A stretch of 64,000 nt of DNA from Entomortierella parvispora E1425 (GCA_020891255.1 BQFW01000006.1:558001-622000); one strand, 5' to 3'. Counted from the first letter of the stretch, positions 1 to 64,000 are shown. Notes: a model not told the origin generated them from the sequence alone. Made by a program: numbers and translations.

Positions 1-1241
1 CCTGGTGTCCGTTTGTTGGATTGAAATCTCTAAAACTGGCCTACAAGTGGCTCGGGCCTGACCGCCTGCTGGAGTTCCATTTGCTGTTCCCGATGCTTGA
101 AGAGCTTCAGATAGTGGATTGTCAAGGGGGCTACAGCTCGGTCCTAATCCGAAGCACCAATGAAATCCTTCTGGCGGCACCCTCACCACTGTCGACACCT
201 GGAGGCTCGGCATTCACGGAAGACTTAGTCACAAGAGAGCCAGTCCTTTTTCCACAGCTCAGGACTCTCCGTATTGCGAGCAAATACCCAGGGAACCATG
301 GTCGACTTGTTGATCTGGTCAAAGGACGACCTCATTTGAGCGACCTCGAGGCGGACATTCTGCCTTTTACACGGAGCGATGTTTATGAACTGGCGGAACA
401 ATGCTCGTTGCCAGCAGCTTGTTCCTCCTCATCAAAGGCCCGGAATCGGTTCAAGCGGCTGTTTATTCATACGGATATGGTGACAGAACTCGACGAGTTT
501 TATAGTGCACCCTGTTTCCAACAACTCGAGTCCGTGTTCATTCAATCCGTAAGTCTCGGCTCTTTTTATCCTTGCCCTGTTGACAAGTATTCTTCCACAT
601 TCACACACCATCCTTAACACTTTGCCCAATAGCGCCAGCTTTCAATGAGCATGTTTCCGTTTGCCATGACCTTGAAGACTCTACATCTGGGAGGGATAAA
701 TGAGCTGCTGGGAGTGGATGAGGAGCGCATTTTGAATGACGTGCTGCTTCAATTGACCAATCTTGAGGTGCTTATTCTGGATCGGTATATCAGTAACTAC
801 AACCCGTTTCAATCCTTTGGCCTGGATCCCAAGACGTCACCCCCATCTCTATCATCATCTTTATCAGTGAGTGGTCATGTTGGCCGGGCACAAAAGCGGC
901 GCTGCTTGTCCGAGCTCAGCATCTACCTACAATATCCGCGACAAGAACGACTTCATACAGCCTCTGTCTTTGCTCCTATCGCGTCCAAGACTTTCTATGC
1001 AGGAGGGAGCTTTCGGCCACTAAGAGATATCGGCTTAATGGCGTTCAAACGAACGGACAAAAGTCTGGATCTAAATCAACTCGAAGTCCAGATTTTGAAT
1101 AGGTTTCCAGGTCTGGAGCGACTGACGGTGCATCTTCACGCCGAAACGCGGGAGCCGATGGATGCGGATGTGAGGACACTCATGTCGCGACATTCTCATG
1201 TGGAGGTGCACATTGTTAAGAGAGATGGAGACAAGAAATAA
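1..1241 (+). CDS. 5'-partial LRR/RNI-like (F-box-associated type) hypothetical protein; exons <1..548, 633..1241
   Basis: ORFs 21..617 and 645..1241 join in frame via intron 549..632 (GTAAGT...AATAG, phase 0). LRR-like motifs recur (FPMLEELQI, FPQLRTLRI, LKTLHLGG, LTNLEVLIL, FPGLERLTV). No F-box is visible because the N-terminus is outside the window, so the family is inferred. Confidence 0.6.
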
Positions 1242-3229
1242 AAGACTTTGGTGCGCGGCAGATAGAGCATGCTTTCTTTTCTTTTTTTCTTTTTTTTTTT
1301 ATTTTGAAGAAAGAAATAAGGTGGGGTCGGCGTCAACTTGGAGATAGTGCAATACCAAGGACACCCGTGCAGGCCACAGATGGCAAGCCAGGGCTGGGCC
1401 CGCGCAAGTCAAAAATCAAATTAATCGTATTGACCCCCGTAGGGGCCATATTATTCGATTAGAATAATAAGAACAGATACTACACTTGATCTTAGCCAAA
1501 AAGCTAGAGCGGGTAAAGAACAAAAAAGGTCCAGGGAGAGTGCTGCTTTTATACTGCCAAGGGGCAGCTGCCTGTGACTGGCATGCTGGTGCAATTGAGA
1601 GAGCAATGGCAAGAAGCAGTACCCAACAATCTTCTGAATGAAAAGTGCACTGCATGTCCATTGAAGAGGAGTTGCGGCAGACCAATTTCATTTCAGGCCC
1701 AGAAGCACAAAAAAAACCTTGATATTTTTGAAAAAGAGTTGTTGGAGGCAAAGCAAAGTTCAATCCTGAAACTGTACGTGGTGCAATGTATTGTACGTGG
1801 TGCACGAACAGGCCAAAGGTAGCACAGGCAGCGGGAATGAGCAACAAAAGCGGGTCAGGGGGTCTGTCTTGTGTTGGATCAGAGCCAAAACTTCCGCCTG
1901 AATGGGATGCGGGGGGAGGGGGAGGGGGAGAAGGAACCCAACCCAACAACGCGGGGAGCGCGGATCATTTTTTTTTTCTGTCTCTCTCTCTTGCAGCGAA
2001 GAAGGACGGGAAACAAAAAGGACCTGATTGTTTGTCCGTCACTCTCTCTTAGTCAATGCACAAAAAAAATGCAGCAGCAGCCAAAAACGCGAACGGATCA
2101 CGGTTGAGCGTTTGAGGGTTTTGAGTGAGGATCGGAAAATTGCGTTGCAGGACAACAAAGGCAGATCCTCGGGAGAAGGAAGGGACAAAAGAATGCAATA
2201 CGAACAAGGGCCAGCATTGGATTACAGCATCACCTCGATGGCATTGGGATCCCACGTTGGGGACAGGGGGAGCGACAGGAACAAAGAAAAGAACGGGTGG
2301 GAGGGTCGACTCGGCCTTGGTGCTGTAGGGGCGGGTGGTGTGTGGTGGATGAGTGGAACAATGAGACACAAAGAGAAGCACAGGGCAGGGGACGAGTGGA
2401 GTGGGGGGAAGTGAGCACAAGGGGCTCAATTTAGGCCGATATCTGGCAGGGGGGAGGAGGGGCAGGCAGCAAGACGAGGCAGGATCCACCTTTGGAACCA
2501 CGACCTTCCTTGGTCAGTCCCGCTGTGGTGCAGGCTGGGAGCATGGCATGAATGGCAGACAAACAGGCGACAGGCCCTGGTCCCCTGGATGGACGACCGA
2601 AAAGAGAGCGAGAACAGAGGGAACAAAGAGCCACGGTGAATGGCCGTGAACCACATCTGTCATGCTGCGATCGAGATACAATTATCTCGCCACAGAGTCA
2701 GTCAGTCAGCCCAGCCAACCCAGCCAGCCCAGCCAGCCCAGCCAGATCGGTCCCCCTCTGTCCTCTCTTGCACCGCGACCGTCTGTTTCGTGTCTCCTTT
2801 CTTTTCTTCCCTCATTGCTTCACTCTTCCTCATTACACTTTTCTATTCTTTCCTTCTTGCATTGCACTGCCCCCCCAACACTCTCCATTTTTCCAATCAT
2901 TGACTTCATTGTTCTCATTCCTGCTCTCTCTCGAGACAAGACTTGCTGAGCACCGCACTGCACTGCAAAGCGTAGAAACGCCTTTCCTTACTTCCCTTTG
3001 CCTTCTTTCCTGGCTTTTTGTTTCGAGTGTCCTCTGTGTCCTCACCCCTTTTTTTTCTCTCGTTCTTTTTCGTCCTTCCTTCTCTTCCTTCGCTCACCCT
3101 TCCTTCTCCTTCCTCTCTATCTTTTCTTCTCTCTTTCTCGTTCTTATTCCTTTCTCCACTTTGCCTTTGTAACTGCTCGTTGACCTTTCCTCCGGCCCTG
3201 TCTGCCCCCCTCCCCCTCCCATCCACATC

Positions 3230-5831
3230 ATGGCGAATCCCATCTTTGACGACTTTCTCGAGCTCGACTTGTTGGATCCCTCGGATGCCAGCAACGACAT
3301 GTTCTCTTACTACCTCAGCGGTGCCTCTGACGAGAATGTCGGCGACCTTGGCGCTGCGGCTGCTGCCCTTGCCGCGAATGAAGATGCCCCTGAAGACCAG
3401 CCTATGGATCTGGTCATTAAGCAGGAGGAAGACGACGACTCGGGGCACCACACTCGAGCGCTCCTCCTCCTGAGCCCCGCCTCCGACAACCAAGACAGCG
3501 CCACTCTCAAGACTGAATCGGTTGACATGAACTCATTCCACAATGACACCGCTATGCTCGTTAGTCCTGATCAGCTCACCATTTCACCCCAGGCTACCAC
3601 GGTCTCACCCTCGACGATATCCCTGAAGGCCACATCCTCGGTATCGACTTCTGCAGCCTCATCAACAGGGGCCAAGACACAAGGTAAGGAATGTGATCAG
3701 CCATGATCCCAGCATCCAGGGCCAAGACAGGATTTAGTAGAGTCTATGCTCGACCAGCATCGTTTGTAGAGATAACCACCTCCTGCCAAAGAAGAGGCAG
3801 CAAGGCAGCACAGGAGGAGCAAGGGGCTGATCTGCGATCCACCAAAACACCATTGTTATCGTCCATGGCGTTTTCTCCTCAGGAGTGGTGGGATGGCTAT
3901 CCATCTACTCATGCATAATTCGCACAAATAGTATCATCGTCTAACCCTTCTTTTCTACGGTTTTTTCCTTTCTCCGTGATTGTTTTACAGCAACTGTCTC
4001 TGTCGATTCCTCCAAGCCTGCCACCACTACCGCCAAGCGGTCAAGTCCGGAGCCCACAGCTTCCGCAAGGAAACATGCAAAGACAGAATCAGTATCCAAA
4101 TCAAAGGCGAACACCTCTCGCAAGGCTGCTGCGTCTTCAAGCTCACAATCCGTGACGAAGTCTACAGGCGCCACCAAATCCAAATCCACTTCGTCCTCTT
4201 CGTCCTCATCCCTGTCTTCACCTTCCTCCTCTGCTACCGCTTCCGTTGAACCACCAACACCAACAACAGAGTCGCTCACATCACCCGTCAACACCACACT
4301 CTCCGCAGCCACGCTCCAGTTCTTGTTGCAGCAGCAGATGGAGACACCACTGATTCCACAGCTTTTCACTGGCAAGCTCTCGCGCGAGGAAATCGAAGAA
4401 ACCCTGGCCCGTCTGCTCGAGTCCACTAAGCATCTGATTGCTACGGATGAACCCACAAAGGTCAAGGAGGAGAACGCATCTGATGAAGAGTCAGACGACG
4501 GCATGGAGGGAGTCGAGGCGGGCGAGAGTGAGCCAACCCACGGACTCAAGACACAACCTGGGATCAAGACGGATGATATCCCTTCGTCCACCGATCTGAA
4601 AAAGATGACTTCCAAGGAGCGTCGACAACTCCGTAACAAGATTTCGGCACGCAACTTCCGCGTCAGGAGAAAGGGTGAGTCTTGATCGAGGGGACAATGA
4701 ACTGGAGGATGGGCGCTGAAAATGCACAATGGCCTCACCTACCCCCTTTGGGATGGCGAGGGGGGACCAAAGTTTTGGATCCACACGCACTAGAAGACAT
4801 GATGCGAATTGCACCTCTCCCCTTTATTTTTTGTTTTGTAATCAGACTTTGGCTTACAGATACTGATTTCAATGTTTTTGTCTCCTTCTCATTTAGAATA
4901 CATCTATACGTTAGAGGGTCAGGTTCTCCAACACAAGACCGAGGCGCGACACCTTCGTGAGGCCGTCACCCTTGTTCAAGAAGAAAACATTAGACTCAGA
5001 GACGAACTCGAGGTTGTCCGTCAACAATTGGCCGAGGCTACTCTCAACGGTAATCCAGTGTCACAGGCAGTGTCAGCAACACCCGATCAAGCTTCAGCTG
5101 CGCCATTGTCCAAGGAGAATCAGAGCCTGCTGAGCTCCATTATGAGTCGCAACGCCAAGGCCAATGTCACTCTGAGTGTTGCTCGACCACAGTCTCCCAT
5201 CCTCACCCCCAACTTGCACAAGGACATTCCCAACTCCTCAAATGGCAGCACAGCGCAGAACTCTTGGAAGGATAAGAAGCCAATCATGGTTCACACAACT
5301 CTTGTGCCAGAGATTTGCTTCAACGACGATTTCCAGTTCGGTCACAAGGCAAGCAAGTCAAAGGAAGACGCCATGTTGGATCGGCCATGGATGAAGATGG
5401 CAAACCTGGCTCAAGACTCCTTGAGTAACAATCCTTTCTGGTCCTCAGGCATCGTTTTTGAACTAGTCAAGACGTTTACCGTCTCTGCCTATGATCAAAT
5501 GGTGGTTGATTTGACTACGGATGAAGATACTGCGGAGAAGTTTGCCTGGGAAGTCCAACAGAACCTCTGGGCTATGAACCCATTAGAGAGAGATAACGAG
5601 AGCAAGGATGAGGCCAGGCTGATGGAGGAGCAGATCGAGCTCCTGTGCGGTGTCTCTCATCTCTCTCTTGGCTCCAGTCTACCAGTATCGACAACTTTGC
5701 CTTCGGCTCAAGAGGACCCCAACATGCTCGACTGGCTTTACGAATCAATGATGGCTCGCCTGGTGGAATTGGATCTGCAGGACAGCCAAGACCACTCGCT
5801 TGCATCCTCCGCGTCTGCTCAATTGATCTAG
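3230..5831 (+). CDS. bZIP transcription factor; exons 3230..3683, 3991..4674, 4897..5831
   Basis: Introns 3684..3990 (GTAAGG...TACAG) and 4675..4896 (GTGAGT...TTTAG) keep frame. They rebuild a basic region plus zipper: KKMTSKERRQLRNKISARNFRVRRK|EYIYTLEGQVLQHKTEARHLREAVTLVQEENIRLRDELEVVRQQL. Confidence 0.9.
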
Positions 5832-6263
5832 ACTTCTTTCTTACCCAATGTCTCAAAAGACGTTCTCATGTACAGTCCTCCTTTGTCTGCTTTTCCGTTT
5901 TCTGGCCCCATCGAGTTCCGTTGACCTTGTACTTTTTTGCACCAAAGTGTTCCTCATTTGCGTTTCTTCCCCTGTTCTTCCCCTGTGCCATATCTGTCCT
6001 TGTTTTTGCCTTTTCATAATAAAATCAGTTGCCTTCCAACAAGGTGTGTTCCTGGGCTGTGGATCATGGATCAATGGTTGAGAACCCGCCATTCAGCAGT
6101 CACGGATTTTTTTTGGCGATTGCGAATGTGAATCCATTACCTTTGACAAGCAACCCACACGCTCAAGAATTCACTCTAATCGCTCATCAGGACAAGGACT
6201 GCCCGACTACAACAGACAGAAACCACCTCATCCCATACCGACCTCTCATTCATTTTACCCGAG

Positions 6264-7587
6264 ATGGATCCTGAAAACACTGCGACGGTCGTTGTCGAGA
6301 CACTGGAAGAACTGCGTTCAAGACACAAGAAGGAGCAAAAGGACCTTGTGGCCAAGGTCACGGCTCTGAAGAAGACGGCCACCAAGGGCGACAAGAAGAA
6401 GAAGAAGGAGGTCTTGGCTGAGGTGGCTCAGTTGGAACAGGCGTTGAGTTTGCAGCAACAGCAGGAAGAAAAGGCCCTCTTGGCTACTACCGGTGCCGCT
6501 GATCAAGAAGACTCGTCGTCAGCAGGGGCCTCAGCAAAAGCGCCAGAGGAAGAGGAAGAGGAAGAGGATGATTTCGACCCTAATGATGTAGGTTATGGGC
6601 GATCTTTTGAAGATTGCACTGTCCGCCCCGCTCTTTCCAAACTAACCTCTCTACTTCCCTTCTGCGTCTATTTCCCATTAGATTCCTATCGACCACCTGA
6701 CGATAGAAGCACCTTCGCCAGCCCAAAAGACGAATAACAACGGAGGAGGCGGTGGCGGAGGAAAGAAACCCAACCGTCAAAAGGCTCGTAAGGATCGCAA
6801 AGCCCAGCAGTTGAAGGAAATCCAGGACGAAGCCGAGAAAGAGGCAGCAGGACAGGTCAACATGAACGAAGTCGAGCGCAAGGCGATCGAGGAATTGGCT
6901 CAGGTCATGAACGTCACCGTCAAAGATGTCACGGCCGATGGTCACTGTCTTTACAACTCGATTGCAGACCAGTTGGCCCAACATTATCAGAAACAGGTAC
7001 AACCCTTTTTTTTTTTTTTTTTTTTTTTTTTTGGCAAAATGGTGGAAATGTGGGAAAGAATTGTTTACTAACGGAACGAGCCTATTTCTCTTTTTGTTGA
7101 TTGCACCCCCTAACCGTAATAGACCACAGTCAAGGCTTTGAGACACGAAACGGCCGACTACATGCGCGAGAACGCTGATGACTTTTTGCCCTTCTTGACC
7201 AACAAGCAAGGTGATATGATGACAGGCGAGGACTTTACAAACTATTGCAAGGATCTGGAGACAACTGCTGTTTGGGGAGGTCAACCTGAGGTAAAAAAAT
7301 GAAGACCCAAGAAAGCTACTGCCACACGGGATCACTACTGCCTGGCTGCTTAAACATGAGGATATGAATCCTAACCCATGCCGTGCTCTGCCTCATCTTT
7401 TAATCGATAGCTCCTCGCTTTGTCCAGGGTGCACAAGGTCCCTATCTGGGTCGTTCAGATGGGCAGTCCAACGGTCAAGTTGTCTGCAGATGCCTACCCC
7501 AACGAGACTCCATTGATGGTCTCTTACCATCGTCATATGTATGGTCTTGGAGAGCATTACAACTCTCTTCGGCCCAAGAAAGTGTAA
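6264..7587 (+). CDS. OTU2: OTU-domain deubiquitinase, OTU2/OTUD6 family; exons 6264..6587, 6682..6996, 7123..7290, 7411..7587
   Basis: N-terminal RHKKEQKDL...KKKKKEV coiled coil, catalytic Cys loop DVTADGHCLYNSIADQL, WGGQPE motif and His loop YGLGEHYNSLRP are all recovered after splicing three GT-AG introns in frame. Confidence 0.9.
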
Positions 7588-8160
7588 AAGCGTGTCGATT
7601 CGGATCGCCGTTTATTAAAATAAAATAAAAAAAAAAGGAGGGCAAGCACTCTGATGTGGGCTGGATCCTATCCGAGTGCGTCCGTGGTATACGTTATTTT
7701 TTCTTTCAGAGGCTTCAAGGATCCAACATGGAGAGAGAGAGAGAGAAAAACAAGGGCGGAAACGGTTTGAACGCTCGCAGTTGACTGGCGCACTCCTGTG
7801 ATGAAACGAGTAGCCTTTGAGCCCAGGACATGACATCGTAGCATATCTCCCAGATTAGCAATTCCAGGCGTGCTGGTGTCTCTTGGAATCCCCCTCCTGG
7901 AGATGCTGCAAATCAGAGGTTGTGGTTAGACTTTAGAGATACTCAGATAGGTTCTTACCCTTTTTTTTTACTTTCTGTCATTTCACCGATTCACCCCATT
8001 CACCTTGCTTGCATTACATTGCATTCACTCATTCTACAATATTTTTTGGAAGGTGCACGGGCTCTGCTTTGCGACCGACAGGGACCAAAAAAAGCAACAT
8101 TACGCACAGGCACAGGCAATAAATCTAAAAAAAGCCAATCGCGTCCCCAGGAGAAAGAAT

Positions 8161-8705
8161 ATGGAAACCATCAAAAATCGAGACGACAGTGGGTCGTCGT
8201 GCAAGCCCATGATCGCTCAAGTCCAGCGTCCACGACAGCGAGGAAAGAAGATGTTCCTGAGTTTATGCAGTGCCTTGACCCTTTCCATGCTTTTGGGCCT
8301 TGGAGAGATTGAGCACAGGATAGGAGGATTCATGGCCGTCGCGGATGCCTTTCCTGCTCATGTCTTACCCCAGTCCCCTTTTCATCAAGCAGTTCTGGCC
8401 GGACCTCTCCTTGGCGAGACCACTTTTACAGTCGCAGGAACCGAGGGGTCAGAGGACGCCACGAGCCCCACCGTTTTTCACGTACTCGCCGAACGCAAGT
8501 CCAAAGCTCAAAAGGACCCCTCGTCCCAGAGGAAAAAGACCCCCACGGATCAGAACGGACACGTGGAGCAGGATGCACAACACCGGGATTTCCTGAGCCT
8601 AGCGTCCAAAGTTTCGGGCAAGAGCACGGGTCAAATCGATCAGGAGCTTTCAAGGGAGCGGAGCCGGGTTCAAAAGGAACATGAAGCCCATTTCCGGTTA
8701 ATACG

Positions 8706-8747
<42 letters not shown>

Positions 8748-10672
8748 GTTACTCCTGCGGAAACAAAAGCAACATCATAGATTGGAAGATGATGAGGACG
8801 AGGAAGGGGCAGCGGTAGCAGAAGCAGAGGAGGAAGATTATTATAGGGAAGGAGGTAAGGGACAGCATCTACACGTGCATGGTAAAGGTGCAGGACGGAT
8901 TCGACTGCCGATGGATGTGACCAGGCCCAGTAAAGGGAGAAACAGGGGCAAGAAAGGGCATGGACACGATTCCGACCATCATCGTGAGCGTGAACGGAAA
9001 AAAGAGAAAGATGACGATGACGACGATGACGATGACGACCACGAGGAAGGGGGTGAGGATGAGGATGAGGAACGAGATGAAGATGAAGATGAAGACGAAG
9101 ACGAGGATGAAGATGTGGACGAAGATGAAGATGAAGATGAAGATAAAGATGTGGACGAAGCCGAGAACTTTGCACGTCGTCCTCATAAACATCACAAGGA
9201 CAAGAAAACAAAGTCGAAGAAATCTTCCAAGGATCGTGCCAGGAACGAAGTGAACGACCGAGAGGATGAAGAGGATGAAGAGGATGAAGACGATGAAGAG
9301 GATGAAGAGGATGAAGAGGAGAGCTTTGAGCATGCAGTGGAATACCAGTTCCGGAAGCAAAAGTCAACCCCCGCCATCTTTTATGTCCCTCACCAAGACG
9401 ATGATGCCTTGGCCATGGCCCTCGGTAAGAATTCACACTTTTTTTTGTTTGTTTCTGTTGTTCCTTTCAAGGGACTAAGTCGACATTGCCTTCATTGTTA
9501 CAGCCATTCGGGAACATTTGGATACAGGTCGCAAGGTGATTGTGCACCTTTACTCGGACGGAATCAACGCTCTCCTAAGAGACATCGTCTCTGGATCCGC
9601 CCCTTGCCCGCTCAATCACGCTCCACATCGATTCAACTTGACGCTGCAAGACGTCGTCACAGGTCGCACACACGAGTTCCGTCAGTCCCTTCGAGCTCTA
9701 GGAGTAAAGGCCGAGAATATTCATGAAACCGGATGGAGCGACATTGAACCTTTGAAAGACTATGAAGCGTTTCAACTCAAACTCAGAGATCTTATCCTTG
9801 GATATGAAAAGAAGGTAACCCTCCATCTCATCCATCATCACCTCTTCAGGGTATGACCTTTGACAATTAATATTGTGTTTCTTCTTTTTCAGTACCCAGG
9901 TGCGTCTCACAAATGTATCAGCGGCGAGTACGACCGAGACGCTGTGGGCAGGAACCCCACCCACCGAGCCTGCTGGGACGCCGCCACGCGACTCTTGAAC
10001 AAGTTCCCCAAGGGCTGGCCCGACTCGCATCAACTCTGGGATTTCCGATTCTACAGGACCTATACCTATTACAACCCGGCCTCGCTCAGGTCCGCTCAAT
10101 TCATCCGGGCCATGCCCGAATTCCTGCCCTACAAACAAAAAGCCCTGGACCAGTACAAGCGGTGGGAACCCAAGCAAGGGGAATTGGCGTGGGGCTATCA
10201 TTCTGTCAAGTCCTTGATCGATGCGGCCTACACTGACCCACATGTGTACATGGACATGTTGGACAATGACCCCACTAACCCTGCCAAGTGGTATGCTCCG
10301 CCGATCGCTAAAGCCCATGGCACTTCCATGTTCCCGGATGTGTGGAAATCGAATCGAGAGAAGGATTGGAACCAGGCGTTGGTCCATGCTAAAGAGGAGG
10401 CTCAGATCCTGCCTCAGCAGGGTGACCACGGTGAGAAAGACAATGGTGATGATAGTGACTCAAACACTAGGGACTCTGAGCAGCAGGGCCATGAACTGCT
10501 TATAGAAGAGGCAGAGATCGAGGATCAAGAATCTCCTGTTGCCAAGTGGGATGAGAAGGAGGTGGCCATGAGAGAAGAGATTCTCAAGGCCTTTGACAAG
10601 GCGGCCAAGGGCCCAGAGGGGGGCACGTACCGCATCCAGAATCTCGAGTTATTAAGTCCTTCACAACAGTAG
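8161..10672 (+). CDS. Secreted or membrane-anchored PIG-L/LmbE-like (CE14-type) deacetylase with polyQ and a long Asp/Glu/His-rich N-terminal region; exons 8161..9424, 9504..9814, 9893..10672 (start may instead be 8209 or 8251)
   Basis: Hydrophobic segment MFLSLCSALTLSMLLGLG. After splicing, the domain reads IFYVPHQDDDALAMAL|AIREHLDTGRKVIVHLYSDG...RTHEFRQSLRALGV...NPTHRACW, matching the PIG-L HxDD motif, the TxG/SxG strand, the R..E...A...LG helix and an HxDH-like second motif. Confidence 0.65.
8707..8748 (+). repeat. (CAA)13CAG microsatellite encoding poly-Gln
   Basis: Read directly from the sequence; in frame within the PIG-L-like CDS. Confidence 0.9.
9010..9320 (+). repeat. GAT/GAA/GAG-rich low-complexity tracts encoding poly-Asp/Glu
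   Basis: Imperfect GATGAA and GAGGATGAA repeats; translation DDDDDDDDDHEEGGEDEDEERDEDEDEDE...EDEEDEEDEDDEEDEEDEEE. Confidence 0.85.
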
Positions 10673-10735
10673 CCCATCACAGAAATACTAAAAAAAATAA
10701 GAGATTTATTTGTAATTCCTCGGCTCCTTCCTTGT

Positions 10736-13700
10736 TTAAATGTTCTTCACGATAAAAGTGGGCTGTCCGGGGACAGACTGCTCTGCGGCACGGACAATAT
10801 CCTCCTCAGCAGCCAACTCGGGCACGGTGGCAACCTCGTCCGACTTGACCAAAGTGAAGGTGTCATAGCCCAAAATCTTGCGCAAGTACTCAGAGTGCTC
10901 ACCCAACAAAGTGAGCTCGTCAAAGGACAATGTCCTCGAGAACACAGAGGCACCCTGGGATTCGGCCTTCTTCTTCAAGTCATGCAAGAAAGGCATGACC
11001 TTCTTGTCCTTCATCAAACCCTTAGCACCCAACTCCTTCTTGATGAAATCATCGTCAAAGAGCTTGCCACCGTTGGCAGCAGCCTCGGGTCTGTAGGCTT
11101 CCTTCAAGACCTGGATAGAAGCCTCCTGCCACTCGGGGAACTTGGCAGCAACCAAGATGGTGATCTTCTTGGGCTTGAAGGGATCAAAGACATCAGCCTT
11201 GCCCTTCTTCTTCTTCTTCAAAGCCTGGGTCTCGGCAGCACGGACGCTGGTCAACTGGCGACGCAAGTATTCAATCTCTTGCAAGACGTTCTCGTCGACC
11301 TCTCCAGCCTTGGGCCAGCGAGCGTTGACGACCAAGCCCTCCTTGCCCAACAAAGTACCCCAGACATACTCAGACCAATGTGTGACAATGGGCGAGATAA
11401 TCAAGGTCTGGACCTCAATGTAACGCATGATCAAGTCGTGGTTCATGGGGATATCCATCAACGTGCAGGCCTCACGGTAGAAATCGCGGGCAGCCATCAA
11501 CTCGTAGAATCCTCCCTTCACGGCCTCACGGTAGAAAGTGGCCTCGTAGTCGGCCTCGGCTTGGTTAATCAACTTGTTCATGTGAGACTCAAAGACACGG
11601 TCGTAGAAGTTGTACTGATCACGACCAGTCTTTCTGTAGGTGTCCTTGGCAGCCAAGGTCTCCTGAATCCACTCCATCAAAGTGTACAACTTCAAGATGC
11701 AGGCGTTGGCGGTGGAATCCTCAAAGTTGGCATCCTCTCCGGAATCTCCGGCATCAGCCAAGGCCAAACGGGCAGCGTCAGCTCCATACTTGTCGACGGC
11801 CTCAGCAAGACCCAAGAAGTTTCCAAGCGACTTACTCATCTTCTCACCGTTCATCAACAAGTGTCCGTTAGCACGGATGCTGCGGGGCCAGTACTTCTTG
11901 GGGAACAAGGCAACGTGGTTGTAGATGGCGAAGGTCAAATGGTTGGGGATCAACTCCTTGCCAGAGGTACGGACATCCAAGGGGTAGAAGTACTCGAACT
12001 CGCGCTTCATCTTGTCCAAATCGGCCTTGGGGATATCGGTATCGGTGGGCAAAGGTCCATCGGCCAAGATGTACTCAAAGGCCTGGTCCGTCATCTGCTC
12101 GGCCTTGATACCCAGGGGTCCAGGAACAGATCCGTCAATGGATCCTCCCTGCAACAAGGCAGCAATTGTGTAGTAGGCCATGTAGATGGTCGAATCCGAC
12201 AAGGACTCGATCAAGAAGTTGTGATCCCAAGGCAACCTGGTGCCCAATCCATAGGAGCGAGCGCAAGCCCACTTGTTCAACCAAGCCAAGTTCTTCTCGA
12301 AGGCGTTTCTGGTCTCCTCGGTGTAAACGTTCATGCCAGCCAAGCACTCCTCAGCCTGCTTGCGCCACTCAGCCTCACCGTAATCCAAGTACCACTGGTC
12401 CATCAAAGCAACCACGCACTCGTCTCCTGAGCGGGACATGACCAAGTTCTCGGGCTCGTTATAGGGAACAGCCAGTCCAGCATCGATCAACTCCTGGCGA
12501 ATCAAAGGCTTGGCCTCCTGGACGGGCTTGCCGTTGTGGTCGCCAATGATCATAACTCCGTTGTAGAATCCATCCTTGTAGACGGCATCCTTGGCCAAGG
12601 CCAACTGGGTCTTGTCCTTCTGAGAAGCAATCTTCATCTGGGCGCAAATGGTGGGAGCAGCCAAGGAGCCATAGGTGGGGGTGTTGATGATGGGAACGGG
12701 GTCATAAGAAACGATCCACTCGGGCTGAATCTTGTAATAGTCGGGCTTCTTCTTCAAGTCCATGACGGTAGCGAAATCATCGGGGGAGTCAGAGGGAACT
12801 GAAGTAACGACACCGGTACCCTTGGTGGCCAAAACACCATCCATGGGCAAGACATACACGGAGGCAAAGGTGCTCAAGGGAGCCTTGACCTGAGAACCAA
12901 CCAACTGACGACCGACCAAATCAGCGACCTTGACAACCTCACCGTTGGAGGGGGACAAGTTCTGGAAAGCCATGTTGCGGGCGGCGCGCTCAGTCATCAA
13001 GAACAACTCATCGGATTTGTGGCTCTTGAAGATACCGTACTTGATATCAACACCGACAAAGCAGTTGGTCTGTCCGTACATGGTCTCGGGACGGAGAGTG
13101 GCAGCAACCATGAAGATTTGCTTACCCTCAACCTCCTTGTTTCCAGCCAAGGCTGCCTGGGTCTCGGGAGAGAACTCGACAACCTTCAGCTTGATGCAGG
13201 TGTAATCCTGGGGTCCGACACCCTCTCCGCTCTGACGATCGTGATCCATGCAAGGCTGACCGTCCTTGGGCGAGTAGATAGTGTAACGTTCGCCGAACTT
13301 GACCTTGTTCAAGGCCTTCAGCTTATTGAATTGCCAGCGAATGAAAGCGTCGTAGAAGGGGTTGGCATCGGTGGTGATGAATGAACGACGGAAATCGATC
13401 TTGTAACCAATCTTCTTGGTATCGGCCTAAAAGTAGAGAATAAGCACAGAGTAGTCGGCTGTCAGTCCTGTTTCGCAATCAACCTGTCTCCATTGATCAA
13501 CAAGATGGTCGCGTTTCGTACGGTGGCAATTGGGGGGAAGTAGGTCAACCAGTGCTGAGGATCGGCAAACTTGTGGATCTCCTCACGGGGGACACCAATC
13601 TGCTCCATGATCTGGAACTGGTACTTGAGTCCAGTGTTCTTAGCGACGACCTTGCCCTTCTTGGCGACAATCTTGGTGGGGTCGACACGTTCAGCAACTG

Positions 13701-14613
13701 GGGTCTCCTTCAAGTTCAAGTTCTCGACCTCGGGAACCTCGGGCTCTATGACATTTCAAAAAGACCACGTTAGGATTCTTCACCGTGCCAAGTGAATATC
13801 TCCAGAAGTGAATAAGACAAAGTAAAAAGCCTACCCTCAGGGACGATGTAGCCCTTGCCGAACATCTCCATCTCACGGGCCAACTTATCAGCGCAGGCCT
13901 ATTAAATCAAATAAAAACATGGTGACTGGTGTGAGAATCTCTTTCATCCTTGGCAAACGCTCCTCCAGAGAATGATCTCAGTGTATCCACTGGTGCCCAG
14001 CTTACTCTGATGGGCATGCCGGTACAATGCCATCCCAAGGGGAACAAGGCACGTCTGCCTTGAAGACGGTGGTATCCAGTAGCGAACTCAATCTTGGAGA
14101 TGGTGAATCCGTGTCCCAAATGCAAGCGTCCGTTCAAGTAAGGGTAGGCGGTGGTGGACAAGAATTTGGGGTGAGCCTCATGGATGGTTGAGATATCAGG
14201 GTGCTCCTCGATCGTAGGCGCATTAACCTCGAAGGCCTTCTCGGCCTCCCAGATTTGCTGGATCTTGGACTCGATGCTCATCAAAGCATCTCGCTTGGCC
14301 GTCTGTGAATTCCGATAGCATTGTTTGTTGACAAGTGTGAATTAATAGTTGTCCAATGACGTCCAGAGATTTGGCGAAAGATTGTGCAGGTTGAGTTGAA
14401 TAGTAATTCGGCCATGGTAAAGAAATGTAAAAAAGAGCAGGACATGGTTAGTGGCAACGCTCTACTGCATTCCCGGCTGATCCGGCTGTGGCTGCAGGAC
14501 TGCAAAACATCAGTAGCATCGAAGCACGGTAGACAGACGGGTTAAGTTGTAGCTGACTGACTGACTGATAGAGAGATAGTCAGGCTCGGTGCATGTACCT
14601 TTGGTTCCGACAT
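10736..14613 (-). CDS. CDC60: Cytosolic leucyl-tRNA synthetase; exons (minus) 14613..14599, 14302..14006, 13898..13835, 13745..13522, 13426..10736
   Basis: HIGH-like PYLNGRLHLGH, editing-domain ATLRPETMYGQTNC and GTGVVTSVPSDSPDD, KMSKS motif (GEKMSKSLGNF), ESLSDSTIYMAYYT. All four introns are GT-AG and in frame. The 15-nt first exon (MSEPK) is inferred from ATG...AAG|GTACAT. Confidence 0.97.
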
Positions 14614-17600
14614 GATGTGATGAATGGTGATGAGAGAAAACAAACGGCGATCACTTTTCCTTTTGTCCTTTTCCTGGGTGTGGGGGCGCATTTCTTTCGG
14701 TTCCTGGCCCTGCAAAAAAATTAAAAAAAAAAAAGTGACGTGGACTGATCTTCGTTATTTCCAGGCAGGGTTACTCATCCTCTATTTCCAGTCGTGGAAA
14801 ATTGCAAGCTTATTTTGGTGGCAATCCCATGTGTGATGCAACTCTCGCACGCTTGGTCCCTCTTCCCATCCGCTCATCCGCTCTCAGCCCAGGTGGCCGT
14901 GGGATCTTTCCCGCAGTCGACTTTGCTATCTGCTTCTCTTGGCACGGTCGGTTTGTCATTTCTGTCGCTTCTCGTCAGAATTCTCGTGAGCACCTGCACC
15001 GAAAGACTCCAAAGATACTCGTGAGTGACTAACTTGACTTGCCTCTTGTTTTGACAGAGACGCCTCGCCTCCACTTGCATGGATAGCTAGCTATCTCTAC
15101 TCCCTCTCTCTTATCTATTACTTTAGAATTACTCAAAAGACTTGGAGAAGCCTACATATACCAGGGCGTCGCGTAGCTGATGTGAGAGCAAAAGATACCG
15201 CCGTTGCTGTGGCGAGATTTCAGACCGAGATATAGTAACTCCCAAGAGGGGTTCCTGCGGAGGCAAAACAACCATGTGCAGTCCACATCCAATTTAAGAG
15301 ACCAAAAGTCGTCGAGTTGACTCTCCCAGGTGTCAGTTGCACAAATGGACTTGAAAATGCAGAAACCTTGCATTTCGTCGCAGAGGACTGAATCACGCTC
15401 CACAGCAGCTGCCCTTTTTCTATCCAGATGACTTCAATGAGCGAATGGAATTTGCATGACTTTGAGACCCCTACGGAGCCTGTTACAAGAGCGAAACTGT
15501 TACTTCGATCGCGTTTGTACTACTTTCATGTCGATGATGCTTAACCCGACTTTTGTCTTTGTAAATTACCTGGACAATCCCCCTACACCGATGTCACGAA
15601 ACAGAGTTTGTGCAACTTTTTTCGAAAACCAAATTAAAAAAGACTTTTTTAGTCTTCTAGATTGGACGTGGACTGTGCTTCCGTCAATAGACAAAAGTCG
15701 TTCAGACCTTGGGTGAGGTTTGTCGACGCAGGACTCCAAATAGCCATCGCTCAATAAAGCACTGCCAAAACAAGGATCGCAAAACTAGATTGATTGCAGC
15801 AGAAAGTGATACAAAACGGGTAATAAGTGATGACGCTAGTGTGGAACATACGCAAAGTATGTACGGGTGAGGACCAGAAGATGGGCGATTGGGGTCCTCC
15901 ACATTGTGACACGCGAGTAATAAAACCAGGGCGTTAGGGCGTTGGGTCCCAGCAGGTGTCAGATCCGGAACACAAAGTCTCATTTGTCAAGCCCTCCCCC
16001 ACTCCCTCCCCGGCACACTACTGCTGTTTATAAACAGCAGATGACGAACATGCTATGGACAGAGATGATGGATCCTACTGACGAGTCTCAATCGAAACAG
16101 ACACCGATCTTGTGGCAAATTAATGAAAAACAATGTCATAGGTCCATTGAGTCCCATGCTCTGAACGGAGATCACTCGCGGACGATGATTGTCCGCTTTG
16201 GGCGGTGCACTTTGATTCCTGTGGCTCAGATATAAACTGAGCCATTTTAGAGCTTTGAAAGTGCGAACTGAGGGCTGGCTCGTCAGATGGAGCTCCTTTG
16301 GAGCACCGAGTTGGACAAAACTAGCCTAAAAAAACTTTACTGGGGGGCTCATCCACCCAATGCCGGGTAAATCGGCCAAAGCCTGCCTACTGTTCGGTCG
16401 GGAAGGTTGAGTTGAGGCGCTCACCCTTGCCATAGCTATTTTTTGGTCTCCTGAGATGGCACAAAGGGCTGGGGGGAGGAGGTTGAGCTCCCACATGAAT
16501 TCTCGTTCATTCTGGGGATTGTGCTAGTTTTTGTTCCTCCTGAAAATCTTCGGCCCCTGCGCCTTTGTTGCGAGTCTTTTTTGTAGTTGTTTTTTGTCGT
16601 TCACCACACTCCGAAAATAGGACCCAAAAACGAAAAAGCTTGGTCTTGGGCGCGGCGTCCAGCTGATGACGATGAATCGGAACGAAGCTATTCACCTGAA
16701 CATCTCTGTTGCTGTTATTTTTTTCGCTCTCAGCCAAAGTGGGCAGAGTCAAGTCTCTCTTTTAGCGCGTCCTCATTCTTCGGTTTCGAACGCCAACAAC
16801 TCCCCTGGGCAACAAGGCCCATCGTCGAGTGCTGCTGAATACGAAAGAGTGTTCTCTGAGAATAGCTGATACACGATACACCCAAGGTGATTATTCGGAC
16901 ATTTTTGTCCCATCCACCATAGACGCTCGAGAAGAATCAAGTCCCGAAGGGATGCACAGAACCAGTTTTGCATCCAAACTCGTCATCTGGGGCCTGGCAA
17001 TTTTCTAAATTAGGCACAGTCAGCAGCACAGGAAACCCGGGAGAAAACACATGAAATTTAGTGTTCTACCAGGAAACCGTATTTATTTGTGTTTTCGGCA
17101 AGATGATTGCCACTGGGGATGGTGTCTGGTACAGGGAAGGCATCAGGGTTTGCCATGGATCTTGCTAGCCCATCACTGCCTCCATCATAGCCCAGGGCAG
17201 TGAAGCACTGGGATGTGGGTATTCTGCAAGGGCTGAATCCAGGGATTATCGCAAAGTGGAAAGGGGTTGTCCGCCCGAGCACAGGTCGAAGAAAACAATT
17301 GTAACCCGGGTTTGGTCGACTATTTTTAGGGCTAAAGAGATAAACAGTGCCTGACGTACAACCGTTGTCCTGAATAATGAAAAGTGGGAAACAAAAAAGA
17401 ACCGAAACGCCGCCGACTTTTGCTCGAGTACAAATGCAGTGCCGTCGCCAGCCTTTCCCCCTTCTTTTTTCCTCTTTCTCTTCTCTCTGTCCTTCTCTTC
17501 CATTGTCCTCTCGACTCCTTCTTGAGACTCGTCTCCCATCTTCTCCTTCATCACCGTTGGCACATCATTCGGCCTTTTTTGCCTTCCGTTACCTCTCTTT

Positions 17601-17671
17601 TGTTTGCATCCTTTCGGACTCCACTCTTCTTTTCTCGCTCTTTTGTCCCTCCGCACTTTAGTACCCTCATA

Positions 17672-19163
17672 ATGGTCAAATTGTTTGCCTCTTCACTCAC
17701 AATCTTGGTCGTGTCCTTGGCCTTGGTCAAGGCCCAGGAGCCCATCGTCGTGGCAAACTACCCAAAGCCCAACGCCGTCCCCCCAATCAACTCGCCCGAG
17801 GTTATCGCCTGGCTCAAGGAGATTGACCTCACTGGCGCACCCGACCTGCCCCTTCACAAGGGCGATCCTCCTTCTTGCCCTAACCCCCCTATTCCTAACG
17901 AGTAAGTGTTGCTAGTCAAGCCCATGCTTGTTATTACCCTCCCTCTCTTCCCCCTCTTTCGACTCGGTCGGGAGAAAATCCTTGTCACGGTTGCGCGTTG
18001 ATTTCTTTAGAGACCAAAACAATCCCCGGTCAAAGAACAGCGAAAACGAACTATGTGAGATCAAAATGATCGAAGCAATCGCAGTCTGCTCCCTCCTTTT
18101 CTTTCTCCCTCTCCTTTTTCGCTCCTTTTCCTTAACAGTGCAGGTCCGAGTCGTTGAGGAACATTGGTTCCTTGTTGATGAGGCTACACACGCCCAACTG
18201 CAACAAACTGCCTTGGAACTCTGAATCCAATCAAATTTTCAAATCGACTGACGGCCATTCAACTCTCTTTTAATTGCATTACTCAGGTGCTACTGGACCT
18301 GCGAGGGCTGCGCTGCCGATGATATTGTCTCCTGCACCCGTCCCAACACCTGGGGCTTGACCTTTGACGATGGTCCCTCAGATGCCACTCCTACTCTTCT
18401 GAACTACCTTAACGGCGCCAAGTTGTCTGCTACTTTCTTCTTGATCGGCTCCAACGTCATCCAATACCCCGATACCGTCAAGCGCGAGTTGGCCGAGGGC
18501 CATCACTTGGCCTCCCACACCTGGTCCCACCACGCCTTGACCACCCTTTCCAACGAACAGATTGTTGCCGAGATGAAATGGACCGAGAAGGCCGTCATGG
18601 CCGCCACTGGTCTCCGTATGAAGTACATGCGTCCCCCATATGGTGATATCAACAACCGTGTCCGTTTCGTCCTCAAGAAGTTGGGTTACATTCCCGTTGA
18701 CTGGACTGGCGATGAGTTTGATACCAACGATTGGCAGATGCCCGACACCATGACTGAGGCCCAGGTCATCGCTACCTTCACCAAGTCCTTGGATGCTTAC
18801 TCTGGCCCCAATGGCAACAGAACCCGCGGCTTCTACTGCTTGGAGCACGACTTGAACACCTTGACTGTCGGTGCTGCCCAAAAGTTGATCCCCTTGGGTC
18901 AGCAGAGAAACATCACCTTTGCCAACGTTGCTCAGTGCGAGTCCGATGCTGCTCCTTACCAGTCCGGCGGCACTACCCCCATGCCCTCTACCAGCGCCAC
19001 CGCCACCAGTGCTCCCTCTGCTTCCGGCACTTCCACTGCTACCGCTTCCGGCAAGGGCCCTGCTACCACTTCTGCTGACAAGACCGCTGGCGCTTCTTTG
19101 GTTGCTGCCTCAAGTGTCTTCACTTTGGCCGTCGCTGCCGTCGCTGGCCTCATCGTTGCATAA
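17672..19163 (+). CDS. Chitin/polysaccharide deacetylase (CE4, NodB homology), signal peptide and probable GPI anchor; exons 17672..17901, 18287..19163
   Basis: Signal peptide MVKLFASSLTILVVSLALVKA; CE4 motifs TFDDGP, HTWSH, RPPYG and LEHD; Ser/Thr/Ala-rich stalk and hydrophobic C-terminus. Intron 17902..18286 (GTAAGT...CTCAG) is in frame. Confidence 0.93.
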
Positions 19164-20582
19164 ATATGCAGTAGAAAAAATCTAATTCCATCTATAGATC
19201 ATCTCCATAAAAAACACTACAAAAACACTACTTTTACCACCACGCGTCTTCAGAGTCTGCCTTTGTTGTTTGTTGTTGTTTATTGTTTTTTTGTTCTTGT
19301 CTTGATCTTTTTTCAGCCTCATCCTTTTGTGCCTGTGTCCATTTTTATTTGCTTGGTAAACTTCCAAAAAGCTCGGGCGTGTTTCCTCTATTCCGTCATT
19401 GCGGACACAAGAGAACACAGACTTCCCCCACCCCTTGTGTCCCAATCCACTGTTGCCCCTGATCCCTTTGTTGTTGGCTGTAAAAAAAAAATACAGAGGA
19501 TCGGGACCAAGACCTCCAAGTTACTCCAGAGACAAAAAAAAAAAAAAAACTCGGATGTCCTCACGGATCTTTTGTGGCTTTCAGTGCCTTCCTTGCGGGA
19601 ACAGTTGGCCTGTGTCAACTGTGGTCGATTGATTTTAGTTTGGAGGATGCGAGAGAAAGAGAAAAAGACAGAGAGGTGGTCTGAACGGCATGCACCCCTG
19701 CTTCGCTTTTTTTTCTTTTTTTCTTTTTTTTTTTTGCCGTGGGCCTTCTTCCAAGCAAGGGAATGATGGCAGATCTATCGGGGCGGTTTCGTTTGTGCCC
19801 CCCAACTGGACAGGATGGAAAAAGAAACACGGGCACTTGAGAGAGAGAGATAGAGAGATAGATAGAGAGAGAGCAGGGAGGACCAAAGAGTGTGGAAGTA
19901 GGCTGGATGATTGCGGGTGGGGAGGAAGGGGGAGAGAGGCCGAGAGGATCAGGGAAAGGGCTTGTTGAGAGCAAGAGGACGCAAACGGGGGGTGTGCGCA
20001 GAAGGGAGACAGAAAAAAAGAGCGGGAAGAAATGTCGCCGATGTTGGCGTCATGCATCCGTGAGAGCAAAAAAGGACCGAGGGATGCAAGGATGGAAGGA
20101 AGAAAGGGGAGCGGACGCGACGCGTGTTCTTTCCTTTCCTCTCTTCTCTCTCTGCTTCCATCTTCCTCCTCGTCTTCTTCCCCCCTCCTCCTCCTCTCTC
20201 TCTCTTTCTTTCGTCGATCGATCCGTCTTTTTTCCGCTTCTGTTGCACTTGCGAGAAAACTGCCACAAGCGATACCTCCCCCAATCCTTTGTCTCTCTTT
20301 TCTTTTCTTCTCTTTTCTCTCTTTGGCAGCGTTTCCTTCATCCCCTCCGTGAACCTCGCTGCTTGGGGGCTGCCTCCCGCTCGAACATCCGCAGCAATTG
20401 CAAAGGGACCATTACGTGTGTGTGCTCGTGGTTACGACTCCTGGTTGCGCTGAAGAGATCGAGGGAGAGAGAGAGAGAGAAAAACTGAAAAAAAAGCATT
20501 TGTGACACGGTAGAGGAAAGACCACATCTCTTTGACATTTGACAATCCCTCCAAGTCCTCTCTACACAGTCATATCTCCGCC

Positions 20583-23500
20583 ATGTCAAAGACCCTTCCT
20601 CCTACCATCACAGTTGCACCTGCAGCAGAAAGTGCACCGACCCCAGATGAAGAGAGTGCAGCACCACCACCGTCAGCCCCTCTTGGACAGTCAACCCAAC
20701 TTCTGCTCCCGGACCAGCAACTAGCACGGGCACATGAGCACCCCATACAAGCACAGACACTTGTTCGCATCAAACCAAGCCATTATCCTCTGTCGCTTGA
20801 CACCCTTTATGGCCTCGAGGATGGCGACGACCACATTGCACCGAAGCCATTGTTCGCAGCAACCACTGTCGCACCTTCAGTGCTCTTGTTCTCGTCTAGA
20901 TCTTCGACGCCTGCACCAACAGCAGCTTTCACTTCCACTTCCAAAAACTTTCGCAAACGATGCTCCTCGACACTGTCTTTATCTCAGTCCTGGTCAAAAT
21001 CGCTGTCGCTGTCTTTAACAAAGTCAATAGCACGGTCCCGGTCATTTCCCTTCCTAGTCAAAAACACATCTTCATCAGCGACAACCACTTCCTGCTCGGT
21101 CATGACCAATGAAAAGCCACGGTTGCTACTGACTCGGTCGCTGTCTCCAACAGCAGCCATTGCCTCAACAAGGTCAAACTCCACGACGGAAGTCGATGAT
21201 GAGACTATTGCGCCATCGTCGCCGACCTCGCCATCCACGCCCTGCTCCAATAGCGACTTTGAGAACGGACATGGAAAGAAGGCCAGGAAAAGAAAGAAGA
21301 ACAAGCACCGGAGGAGTGAAACTCGACTGCAGGAACACGGCCCACCAGAAGACTCGACCAGGAACAGAATCCCGTCTTGTCACTGGAACCATGTCTCAAC
21401 CAAGACCCAGTTCGATCCTTATCCAAACCCCCAGAACCACCGCTCTGGGACGCAGCCTCTCCCCGCTCACCAAGACACGGAGATTAAGACGCTCCCAGCC
21501 AACGTTCCTGGCCCACGCGCAGACTCTTCGTCGCCGCTGTCTTCCGCAACAGCTTTGCCACATTTGCATCCAGCGCTGCCTTCACAAGGCCAGCAAGGCC
21601 AGGACTCGGGCCACAAAGGTATGTACCTATGTACTGATCTCGGGTCTTCTTTCTATCTTTTGCTTCTTTTTTTTATTGTCTTGTTCTTTTACTGCCAATG
21701 CGTCTTTCCCATTGCCACTCCATGACTTCTTGGAACTGACCCTTGTCTGTTGATCGTCCTTCTGATCTCTTCACCCCTGGGTGCCCTTCCTTCTCTTTTT
21801 CACATTGACCACCTCCTTTTCACCCTTTACCTCATCTATTCTTCTATTATCGGCTTCCCCCCTCCTCCTCATCCCTCCTCCTCCTCCTCATCGTTTTTCT
21901 CACCTTCCTTTGTTCTTTGCTCATCTCTTCCTCCTTCGATCACTCCAATTATGGCCGACACATCCATTCCTCCTCTCCCTCCCCTCTCCCTCTCTCCACT
22001 ATCAATACCACACATCCGGCCGTCTACTGCCCTGTCACACTCTCCCTCTGAACCCATCTCTCCCTCACTCCTTCTTCCAACACCAGACGATACTTTATCC
22101 GAAGGATCATCATCACCATCATCACCATCATCACCATCATCACCATCATCACCGTCGTCGACTTTTCCACAGTCCCCCACCGGTTCTAGTTCAGCCGAGT
22201 GCAATGATGACCCTTCTTCTCTCATAGCTGCGGCCGTCTCCTTTGCCTCAGCTGCCTCCTCCCTTTCTTCCAAATCGCGTTCTAGTACTGACGCTCAGAA
22301 CGTCCATTCTCGTTCATCCTCCCCATCACTATCATCACCAGAGACGACGACGACCACAGCAAAGTCAAAATCGAGCAGCGGCCGATCCATCCGATCCTTT
22401 TCGCTGTCTTCTCCCTTCTCCTTCTCCTTCTCATCCTCGTTACCCCGCCGTCGCCAGCATTCCTCGAATTCGACTCTCAATACCAATACCAATACCAACA
22501 CCAGCACCAACACCAACACCAATACCGCGTCCTCGTCGACGTCTCCTTCCCCTTCTTCGGACATTCCACCGCCACCAGTGGCGCCAGTCGCAGCATCCAT
22601 TCCTCGACCTGTCTCGACACCACCCTCAGCCCCCACTGTTGTTCCTTCTCCAAGTCCGTCATCGATTGCTCACAAAGATCTCCAGCAACACTATCCACTA
22701 GCAAAGCACCAACGTCAGCATAGTCATCCACAGGCTCAGTCCACATCAACACAGCAACAACAGCAAAAGTCAAGAACACTCAGCTTTGCAGGACCCACCA
22801 CCACCACACTGGCCCTAACGCCACCGCGCCATCGAGCAACCTCTGCTCTTTTGCCACCGCAGCCTTCTTTATCGTCGCTGACGCCTCGCCAGCATCGACT
22901 GCACCCTTCTTCTTCTTCTTCTTCTACTTCCTCTTCTTCCAGTGCCTCCTCTCCACCCCCTTCTTCTGCTCCACTGCCTGCTCCCGCTGCGCCTCGATAC
23001 CACAGCAGTAGCAACAACACTAACCCACTGCTCATCACCAACAACACTGTCAACAACATCACCCCCAACACCATCCGTCGCCAGAACAGCAGTTCTAGTT
23101 TCCGGTCCAGAGCATTGACTGACCCCATAACCACTCTCCCCCCTTTACCACACTCGCTCGCCCTTTCTAATCCAGGGCTGATTTCTCCTCCTCCTGAGAA
23201 AGAACACGATCACCTTCAGCCACGCCAGAGACGATTCTCAACAGGGCAATCGACGGTAGTGCAAGAGCTATCTATTCAGAGGCAACAACAACAACAACAA
23301 CAACAACAACAAACACAGGATCAACAACAAACCACAGCTGCTGCAGAACCACTCTCCCCGCTGACCTCTTGTGCACCTTTGACAGGGATGGCCACCGCAG
23401 CAGCATCGGTGATGGGTCACCCGTCCTACTTGGACAATGCATCAGTGCATCCCCATCAGTCATTGCAGGCTAATCAACACCAGCAGCAACACCAGCAGCA

Positions 23501-26500
23501 ACAGCAACTCCAGTACCAGTTCCAGCAGCAGCAACAGCAACTCCAGTACCAGTTCCAGCAGTACCAACACAAGCGGAGGGAGAGCAACAACAGCAACCAC
23601 CGCGTTGCTTGGGCCACTGCCCCCAGTCCAGGCCCAGGCTGCTCCTCTGGCGAGGGTTCGTCCGTGGCCAGTGAGTCGAGTGTGTTTCTCGGATCCCGAC
23701 GTAGCTCCAAGGATTCTTGGTAAGGACATTGATTTGCTGCTGTGCTTTCCTTGCTGGTTTGGGCAGTCTGCTCCTTGTTCCTGAGAAGAAGGACCAGACC
23801 CTGTCCAGTCGGTCTTGCAGGAAACGAGTAAAACAGACAAATACACAAACCAAACACACAAGCCAAACGCACAAACAACAGAACAGACGATACGCGATGC
23901 GTCCGTGCTGTGCGAGGTCGGTTGATCGATGCGACGAGACAGATCCAAGCTAACGAATCACATATCACTCCAATGCTTCTTTTCCCTCCTCTTTTTGGTT
24001 GCTCTTTTGTTCTCTGTGCACAGTGACTCGGCCACGCCAGGCACGACCATTGAGGAGCTGCTGGAGCAGCTGGTCATCCCTGACTACGAGCATCCCGGAG
24101 GTACCTATATATAAGCTGGTTATATTGTAATTCATTCAACCTGCTGGCTGCGATCGCTGATTGACACCGTATTCCCTCTCCTGTAGACCAAGTTGCCCGC
24201 ACCACCACTTTCCTGTTGATCTTCCGCAAGTTTATGCGGCCTGGGGAGCTGCTCAAGATGTTCATCGACCGCTTCGAGGACCTGGGCGACTATGTGGACG
24301 AAGACGATCTGGAGGCGAACAACACACGGCTCAGGTACGTTCTCGCTTACCTACTGAAGAATCCATTGGAAGCCATTGGTTCTTCCAGATGAGAAAAGTC
24401 TAATCTTACTTGCCTCTTGTTTGACCTCATTTGGTGACGGTATCAATCAAATCAACGTTGACAAACAACCTTTGCCTGTAATAATAGGATCTGCTCTTGC
24501 CTCTACATTTGGCTGATGAACCACCCCAACGATCTCATCCATCGCCAAACACGACAGAACCTCGCCTCGTTCCTGAGAGAGCGCGTCGCCCACTTTCCTT
24601 GTCTGAACAAGATCTACTCCAAGCTGGCCCCTCTCTCCTCCGTCCGCTACTTTTACAGCTGGCGATGGCCCAACCACCCCGCTGGGAAAGTGGCCTCCGC
24701 AAGGACGTCCTGGGCCTCGGCCTCGACCAGCTCCTATGCCTCTGAGGACGATACCGACTCTGGATACCACGACGCAAGCTCGACTGGCTCCGTGACGGAG
24801 GAAGAGATGGACGAGGATCGGGAATGGGGCTATGCAGATGAGGATGTCCCTGTTTTAGAAGGCAGCAGCCACCACAACAATCAGAAGAAGGACAGTCAAT
24901 TGCTGCTCTCACCCTTCTCGCAGGTGGATTCGGGTCATCGTGCAGCTGCAGTGGCTGCAGTCCATCATCACGGAAAGCCACTCTTGTTTGGAGGCTCAAC
25001 CTCGCCTCAACTGCAGCAGCTTCATTACCTCGCCCCTCGCGACCGACGTTCCAGCACCGGTTCATTTGTCCTTCCACTATCCGGCCTCTCCTCTCCTTGC
25101 GAGATGGAGTCATTTGTTGCTGGAAGACGCGGATCGGCTTCCTCAGTCTCGTCCAACCCTGCTGCCGCTGCTGCCGCCGCCTCAGCTGTAGCGTCAACTA
25201 ACAACCCGCTTTCACCAGATGATCAAGCACCGTTCTTGTTGCATCAACTTCAGCCCATGACACCCATTCCGATCATCAACAAACGCAGTAGCAGTCAGGC
25301 CTATAAATACCAACGGACTCTTCTCGCCAACCAGCAAAACGCCATCTCCTCCGCCGCAAGCTCGCCGACTTTAGAGCCGTCGTCTCTCGACTCTATCGTA
25401 GCCCCCCAAGCGACCGGTGTGGGATCAGAACGCCAAAGACTGGGCGTGGAAGCCTCTGTCGAGGAAAATATTCATCCGCTCAGTACCCTCAGCCCCGCTC
25501 AATCGTCTCCACAACAGCAGCCTCAGCAACTTTCAAAGTCACAGAAGCAGAAATCACAAGTCGATGCTGATCAGTCAAAGCTGGCTACGACCATTGTTCA
25601 GCAGTCCATGCTGAGTCCAACTGGCAACCCAAGCAGTGTCAAGGGGTCTTTCAAGGCGGCACATTCCACATCGTCCATCAGCTCTGCAAAGAACTTGATT
25701 GACCCATTGTGTGTACCTCACCCCCATTTGTCGACCCACATCTCTTTCATGGACCTCAAAGACACTGCAGTTGCAGACCAGCTTACATGGATGGAAGCCC
25801 AACTCTTCCAAAAGCTGCAGCCCCGTGATATGTTGAGACAAGTCTGGAAGGGCAAGCGTGTCAATGGACCTTCCTCCTCAGCCGCATCAGGATCGGGACC
25901 AACTCCTTCTGGATCAGCTGCATTCCAGGCATGCATCACTCATTTCAACCACATCTCCAGCTGGGTTTCCACGATGATCCTCTTACCACCAAAGGCCAAA
26001 AACCGTGCCAAGATGATGGAAAAATTCATCGGGATCGCCCGGGCTCTGAAGGACATGCAGAACTTTAGCACGTTGATGGCGATTGTGAGTGCTATAAACT
26101 CGGCAGCCATCTATCGATTGCACCAAACGCGTCACTTGGTAGCCAATGGAAGCGGCAGTGGACGTGGCAACAGCCATGGTGGCGAGAGCTGGAAGGTCTT
26201 TCAAGAGCTGGAGCAGTTGATGAGCACCGATAGGAGCTACTCTGAGTATAGAGCCGCCCTAAAGACCGCAGCGGCCAACATGCCCATGTCATCCTCGTCC
26301 TCGCAACCATTGCAGCTGAGCTGCATCCCCCACTTGGGCATTCACTTGGCGGATCTGTTTTTGATCAGCGAAGGCAACAAGGACTTTCGCCAGGATGGAA
26401 CATTGCATTGGCAAAAATTCGTATTGATGACGGATACTATTGCCAGCGTGATGCAGTTCATACCAGAGAAACAGCTTCCGTCTCAGCAACAACAGCAGAC

Positions 26501-26831
26501 TGGAGAGAGTCAAAGTGGTAGCTCTTCATCGACCGCCGGGTATGGTCGAATCCAGGCAGATCCGTTTATTTCTCGGTTTATCTTTGACATCCATATCATG
26601 GACGAAGATGAGCGGTTCAAGCGATCTGTGGAATTGGAGCCGTCTCAGCAAGGCTCTTCCTCCCATTCCTCATCGTCCAACCCATTCTCGTCCTTTTCGT
26701 CTCCTTTTGCGGCTGCCCACCACCCTGTAGGCGCCGGGTCGATCCTGTCGTCCTCGTCGTCCATTAGTTCGTCGTCCTCTTCCAAGCTGACCCACTCGAG
26801 AAGCTTGAGCAAGTTTACGTTCTTTGGATAA
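20583..26831 (+). CDS. Ras guanine-nucleotide exchange factor (REM + CDC25-homology domain) with a long Ser/Pro/Gln-rich N-terminus; exons 20583..21618, 22087..23719, 24024..24100, 24187..24334, 24488..26831
   Basis: REM-like TIEELLEQLV...TFLLIFRKFMRPGELLKMFIDRF...RICSCLYIWLMNHPND. CDC25 motifs VADQLTWMEAQLFQKL, FNHISSWVSTMIL, KFIGIARALKDMQNFSTLMAIVSAINSAAIYRL, CIPHLGIHLADL. All splices preserve frame. The first exon is less certain; an alternative ATG lies at 21951. Confidence 0.88.
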
Positions 26832-27901
26832 GGAAGGAAGGAGACGTTTGTTTATACTTAATTTTGTACATTTTTTTTTTCCCTTTTTTCTTTTTTTCTT
26901 TTCTTTCTTCATTGCCATCGCTACCACACCCTGCATCCTCCTTTCCGGGAGCCTCTTTTCTTTTAATATTGTATACCAACTTTCTTTGTATGTCTCCCGT
27001 GTATGATAATAAACGTCTATGCATCAGAAACACAAAAAGAATGAGTTTGTGACGACCCAACCTATGCTGCCCCAGATACGGACAACCAGCAGCAAGAACA
27101 ATAGCAAAAGGCAGGATTACAGAAAAGGGTACACATTGTACTTTTTTTCATTGTCCTTCCTGGAAAGCTCTTTCTTTTGAGGACTTTAAACTTTAGTTAT
27201 AGAAGGGTCCCGAGTACCTGATGTCTTGGACTATCCGCGGAGGAAGTGAGGCTGTGCCGTTTGAAAAGAGATGCTGCCCAGGTGGGGTCGTACTGTAGGG
27301 GGCCATGAATTGCCTCGGCTGCGCGAACGAAATGAGCTGCGATGCGCTCGGAGCAAGGCAGAGTCGCTTCTTGTATCTGAGCCAACTAAGCAGCGCTAGA
27401 CTAAAGTAGGGGGGGAAACACATCACAGAGCACAAACACAAACGCAACTCCCCACAACTCCTCTCCCAACCCGAGGAAAACACAAAAAGAAAAGAAAAAA
27501 AAGGACGACGCGCCGCACTCCGAATCGCCGTAGTCGTGCACTGAACCTTGTTTGACATAAGGTGCAAAAGACAATGGTGGTTTGCACTGCTAGTCTGTTT
27601 TTTTCCTTCTGTTCTTTTTTGACCTCTCTGACCTTTCCCGGGCGACGATCGCTGCCAACTAGGCGGGGGTTGAGCAGCCAAGGATGAGCAGCCAAGGATG
27701 AGCAAGAGCCTGGCTACGAAAATGGTGGCAAACACAAAGAACAGCAACTGAGTTTCCCTGCTGGCCAAGCTCTTTCCTCTCTATAAAGAGACGGCATCGA
27801 CTCTCTTGTTTTCTAGCATCTTTCCTCACTTTTCTCTTCTTCATTTTCCCCTTCCACTCTATCCAGTTACCCCTTCTAGAGTACAGCAGTCCACAGCAGC
27901 T

Positions 27902-28375
27902 ATGGTCTACTATTATTCCTACTCGTTCAACTACCTTCACTTGATCTGGATTGCCTTTCTGATCATTGTCGCCATTATTGGCTGCATAATCCGCGCAAGA
28001 CGCAACCGTGCCCGTCTGGATGCTGCCAACCATAGTGTGACCATGGTGATGCAGCCAGTGGCGCCGCCTCCGGTGCAAGTGGACATGAACGATCCAAAGT
28101 ACCAGCAGCAGCCCTACCCTCAGCAGCCCTACCCTCAGCAGCCTTACCCTCAGCAGCCTTACCCTCAGCAGCCTTACCCTCAGCAGCCATATCCGCAGCA
28201 GCAGTCCTACCAGCAACCCGGTGGTGCCTACCCCCAGACATCGCCCTATATCGCCCCAGGTTCGGCTCCTTACTCTCCTGCTCCTTATTCGGCCGCCCCT
28301 GCTCCGGCTCCCTATGGTGGTGCGAGCCCCGCTCCCGGATATGTGCCCCCTACTTCTTACCCTGCTCAGATCTAA
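27902..28375 (+). CDS. Small single-pass membrane protein with Pro/Tyr/Gln-rich cytoplasmic tail (paralog 1)
   Basis: MVYYYSYSFNY, then hydrophobic LHLIWIAFLIIVAIIGCII, then RARRNRAR (positive-inside) and QQPYP repeats. Clear homology to 29273..30067. Confidence 0.8.
   Translation: MVYYYSYSFNYLHLIWIAFLIIVAIIGCIIRARRNRARLDAANHSVTMVMQPVAPPPVQVDMNDPKYQQQPYPQQPYPQQPYPQQPYPQQPYPQQPYPQQQSYQQPGGAYPQTSPYIAPGSAPYSPAPYSAAPAPAPYGGASPAPGYVPPTSYPAQI
28106..28195 (+). repeat. 15-bp coding tandem repeat, CAGCAGCC(C/T)TACCCT x6 = (QQPYP)6
   Basis: Read directly; the last unit is degenerate (CAGCAGCCATATCCG). Confidence 0.92.
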
Positions 28376-29272
28376 AAAAGAAAAAAAAGAAAAAAAAGAA
28401 AAAAAAAAAAGAATCGCGTTGGAGATGCAATTTATCCATCTACGCAGCACCTGTATCATAGCCAATAATCTCTCCAGGTCTTTACAAAGGCAACACGCCT
28501 ATCATAATAATAACACCATTTTTTTATATCTATATTAATAACGGCAAAGATGAAACGAGCATGCCTACGACGTCTGTCTTCCATGTCTGTCTGCCTCTCT
28601 GTTCTGTCCCTGCATGCCATGTGGACGTGCGGGATCGTATTTTTACCATCCGACAGGTGCGGACGGCAATCTATTCCCCCAGTCGAGCGTTGATTTCCTG
28701 TGGGGGGGTGCAGGCGAAGTGTGTTTTGATGGAAGAACCTCTGCGGGTGCTGCGGGCGCTTATCTCATTTTAGCTACAATTGCGTGGCCAAGGGAGAAGG
28801 GCACCGCACGGCATCGCACCGTTGCCGGCAGAGGACCGCGCTGTGCTCGAGAAACAAACAGCACAAGAAGAGAAGAAGAAGGACAGGGCACTGCCACATC
28901 TCTGCCCGCTCTGCCCTCTGCAGCGGTGCTCACAACACAACACCGTCCGCGGCTGTCGTCCGTCTGTTTGTCCGTCTCCTGCAACCCAAAGACCAATAAA
29001 GTCGACTCGCCAGACAGCACGGTGCGGGCTCACACCCCTGCTGCCCTTGGTTGCCTGTTTTGTCCCCTTGCCCAACAGTTTCTGTGTTTTTTTTCTTTTC
29101 TTTTTTCTTTGTTTGCTTTGCTCTCTCTCTCTCTCTCTTTTTCTTCTTTTCCCATCCCCTCTGTGTCCAACTCCCTTTTCCCTTCTTTCGACGCTCCTCT
29201 TCTTGGTCCCACGTTCGTCCTCTTCTCTCCCCCCTCTTCCTTGGCAGATATTCACACACTTCATTTCTCGCC

Positions 29273-30067
29273 ATGGCTTACTATTACTACACCTACAACT
29301 ATGCCCGTCTGGGGTGGATCGCCCTTGTCTTTGTCTTTGCCATTATCGTCTGCATCCTCCGCGCCAGGCGGAACGCTGCCCGTCTTGCCGCCGCCCAGTC
29401 GACTGTGCAGGTGGTGATGACCCCAGTGGACGCCAATAATCCTGGCTATCCGCAGATGCAAGAACCAGGGTATAGTTATTATCAACCCCCAGCACCAGCT
29501 TACACGCCAGGCACCACCGGCGCCCCTTACCCTCCCCCTACCTCTCCTTACCAACCACCCAACCAAGTTTACCCTGGCTCGCCTTACCAAGCAGCTGCCC
29601 AGCCAGAGTACCCACCTATGCCCTCGCCTTATAAACCTCCAGCAACCTACCCTCCTCTGAACGATCAACAGCAACAGTGGCAACAACAACAAATGAACTT
29701 GCAACAGCAGCAGCAGCAACAGCAAGCACCTTTCCAATACTCGCCTTCGCATTCCCCTGCGTTGCAGCCCGCCCCTCCACTGCCCTCTCAGGAACCCGCC
29801 TCGCACTCTGCACCCGTGACCGCTATGCCGGCCCAAAACACATCCTTGTCGGCCCCGGGCATGTTTTCCCCTCCTCCACTCTACACAGCCTCGCATCCTT
29901 CGTTGCAACCCGCACCTCCCGTGGAGAAGCCTCTGGAACACCAGGCGTACCCCATGCCTATTGACTATTCTGCCGGCGGCAGCAGCAGCGCAGCAGGCAC
30001 CGCCTCCACACAGCAGCAGCAGCAGCAACCCCCTCGCCCGGCTCAGGCACCTCAGGGACTCCAATGA
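29273..30067 (+). CDS. Single-pass membrane protein with Pro/Tyr/Gln-rich tail and a PPxY motif (paralog 2)
   Basis: MAYYYYTYNY, ARLGWIALVFVFAIIVCIL and RARRNAAR align with paralog 1. The tail contains PPLY. Confidence 0.8.
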   Translation: MAYYYYTYNYARLGWIALVFVFAIIVCILRARRNAARLAAAQSTVQVVMTPVDANNPGYPQMQEPGYSYYQPPAPAYTPGTTGAPYPPPTSPYQPPNQVYPGSPYQAAAQPEYPPMPSPYKPPATYPPLNDQQQQWQQQQMNLQQQQQQQQAPFQYSPSHSPALQPAPPLPSQEPASHSAPVTAMPAQNTSLSAPGMFSPPPLYTASHPSLQPAPPVEKPLEHQAYPMPIDYSAGGSSSAAGTASTQQQQQQPPRPAQAPQGLQ

Positions 30068-30590
30068 TTTGATGTGGAATCCAGAGCTCTGACAGACGAA
30101 ACCTCCCTTTCTACATAATACATACCCACTTTTTGATACATATTTATTTTCCACGACCTGCCTTACAAGTTCACCCATCCCATCCTCTTTGCAAAAGAAA
30201 ATAAAGAAAAAAAACCCCACTTTGGGGTGACTGCCTTTCCAGGAACCAGCCCGCCCCTGGAAGAGGATTGATTCTCTTCCTAATTCAGTGCTTGCATGCA
30301 TGTCGTTTGTCTTTCTCTCCTTCTCTCCTTCTCTCGCTCTTTTCTTGCTGTCTGTCTACGGTTATTAGCTCCTATGTAAAGAGTAAAGAGAAGGCAACCT
30401 CTCTGTACCACAACCGTCGACCTTTGTGAGAAAGAAGAAAAAGAAAAATATCAAACCCAGCTCGCTTTCGCCACAAAAATCTAAAATCATAGATCGTGCA
30501 GATCTAGTTCTTTTTTCCCCTTCTTCCCCCTTTCTCCGCACTCTGTCCCTCTTTTCCACCAACAAGAAGCAAAACGACCGAGTCAACCCA

Positions 30591-33500
30591 ATGGCCAGCA
30601 TCGACAACGATCGGCGGCGAGGCAGAGGCGGCAAGTCCTTCAGGGTCAAGGTGTCACTGACTGGAAGCATCAAACAAGTCCTGGACGACTACCCAGATGG
30701 AGCGCAGATCGCCCGTGAGCTGCTTCAGAACAGTGAGGACGCAGGATCGACAATACAATGGTACCTGCTCGACCATCGTAGTCACCCTTCCCAGAGCGTC
30801 TATTGTGAAGGCATGGAAGAGTACATGGGACCTGCCCTCTTGGCTGGCAACGATTCGCTTTTCAAGGAAAGAGACTATGCTTCGTTGCAGAACTTTGGCA
30901 ACAGTGGCAAGAAAACAGACTATGAAAAGATTGGCCAAATGGGCATTGGATTCAACAGGTACAGTAATCAGAATGTTACCATTTGGCTTTGGCCCGGGAA
31001 AGACCTATCATGCCATGCCAGCAAGTGGACAAGCTCAGAACACTGACACTCACTTCACAACTCGACACAGTGTCTATCATATGACGGATTGCCCATCGTT
31101 CTTGTCGCACGATCAGTTTGTGATTTTAGAGCCGCATGAAAACGTCCTGAGAGATGGTGGAATCCGGGAAGACTTTGTTTTTGAACAAGGACTCGACCAC
31201 TATGCGGATCAGATCAGGCCCTTCACTGCTATGGATGACACCCTTGATCTTTCGAAACCCTACAACGGCACGATCTTCAGGCTCCCCCTGCGCACGCATG
31301 CCCAGGCTACCACATCTCTCGTTTCCAACAGAGCATATTCTACGCAACAGGTAATGGAATGCGGCCGTTGATTTTTTAAGGTTGCAGATCATGTGCCTTT
31401 GACCAATCATCATTTTGCTCCCCTGGCTGGGCTCCAACATCACAGGCACGAGATATGCTAATGATGCTGAAGGAAGATGCTCTGGAGTGCCTTCTTTTCC
31501 TCAAACATATCGAACGGATCCAGATTTACGAAAGAACAGACGAAAATCCAGAGCCGGTACTTCTCTTTGGTATTGAAATTGTCAATGCTGAGGAGATCCG
31601 AGCAGAGCGGACGAAATTCATGGATCGCCTCAAGAGCTACTCGGACAACTCGTCTACAACCCAGAGCTCTGGATTGGCTCTTGACTCCTCTATCCGTCCA
31701 GAGTTCAGAATCACGGACGAGGATGGCAACATCACACTTGTCACCTGGCAGGTCACCAGCATGCTAGGGGACATGGAAGAAGCACGCCAGCAAGTAGAAA
31801 AGCGGTTCAAGTGCGACACCAAAGGTCATAGATTGATTCCCTGGGTGGGGATTGCATCTCCAGTGGATCCCTCCGTCAAGATTCGCGACCCTCGTCTGTT
31901 TTGTTTCCTTCCCATCGGATACAGCACGCTATTCCCAGTCCATATCAACGGTCATTTTGCAGTCAAGCCAAGTCGTCGCGAAATCTGGACAAACCAAGGA
32001 AATGATATATCGGAGCAGAGTAATGCGCGGATCAAAGCTCATTGGAACGACTATATGATGACGGAGTTGGTTCCCAAAGTGTATGCCCGTTTCCTGGAGA
32101 ACATGGATCTCGATCACGGCGTCGATTACAGTCTTTGGCCGGAACCGTCCAATGAAAGAATTATTCCTCTCTTTCAGGGAATGCTGGATCGAGTGCTGAC
32201 AGAGGCTATCAAGGAGAAGCGAAAAATATTCTTCATGGGACCCCCAGCAAGTGAAAGATCCATGGCCTTGGAGGACTGCAACATTGCCGACCAGGTTCTT
32301 AGATTATCCACTTTACTGGTGGACATTCTTCACCAGATGACGAACGTCGTTGTGGGTTTACCTGGAAGCACCCTTGCCACTGTCAGGACGGTCACCGAGA
32401 ATCTGGGATTGCAGGCGCAGTTTTTCAACCCTGCGCATGTCAGACAGTGCTTATTGCAGCATGTGGACCTGCTCTCGGAGGTGTCGTCGTCTGCGGCCAA
32501 GTCCCAGACTTTGGAGTACTGCTCTCGGGATCGCAATGTGGAGGCACTCGAGGGGCTACCACTCTTGCCCTTGGCTGATGGCACTTGGACCAAGTTTAGC
32601 AAAGACGCAAAAGAGAGTTGGTAAGTTGCAATCCAGGCTGTGACGCATGGCAAAAATCTCTCTCTCATAGCACCAACTCACAAGATATATCTATCATCCA
32701 TTGCTCAATCTCTGTAGCTTCTTGGTCAGCGAGCAGGAATACGAAATCCTCGATTTCTCGAACGCCGGTATTATTCGGCTTAATGAGCCCTCATTCCCAT
32801 ACTGGATCATTCAGGATGAGAACTACAGCATTTTCCTCACACAAGGCATGCCTTCATCAACTTTTATTCAGAAAATACGGGAATCCTTTTCAAGTCATTA
32901 TGATAACGGCACAGACGACTTTCCTACCGACAAATGGCTCTCGCAACTTTGGGGCTATCTGGAAACACGCAAAAGTCTTATCCCTAAACTTGAAGGACTA
33001 CATTTATTTCGGATTACTGGCAACAAACTCGCTTCACTAGATAAAGCCAACCCCGTTATGGCTTTTGAAGAGAAAAGCTCCCAAACAGCCCCCATTCTCA
33101 GGGAAACCTTGGATATAATGGATCGTCAGCTTGGTTGTACTGTACTGAACGAGGGGCAACCTGGTCCTATCTCCTTGGCAGAGGATTACCTCACCATGAT
33201 CACAGATGTTCCAGGGGTCCTCTTGACTCTCTACTCAATACCGTTATCCAAGATCTCTGCTCTCAGTCAAGATCACCGCAAAGTCCTCAGTCAGTACATT
33301 CAACACCACCTGTCTCCAGACGTACGACTTCGGATGGAGCAAATAGCGTCTCTTCGAAAATTGCCCATTTTTTGCTGCTACAAAGGCACGGAGTTGGAGT
33401 CGGTGGACGAATTGGCCATTGTACATGGAAATACTCGGTATATTTGCAAAGACTTTTCATCCTCTGATCTTCCATGGATGCCGTCAGGAATTACTCTCTT

Positions 33501-36500
33501 CCGACAAGGACAAGATCTTGAGACTGTACTCCAGAAAGTCCTCAATGTTCCGGTCATGGATGAGTCTATGTATTGGATCCATATATTTCTCCACCTGTCA
33601 AAGATGCCGGAGGCGGAATGGGATTTGGTCATTCACGCGTTTGCACGAAAGTATCAATCCCACTGGGCGCACGCCTCGTTTATATGGATGCTCCCGAGCA
33701 TGAAATTCGTCAGTGTCAAAGGACCAGGCCAGGAAACTCAATCCAAACGAATCTGTCCAAAACAGGTCGTTAGCTCCGCACTGGAGAAGATGTACTTGCA
33801 GGACGAAGTCCGCTTCCCTAAAGGAATCTATGCCGAAGAACCAGTCTTGACAATGTTGCAGTCACTAGGGATGACGACTGGTTTCAATGAGACATTAGCG
33901 AAGGAGCGTATCCTGACTATTTCGGACCGCTACGCCAAAGGCGATGTTGACATCAATGCAGCCACCGCGCTCTTCGTCCAGATTCAACGACTTTGCTCGG
34001 AGCAGACATTATCGCAGGATCTCATTAATGTCATACTGCGATGCAGGTGGATCCCTGCATCATCATCCACAACGTCGCCTGGTATCAGCTTGTACATGCC
34101 TAAGGAGTGTCGACCCGCTGGCGATAGGGTGCTGTTAGGCGACACAATGCCAATAGTGGATATCACTTTCTCAAGCCCAACGTTGATACTGTCATTAGGC
34201 TGGAATTATCGACCACCACTCGAAAAGGTTTTGCAGAATCTTGCACGACTGATTGAAACCGGAAGCGATATATCAGATATCGGACAGTCACAGGAGGATT
34301 CTTTGACGGCGATCTATCGGGAACTTCTTCAGCGCATATGGGCCCCTAATGCAGTTGAGATGATCAAAGAGACGGTTGGGTCGCGAAAATGGATTCTCGT
34401 GAACAAAAGGCTGTATGCCACAGATCGCGTAGCCTTCAGTATGCCATCGTTCTTGTCACCTAGATCAGTCCAGCTTCCGTCAACCACAACAGACCCGTTA
34501 TTCAAAGCTGTGGGTGTGCCAGAGTTTGTTGAGGTGAACGATCTGCAAGGCATAATCCGGGAGCTGGCCGCTCAGTACGGAGAGGACATGTCGCTATCAG
34601 AAGAAGACGCTATGCTTGTGGCTAGGATCATGGAACATATCGCCATCAACCCTCCAGACTCGGGAGAACATGGAGATCTTTCAAAACTCCTTGTACTCAC
34701 TCAGGACTCCAAGTTGTGCAGGATCGACAAGGTCGTCTATGACGATGTTAACGCAAGTCAGGAGTCATCAGATATTTGGACCGATTCAGATGAAGAGACG
34801 TACAATCTGGCTAGTTCGAAAATCTCTCATCATGTGGCCACAAAGCTCAAGATTACAATGCTCTCGACGCAATACTGGCATGCCAAGAAAGATCCGGATC
34901 TCGAACCTTGGGCGCAGCAGGAGGATATTGTTAATCGGATCAAAACTACCTTAAACGACTATGATCCTTCCAGTATTTTCAAAGAGTTCCTTCAAAACGC
35001 AGAGGATGCAGGAGCCACCAAGTGCGTCTTCAGATTGGATGAGCGTTCATATGGAACACAGTCCATTCTTAGTCCAGAGATGGCTGCATGCCAGGGACCG
35101 GCTCTTATCATCTACAACGATGCAGAGTTCACTAAGGACGACTTTCGTGCGCTTTGCAAACTCGGTGTTGGAAACAAACGTAAGAAGAGACATCATTCAG
35201 TTTGGCTTAAATGTGCTGAACGATATTGATTATTAACTCTGCATTCGACTCTCTTGTTCATCACTAGGCGACGACACTACAAAGATCGGTCGCCATGGTC
35301 TAGGCTTTAACTCTGCTTATCACTTCACCGACGTCCCAAGTGTTGTCAGTGGAACTCATATTGGATTCTTTGATCCCCATCGAGCGTACCTGCCGAAATC
35401 TCGTACATCCAAAGGACTAGTGGCTGAAGGAGGTGTCCGTGTCGACTTCAGGAAACTCAAAGGGCCAACGTACGCCGATCAAATGGCGCCCTACAAGGGT
35501 CTGTTTGGGTGTGATATGGAGTCCCACTTCAAAGGCACCATCTTTCGATTCCCTTTGCGCACTGCAAACAGACCGGTTCTACCAAAGACTGAGTCTTCTC
35601 TAGGGGAAAGTGCCTGGACTATCGGACGTATCGGGAACATCATGTCTGACTGGCACCAGGATGTAAAGATCGCGATGCTCTTTTTGAAGAACATGAAAAC
35701 GATTGAGTTCCAAGGAGGGAGCGGCCCTTGCATAGTGACAAAGTCGGACATAACAAGGGGCACGGCCTTGGAAAGCGTCAATGCTCGGTCACCCCTTGGA
35801 ACTGCAACAGCAAGTCTCGTCAGGATTCAGTCCAATTTGGGTGGTGAAATCAGGAGCGGTCTCCACAATTGGCTTGTGTTCCAAGAATCCCAGTTTCCTA
35901 TATCTTGCCCAGCCAGCGTTGTGAATCTTGCAAAAGTCAACCGGTGGACTCCACATCGCGGAACTGCATTCCCTTTGCGCAGACCTGAACAATCAGGAGA
36001 ATCATTCAAGGAGCAGATGCAAGGACGGCTATTCATTCACTTGCCAACTCCAACAAGGACAGACACAAAGTTCCATCTGCATGGTGAATTCGCCCTTTCA
36101 TCCAATCGAAAGGGTTTAGCAGGAGGTTCTGTCAGTACAGGAGATCCTCGAGCACTATGGAACGAGGCAATGAGGAAAACGCTAATGCCGTTGCACCTGG
36201 TCAAGGCGTTTGCCGTCTTGCTCGAGTTCACCATTGCCGTCAGTCCCAAGAATACCACGCACGATTTAGAAACTGTGCAGGCGCAATATTTCCCTTATTT
36301 GCCTGCACTTGGTACCTTGGAGAAGGAAGCCATTTTGGAGGAGTCTGAGTTCTGGAAGCACACTTACAACCATAGTGTCTTTCCATGCAGAGGGGCGGGC
36401 TATCAACTGGTTGCTAAAACTGCACAAGAATCTTTCTTCATGGATGCACAATTCCTCGCGCTTTCACAGGAAGTTCAGCAAAAGGTGGTGCAACTGTTGG

Positions 36501-39500
36501 TCTCGAGTGGAAAGTATATCTGCCGATGCCCGCCGACAACGTTGAAGAAAATCAAGAAGGCGTCCACCTCCCAGCATAGAGAAGTAACGGCTGCTCTCGT
36601 TCGAAATTGTCTATCTGGACGACCCAACTTTCTACCCACCGTCATCACATCCGCAGAGGGTCGAAGCGGACTACTGGAGTATATTCTGGAGGATATTCTC
36701 AACTCAGATATCGACATTTACCCTTCGATCTCGAACCTGGCGATCATACCTTTACTCAACGGTGAATGGAAAACTCCGTGCTCGGCAGAGGATATGTACT
36801 ATACAGTCGATCCCCCCATGCGAGCACTCATCGAAGGAGACGATTATCTGATCGACATGGATCTGTTCAACACACCGACTCTGAAAAGCATCCTGAAAGC
36901 ATTTGTCAAAGACGAGCGGTTCGATGTTGAGGAGTTGGAGAGTGATCCGGAGAAATTCGCGTCAATCTTTTTCAAGGAGCGGGACCAGAGCACCTTGGAC
37001 GACTGCATCGTGGACAAAGTTTGGTCTCTGCTCGAAAACTACCTGGACCTGAGTCCCTTTGAAGAACTCCGGATAGTAAAGCCGTTGTGGGGCAGCTTCA
37101 TTAGGCTGGGCGATGTTGTATTTGGATTGACACTGGAATCCAATCAACTCTCGGATGATATCCTAGGATTGAAGAGAGTGTTGATAGATCAAGACATTGA
37201 CCTTATCCCACAATCAAGCTATCACAATCACTCTTGGATAGAAAAGCGACCCTGCCACCCTAGTAATGTTCTTAAGGCACTCTATCAAAGCAACCAATGG
37301 GAGCATACGTATGATCTCACGACGTATACGTTCACTGCCGAGGAGGCCAATATTTTACGCGGGTGGGTCTTGCGGCTCAAGCTCTCGGCCTATATCCGTG
37401 AATTCGTAGGCAAGCTTAAGATTTGGGAATCGTACAACTCAGATCCGGAGGCACCGTTGATTAGCGCTGTAGGTCACTCTTTCCCAGTAGCCTCAGGAAT
37501 GGCTGACTTGAGCATTTTTGGGAGCTTTCCCAACATTATCAAGTATCCAGGATACATGGATTGCTCTTACACTGAAATCCTGAGCAGGTTGAGCGCTCGT
37601 CCCATCCACATCAAAGAACTCCTTACCGATCATATCGTGCCAACCCTGTCATTCCAGCCTGGCGGCTTGACCACGAGGCAGAAACCCGCTTACAGGGATA
37701 TCATGGTGGCCCTCTGGGGAAACGGATTTCACAATTGCGCCCCAGGTGAACGCACGTCCTTCCTGTCATCAAGTGTATTGATTCCAAGGAGAGCTGGTGG
37801 CGGTTTCGCTAAGGGTAGTGACTTACTCCGGCCGGAGGATGGACTCTTGCAAGACTTTTATTCCGATGAGAGTGGGATGTTTCCGGACGAAACGGTTTGG
37901 CAGGGACTTCGGCAGCTTGAGAGAGGAGAAGCCTTTGGGCTTCAGACCTCGGACGACGAACTTACCGTGAGACGGTGTGCCGAAAAACTGCTGGATCAGA
38001 TCGCTCGCCTCCCAATCAATCAACGGACACTCAGTGCCACCATGACCGCATCCATTGGTAGTCCAAGACTCTATAGCCTTGCCGTGAAGCTGGTGAAACA
38101 TATTTACGTCCGAAGCCAATCTCAGGAAAATACGCCAGGAATAACGGACTGGAGTGACGACAAATGGGCAATTGTACCTGTGGAACTGACGACAGATTCA
38201 ATCCAACGCTTGTGCTTTCCGTCTGGACTACAAACGTTTATGGCATTTTCGAAACTTCGGTACAGTCGTTGGAGTGACAAAACATGGACGGTATGCGCCT
38301 ATTTTCCTGCCGATCTAGAACCCCCCGAACATTTCAAAAAGGTGTTCCCAGGGGTGAGAGGAAATGCGAACATAGTGCAATGTATACAGCACTTGCGTAA
38401 TTTGGTCACGAAATTGGCGCCTGTATGGACATCTAAAGAGCAAAAGACCATGCTCAAGATTGCACTCTTTCGATCCTATCAATCGTTCGAGGACTCGATT
38501 AACACAATCAAGGATAGCATAGCCCTTTGTTTCGAGGCAGGTTTAAAAGATGTTGCCTTTATTCTAAATGGCGATCATTTGGACCCAGCTCTGCCAGAGT
38601 CTTGGCGCAAACCTAGTCAATTGTTGTTGGATATCGAGTACGACATTGATGATCAGCAACCCGTCCATCAACGTCTGCTCGCCTACAGAAGGTTTTTGGT
38701 GGCGGTCGGCGTTCGCGAAATCAAGAAGGTCGAGGGTCACCTGGTTGAAGTTCCGCCAGGCCGTGAATTGGGAGCCTTGGAGAAGAAAATGACAGAACTG
38801 TTTCAGCAACAGGACGCAAAGATGGGCCTTATGGACGTTAAGTTTATCTTTTCCGACGACTCCAGCGTTCTCGGACGGACGACGAAATCGATTTTGGCCC
38901 ACAAGTTTGTCCTTGTTCACACTTGTCAACATTTCTCGGACAGCTTTACAGGTGCCTGGTCCGAGTTTACGACCAATGATGCCGAGGATCCAAGGCTGAC
39001 GGTCGTGGATTTGTCGAGAGCGATCGCGACAGAAGCGGAATACGAGGTCTTTTGGGGAGTGTTGTACTACTTGTACACGGATAAGTTGATTCAAACGAAC
39101 GGACCTGCTTCTGCAGCGACAGCTCCGCAAGAAGATAAGGACACTGTTGGTGAACGGGTCGAATACCTGGTGAACCTCTTGACAGTGGCAGATCTCTATC
39201 GTCTACAGCGGCTCAAGTCCTTGATTGCTGCTGCTCTCCTCCCACCCTCATCTTTTATCACCCATGGCAACGTGTTTGAGGTCCGAGAGTTTGCACGGAA
39301 TGTGGGGCAGAATGACTTGGTAGCGTACTGCTCGGCTTTTATCCACGAGAACTTTGCGCTCTTAGTGGACCGCACAAAAGACGAGATTCGACGCTGCAGG
39401 GAAGAGATTGGACATATCGAAGAAGAAGAGAAGGTTGCGCAGCGGAGTACTGTACATAATGACGAGGAGGAGGTGGAGGAAGAAGGAGAGGTGTTTGAAG

Positions 39501-39673
39501 ACTGTGCTGTCAGTGAGGAGGATAAAGCCAGCGAGGGCACTGAGAAGTTTGAGGTCGTGAACAAAGAGAAACAGCACGATCCAGCCCTTCTTAAAAGGAA
39601 GAGGGAGCTAATGGCTGAGCTGTTGAACTATACAAACAACCTCATAGAGCTGATCCCCATCTCCTGGAACTGA
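30591..39673 (+). CDS. Sacsin-repeat (2x GHKL/Hsp90-like ATPase) + C-terminal BTB protein, copy 1, 2,896 aa; exons 30591..30958, 31071..31350, 31446..32620, 32718..35179, 35268..39673
   Basis: Spliced length 8,691 nt, no stops. Repeat 1: RELLQNSEDAG, LLAGNDSLF, KIGQMGIGFNSVYHMTD, GTIFRLPLR, FPVHINGHF..SRREIW. Repeat 2: KEFLQNAEDAGA, IIYNDAEFT, KIGRHGLGFNSAYHFTD, GTIFRFPLR, FHLHGEF. BTB-like: MDVKFIF...ILAHKFVL...LYYLYTD...LLTVADLYRLQRLKSL. Confidence 0.88.
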
Positions 39674-40710
39674 AGGACATGAACCTTGAATAAACCTATT
39701 GTACGTTATTGCACAGAAGCGGAGACGAGGGAAGCTTCAGAGAGGGTCATTGTTCATTGTTGTTTGGATCTCTTGACCTCTTCAATGTCGCGGTGCTCAT
39801 GCCTATAAAGGTTCTGCAGGTGCAGGCAGATGGCAAAGCAAAAAAGCAATGATACAAACGGATTTTTTTTTTATTAATGAAGAATCTAATTGATGTGTGA
39901 ATGCAGTTGGAACGGTTGCGTCGGTGCCATGGTGTTTGTTCACTGCCGGGGGTTACTGGAGGGAAAAGGCCGAGCATTTTTGAAGTTTGCTGCTTTGAGG
40001 TTTTGGAGCCAGCTACTCGTTGCCCTGCCACCAGGGGGGGGGGGGGGATATCAAGATGTTGCCAAAAAAGAATCATCTCCTGTGCTATTTCACGGGTTCT
40101 CCTTGCGTGGTATACGTCTACGCTGCAACAGTTAAAGTGCAACGCCCAGCGTCTTGGAATAGATGTTCTTGCATCTTCTACATACGGTGCGAGCACCGTC
40201 CGTCAGTCTTTTCGCGGACATATTTTTTTTTTTGTTTTTTCAGACACAGGGGCTCTACCGCTGAAGAGCGATCGCCACGGCCAACAGGACGATGGTCAAC
40301 AAGCCGGCCTTGGTCCTGGGAGCACCTCCGTTGAACATGGCTGGACAGGTGCTGTTGCTGCAGTCAACTCTGTTGGAGAGATGATTGGCCAAGTCCTCCA
40401 GTCTTCCACTGCTGACAAAACCGTCTTTGTCCGGCATGCGTGTGCAGGAATAATGGTATCTTGTTGACGTCTGCGTCACGAACACAGAAATTAAAACTCA
40501 TCATATCTCACGCAGCTGTTGCTGCCGTTGCTATAGAGTCCGAATTGACATACGGCTCATGAGGACTGTTTGTAGATGGTGGGGTTTCGAATGAGTGAAT
40601 GAAAGAGAGATTGAGATGTCATCCCTCGGAGGCATCATGCATCAGTTTTCTTACAGCAGAAAAAAAAAAAAAAAAAAAGCCCCAAGAACCATCGTGCTGG
40701 CGACAATAAT

Positions 40711-40806
40711 GACACCTCTGACAGCTTTTGGGGTCTTGGAGAGCCCTTGCAAGCCCTTTGACCCGACATATCGTCAGTAACCTGTCGACTTTTACGGGCG
40801 GACTCT
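40711..40806. promoter_or_regulatory. Conserved non-coding block upstream of sacsin-BTB copy 2 (paired with 52307..52402)
   Basis: By eye, 6 mismatches in 96 bp between the two blocks, while neighbouring non-coding sequence aligns only patchily. The regulatory role is inferred. Confidence 0.45.
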
Positions 40807-41018
40807 AGGAATTCACGCGGAACAGGTCGCAGAGCAGCAAAGCCAAGCGACGCAGGCTCGACAAGGGCCAGGGGTGCCTTTTCGTGCAACAGGGGTGAAA
40901 AAAATACGTGATTTTGCTATGCTGTAGCCTGCAGGTGGCGCCATCTCATTTTGTCCCATGGCGAAGAACCGCACGCGCACGCGCGCTGGAAGCATTGGCG
41001 GATGGCAAAGCAAAGAAA

Positions 41019-41088
41019 GCAGAAAGAGCAGAGCAGAAAGAGCAGGGCAGAAAGAGCAGAGCAGAAAGAGCAAAGCAGAAAGAGCAAA
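41019..41088 (+). repeat. 14-bp minisatellite GCAGAAAGAGCA(G/A)(A/G) x5
   Basis: Read directly; not expanded at the homologous position upstream of copy 3. Confidence 0.85.
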
Positions 41089-41378
41089 GCAAAGCAAAAA
41101 AAAAAAAAAAAAAGTGGACAATAGATCATGCTGGACACAGCAGGGGCACTGACCGTCTATTCGTTATTTGCTTCGCTTGCCTCTTTTTTTTCCCCTCTGT
41201 GCTTCCAACTTCGCCTTCTCTTGTTTTTTCTCCTTCATCCTCTCGATCTTTTTTTCTTTTTCTCTTAACCACGTCCCTTTCTCCTCTCTCTATCTCTCTC
41301 TCTATCTCTCTCTCTCTCTCAATCACAGAGAATCAAGAAAAACACTCCCACAACTCATCCCTAGTCAAAAATCTAGCC

Positions 41379-44300
41379 ATGTCCGAGAAAAGCAAGCACT
41401 CTCGCTCCGATGATGAGAATAGCGACGATGATGCTTTTGACAACTTTGAGGTCACAGAACCCTTGACCCGTCGCATTGCCAGCATCCTGGGCGACTATGC
41501 TGATGGACCGCAGATTGCCCGTGAACTATTGCAGAACAGCGAGGATGCAGGCTCTACAAAGCAGTGGTACCTGCTCGACCATCGTTCCCATCCGTCCGAG
41601 ACCATCTTTCGGAAGGGTTTGGAAGAGTACATGGGGCCGGCCCTGCTGGCTGGAAACGACTCTTCGTTCAAGGAAGGGGATTTCAAGTCCTTGATGAATC
41701 TTGCCAACAGTGGCAAGAAAGGGGATTATGAAAAAATTGGCCAGATGGGCATTGGCTTCAACAGGTAAAGATCCATTTTTTTTTTCTTTTTTATTTGTCA
41801 AGAGAAAGAGACTACGATCGAAGTTAACCATCCCTATCCATTCGACTTTGTTCCGTCTCTTCTGCTAGTGTCTACCATATGACGGATTGCCCCTCCTTCC
41901 TGTCGCAAGATCAACTGGTGATCCTTGAGCCACATGCAAAGATCTTCAACGGTCGCAAAACCAAATTTCGAGGGGGTGTCAAAGGAAACTTTGTCTCTAA
42001 CCGTCGGGGTCTCGAGCGTTATGCAGACCAAATCAAACCTTTTGCGGCCTTGGACGATGACCTGGATCTGTCCGAGCCTTATGATGGCACCATCTTTCGG
42101 TTCCCTCTGCGCACCAAGGCCTCTGATATTTCCAAGAGCGCATACTCCGCAGAACAGGTAAAAAAAAACACAGAGAAGCGCCTCGTGAGCTCATGATGAA
42201 ATTGATGGATGGAACTGACTGATGGTCCATGCGCCACCACATCTGAATAGGCAAGAGACATGCTGATGGCATTCAAGGAAGAGGCACTCGAGTGTTTGCT
42301 CTTCCTCACCAATGTCGATCAGATCTCGATCTACGAGAGACTGGATGGCGAGTCAAAGCCAACCCTCCTCTTTGACATCCAGATCACGAACGCAAAGGAG
42401 GTCCGGGCCGAACGAAAGCGATTCACGGATGGATTCAAGGATCAGCTTGATCTCAAATCTGCAAACCAAAAAGAGAAGGATGCAACTCTGGACTACTCTA
42501 TCAGACCCGAATTCAAGATAACCGATGAGAATGGCCATGTCACCTCGGAGATCTGGCAGATCACCAGCATGATGGGAAGTGCCGTGGAGGCCCATCGACA
42601 GATGAAGGAACGGACGGAGGCCGACCCCACTGCGCATAGACTTATCCCTTGGGTCGGAGTTGCGGCCCCAGTGGATCCCAAGATCAAAATCAAGAACTCT
42701 CGCCTCTTTTGCTTCCTGCCTGTCAGGAGTAGCAACCTGTTCCCTGTCCATATTAACGGTCATTTTGCAGTGAAACAGAGCCGTCGGGAGATCTGGACCA
42801 ATCAAGACAAAGACCTCCCTTCCAAGAGTGAAGCACGTCTGAAGGCTCATTGGAATGAGTACATGATGACCGAACTGATCCCAAAGGTGTATGCTCGTTT
42901 TTTGGAGAACATGGGTTTCGATCATAGCGTCAAGTACAGCCTGTGGCCTGTGCCAAATAAGTCTAGTGACGAGAGCTATGCTCTCATGCGCGAGATGCCG
43001 ACCCGGGTGCTGTTGCACGCTATCAATGAGAAGCGAAAAATATTTTTCGCTGGACCCTCGTCAAGTAGAGCAATGACCCTTGAGAATTGCTATATTGCCG
43101 ATCATGTTCTTGGACGATCCACCCTACTTGTGGATATCCTCCACCGGATGACAAGCATGGTAGTGGGCTTACCTGGCGACATTGTTGCCTCTCTCAAATC
43201 GGTCGCCGCAACTCTTGGACTACAAGAGCAAATCCTCGATCCAGCCCGAGTCAGAAAGTGCTTATTGCAGCACGTAGAGTTGTTCTCGAAGGCATCGTCA
43301 CCTGCAGCCAAGTCCCACACATTGGAGTACTGCTTCAAAGATCAAAATGTCGGGGCTCTTGAAGGACTGCCACTCTTACCAATGGCGGATGGCACTTGGA
43401 CGAAGCTTAGCAGGAAAGCGAAGGACAATCGGTAAGTTGAGATTCTGGCTACAGTATGACCAACTAAGTCCTTTTTTCTCAAGAGTGCTGACTGACAAAC
43501 ACCATTGATCCTTCAACTGTATTTCTGTAGCTTTTTGGTCAGCAACCAAGAATATGAGATCCTTGCTTTCTCAAAAACTGGTATCATCCGGCTCAACGAA
43601 CCTGCATTCCCATATTGTATCATTGGGAACTCGGCATTCCACATTTTCCTTACGCAGGGGATACCCCCTACTGACTTCGTGCAGAAAATCCGCGAATCGT
43701 TTACTACTCACTACAAAGACGGCACCGACGACTTTCCTACCAACAAATGGCTCTCAGAACTTTGGGACTATCTCGGAACGCACAAAAAACTTATTCCTAA
43801 GCTCGAAGGATTGCACCTGCTACGTATCAGAGGCAACAAACTCGCTCCTCTAGACGAAGACGACCCTGTCTTGGTCTTTGACGGGCAGGTATCTCAAACG
43901 GCAACCACTCTCAGGGAAACCCTGGACATTATGCACAGTCAGCTCGGATGTTCTGTACTGGCGGAGGGGCAACCAGGTCCTATTTCTTTAGCTGGTGACT
44001 ACCTCACTAAGATTACGAATGTGCCGGGGGTTCTCTCGGTTCTCTACTCGGTCCCGTCATCCAGGCTTGCTACTCTTAATCAGAAACATCGCAAAGTTCT
44101 CAGCCAGTATATACAATGTCGACTATCATCAGGAGAGCAATTGTCGCAGGAACAAGTGGTCTCTCTTCGAGACCTACCCATCTTTTGCGGTTACAAAGAT
44201 GCAGAGTTGAAGTCGTTCAGTATGTTAACCAGGGGCGACGGACGTTCTTGGTATATTTGCAGTGGTTTTTCGTCCTCTGATCTCCCGTGGATGCCATCGG

Positions 44301-47300
44301 AAATCACTCTTTTCCGGCAAGGACAAGATCTTGAGACCGTGCTCCAGAAAGTCCTCAAGATTCCGACCATGAATGAACCTACATATTGGACCCGTTTGCT
44401 TCCCGATCTACCAAAAATAGCGGAGGAAGAGTGGGACAAGATCATTCTGGCCTTTGCAAGGAAATTTCGTTCCCACTCGGACCACCACTCATTCACATCG
44501 ACCCTCCAAGATCTGGCATTCGTCCGAGTTAGAGGGTCGGGTCAGGGATCTCGAACCAAACGGATTCAACCGCAACATGTCATCAGCTCTTGCTTGGAGA
44601 AGCTGTACATGCCGGATGAGATCTACTTCCCTAGAGGAATATATGCCGAAGGCCCGATCTTGACAATGCTGCAGACACTCGGGATGACGACTATCTTCAG
44701 CGAGAAACTTGCAAAGGAGCGTATCCTGACCATCTCCAGGCGCAACGGCAGCAACGCCTCTGTCGCTCAGGTTGCGAAGGCTCTTCTTCGTCAGATACAG
44801 TCGGAGAGACTTTTCTCTCAAAACCTCAGTGTCACGATCCAAAGCTGCAGGTGGATTCCTGGATCGATGTCCTCAAATCCCCACAGTGTCCGCTTGTACA
44901 TGTCCGAGGAATGTCGGCCAATTGATGACAGGATATTGTTAGGCGACACGATGCCCGCTGTGGATATCTCGTACCCAAGTCTAGAGCTGAAAAAGGCATT
45001 TGGCTGGGATCAACGACCGCCACTCGACAAGGTTCTTCTTCATCTTACACAATTAATGGAGGCTGGATGCGAGGAATCGGATATCAAGCAACCCCAGGAG
45101 ACCTCGTTGAAAGCTATCTATCGGGACCTCCTTGGGCGCGTACACGATCCAAGATCGCTTGCCACGATCAAAAAGACAGTCGGGCCGCGAAAGTGGATCC
45201 TTGTGAACAAAAAGTTGTATGCTACCGATCGAGTCGCCTTCAGCATGCCGTCGTTCCTGGCCCCAAGATCAGTTCAGATTCCGTCCATTGGATTTAATGT
45301 CCTATTCAGGGCTGTAGGTGTGCCAGAGTCAGTGGAGGCAGATGATTTGCAGGGTATGCTCCGTGAACTGGCTGAACAGTATGATGAGGACACTCCGCTG
45401 TCAGAGGAGGATGCCCTGCTTGCGGTCAGGATCTTGGATCACATTGCCACAACTCTGCCAAACTCGGGGAAAGATGATGATCTTTCCGATCTCCTTGTGC
45501 TCACTCAGGATTCCAAGCTGTGCAAGATCGACAAGGTTGTCTATGACGATGTCAACGCAAGTCAGGAGTCTGCCGATATTCGGACTGATTCCGATGAAGA
45601 GACATACATTATGGTCAGCTCGAAAATTTCTCACCATGTGGCCACAAAGCTCAAGATCACAATGCTCTCGACGCAGTACTGGCATGCCAAGAAAGATCCC
45701 GATTTCGAACCTTGGGCGCAGCAGGAACATATCGTTGATCGAATCAGAAATATCCTCAACGACTATGATCCCTCCAGTATTTTCAAAGAGTTCCTCCAAA
45801 ACGCAGAGGATGCAGGGGCCACCAAATGTGTCTTCAAGTTGGATGAGCGCTCGTATGGAACGGCGTCCATCCTCTGCCCAGAGATGGCCGCATGCCAGGG
45901 ACCAGCCCTTATCATCTACAACGATGCAGAGTTCACTAAGGACGACTTTCATGCACTTTCTATGCTCGGTGTGGGAAACAAACGTAAGAAGAGGCATCAT
46001 CCTCCTGGTTCAATTATGATGGGCTGTTTCTATTATGTTGATTTATTAACTAAAGATTCAACTTTCTTGTAGGCGAGGATTCCACAAAGATCGGTCGCCA
46101 TGGTCTCGGCTTTAACTCTGCTTACCACTTCACCGACGTCCCAAGTGTGGTTAGTGGAACTCACATCGGGTTCTTTGATCCTCATCGAGCGTACCTGCCG
46201 AAATCCCGTACGTCCAAAGGCTTGGTAGCAGAGGGTGGAATCCGCATCGACTTCACGAAACTCAAAGGGCCAGCGTACTCTGACCAAATGGCGCCCTACA
46301 AGGGTCTGTTTGGCTGTGATATGGAATCCCACTTCAAGGGCACCATCTTTCGATTCCCTTTGCGCACTGCAAACAGACCGGCTCTTCCGAAGATTGAGTC
46401 CCCTCTTGGGAATAGTTCTTGGACCATCGGCCGTATCGGGAGTATAATGTCTGAATGGCACCAGGACGTGAAGATCGCGATACTCTTTTTGAAGAATATG
46501 AAAACGATTGAACTCCAAGGAGGGAACAGTCCCTGTTCTGTGATCAAGTCGGACATAACAAAGGGCTCGGTCTTAGAGGAAGTCAATGACCGATCAACTC
46601 TTGGAACAACAACAGCTAGTCTCATCAACATCCGCTTCAGCCTAGGCAATGCGAATAGGAGCAATGACCAGGTGTGGCTTGTGTACCAAGAGTCCCAGTT
46701 TCCTGTATCTTGTCCAAGGAGCATTGTGAAACTTGCGAAGGAATATCGATGGACTCCGCATCGTGGAACCGCATTCCCACTAGGCTTGCAAGATAAAACT
46801 ACAGGTGCTCTCGCGCAGGGACGACTATTTACACACTTGCCAACTCCTATCAGGACAGACACAATCTTCCATCTGCATGGCGGATTCGCGCTTTTATCCA
46901 GTCGAAAGGGTCTGTCTGGGGGGTCCGTCAGCACAGAGGATCACGCTGCACAGTGGAACGAGGTATTGAGAAAGACAGTGATGCCACTGCATCTGGTCAA
47001 GGCGTTTGCTGTCTTGCTCGAGTACATCATCAGCACCAACCCCAAGAAAAGCACTCAAGATTTGGAAGCCGCGAGGACGAAATACCATTCCTATTTACCC
47101 ACCTCTGCCGCCTTGAACAAGGAAACTACTTTACAGTGGTCAGAGTTCTGGAAGCACACGTACAACCACAGCGTCTTTCTCTGCAGAGGGACAGGTCTCG
47201 AACTGGTAGCCAAATCCGCGCAAGAATCTTACTTTATGGATACATACTTTCTCGTTCTTCCGCAGGAAGTTCAGCAGAAGGTGGTGCAGGTATTGGTGTC

Positions 47301-50300
47301 GAGTGGGAAGTACGTCTGCCAGTATCCGCCGACATATTTGAAGGGGGTCAAGGATGCATCCACGTCTCAGTACAACGAAGTAACGGCCGCCCTTGTTCGA
47401 AAGTGTCTAGCTGGGCAATCCAACTTTCTCACAGAGATCAAGTCCCCAGAGGCTCGAGGCGCCTTCCTGCAGTACATTTTAGAGGATATCCTCAACCCCG
47501 ATATCGACTTTTATCCTTCTATCTCGTGCCTGGCGATTATTCCTTTGCCCAATGGTCAGTGGAAGACACCATCCTCAACAGGGGTCACATATTATACAGC
47601 GGCAGCCGGTATTCGTGCGCTCATCAAAGGAAATGACTCTCTCGTCGATGAGAACTTATTCAGTACGGCAACACTACAGAAAATCTTGGGCAAACTGGTG
47701 TCGGACGGACGGTGCGGTGTAAAAGAGATTTCACCAGAACAGTTCACAGCTATATTCATGAAGGAGAACCCTGGACCTTTGCACAACGACCTTACTGAGA
47801 GAGTTTGGTCTCTACTCCGTAATTACACTGATTTGCGTCCTTTTGGAAGTCTTCGCATTCTCAGGACTCTCTGGGGCGATCTTCAGCCTCTGAACGCTAC
47901 AAAACGTGGATTGATCTTGGAATCCTACTCTACACCAGCAGCGTGCGAGGCACTGAAAGGGCTGCTGAAACAGAGGGACGTCCCGATCTTCTCCGCTTCC
48001 AGCCACCATAGCCATCCTGGAGCACCCAAAGACCGACCTTTTAGTCCTGCGAATGTATTCAGAGAGTTGGCCAGAGCAAGGGGGTGGGAAAGATCGTACG
48101 ATTTCAAAACTGACGAGGCCGCCACATTACGCACGTGGGTCATGACAGATAAAGTGCCGCAGGATCTCCAGGGCTTTGTGGGCAGGTTCAAGATATGGAA
48201 TAGCCACGGTTCGTATGTATCACTCATAAGCGCTAGTGGATCAGTTTTCCAGATGGCTCCAGGAAATGCCAGGCTCAGTGAACTTGGCAGATTCCCTACT
48301 ATTATCGATTTCCAAGGGCAGGTCATGGACTCCACCAAGAACCAAATCTTAACACGACTGGGGTCTCGACCCTCCGACATTCGATCAATCCTGTCGCAAT
48401 ATGTGGTTCCGGCACTGCAAGGCCAGTCTGGCGACATGACTGGAAATCAAAAGGTCGCATACCGGAACATTTTGGTATTCCTGTGGAACACCACCGATGA
48501 TCGCTCATCCCTGTCGTCGTTTCCGTTGATTCCAGGGAGGACAGGAATTTTTACTGAGGGCAGAAACTTACTCAATCCTGATGATGATCTCTTACGAAGT
48601 CTGTTCAACGATCAGGATGAAATGTTTCCAGACGAAACAGTTTGGGCAGGGCTTCGAGATCTCCACTCTGGAGGGCCGTTTGGTCTTCAAACCTCGAATG
48701 ACGCTCTCACAGTGAGACGATGTGCAGAGGCATTGCTAGCCAAGATTGACCGTCTGCCTGTTGGACAGCGAACACTGAGCCCCACCGTAACTGCGGCGAC
48801 CAGCTCTCCGGAACTTTGTGGACTTGCTGTGGAATTGGTGAAGAAGATCTACGCGCTGAGTACCACCACCCTGGCAAATATTTCAGGGTTTACGAACTGG
48901 AGCGACGAGAAATGGACCATTGTCCCTGCAGAACTGACGACAGATCCAGTGCAGAGCTTGAGGGTCCCACTCGGACTCCCTACATTTATGGCATTCTCGA
49001 AACTTCGGTGTAGGGATCAGCAAGTGGAAACATGGACGGAATGTGCGTATTTCCCATCGGATCTCGAGCCTCCTGCACGCTTCTTGGTGGTTCATCCAGG
49101 AGCGATAAATACGTCCACTAAAGACTTTGGTCTACATTTCCGCGCTTTGGTCAGAGACTTGGCTCCGACTTGGACATCAATGAACCAGCAGCTCATGTTC
49201 AAATCTTCACTGTTCAAACTTTATGAGAGGTTCGAGAACGACGTGCAACAGGCCGACTCGAGAATCAAGCTAGTCGACTTTTTCAAGACAAATTTGAAGA
49301 ATACTCCTTTTATTCTGAACGGTGATCATTTGGACCCCACTCTGCCAGAGTCCTGGCGAACTCCTAGTCAAGTGGTCTTGGATATCGAACACGAGATGGA
49401 TCATGAGCAACCTGTCCATCCGAAGCTGCTCGTCTATAGAAACTTTTTGGTGGCGGTCGGCGTTCGAGAGATCAAGAAGGTTGAGGGTCACATGGTGGAG
49501 GTTCCGCCGGGCCGTGAGTTTGGAGTAATGGAGAAGAGAATGGTGGAGTCGTTTGCGAAACAAGACTCAGTGATGGGCTTTATGGACGTCAAGTTTACCT
49601 TCTCGGACACTTCTTATGGACCTGGACGGACGACGAGATCAATCTTGGCCCACAAGTTTATCCTCTCTCATACATGCGAATACTTCTCGAGACGGTTTAC
49701 TGGCGAATGGTCCAAGTTTATCAGCAATGACCCAGAGAATCCAGGGCTTACAGTTGTAGATATGTCGAGAGCTATTGAGACTAAGGCCGCATATGACATC
49801 TTCTGCGGAGTGCTGTACTACCTGTACACGGACAAGTTGATTCCGACAAATGGACTTTGTACTGCGAACAATGCAACTCAGGAAGGAATTGAGGAGAGCG
49901 AAACCATCAATAGCGTCAACAAGGGGCGAGCCCAGTACTTGGTAGACCTCTTATTAGCAGCACATCTCTACTGCTTAGAGAGACTCAAGTCTTTGATTGC
50001 CAGGACTCTCATGCCACCCTACTCTTCTTTGATTGACTATGACACTGCGTTTGATATCCGGAGGAATGCTCGAGATGCCTCGCAGGTGGACTTGATTGCA
50101 TATTGCACAGAGTTCATCCACAAGAATCACTCGCTTATGGGGGATCAAGTCAGGAATGAGGTCAAGAAGGTTACCAGTAAGATCAGGTGCGTCAAGGACA
50201 ACATTGAACGCGTCAACAAGGATATTGAACGCGCAGAAGAAGAGGCCGTTAGAGGATTTGATAACAGCTTTGAGAACTTGAAGTCTGCCGGCGAGGAAAG

Positions 50301-50544
50301 CGATGACAGCGAAGGGTTTGAAGTGGTGGACGAGAGCAAATCTGAGGAGACGGTGGGTGATGGTGATCAGAACAGCTCAGACACGGTCGCGCAACTCGAC
50401 ATTGCTCGGGAGAGTCGAAACCAAGAGAACCAAGAAGTTGAACATCTTACCCTTGCCGAACTGAGGGAGAAGCTCAATGAACTAGAGCTGGAGTTGTCAA
50501 ACTATGAAGATCAACTTCAGGATTTTGCTAATCTCAGCACGTAA
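41379..50544 (+). CDS. Sacsin-repeat + BTB protein, copy 2, 2,926 aa; exons 41379..41764, 41869..42157, 42251..43431, 43531..45983, 46073..50544
   Basis: Spliced length 8,781 nt, in frame. Same intron positions and phases and the same GHKL and BTB motifs as copy 1. Confidence 0.88.
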
Positions 50545-50913
50545 GCACCAAAAACGATGCGTCAAGTAGCCCTCGGAAAAAGGACAAGGTGAAGAGGCAC
50601 TCACGAGAATAAAAAAAAAAGTTTCTTTGGAGCTCTAGGATGGCGTGGGAAAGATATGGAGGGAATTGATGGAGCGGTGGCGAAAAATGTCAATGCCGCT
50701 CTTTTCATGTTGAAAATATGGGTGTAACTCGGAGGTAAATGCTATATACATCGTATGACAATAATATCAAGGGTGGTTCATGGCCACCGCTGGCCTTTGC
50801 AGAAAAAAAGCTTATAAAAACCATCATTCCATCCACATTTTTTTATGTCTGCTCCTGCTCTCTTGACAGTCGCACGCTGCTCCAGAACATCTACTCTACT
50901 CATATACAAGGCC

Positions 50914-51546
50914 ATGTCTCCCATGCTCAGGGGCCTCACTTTCAACGGTCTTCAGAAGAACCCCGTCCACTCGATCTATTGCGCCAACCATGAGCTTCTC
51001 GACTACATTTCCACCAAGTGGCACATCCCAAAGGAGGACGACATCGACACTCGGTATATACAAAGACACCGTGTTCAAAAATCTGGGTTCTCCGTTCGCG
51101 CTCTATACCGACTCGTCTGCACCTTCCCTGAGGCGGTCCATGCAGAGCCCACCGACAAGTCTGCTTGGTGGTCTACATTCACGCACAAGACCACTGGCAA
51201 GTTCTTTGGGTTTGATGATATCAAAGGACGCGTCGCGCTCCGGATCCGAATGGAAGAGTTCTACTTGCGAGATGACCAACGCAAAAACAAGGACCGAGGG
51301 AGTGTCTGGCGCGCCATGGAAGCACTGAAGAAAAGTGAGTCTTATGAGGAGATTTCAAGACCTTACTCTGAGGTTCTGCCACGGGAGTTGGTGGATCGTC
51401 TGCGTGCACCCGAGACGGAGGATCCAGAGCTGTTAAAAGAGTTGAGACAGTTTGTCGAGGACAAGGTCTTCAGTGGCACAAAAGATGCTTCGATTATGCT
51501 TATTCATTCCGTCCACATTAATATTGATTCGGTCCATGTTTCTTAA
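50914..51546 (+). CDS. Uncharacterised partner-family gene A, rearranged (internal deletion with compensating insertion, 3' end replaced); possibly a pseudogene
   Basis: Near-identical to 62515..63264 but lacks ~101 nt, has a 2-nt insertion ~50 nt downstream, and loses homology after GTCTTCAG (~51472). Confidence 0.6.
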   Translation: MSPMLRGLTFNGLQKNPVHSIYCANHELLDYISTKWHIPKEDDIDTRYIQRHRVQKSGFSVRALYRLVCTFPEAVHAEPTDKSAWWSTFTHKTTGKFFGFDDIKGRVALRIRMEEFYLRDDQRKNKDRGSVWRAMEALKKSESYEEISRPYSEVLPRELVDRLRAPETEDPELLKELRQFVEDKVFSGTKDASIMLIHSVHINIDSVHVS

Positions 51547-51569
51547 TTCATAGTGTGAAAGACTAAGGG

Positions 51570-52157
51570 TTCGACTTCCTAATTTCGAGCAGGGATTTCG
51601 GAAGAAGACACTCTACCTTTGGCACTGGACTGCGGGTAGGGCAGATTTCAGCGCTCCTTAGCCAATGCAGCGTTGGTGCAATGACCGAACGGGTGAGTTG
51701 CTTAGACTCAAATGAGAACGGTATATAAACGTGAAGGCGATGAAGCAACAACTCAAATGGAAATACGAAGGACTCGACTCCCTAATTTCGAGCAGGGATT
51801 TCGGAAGAAGACACTCTACCTTTGGCACTGGACTGCGGGTAGGGCAGATTTCAGCGCTCCTTAGCCAATGCAGCGTAGGTGCAATGACCGAACGGGTGAG
51901 TTGCTTAGACTCAAATGAGAACGGTATATAAACGTGAAGGCGATGAAGCAACAACTCAAATGGAAATACGAAGGACTCGACTCCCTAATTTCGAGCAGGG
52001 ATTTCGGAAGAAGACACTCTACCTTTGGCACTGGACTGCGGGTAGGGCAGATTTCAGCGCTCCTTAGCCAATGCAGCGTAGGTACAATGACCGAACGGGT
52101 GGGTTGCTTAAGCCCAAATGAGAACGGTATACAAATGTGAAGGCGATGAAACAACAG
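51570..52157. repeat. Tandem repeat, 203-bp unit, ~2.9 copies
   Basis: AATTTCGAGCAGGGATTTCGG recurs at 51581, 51784 and 51987 (period 203). Copies differ by only a few substitutions. Confidence 0.95.
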
Positions 52158-52306
52158 AATCTAAACTTACCTAGAAAACAACAGCGAGATGCGAGAAGGA
52201 TGGGAACCCAGAAGGATGGGACGAGCCTAAGGGAGATGCGAACGAGAAAGTGGCCACGGTCACGTGTATTTAAGGGGTGCTCACTTTACACCCGAAAGAT
52301 AATAAC

Positions 52307-52402
52307 GACACCTCTGACAGTTTTTGGGGTCTTGGAGAGCCCTTGAAAGCGCTTTGACCGGACATATCGTCAGTAACTTGTCGACTTTTACGGGTGGACT
52401 CT
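52307..52402. promoter_or_regulatory. Conserved non-coding block upstream of sacsin-BTB copy 3 (paired with 40711..40806)
   Basis: See 40711..40806. Confidence 0.45.
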
Positions 52403-52965
52403 GGAAATGCACGAGAAACAGGTCACAGAGCGAAGCCGAGACACAAGCACCACAAGGGCCAGGGGTGCCTGTTCGTGCAACAGGGGGAAAATAATACGTT
52501 ACTTTGCTGTGCTGCATGCGTGCCACCATCTCGACTTGCCCCAAGGTGGACAAACCACGCGCACGCAGGAAGCCTTGGCGTGCAGAAACACAACCAGGTG
52601 GACGGCAAAGTGAGAAAGCAAACAGAGCAAAAAAAAGTGGATAATAGATCATGCTGGACAACACGGGCACGGACCGTCTTTTTTTCTGTCTGACCTGTGC
52701 CTCGCCTGCCATCACCATCTTCTTTGCCCCTCTCTGCCTTCCAACTTCGCCTTCGCTTTGCTCCTTTTCTTTTTCATCCAGCCCCGATCTTTTTCATCCT
52801 TCCCCGATCTTTTTCTTCTTCTCCTAACTACGTTTTCTTCTTCTCCTAACCACGCTTTCTTCTTCTCCTAACTACGGCCCTTTCCTCCCTCTCCCTCTCT
52901 GTCTCCCTCTCTCTGTCACTGAGAGCCAAGACAAAAAAAGCTCACCGCTAGTCACCAAGCTTGCC

Positions 52966-55900
52966 ATGTCCGAGAATAACAACCACTATCGCTCCGACGA
53001 CGAGGACAACGACGCTGCCGCCGATGAAAGCTTTGAGGTCACTGAACCCTTAACCCGTCGCATCGCCAGCATCCTGGGCGACTATGCCGATGGACCACAG
53101 ATTGCCCGTGAACTGTTGCAGAACAGCGAGGATGCAGTCTCCCGAAAGCAGTGGTTCTTGCTCGATCATCGCACCCATCCTTCCGAGACCGTCTTTCGAG
53201 AGGGCTTGGAAGAGTACATGGGGCCAGCTCTTCTGGCTGGAAACGACTCTTCGTTCAAGAAGGAAGATTTCGAATCCCTGAAAAGTCTTGCGGACAGTAG
53301 CAAGAAGGGCGACTATGAAAAGATTGGCCAAATGGGCATTGGCTTCAACAGGTAAAGACTGACTGCATATTACTTTTTGAGCTGAACAAGAAAGTGGAGG
53401 GCGAATGAGTCGATGACTGATTTTGGATACCATCTCCACCCATTCGAATTTGTTCATCTTCACTTTTTCTTTTAGTGTCTACCATATGACAGACTGTCCC
53501 TCCTTCCTGTCGCAAGATCAGCTAGTAATCATTGAGCCCCATGCAAAGATCTTCCACGGTCTCAACGGCGAACGTCGGGGAGGCGCTAAAACAAACTTTG
53601 TCCATAAACGTCGAGGACTCAAGCGTTACGCAGACCAAATCAAACCTTTTACAGCCTTGAACGACGACGTGGATCTGTCTGAGCCTTACGATGGTACCAT
53701 CTTCAGGTTCCCTTTGCGTACAAAGCCCTCCGATATTTCCAAGAGTGCATACTCTTCAGAACAGGTAAAAAACCACAGAGAAGCGCCCGGTGAGCGTGCG
53801 CTGAAATGGATTGATGATGGTGACTGATTCTCCATTTTGCCACCAAAATTTGAATAGGCAAGAGACATGCTGATGGCATTCAAGGAAGAGGCGCTCGAGT
53901 GTCTGCTCTTCCTTACCAATGTCGAGCAGATCTCGATCTATGAGAGAAAGGATGGCGATGCAAAGCCAACCCTGCTTTTTGACATTCAGATCACGAACGC
54001 AGAAGAGGTCCGAGCCGAACGAAAAAAATTCACGGATGGATTTAAGGATCGGCTAGACCTTCAATATACAAACCAACACGAAAATGAGTCCACTCTAGAC
54101 TACTCCATCAGACCCGAATTCAAGATGACGGACGAGAATGGCCGTGTCACCTCGGAAATCTGGCAGATCACCAGCATGATGGGAAGTGCCGTAGAGGCCT
54201 ATCGACAAATGACGGAACGGACAGAGGCCGATCCCACTGCGCACAGGCTTATCCCTTGGGTCGGTATTGCAGCCCCGGTGGATCCCAAGATCAAGATCAA
54301 AAACTCTCGCCTGTTTTGTTTCCTGCCCATTAGGAATAGCAACTTGTTCCCTGTCCATATCAACGGTCATTTTGCAGTGAAGCAGAGTCGTCGAGAGATC
54401 TGGACCAACCAAGACAAAGATCTTCCTTCCAAGAGCGAGGCGCGTCTGAAAGCTCATTGGAACGAGTACATGATTACCGAACTAATTCCGAAGGTGTATG
54501 CTCGCTTCTTGGAGAACATGGGTCTCGATCATGGTGTCAAGTATGGCCTGTGGCCTGTGCCAAATAAGTCTTCCGACGAGAGTTATGCTCTCATGCGTGA
54601 GATGACGGCCCGGGTGCTTGTACAGGCTATCAAGGAACAGCGAAAAATATTCTTCGTTGGACCTTCGTCAAGTCAAGCAATGACCTTCGAGAATTGCCAC
54701 ATTGTGGATCATACTCTTGGAAATTCCACCTTACTAGTGGATATCCTACATCAGATGGTTAGCCTGGTAGTGGGCTTGCCTGGAGACATTGTCGCCTCTC
54801 TCAAATCGGTCGCCGAAACCTTGGGATTACAAGAGCGACTCCTCGACCCTGCTCGGGTCAGACAGTGCTTATTGCAGCATGTGGACCTATTCTCGGAGGT
54901 ATCCTCACCGGCCAAGTCCCAGACTTTGGAGTACTGCTTCATAGATCAAGATGTCGAGGCTCTTGAAGGACTACCAATCTTACCAATGGCCGATGGCTCA
55001 TGGGCCAAGTTTAGCGGAGAAGCGAAGGACAGTCGGTAAGCTGTAGTCCTGGTAATCTCCAGTGGTCTTTTTTTTTCCTCAAGAGTGCTGACTGACAAAT
55101 ATCATTGGTCACTCGGTTGTATTTCTGTAGCTTTTTGGTCAGCAACCAGGAATACGAGATCCTTGCTTTCTCCAAAGATGGTCTTATCCGCCTCAATGAA
55201 CCCGCATTCCCGTACTCTATCATTGAAAACCCAGCATTCAGCATTTTCCTCACACAAGGGATTCCCCGCTCTTCCTTTGTACAAAAAATACGCGGATCGT
55301 TTTCTACCCACTATCGTGACGGTGCCGGTAGCTTTCCTACCGACAAATGGCTCTCGCAACTTTGGGGCTATCTCGTAACACGCGAAAGTCTTATCCCTCA
55401 GCTCGAAGGGCTGCATTTGCTGAGGATTACTGGCAACAGACTCGCTCCACTAGACGAAAACAATCATGTTTTGGTCCTCGACGGACAGGGGTCTCAAACA
55501 GCACCCATTCTTGAGAAGACCTTGACTATCATGGCCAATCAGCTTGGATGTTTTGTGCTGGCGGGGGAACAACACGGTCCTATCACTTTAGCAGGAAACT
55601 ATCTCACAAATATCACGAATGTCCCAGGGGTCCTTTCAATTCTCGACTCAGTCCCATCTTTCAAGTTTGCTTCTCTTGATCAGATACATCGCCAAGAGCT
55701 TAGTCGGTATATACAACGTTACCTATCGTCAAGAGAGCATTTATGGCAAAATCAACAGGCGGCTCTTCGGAAATTGCCGATTTTTTGCGGCTACAAAGAC
55801 GCGGAGCTGAAGTCAGTTGACATGTTGGACAGGGAGTACGGAGGTACCTGGTATATTTGCAGTGGCTTTTCATCTTCTGAGCTTCCGTGGATGCCGCTGG

Positions 55901-58900
55901 GAATTACCCTTTTCCGACAAGGGCAAGATCTTGAGATGGTGCTGCAACGAATCCTGTTAATTCCGAGTATGAACGAACCTTTGTATTGGACCCGTTTGCT
56001 TCCCAATCTGCCAGAAGTACCAGAGTCAGAGTGGGACAAGATCATTTTGGCCTTTGCACAGAAATTTCGTTCCCACTCGGACCACCATTCATTTACATCG
56101 ATCCTCCGGAATCTGGCATTCGTCAGCGTCAGAGGGCCGGGTCTGGGATCTCAGACCAGACGGATCCATCCACAACATGTCATCAGCCCTAGCCTGGAGA
56201 TGCTGTATCTACCAGATGATGTTTTCTTCCCGAAAGGAATCTATACCGAAGGCCCAATTTTGACAATGCTGCAGTCACTGGGAATGACGACTACGTTCAG
56301 CGAGGAAATTGCTATGGAGCGCATCCAGACCATCTCTAGATGCAACCAGTGGGACACCTCTGTTAATCTGGCTGCGACTGCTCTTCTTGATCAGATACGG
56401 TCAGAGAATCGATTTTCTCCAAACCTAACTGATATAATACAGAGTCATCGGTGGATTCCTGGATCGATGTCCTTCGATCCCAACAACATCAGCCTGTACA
56501 TGCCGGGAGAGTGCCGGCCTTTCGATGACAGGGTATTGCTGGGAGACACAATGCCTGCCGTGGATATCACTTTCCCAAGCCCAGCGCTGAAAAAGGCGTT
56601 CGGCTGGGATCAGCGACCTCCACTTGACAAGGTTCTTCTACATCTTACACAACTGATTGAGGCTGGATGCGAGCAATCGGAAATCGAGGAGACACAGGAG
56701 ACCTCTTTGAAGGCCATTTATAAAGAACTCCTTTGGCGCATTCGTTATTCAGCAGCGCTTGAAACGATCAAGAAGGCAGTTGGGCTACGCAAATGGATCC
56801 TCGTGAACAAAAAGTTGTATGCTACCGATCGAGTTGCCTTCAGCATGCCGTCGTTCCTGGCCCCAAGATCAGTTGAGATTCCGCCCATTGGATTTGATGT
56901 CTTATTCAGAGCTATGGGTGTGCCAGAGTCAGTGGAAGCGAACGATCTGCAGGGCATACTCCGCGAACTGACTGCACAATATGATGAGGACACTCCGCTG
57001 TCAGAGGAGGACGCTCTGCTTGCGACTAGGATTTTAGAACATATTGCTACTACTCCACCAAACTCTGGACAACACGGGGATCTTTCAGAGCTCCTTGTAC
57101 TCACTCAGGACTCTAAGTTGTGCAGGATCGACAAGGTTGTCTATGACGATATGAACGCAAGTCAGGAGGCCTCGGAGACTTTGAACTATTCCGATGAAGA
57201 GACATACATCACGGCCAGCTCGAAAATCTCTCATCATGTGGCCACGAAGCTCAAGATCACAATGCTCTCGACACAAAACTGGCATGCCAAGAAAGACCCC
57301 GATCTCGAACCTTGGGCGCAGCAGGAAGATATCGTGGATCGGATTAGAAACATCCTAAACGACTATGATCCTTCCAGTATTTTCAAAGAGTTCCTTCAAA
57401 ACGCAGAGGATGCAGGAGCCACCAAGTGCGTCTTCAGATTGGATGAGCGCTCATATGGAACACAGTCCATTCTTAGTCCAGAGATGGCTGCATGCCAGGG
57501 ACCGGCTCTTATCATCTACAACGATGCAGAGTTCACTAAGGACGACTTTCGTGCGCTTTGCAAACTCGGTGTTGGAAACAAACGTAAGAAGAGACATCAT
57601 TCAGTTTGGCTTAAATGTGCTGAACGATATTGATTATTAACCCTACATTCGACTCTCTTGTTCATCACTAGGCGACGACACTACAAAGATCGGTCGCCAT
57701 GGTCTAGGCTTTAACTCTGCTTATCACTTCACCGATGTCCCAAGTGTTGTCAGTGGAACTCATATTGGATTCTTTGATCCCCATCGAGCGTACCTGCCGA
57801 AATCTCGTACATCCAAAGGACTGGTGGCTGAAGGAGGTGTCCGTGTCGACTTCAGGAAACTCAAAGGGCCAACGTACGCCGATCAAATGGCGCCCTACAA
57901 GGGTCTGTTTGGGTGTGATATGGAGTCCCACTTCAAAGGCACCATCTTTCGATTCCCTTTGCGCACTGCAAACAGACCGGTCCTACCAAAGATTGAGTCT
58001 TCTCTAGGGGAAAGTGCCTGGACTATCGGACGTATCGGGAGTATCATGTCTGACTGGCACCAGGATGTGAAAATCACGATGCTCTTTTTGAAAAACATGA
58101 AAACGATCGAGCTCCAAGGAGGAGAGCATCCTTGTACTGTGTCCAAGTCGGACATAACAGAGGGCTCAGTCTTGGAGGCCGTAAACACTCGGTTGCCGAA
58201 GGAATCGAGAACAACCAGCCTCATCAATATTCTGTTCAGCTTGGAAAATGGAATTAGGTCCAAGAATCGAGAGTGGCTTGTGTTCCAAGAATCTCAGTTT
58301 CCTACATCTTGTCCTGCCAGCATTGTAAATCTTGCGAAGGAATACCGGTGGACTCCGCATCGCGGAACCGCATTTCCACTGGATAAAATTGCAGATAACA
58401 CCAGGGAGATACCGCAAGGACGACTGTTCACACACTTGCCAACTCCTATCAGGACAGACACAAAGTTCCATCTGCATGGAGGATTTGCACTGTTATCCAA
58501 TCGGAAAGGTCTGTCGGGGGGGTCCGCCAGCACAGGAGATCACACAGCGCGGTGGAACGAGACATTGAGAAAGACAGTGATGCCATTGCATCTGGCCAAG
58601 GCGCTTGCTGTCTTACTTGCGTATATCATCAGCGTCAGCCCCAAGAAAACCACCCACGATTTGGATACTGCGGAGAAACAATACTACACCTATTTACCTA
58701 TGCTAGCCACCTTAGAGAGGGAGGCCATATTGGACGAGTCTGAGTTCTGGAGACACGCATACAACCGCAGAGTCTTTCCTTGCAGAGGGCTAGGTTATCA
58801 GCTGCTACCCTCGTCCGTCCAAGGATCTGTTTTCACAAATGAAGTGTTCCTCAAGCTTCCGCAAGACGCTATTCAGAAGGTCGTGCAACTATTGGTCTCT

Positions 58901-61900
58901 CGCGGGAATCGTGTCTGCAAGTACCCACCATTATATTTGAAGAAGGTCAAGGACGCATCCGCCTCGCAGTATAACGAAATATCACCTGACCTTGTTTGGA
59001 ACTGCCTCTCTGAACAACCCAACTTCCTAACAAGGATCAAGTCTTCAGAGGGCCGAGGCGCGTTTTTGGAGTATATTTTAGAGGACATTCTCAACCCTGA
59101 TGTCGACATTTACCTTTCTGTCTCGCATCTGGCGATTATACCTTTGATGAATGGTGAATGGAGGACTCCATCCTCAGCAGGAGCCACGTACTTTACGGCT
59201 TCAGCCAGTGTACGTGCTCTTATCAAAGGAAAGGACTCCCTCATTGATGAGAACATATTCAATGCTACCTCAAAACTACAGGAAATCTTGGACAAAATGG
59301 TGACAGACGGACGGTACAATGTAAAGATGATAACACCGGAGCACATCACGGCAGTATTCAACAAGGAAAACCCTGGACCCTTGCACGACAGCCTCTTGGA
59401 TAGAGTTTGGTCTTTGCTCCATAGCTTTGATGATCTAAGTCCTTTTGGAAGCCTCTGTATTCTCAGAACCCTTTCAGGCGTTCTTAAGCCTCTAAACTCT
59501 TCGAAACAGGGATTGATTCTGGAGTCCTATTCCACCCCTATAGCGTGTGAGGTGTTGAGGGGATTATTGGAACGCAAGGGTGTGTCAATCTTCTCCGCTT
59601 CCAGCCATCATAACCACTCTGGAGCGCCCAAGGACCGACCTTTTAGTCCCGCAAATGTATTCAAAGAGCTGGCAAGATCCAGAGGGTGGGAAAGAATGTA
59701 TAATTTCACAACTGAAGAAGCCGCCATATTGCGCACATGGGTCATGGCAGATGAAGTCCCACAGGAGCTCTGGAGCTTTGTGGGTGGGTTCAGGATATGG
59801 AACAACCACGGTTCGCGAATGTCAATGATCAGCGCAAGCGGGTCGGTCTTCCAGGTAGCTCCGGGAGACGCCAACTTCAGCAACATTGGGCGATTCCCTA
59901 ATATTATTGATTTCCAGGGGCAGAACATGGACACCACCAAGGACCAAATCTTGACCCAGCTGGGTGCTCAACGTTTTGATATTCGGTCAATCCTGTTGGA
60001 TTATGTCGTTCCGGCTCTGCAGGCCCAATCTGGCGACATGACTGAAGAACAAAAAGTAGCATACAGGAATATTTTGGCGTCTATGTGGAACACAACTGGC
60101 GATCGTCCATCCTTGTCAGGGTCCCCGTTGATTCCAAGGAAGTCAGGAGGTTTTACTGAGGGAAGAACTCTGTTTAATCCTAATGACGACCTCTTGCGAG
60201 CCTTGTTCAATGACCACGATGAGATGTTTCCAGACGAAATAGTTTGGGCAGGACTTCGAGAACTTCACCTTGGTGGTCCTTTTGGTCTTCAAACCTCGAA
60301 TGACAGCCTCACCATAAGACGATGCGCCGAGGAATTGCTAGCCAAGATTTCTAGTCTGCCTATTGAGCGGCGAATTCTGAGTGCAACCATGACTTCGGCC
60401 ACTAGCTCTCCAGAACTCCATGGTATAGCTGTGCAACTTGTAAAGAAGATCTACGCCCTGGACACCTCTCATCTGAGTATTTCAGAATTGACGAACTGGG
60501 GCGACGAGAGATGGGCTATTGTCCCCGCAGAGCTGACAAGGGATCCAATCCAGCTCTTGAAGGCCCCGCTCGGGCTGCCTACATATATGCCATTCTCGAA
60601 ACTTCGATGCAAGGATCAGCAACTCGAAACATGGACTGAATGTGCGTATTTCCCATCTGGTCTCGAGCCCCCTGCTCACTTCCTGGCGGTCCATCCAGGT
60701 GCGACAAATCTCTCCACTAGAGACTTTGGTCAACACTTCCGCACATTGGTTACAGAGTTAGCCCCGTCTTGGTCATCGATGAATCATCAGCTGATGCTGA
60801 AAAGCTCCCTCTTCAAACTCTACGAGAGGTTTGAAAACGACGTGCAACAGGCCAGCTCAAGAATCAGGCTAGTTGATTTCTTCAACACACACTTGAGAGG
60901 CATCTCCTTTATTATGAATGGTGATCATTTGGACCCGACTCTACCAGAGTCCTGGCGAAGGCCCAATCAACTGATCTTGGACATTGAACACGACTTGGAA
61001 CATCAGCAGCCGGTCCATTCGAAACTGCTCGTCTACAGAAACTTTTTGGTGGCGGTCGGTGTGCGAGAGATCAAAAAGGTTGAGGGCCACACTGTTATCG
61101 TTCCACCAGGCCGTGAACTTGGACTCGTGGAAAAGAAAATGGCAGAGTCGTTTGAGAGACAAGACTCGACAATGGGCTTTATGGACGTTAAGTTTACCTT
61201 CCCAGACCCTTCAATCGGATCAGAACCAGCGACGAAATCCATCTTGGCCCACAGGTTTTTCCTTGCCCACACATGCGACTATTTCTCGAAACTTTTTGCT
61301 GGTGCCTGGTCCAAGTTTGCCCTCTATGATGCAAATGACCAAGGGTTGACAGTTGTGGACATGTCAAAAGCTATGGACAGCCAGGCCGCATACGATGTCT
61401 TTTGGGGGGTGCTGTACTACTTGTACACGGACAAGCTAGTACTGACCAATGGCCCCTCTTCGGCGGCTGACGCAAGTCAGGAAGGAGCCGTGGAGAGTGA
61501 GAACACCAACCGCAAGGACCGAGCGCTCTATTTGGGTGAGCTCTTAAAAGCAGCAAATCTCTACTGTCTAGACAGACTCATGTCTTTAATTGCCAGGTCC
61601 CTCATGCCCTCATTGATCGACATTGACACTGCGTTTAACATCCGGGAGTATGCTCGAGAAACCTCGCAGGCGGACTTGATTGCATGTTGTACAGCGTATA
61701 TCCGCGATAATCACTTGATTATGGGGGAGCAAATCAGAGTGTATGTCAACCGTATCACCACTAATATTGATCACGTCAAGGAGGATATTGAACGCGTCAA
61801 GGCGGGTATTGGGCACGTAGAAGAAGAAGGTGATCCAGGATTAGACAACAGCTATGAGAACTATGCTGGCGAGGAAAGTGACGGCAGTGACGGGTTTGAA

Positions 61901-62113
61901 GTCGTGGGTGAGAGCACATCTGAGGAGACGGTGAGTGATGGTGATCAGAGCAGCTCTGACACGGTCGCCCAGCTCGATATTGCCCATAAACCACAAATGC
62001 AGGACCAAGAACTAGACCGTCCTACTCTTGCGGGATTGATGGAGGAACTCGAGGAGCTGGAGGCACATTTGTCCAACTACGAAGACCAACTTCGGGACTT
62101 TGCTGATCTTTGA
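52966..62113 (+). CDS. Sacsin-repeat + BTB protein, copy 3, 2,915 aa; exons 52966..53351, 53476..53764, 53858..55035, 55131..57583, 57672..62113
   Basis: Spliced length 8,748 nt, in frame. Same intron positions and motifs as copies 1 and 2. Confidence 0.88.
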
Positions 62114-62514
62114 ACGTAGGCACCAAAAGGATCCATCGAGCAGCCGTCAGAAATAGGACAAGATAGAGACCCCTTTCATGAAAAGATCTCTCGCCGGCAC
62201 TTCAAGAAAATAAAAAAATAAAAAAATCCCCTTCCTTCTTTGGAGCTCTAGAATGGCGTGGGAAAGGTATGGAAGGAATTGAAGGAGCGGTGGCAAAAGA
62301 TGTCAATACCACTTTTAGGTTGAATATGGGTGTAACTCGGAGGTAAATACTTGCATCGTAAATATGACAATAATATCAAGGACATTGTGGTTCGTTGCCA
62401 CCCACTGGACTCTGGCGAAAAAAAAATATATAAATACTATCCCCACTTTTTTATGTCTGCTCCAGCTCTCTTGCACACTCCTCTAGGAAATCTCCTCTGC
62501 TCGTATACAAAGCC

Positions 62515-63264
62515 ATGTCTCCCATGCATAGGGGCCTCACTTTCAACGGTCTTCAGAAGAAACCCATCCACTCGATCTATTGCGCCAACCATGAGCTCCT
62601 CGACTACATTTCCACCAAGTGGCACATCCCAAAGGAGGACGACATCGACACCTCGGGTGTTTCCAGTGGAATCGACAATTGCGTCTATCTCAAGACCTCT
62701 AAAACTGCCTCCTGTGCTGAGCGACTTGTTTTCGATGGCACTCGCAGTCATTTCGGTATATACAAAGACACCGTGTTCAAAAATCTGGGCTCTCCGTTGG
62801 CGCTCTACCGACTCGTCTGCACGTTCCCTGAGGCGGTCCATGCAGAGCCAACCGACAAGTCTGCATGGTGGTCCGCATTCACGCACAAGGCCACTGGCAA
62901 GTTCTTTGGTTTTGATGATATCAAAGGACGCGTTGCGCTCCGGATCCGAAGCAGAGAGGTCTACTTGCGAGATTACCAACGCAAAAACAAGGACCGAGGG
63001 AGTGTCTGGCGCGCCATGAAAGCACTGAAGAAAAGTGAGTCTTATGAGGAGATTTCAAGACCTTACTCGGAGGTGCTGCCACGGGAGTTGGTGGATCATC
63101 TGTGTGCACCCGAGACGGAGGATCCAGAGCTGTTGCAAGAGTTGAGACAGTTTGTCGAGGACAACAAGGTCTTCAGAGAGGATTTGCTTGAGCTGTTGAA
63201 TTATTTGGCCTCGGATCAGTGTGCCCATGGATACGATGACCTGGTGGCCGGTTATGTAGCCTGA
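62515..63264 (+). CDS. Uncharacterised partner-family gene B, 249 aa, apparently intact and intronless
   Basis: Open ORF with paralogs at 50914 and 63569. Conserved core LGSPLALYRLVCTFP...WWSAFTHKATGKFFGFDDIKG; C-terminus DLLELLNYLASDQCAHGYDDLVAGYVA. No domain recognised. Confidence 0.75.
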   Translation: MSPMHRGLTFNGLQKKPIHSIYCANHELLDYISTKWHIPKEDDIDTSGVSSGIDNCVYLKTSKTASCAERLVFDGTRSHFGIYKDTVFKNLGSPLALYRLVCTFPEAVHAEPTDKSAWWSAFTHKATGKFFGFDDIKGRVALRIRSREVYLRDYQRKNKDRGSVWRAMKALKKSESYEEISRPYSEVLPRELVDHLCAPETEDPELLQELRQFVEDNKVFREDLLELLNYLASDQCAHGYDDLVAGYVA

Positions 63265-63568
63265 TCACCACCCCGTTTTTTTTTCTACGGAGCGAGAATA
63301 GATTCTCAATAGTTGCTCAAGAGAACAAATGAAAACACTCTTGAAGACCTTGCATGACGTGGGAGAGGTAGGAGGGAAGAAAGGGCAAAGTAATGAGTGG
63401 TGGGCAAATGACATTGCCCCCCTTCAAATCAAGAATTTTGGGCACAAGATGGTGGCACAGAGAGGGCACCGTTGGACTATTTAAAAGAACCATCCTTTTT
63501 TTTTTCTCTCTCTCTCTCTCATTTCAAGCCTTCCTATTAGTCCACATCCCTCTCCAAAATACAAAACC

Positions 63569-64000
63569 ATGTCAGCCTTGTTCGACACCCTCACCTTCAA
63601 TGGTCTTCAGAAGAAACCCGCTACCTCAAGATATAGCGCCAACCACGAGATCCTTGAGCATATAACAAGCAAATGGCACATTCCCGAGAAGGACACCTTC
63701 ACCACTGACGGCACCTGCAGTTTAACTGACACCTGTGTCTATCTCAAGACGTCCAAGGATGGCTCCTTCCCTGAACAACTCGTTTTCGACGGTGGGCGTG
63801 GTTTCTACAACTTGGAAAGGAAGATTCTGTTCAAGGATCTAGGTTCCCCCTTATGTCTCTACCGACTCGTCTGCACCTTCCCCGAGGCGGTCCATGCAGA
63901 GCCAACCGACAAGTCTGCATGGTGGTCTGCATTCACGCACAAGGCCACTGGCAAGTTCTTTGGGCTTGATGATATCAAAGGACGCATCGCGCTCCGGATC
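63569..64000 (+). CDS. Uncharacterised partner-family gene C, 3'-partial at the window edge (absent from the ORF track)
   Basis: ATG at 63569 is open to base 64000: MSALFDTLTFNGLQKKPATSRYSANHEILEHITSKWHIPEKD...LGSPLCLYRLVCTFPEAVHAEPTDKSAWWSAFTHKATGKFFGLDDIKGRIALRI, homologous to gene B. Confidence 0.8.
   Translation, partial: MSALFDTLTFNGLQKKPATSRYSANHEILEHITSKWHIPEKDTFTTDGTCSLTDTCVYLKTSKDGSFPEQLVFDGGRGFYNLERKILFKDLGSPLCLYRLVCTFPEAVHAEPTDKSAWWSAFTHKATGKFFGLDDIKGRIALRI

What the first reader, a model, noticed from the sequence alone, without database searches (positions are those of the whole stretch)
30591..62113. Tandem array of three intact ~2,900-aa double-sacsin-ATPase/BTB genes: candidate undescribed conflict or quality-control system
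Seen: three co-oriented 5-exon genes with identical intron positions, all with uninterrupted frames. Each has two sacsin-type repeats that keep the GHKL N-box Glu/Asn (ELLQN, EFLQN), the ND and GxxGxGFNS ATP-lid motifs and the downstream HING/HGxF module, followed by ~1,000 divergent residues and BTB. Known: sacsin repeats are Hsp90-like nucleotide-binding modules; human sacsin ends in J and HEPN domains, not BTB; tandem, intact, fast-diverging large NTPase genes are typical of immune and allorecognition loci such as fungal NLR/het genes. Inference: a sensor or chaperone ATPase family under diversification, possibly detecting foreign or misfolded proteins. I recall no characterised protein with this architecture but could not search databases.
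Basis: partly seen in the sequence, partly recalled or inferred. Interest (0 to 1): 0.88.

Follow-up and report, generated by a model that had tools for sequence, protein, structure and literature searches.

The report
Tandem fungal sacsin-BTB ATPase genes
Three neighbouring, intact genes of the soil fungus Entomortierella parvispora each encode a ~2,900-residue protein made of two complete sacsin-type ATPase repeats ending in a BTB domain. This uncharacterised family is conserved across Mortierella-like and mycorrhizal fungi, probably links a sacsin-type ATPase to ubiquitin ligation, and shows no sign of immune-type diversification.

Summary
Three co-oriented five-exon genes (2,896, 2,926 and 2,915 aa) lie at 30591-39673, 41379-50544 and 52966-62113. 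Their introns sit at identical positions, and my models equal the GenBank proteins annotated "sacsin" in Entomortierella parvispora.

Each protein is two complete sacsin repeats, a BTB with a BACK/3-box-like extension, and an acidic tail. The "~1,000 divergent residues" are simply the rest of repeat 2. ATP-binding and catalytic motifs are intact in all six ATPase heads.

The architecture is not unique to this locus. I found it in every Mortierellomycota genus represented among the hits (1 to at least 4 copies per genome), in Glomeromycota and Endogone, and in Tulasnella and Mycena. I found no paper describing it.

The array is a lineage-specific triplication; the Gryganskiella locus fetched holds one copy. 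The duplication is old (dS 0.66 to ~1.2) and under purifying selection throughout (dN/dS about 0.22, near 1 only in the acidic tail). A 713-bp gene-conversion tract links copies 1 and 3.

Best reading: BTB-dimerised GHKL-type ATPases acting as Cul3 substrate adaptors in protein quality control. This is inferred, not shown. The immune or allorecognition reading is weakly supported. Other first-stage notes of this scan cover parts of the same stretch. Verdict: new variant of a known kind, moderate interest.

The parts
30591..39673 (+). g1: five-exon gene, 2,896 aa (public protein P0153, annotated 'sacsin'). Exons 30591-30958, 31071-31350, 31446-32620, 32718-35179, 35268-39673.
   Evidence: identical to the public protein
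41379..50544 (+). g2: five-exon gene, 2,926 aa (P0152). Exons 41379-41764, 41869-42157, 42251-43431, 43531-45983, 46073-50544.
52966..62113 (+). g3: five-exon gene, 2,915 aa (P0001 = GJJ71852.1). Exons 52966-53351, 53476-53764, 53858-55035, 55131-57583, 57672-62113.
30630..34524 (+). g1 sacsin repeat 1: GHKL-type ATPase head with N-box Glu43 at 30717-30719, followed by the transducer and solenoid.
   Evidence: Pfam SACS; motifs; repeat limits transferred from the hhalign of g3 and mapped
34900..38707 (+). g1 sacsin repeat 2 (N-box Glu1364 at 34984-34986). It includes the '~1,000 divergent residues' of the finding.
38756..39406 (+). g1 BTB with BACK/3-box-like helical extension.
   Evidence: Pfam BTB; limits by alignment to the g3 model
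39407..39670 (+). g1 acidic tail ending in a terminal amphipathic helix.
41436..45328 (+). g2 sacsin repeat 1 (Glu49 at 41523-41525).
45704..49473 (+). g2 sacsin repeat 2 (Glu1372 at 45788-45790).
49501..50181 (+). g2 BTB with BACK-like extension.
53023..56931 (+). g3 sacsin repeat 1 (Glu49 at 53110-53112).
57304..61072 (+). g3 sacsin repeat 2 (Glu1371 at 57388-57390). Its ATPase head matches the human sacsin crystal structure 5V44 at E 3.5e-44.
61103..61765 (+). g3 BTB with BACK/3-box-like extension. The AlphaFold2 model has mean pLDDT 89. The best structural matches are the BTB(+3-box/BACK) domains of KEAP1, KLHL11, SPOP and NPR1.
34952..35664 (+). Gene-conversion tract in g1. It differs from g3 57356-58068 at 9 of 713 bases, against about 75% identity in the flanks. 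It spans intron 4 and the start of the second ATPase head.
57356..58068 (+). The partner of the conversion tract in g3.
50914..51546 (+). Small intronless gene downstream of g2 (P0279, 210 aa). It was co-duplicated with the g2/g3 unit. It is not a conserved partner of the family.
62515..63264 (+). Small intronless gene downstream of g3 (P0266, 249 aa). A further copy starts at 63569.

Best explanation
The locus is a lineage-specific tandem triplication, (g1,(g2,g3)), of a conserved fungal gene family. Each product has two full sacsin repeats, each a GHKL/Hsp90-like ATPase head plus transducer and helical solenoid. These are followed by a BTB domain with a BACK/3-box-like extension and an acidic tail with a terminal helix.

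Shown:
- the architecture;
- intact nucleotide-binding and catalytic motifs in all six ATPase heads;
- a confidently modelled BTB of the class found in Cul3 substrate adaptors;
- purifying selection on all three copies;
- conservation of the family across early-diverging fungi.

Inferred:
- The BTB provides the constitutive C-terminal dimer interface that GHKL clamp ATPases need. HEPN is thought to do this in human sacsin, and the nuclease is predicted to do it in Tiamat.
- Through the BTB and 3-box the protein docks onto Cul3. The ATP-driven sacsin repeats would then select or remodel client proteins and hand them to a cullin-RING ubiquitin ligase, giving a protein quality-control role.
- The three copies are retained, sub-functionalised paralogs rather than a diversifying immune repertoire.
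For: - Gene models and their identity to the annotated proteins.
- SACS twice and BTB once in each protein. BTB was detected in 54 of 54 family members, best E 1.8e-18.
- The head of repeat 2 matches the human sacsin structure 5V44 at E 3.5e-44.
- Each repeat matches Tiamat TmtA profiles at E 1e-49 over the first 350-560 profile positions.
- Internal duplication of the whole ~1,200-residue repeat.
- N-box Glu/Asn, ND, GxGxGFNS and GTIFRxPLR are kept in all heads. An Arg pair lies 350-354 residues after the first N-box Glu, and repeat 2 keeps an R-K pair after HLHGxF at a similar distance. In human sacsin the corresponding Glu116-Arg474 spacing is 358 (PMC9880540).
- C-terminal model: pLDDT 89, pTM 0.81.
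- Foldseek matches to KEAP1, KLHL11, SPOP and NPR1 BTB(+3-box/BACK) cover 200-240 residues. ESM-atlas matches to BTB+BACK_BPM_SPOP clusters have rmsd about 3 A over about 170 residues.
- The phi-x-E Cul3-contact position holds a nearly invariant Trp (49 of 54) followed by Ala or Ser. It reads W-S-E in g1 and the classical M-S/A-E in Endogone and Acaulospora.
- Other sacsin-family lineages independently carry ubiquitin-system modules: plant 3xSACS+RING proteins and the N-terminal ubiquitin-like domain of human sacsin.
- dN/dS is about 0.22 overall and below 0.7 in every 100-codon window.
- Family tree and copy numbers.
Against: - No experiment or expression data exist for any member; no RNA run was listed.
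- Cul3 binding is not shown. The Glu of phi-x-E is Lys in g2 and g3 and is variable across the family.
- The BTB Pfam score in the three window proteins is only 19-24 bits.
- BTB domains also act as plain dimerisers or transcriptional co-regulators.
- No heat-shock elements lie in the promoters.
- ATP binding by sacsin heads has itself been debated (PMC9880540).
Confidence: 0.45

Rival explanations
1. The proteins are chaperone or remodelling ATPases in which the BTB only dimerises them and no ubiquitin ligase is involved. The BTB would supply the constitutive C-terminal dimer of a GHKL clamp, and the proteins would act like human sacsin on large assemblies or organelles.
For: - GHKL ATPases work as dimers, and the Tiamat preprint predicts dimerisation through its C-terminal domain.
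- BTB is a dimerisation fold. The profile also matches the non-Cul3 BTBs of BCL6 and ZBTB proteins.
- The phi-x-E Glu is not conserved.
- A conserved terminal amphipathic helix could add a coiled-coil contact.
Against: - The best structural matches are Cul3-adaptor BTBs with a 3-box/BACK, and helices equivalent to the 3-box are modelled with high confidence.
- Other sacsin-family lineages repeatedly carry ubiquitin-system domains.
Confidence: 0.28
2. This is a conflict or immune sensor. A eukaryotic descendant of Tiamat-like defence ATPases would detect foreign or aberrant molecules from viruses, endobacteria or non-self nuclei. Tandem paralogs would widen its specificity, and BTB-Cul3 would be the effector arm.
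For: - Both repeats are homologous to the phage-defence protein TmtA.
- Fungal Tiamat-like proteins fused to HET domains are reported.
- Duplications are repeated and lineage-specific (E. parvispora x3 plus a dispersed fourth copy, E. beljakovae x3, Linnemannia subfamilies).
- Gene conversion has occurred between copies.
- Between two isolates the 3' third of g1 differs by 9-10% in nucleotides, against 4.4% for the 5' part of g2.
- The lineages carrying the family (Mortierellomycota, Glomeromycota, Endogonales) are, by general knowledge, those known to host endobacteria.
Against: - dN/dS is about 0.22, with no window above 1 outside the disordered tail.
- The duplicates are old (dS 0.66-1.2).
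- There is no hypervariable repeat region, nuclease, HET, TIR or other death-type effector.
- One copy each was listed for three M. alpina strains and Lobosporangium, and the Gryganskiella locus fetched holds one copy.
- Orthologs are conserved across the phylum.
- The array order appears to be kept in a second isolate.
Confidence: 0.12
3. The proteins are nuclear or chromatin-associated, or nucleic-acid-directed, ATPases like MORC or NO VEIN. The BTB would act as a co-repressor or oligomerisation module, as in BTB-ZF proteins or NPR1.
For: - Sacsin-family members often carry nucleic-acid-related end domains, and NOV is nuclear.
- NPR1 and BCL6 are among the BTB matches.
Against: - Pfam finds no DNA- or RNA-binding domain, nuclease or zinc finger.
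- There is no conserved nuclear localisation signal; I checked this only by inspecting the tails.
Confidence: 0.1

Closest known systems
Human/animal sacsin (SACS; three SIRPT/SRR repeats, PDB 5V44-5V47 for the Hsp90-like head)
   Same: - The same repeat supradomain: ATPase head plus transducer plus solenoid.
- The head of repeat 2 matches 5V44 at E 3.5e-44, with N-box, lid and GTxFRFPLR motifs aligned.
- A candidate catalytic Arg sits at the same spacing.
- Homology continues at least 300-400 residues beyond the head.
   Different: - Two repeats instead of three.
- No N-terminal ubiquitin-like domain, no XPCB, and no J or HEPN domain.
- It ends instead in a BTB with BACK-like helices and an acidic tail.
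- About 2,900 aa against 4,579 aa.
- Fungal, multi-copy and tandem.
Plant sacsin-like RING proteins (Arabidopsis AT5G23110 type, ~4,750 aa; 3xSACS + C3HC4 RING)
   Same: - After other fungi, these and cnidarian sacsin-like proteins are the best full-length matches: about 25-27% identity, E about 1e-180.
- The logic is the same: sacsin repeats joined to a ubiquitin-ligase module at the C-terminus.
   Different: - RING (an E3 catalytic adaptor) rather than BTB (a Cul3 substrate adaptor).
- Three repeats rather than two.
- They are also uncharacterised.
Bacterial anti-phage Tiamat (TmtA) and plant NO VEIN
   Same: Each repeat matches PADLOC TmtA profiles at E 1e-49 and 7e-49 over the ATPase, transducer and first part of the solenoid. 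Pfam's SACS domain covers the same clade of proteins.
   Different: - A single repeat ending in a PD-(D/E)xK NOV_C nuclease, which is absent here.
- No defence context and no nuclease in the fungal proteins.
BTB-BACK Cul3 substrate adaptors (SPOP/BPM, KLHL, KEAP1)
   Same: - The C-terminal 220 residues model as a BTB plus 3-box/BACK-like helices. Best matches are KEAP1, KLHL11 and SPOP (E 7e-6 to 1e-4; TM by target 0.65-0.72 for BTB+3-box constructs).
- A hydrophobic residue sits at the phi-x-E position.
   Different: - The BTB lies at the C-terminal end of a giant ATPase rather than N-terminal to a Kelch or MATH substrate-binding domain.
- Sequence identity is only 14-19%.
- The phi-x-E Glu is not conserved.
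- The BTB carries a long loop insert.

Membership tests
Sacsin-repeat (SIRPT/SRR) protein family | Hsp90-like GHKL ATPase head of the SACS type (Pfam PF25794) | tested here: met
   Two SACS matches per protein; E 3.9e-140 for g3. phmmer to the human sacsin structure 5V44 gives E 3.5e-44.
Sacsin-repeat (SIRPT/SRR) protein family | The head is followed by a long conserved transducer/solenoid region, so the whole ~1,200-residue unit repeats | tested here: met
   hhalign matches residues 20-1218 to 1343-2569, probability 100, E 7e-98, 1,106 aligned columns. Animal and plant sacsins match 300-400 residues downstream of the head.
Sacsin-repeat (SIRPT/SRR) protein family | Catalytic and ATP-binding residues retained: N-box Glu/Asn, lid Gly motif, catalytic-loop Arg | tested here: met
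   ELLQNSEDA / EFLQNAEDA, GxGxGFNS, and HINGHF..SRR or HLHGxF..NRK are present in all six heads. The residue roles come from PMC9880540. Enzymatic activity was not tested.
Sacsin orthologs proper (human SACS type) | [quoted passage not shown] | tested here: not met
   Pfam finds only SACS and BTB. The GenBank name 'sacsin' is a family-level label, not orthology.
Tiamat / NO VEIN | C-terminal NOV_C PD-(D/E)xK nuclease after a single ATPase-solenoid unit | tested here: not met
   Only the N-terminal 350-560 positions of the TmtA profiles match. No NOV_C (PF13020) hit appears in Pfam scans.
BTB/POZ domain proteins | BTB fold | tested here: met
   Pfam BTB in 54 of 54 family members, best E 1.8e-18, and 19-24 bits in the window's proteins. 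The family profile hits SPOP, KLHL and BCL6 BTB structures at E 5e-9 to 1e-5. The AlphaFold2 model with pLDDT 89 matches BTB structures.
Cul3 substrate adaptors | 3-box/BACK helices after the BTB, and the phi-x-E Cul3-contact motif | tested here: inconclusive
   Helices after the BTB superpose on the 3-box/BACK of SPOP, KLHL11 and KEAP1. At the phi position Trp is nearly invariant, but the Glu is present in g1 only; it is Lys in g2 and g3. The position was assigned by reading the HMMER alignment to SPOP against my recollection of the motif.
Cul3 substrate adaptors | Physical binding to Cul3 and substrate ubiquitylation | not testable with these tools
   This needs a multimer structure prediction or biochemistry.
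Fungal NLR/het-type allorecognition or immune loci | Diversifying selection or hypervariable recognition repeats, presence/absence polymorphism, and a death or HET effector | tested here: not met
   dN/dS is 0.22, and no window exceeds 1 except the disordered tail. No HET, TIR or nuclease domain is present. A second isolate holds orthologs of g1 and g2 on abutting contigs. Only three paralogs and one other isolate were available, so site-level selection and polymorphism remain poorly sampled.

The most novel reading that the evidence does not exclude
The fungal sacsin-BTB proteins are ATP-gated sensors descended from Tiamat-like defence ATPases, in which the nuclease effector has been replaced by a Cul3-recruiting BTB. 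Recognition of a foreign or aberrant target (mycovirus, endobacterial effector or non-self protein) would then trigger its ubiquitylation. On this reading the paralog arrays in endobacteria-hosting Mucoromycota broaden target range.
Probability: 0.1. Interest if true: 0.8.

Novelty: new variant of a known kind. Interest (0 to 1): 0.42.

Why it matters
Sacsin is a human disease protein whose mechanism is still unclear. In 2026 its repeat was linked to the bacterial defence ATPase Tiamat and to plant NO VEIN, with the idea that one ATPase-solenoid module is combined with interchangeable end domains.

A phylum-wide fungal family that ends in a Cul3-adaptor-type BTB adds a new end domain to that list. 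Together with the plant RING version and the ubiquitin-like domain of human sacsin, it points to a recurrent coupling of sacsin repeats to the ubiquitin system.

Mortierella species are culturable and, to my knowledge, M. alpina can be transformed. The proteins are also smaller than human sacsin. The family could therefore serve as a tractable model for what a sacsin repeat does. The tandem array itself is an ordinary retained gene duplication.

Tried and rejected
1. Immune-type diversification. Nei-Gojobori dN/dS in 100-codon and 50-codon windows found nothing above 1 outside the acidic tail.

2. A 'two-gene module' of sacsin-BTB plus the small downstream gene (another first-stage note).
   - The small gene follows g2 and g3 but not g1.
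   - It is absent from the loci fetched around the Gryganskiella and Haplosporangium homologs and the dispersed E. parvispora paralog P0154. The L. exigua locus fetched around a small-gene homolog holds no sacsin-BTB gene.
   - It belongs to an independent, itself tandem-prone Mortierellomycota family.
   - The apparent adjacency of locus tags in L. exigua is most likely an artefact of contig ordering: the two genes lie on contigs of different length.

3. Heat-shock regulation. The only HSE-like triplets lie inside coding sequence, and the count is no higher than chance.

4. Expression. No RNA run was listed.

5. Otubain fusion in Modicella (P0208) as independent support for a ubiquitin link. 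A complete otubain domain follows the BTB on a short contig. This could be a merged gene model, so I did not use it as evidence.

6. The LIR-like acidic FEVV motif in the tails. It occurs only in g1-g3 and is not conserved in the family.

7. Strain comparison. Contigs of a second isolate show 4-10% nucleotide difference, but only counts were available. Without the contig sequences, and with only alignable intergenic DNA as a yardstick, no between-isolate dN/dS could be derived.

Full report
**1. What is there**

Open frames and GT..AG introns give three co-oriented five-exon genes:
- g1 at 30591-39673, 2,896 aa;
- g2 at 41379-50544, 2,926 aa;
- g3 at 52966-62113, 2,915 aa.

The four introns (88-124 nt) sit at homologous positions, and no frame is interrupted. 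My translations equal three public proteins exactly: P0153, P0152 and P0001 (GJJ71852.1). All are annotated 'sacsin' on one 2.44-Mb contig of Entomortierella parvispora, Mortierellomycota.

**2. Architecture**

Pfam finds the sacsin ATPase domain (SACS, PF25794) twice and BTB (PF00651) once in each protein.

A profile-profile comparison of the two halves of the family alignment matches residues 20-1218 to residues 1343-2569 (probability 100, E 7e-98, 1,106 columns). The '~1,000 divergent residues' after the second ATPase are therefore the remainder of a second complete sacsin repeat: head, transducer and solenoid.

Further support for the repeat assignment:
- The head of repeat 2 aligns to the crystal structure of the human sacsin Hsp90-like domain (5V44) at E 3.5e-44.
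- Each repeat matches the PADLOC profiles of the phage-defence protein Tiamat (TmtA) at E about 1e-49, over only the first 350-560 profile positions. No nuclease part matches.
- All six heads keep the N-box Glu/Asn (ELLQNSEDA, EFLQNAEDA), the ND and GxGxGFNS lid motifs and GTIFRxPLR.
- Repeat 1 keeps HINGHF..SRR, with the Arg pair 350-354 residues after the N-box Glu. Repeat 2 keeps HLHGxF..NRK at a similar distance. In human sacsin the corresponding Glu116 and proposed catalytic Arg474 are 358 residues apart (PMC9880540).

**3. The C-terminal end**

I modelled g3 residues 2330-2800 with a 54-sequence family alignment. The model has mean pLDDT 89.4 and pTM 0.81.
- Foldseek against the PDB and Swiss-Prot models returns BTB domains of Cul3 substrate adaptors over 200-240 residues. 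These are KEAP1, KLHL11 BTB-BACK, SPOP BTB/3-box, plant BPM and NPR1. TM by target is 0.65-0.72 for BTB+3-box constructs.
- The ESM atlas returns BTB+BACK_BPM_SPOP clusters at rmsd about 3 A over about 170 residues.
- The family profile hits SPOP, KLHL and BCL6 BTB sequences at E 5e-9 to 1e-5. Pfam BTB is found in 54 of 54 members, best E 1.8e-18.
- At the position of the phi-x-E Cul3-contact motif, Trp is nearly invariant (49 of 54). It reads W-S-E in g1, W-S-K in g2 and g3, and M-S/A-E in Endogone and Acaulospora.
- After the BTB comes an acidic linker of variable length and a conserved terminal helix of the form ..ELxxLEENLxEL.

**4. Distribution**

An exhaustive HMMER search with the C-terminal 1,191 residues of g1 found 33 representatives at E below 1e-30. 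A word-indexed search with g3 found about 70 full-length or partial relatives of the same architecture.

Members occur in:
- every Mortierellomycota genus represented among the hits: Mortierella, Linnemannia, Podila, Haplosporangium, Gamsiella, Lobosporangium, Benniella, Gryganskiella, Modicella and Entomortierella;
- Glomeromycota: Gigaspora, Dentiscutata, Cetraspora, Racocetra, Acaulospora and Funneliformis;
- Endogone;
- the basidiomycetes Tulasnella and Mycena.

Sources name them 'hypothetical protein' or 'BTB domain-containing protein'. The next best matches are cnidarian sacsin-like proteins, plant 3xSACS+RING proteins and animal sacsins with HEPN.

Listed copies per genome run from one (three M. 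alpina strains and Lobosporangium in the hit list; the Gryganskiella locus fetched) to at least four (Mortierella sp. 14UC, L. zychae). These are lower bounds, because only 120 of 278 hits were listed.

No paper in the library combines sacsin with BTB in fungi. Two October 2026 preprints describe the sacsin/Tiamat/NOV clade and its swappable end domains but do not mention BTB.

**5. History of the array**

A FastTree of 59 full-length members (SH-like local supports, no bootstrap) puts g2 and g3 together, g1 as their sister, and the Gryganskiella gene as sister to all three (support 100). The other E. parvispora paralog, P0198, sits in a separate deep clade with Podila. The Gryganskiella locus holds a single copy with the same exon breaks.

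A fourth member of the array's clade, P0154, lies on another contig. It has a clean in-frame loss of about 850 residues of repeat 2 but keeps both heads and the BTB.

| Pair | Protein identity | dS | dN/dS |
|---|---|---|---|
| g2-g3 | 75% | 0.66 | 0.22 |
| g1-g2 | 60% | about 1.25 | 0.22 |
| g1-g3 | 60% | about 1.17 | 0.24 |

Every 100-codon window with a measurable dS is below 0.7. Fifty-codon windows reach about 1 only in the disordered acidic tail.

One tract, g1 34952-35664 against g3 57356-58068, differs at 9 of 713 bases including intron 4. The flanks are about 75% identical, so this is gene conversion.

**6. Second isolate**

Contigs of a second sample carrying the same organism label hold the 3' part of g1 plus its downstream spacer at about 90% identity. 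They hold the 5' part of g2 at about 95.6%. The two contigs abut at a low-complexity stretch, so the g1-g2 order appears conserved while the sequences differ appreciably. No contig spans the junction itself. I could not turn these counts into a selection estimate.

**7. Neighbours**

A small intronless gene follows g2 and g3, and further copies follow g3, but none follows g1. Its family is confined to Mortierellomycota among the hits, has no Pfam domain and is itself often tandem. It is not adjacent to sacsin-BTB genes in the four other loci I fetched. It is best read as a co-duplicated neighbour, not part of a system.

**8. Interpretation**

Membership of the sacsin-repeat family is firm. Orthology to human sacsin is not: there is no J, HEPN or ubiquitin-like domain. 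The proteins are also not Tiamat or NOV, because they lack the nuclease.

The most economical mechanism follows from two points.
- GHKL ATPases act as dimers with a constitutive C-terminal interface. BTB is a dimerisation fold placed exactly there.
- This BTB resembles Cul3-adaptor BTBs with a 3-box. Other lineages attach RING (plants) or ubiquitin-like (vertebrates) modules to the same repeats.

I therefore favour a dimeric ATP-driven client-binding machine that works as a Cul3 substrate adaptor in protein quality control (about 0.45). A dimeriser-only variant is the main rival (about 0.28).

As a lead only: human sacsin and the BTB-Kelch Cul3 adaptor gigaxonin both control neurofilament turnover (PMC10758125).

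The immune or allorecognition reading keeps some probability (about 0.1). It is supported by the homology to Tiamat, the repeated lineage-specific duplications and the divergence between isolates. The selection pattern, the age of the duplicates and the conservation of the family argue against it.

**9. Verdict**

It is a new variant of a known kind, a sacsin-repeat protein with a BTB end. The array itself is an ordinary retained tandem duplication with one gene-conversion tract.

Noticed in passing
window 50914-51546, 62515-63264, 63569-64000: A tandem family of small intronless genes of about 210-250 aa with no Pfam domain, found only in Mortierellomycota among the hits. It is often tandem in other species too. 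One copy was co-duplicated with the g2/g3 unit, but the gene is not a conserved neighbour of sacsin-BTB genes elsewhere.
   Followed up: partly
L003:10001-16299 (E. parvispora, another contig): P0154 is a fourth paralog of the array's clade, 77% identical to g1 over the first 640 residues. It has a clean in-frame deletion of about 850 residues of repeat 2: g3 residues 1534 and 2385 are contiguous at L003 14916/14923. It keeps both ATPase heads and the BTB, making it a natural 'mini' version.
   Followed up: partly
P0208 (Modicella reniformis, 8.3-kb contig): In the annotated protein a complete otubain deubiquitinase domain (PF10275, residues 1851-2087) follows the BTB. I did not resolve whether this is a real fusion or two merged gene models.
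   Followed up: no
window 39407-39670, 50182-50541, 61766-62110 (tails of g1-g3): The acidic tails carry an acid-flanked F-E-V-V motif that resembles an Atg8/LC3-interacting motif. It is present only in the three array copies. The terminal helix ..ELxxLEENLxEL, by contrast, is conserved across Mortierellomycota.
   Followed up: partly
window 40648-41331: Low-complexity A/T-rich and CT-rich stretches upstream of g2, where assembled contigs of all runs break. About 300 bp of the g2 and g3 upstream regions are 82% identical, which suggests a shared promoter.
   Followed up: no
model m5ab4295c1c11 residues 1-394 (g3 2330-2723): In the ESM atlas, an Ascomycota cluster of ~590-aa BTB proteins matches the last sub-domain of the sacsin repeat together with the BTB (TM 0.47). 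This sub-domain+BTB cassette may also exist without the ATPase repeats.
   Followed up: no
window 10736-13312 (-), 24516-26831 (+): Ordinary flanking genes: a leucyl-tRNA synthetase fragment and a RasGEF-domain protein. Nothing here suggests a defence island.
   Followed up: no
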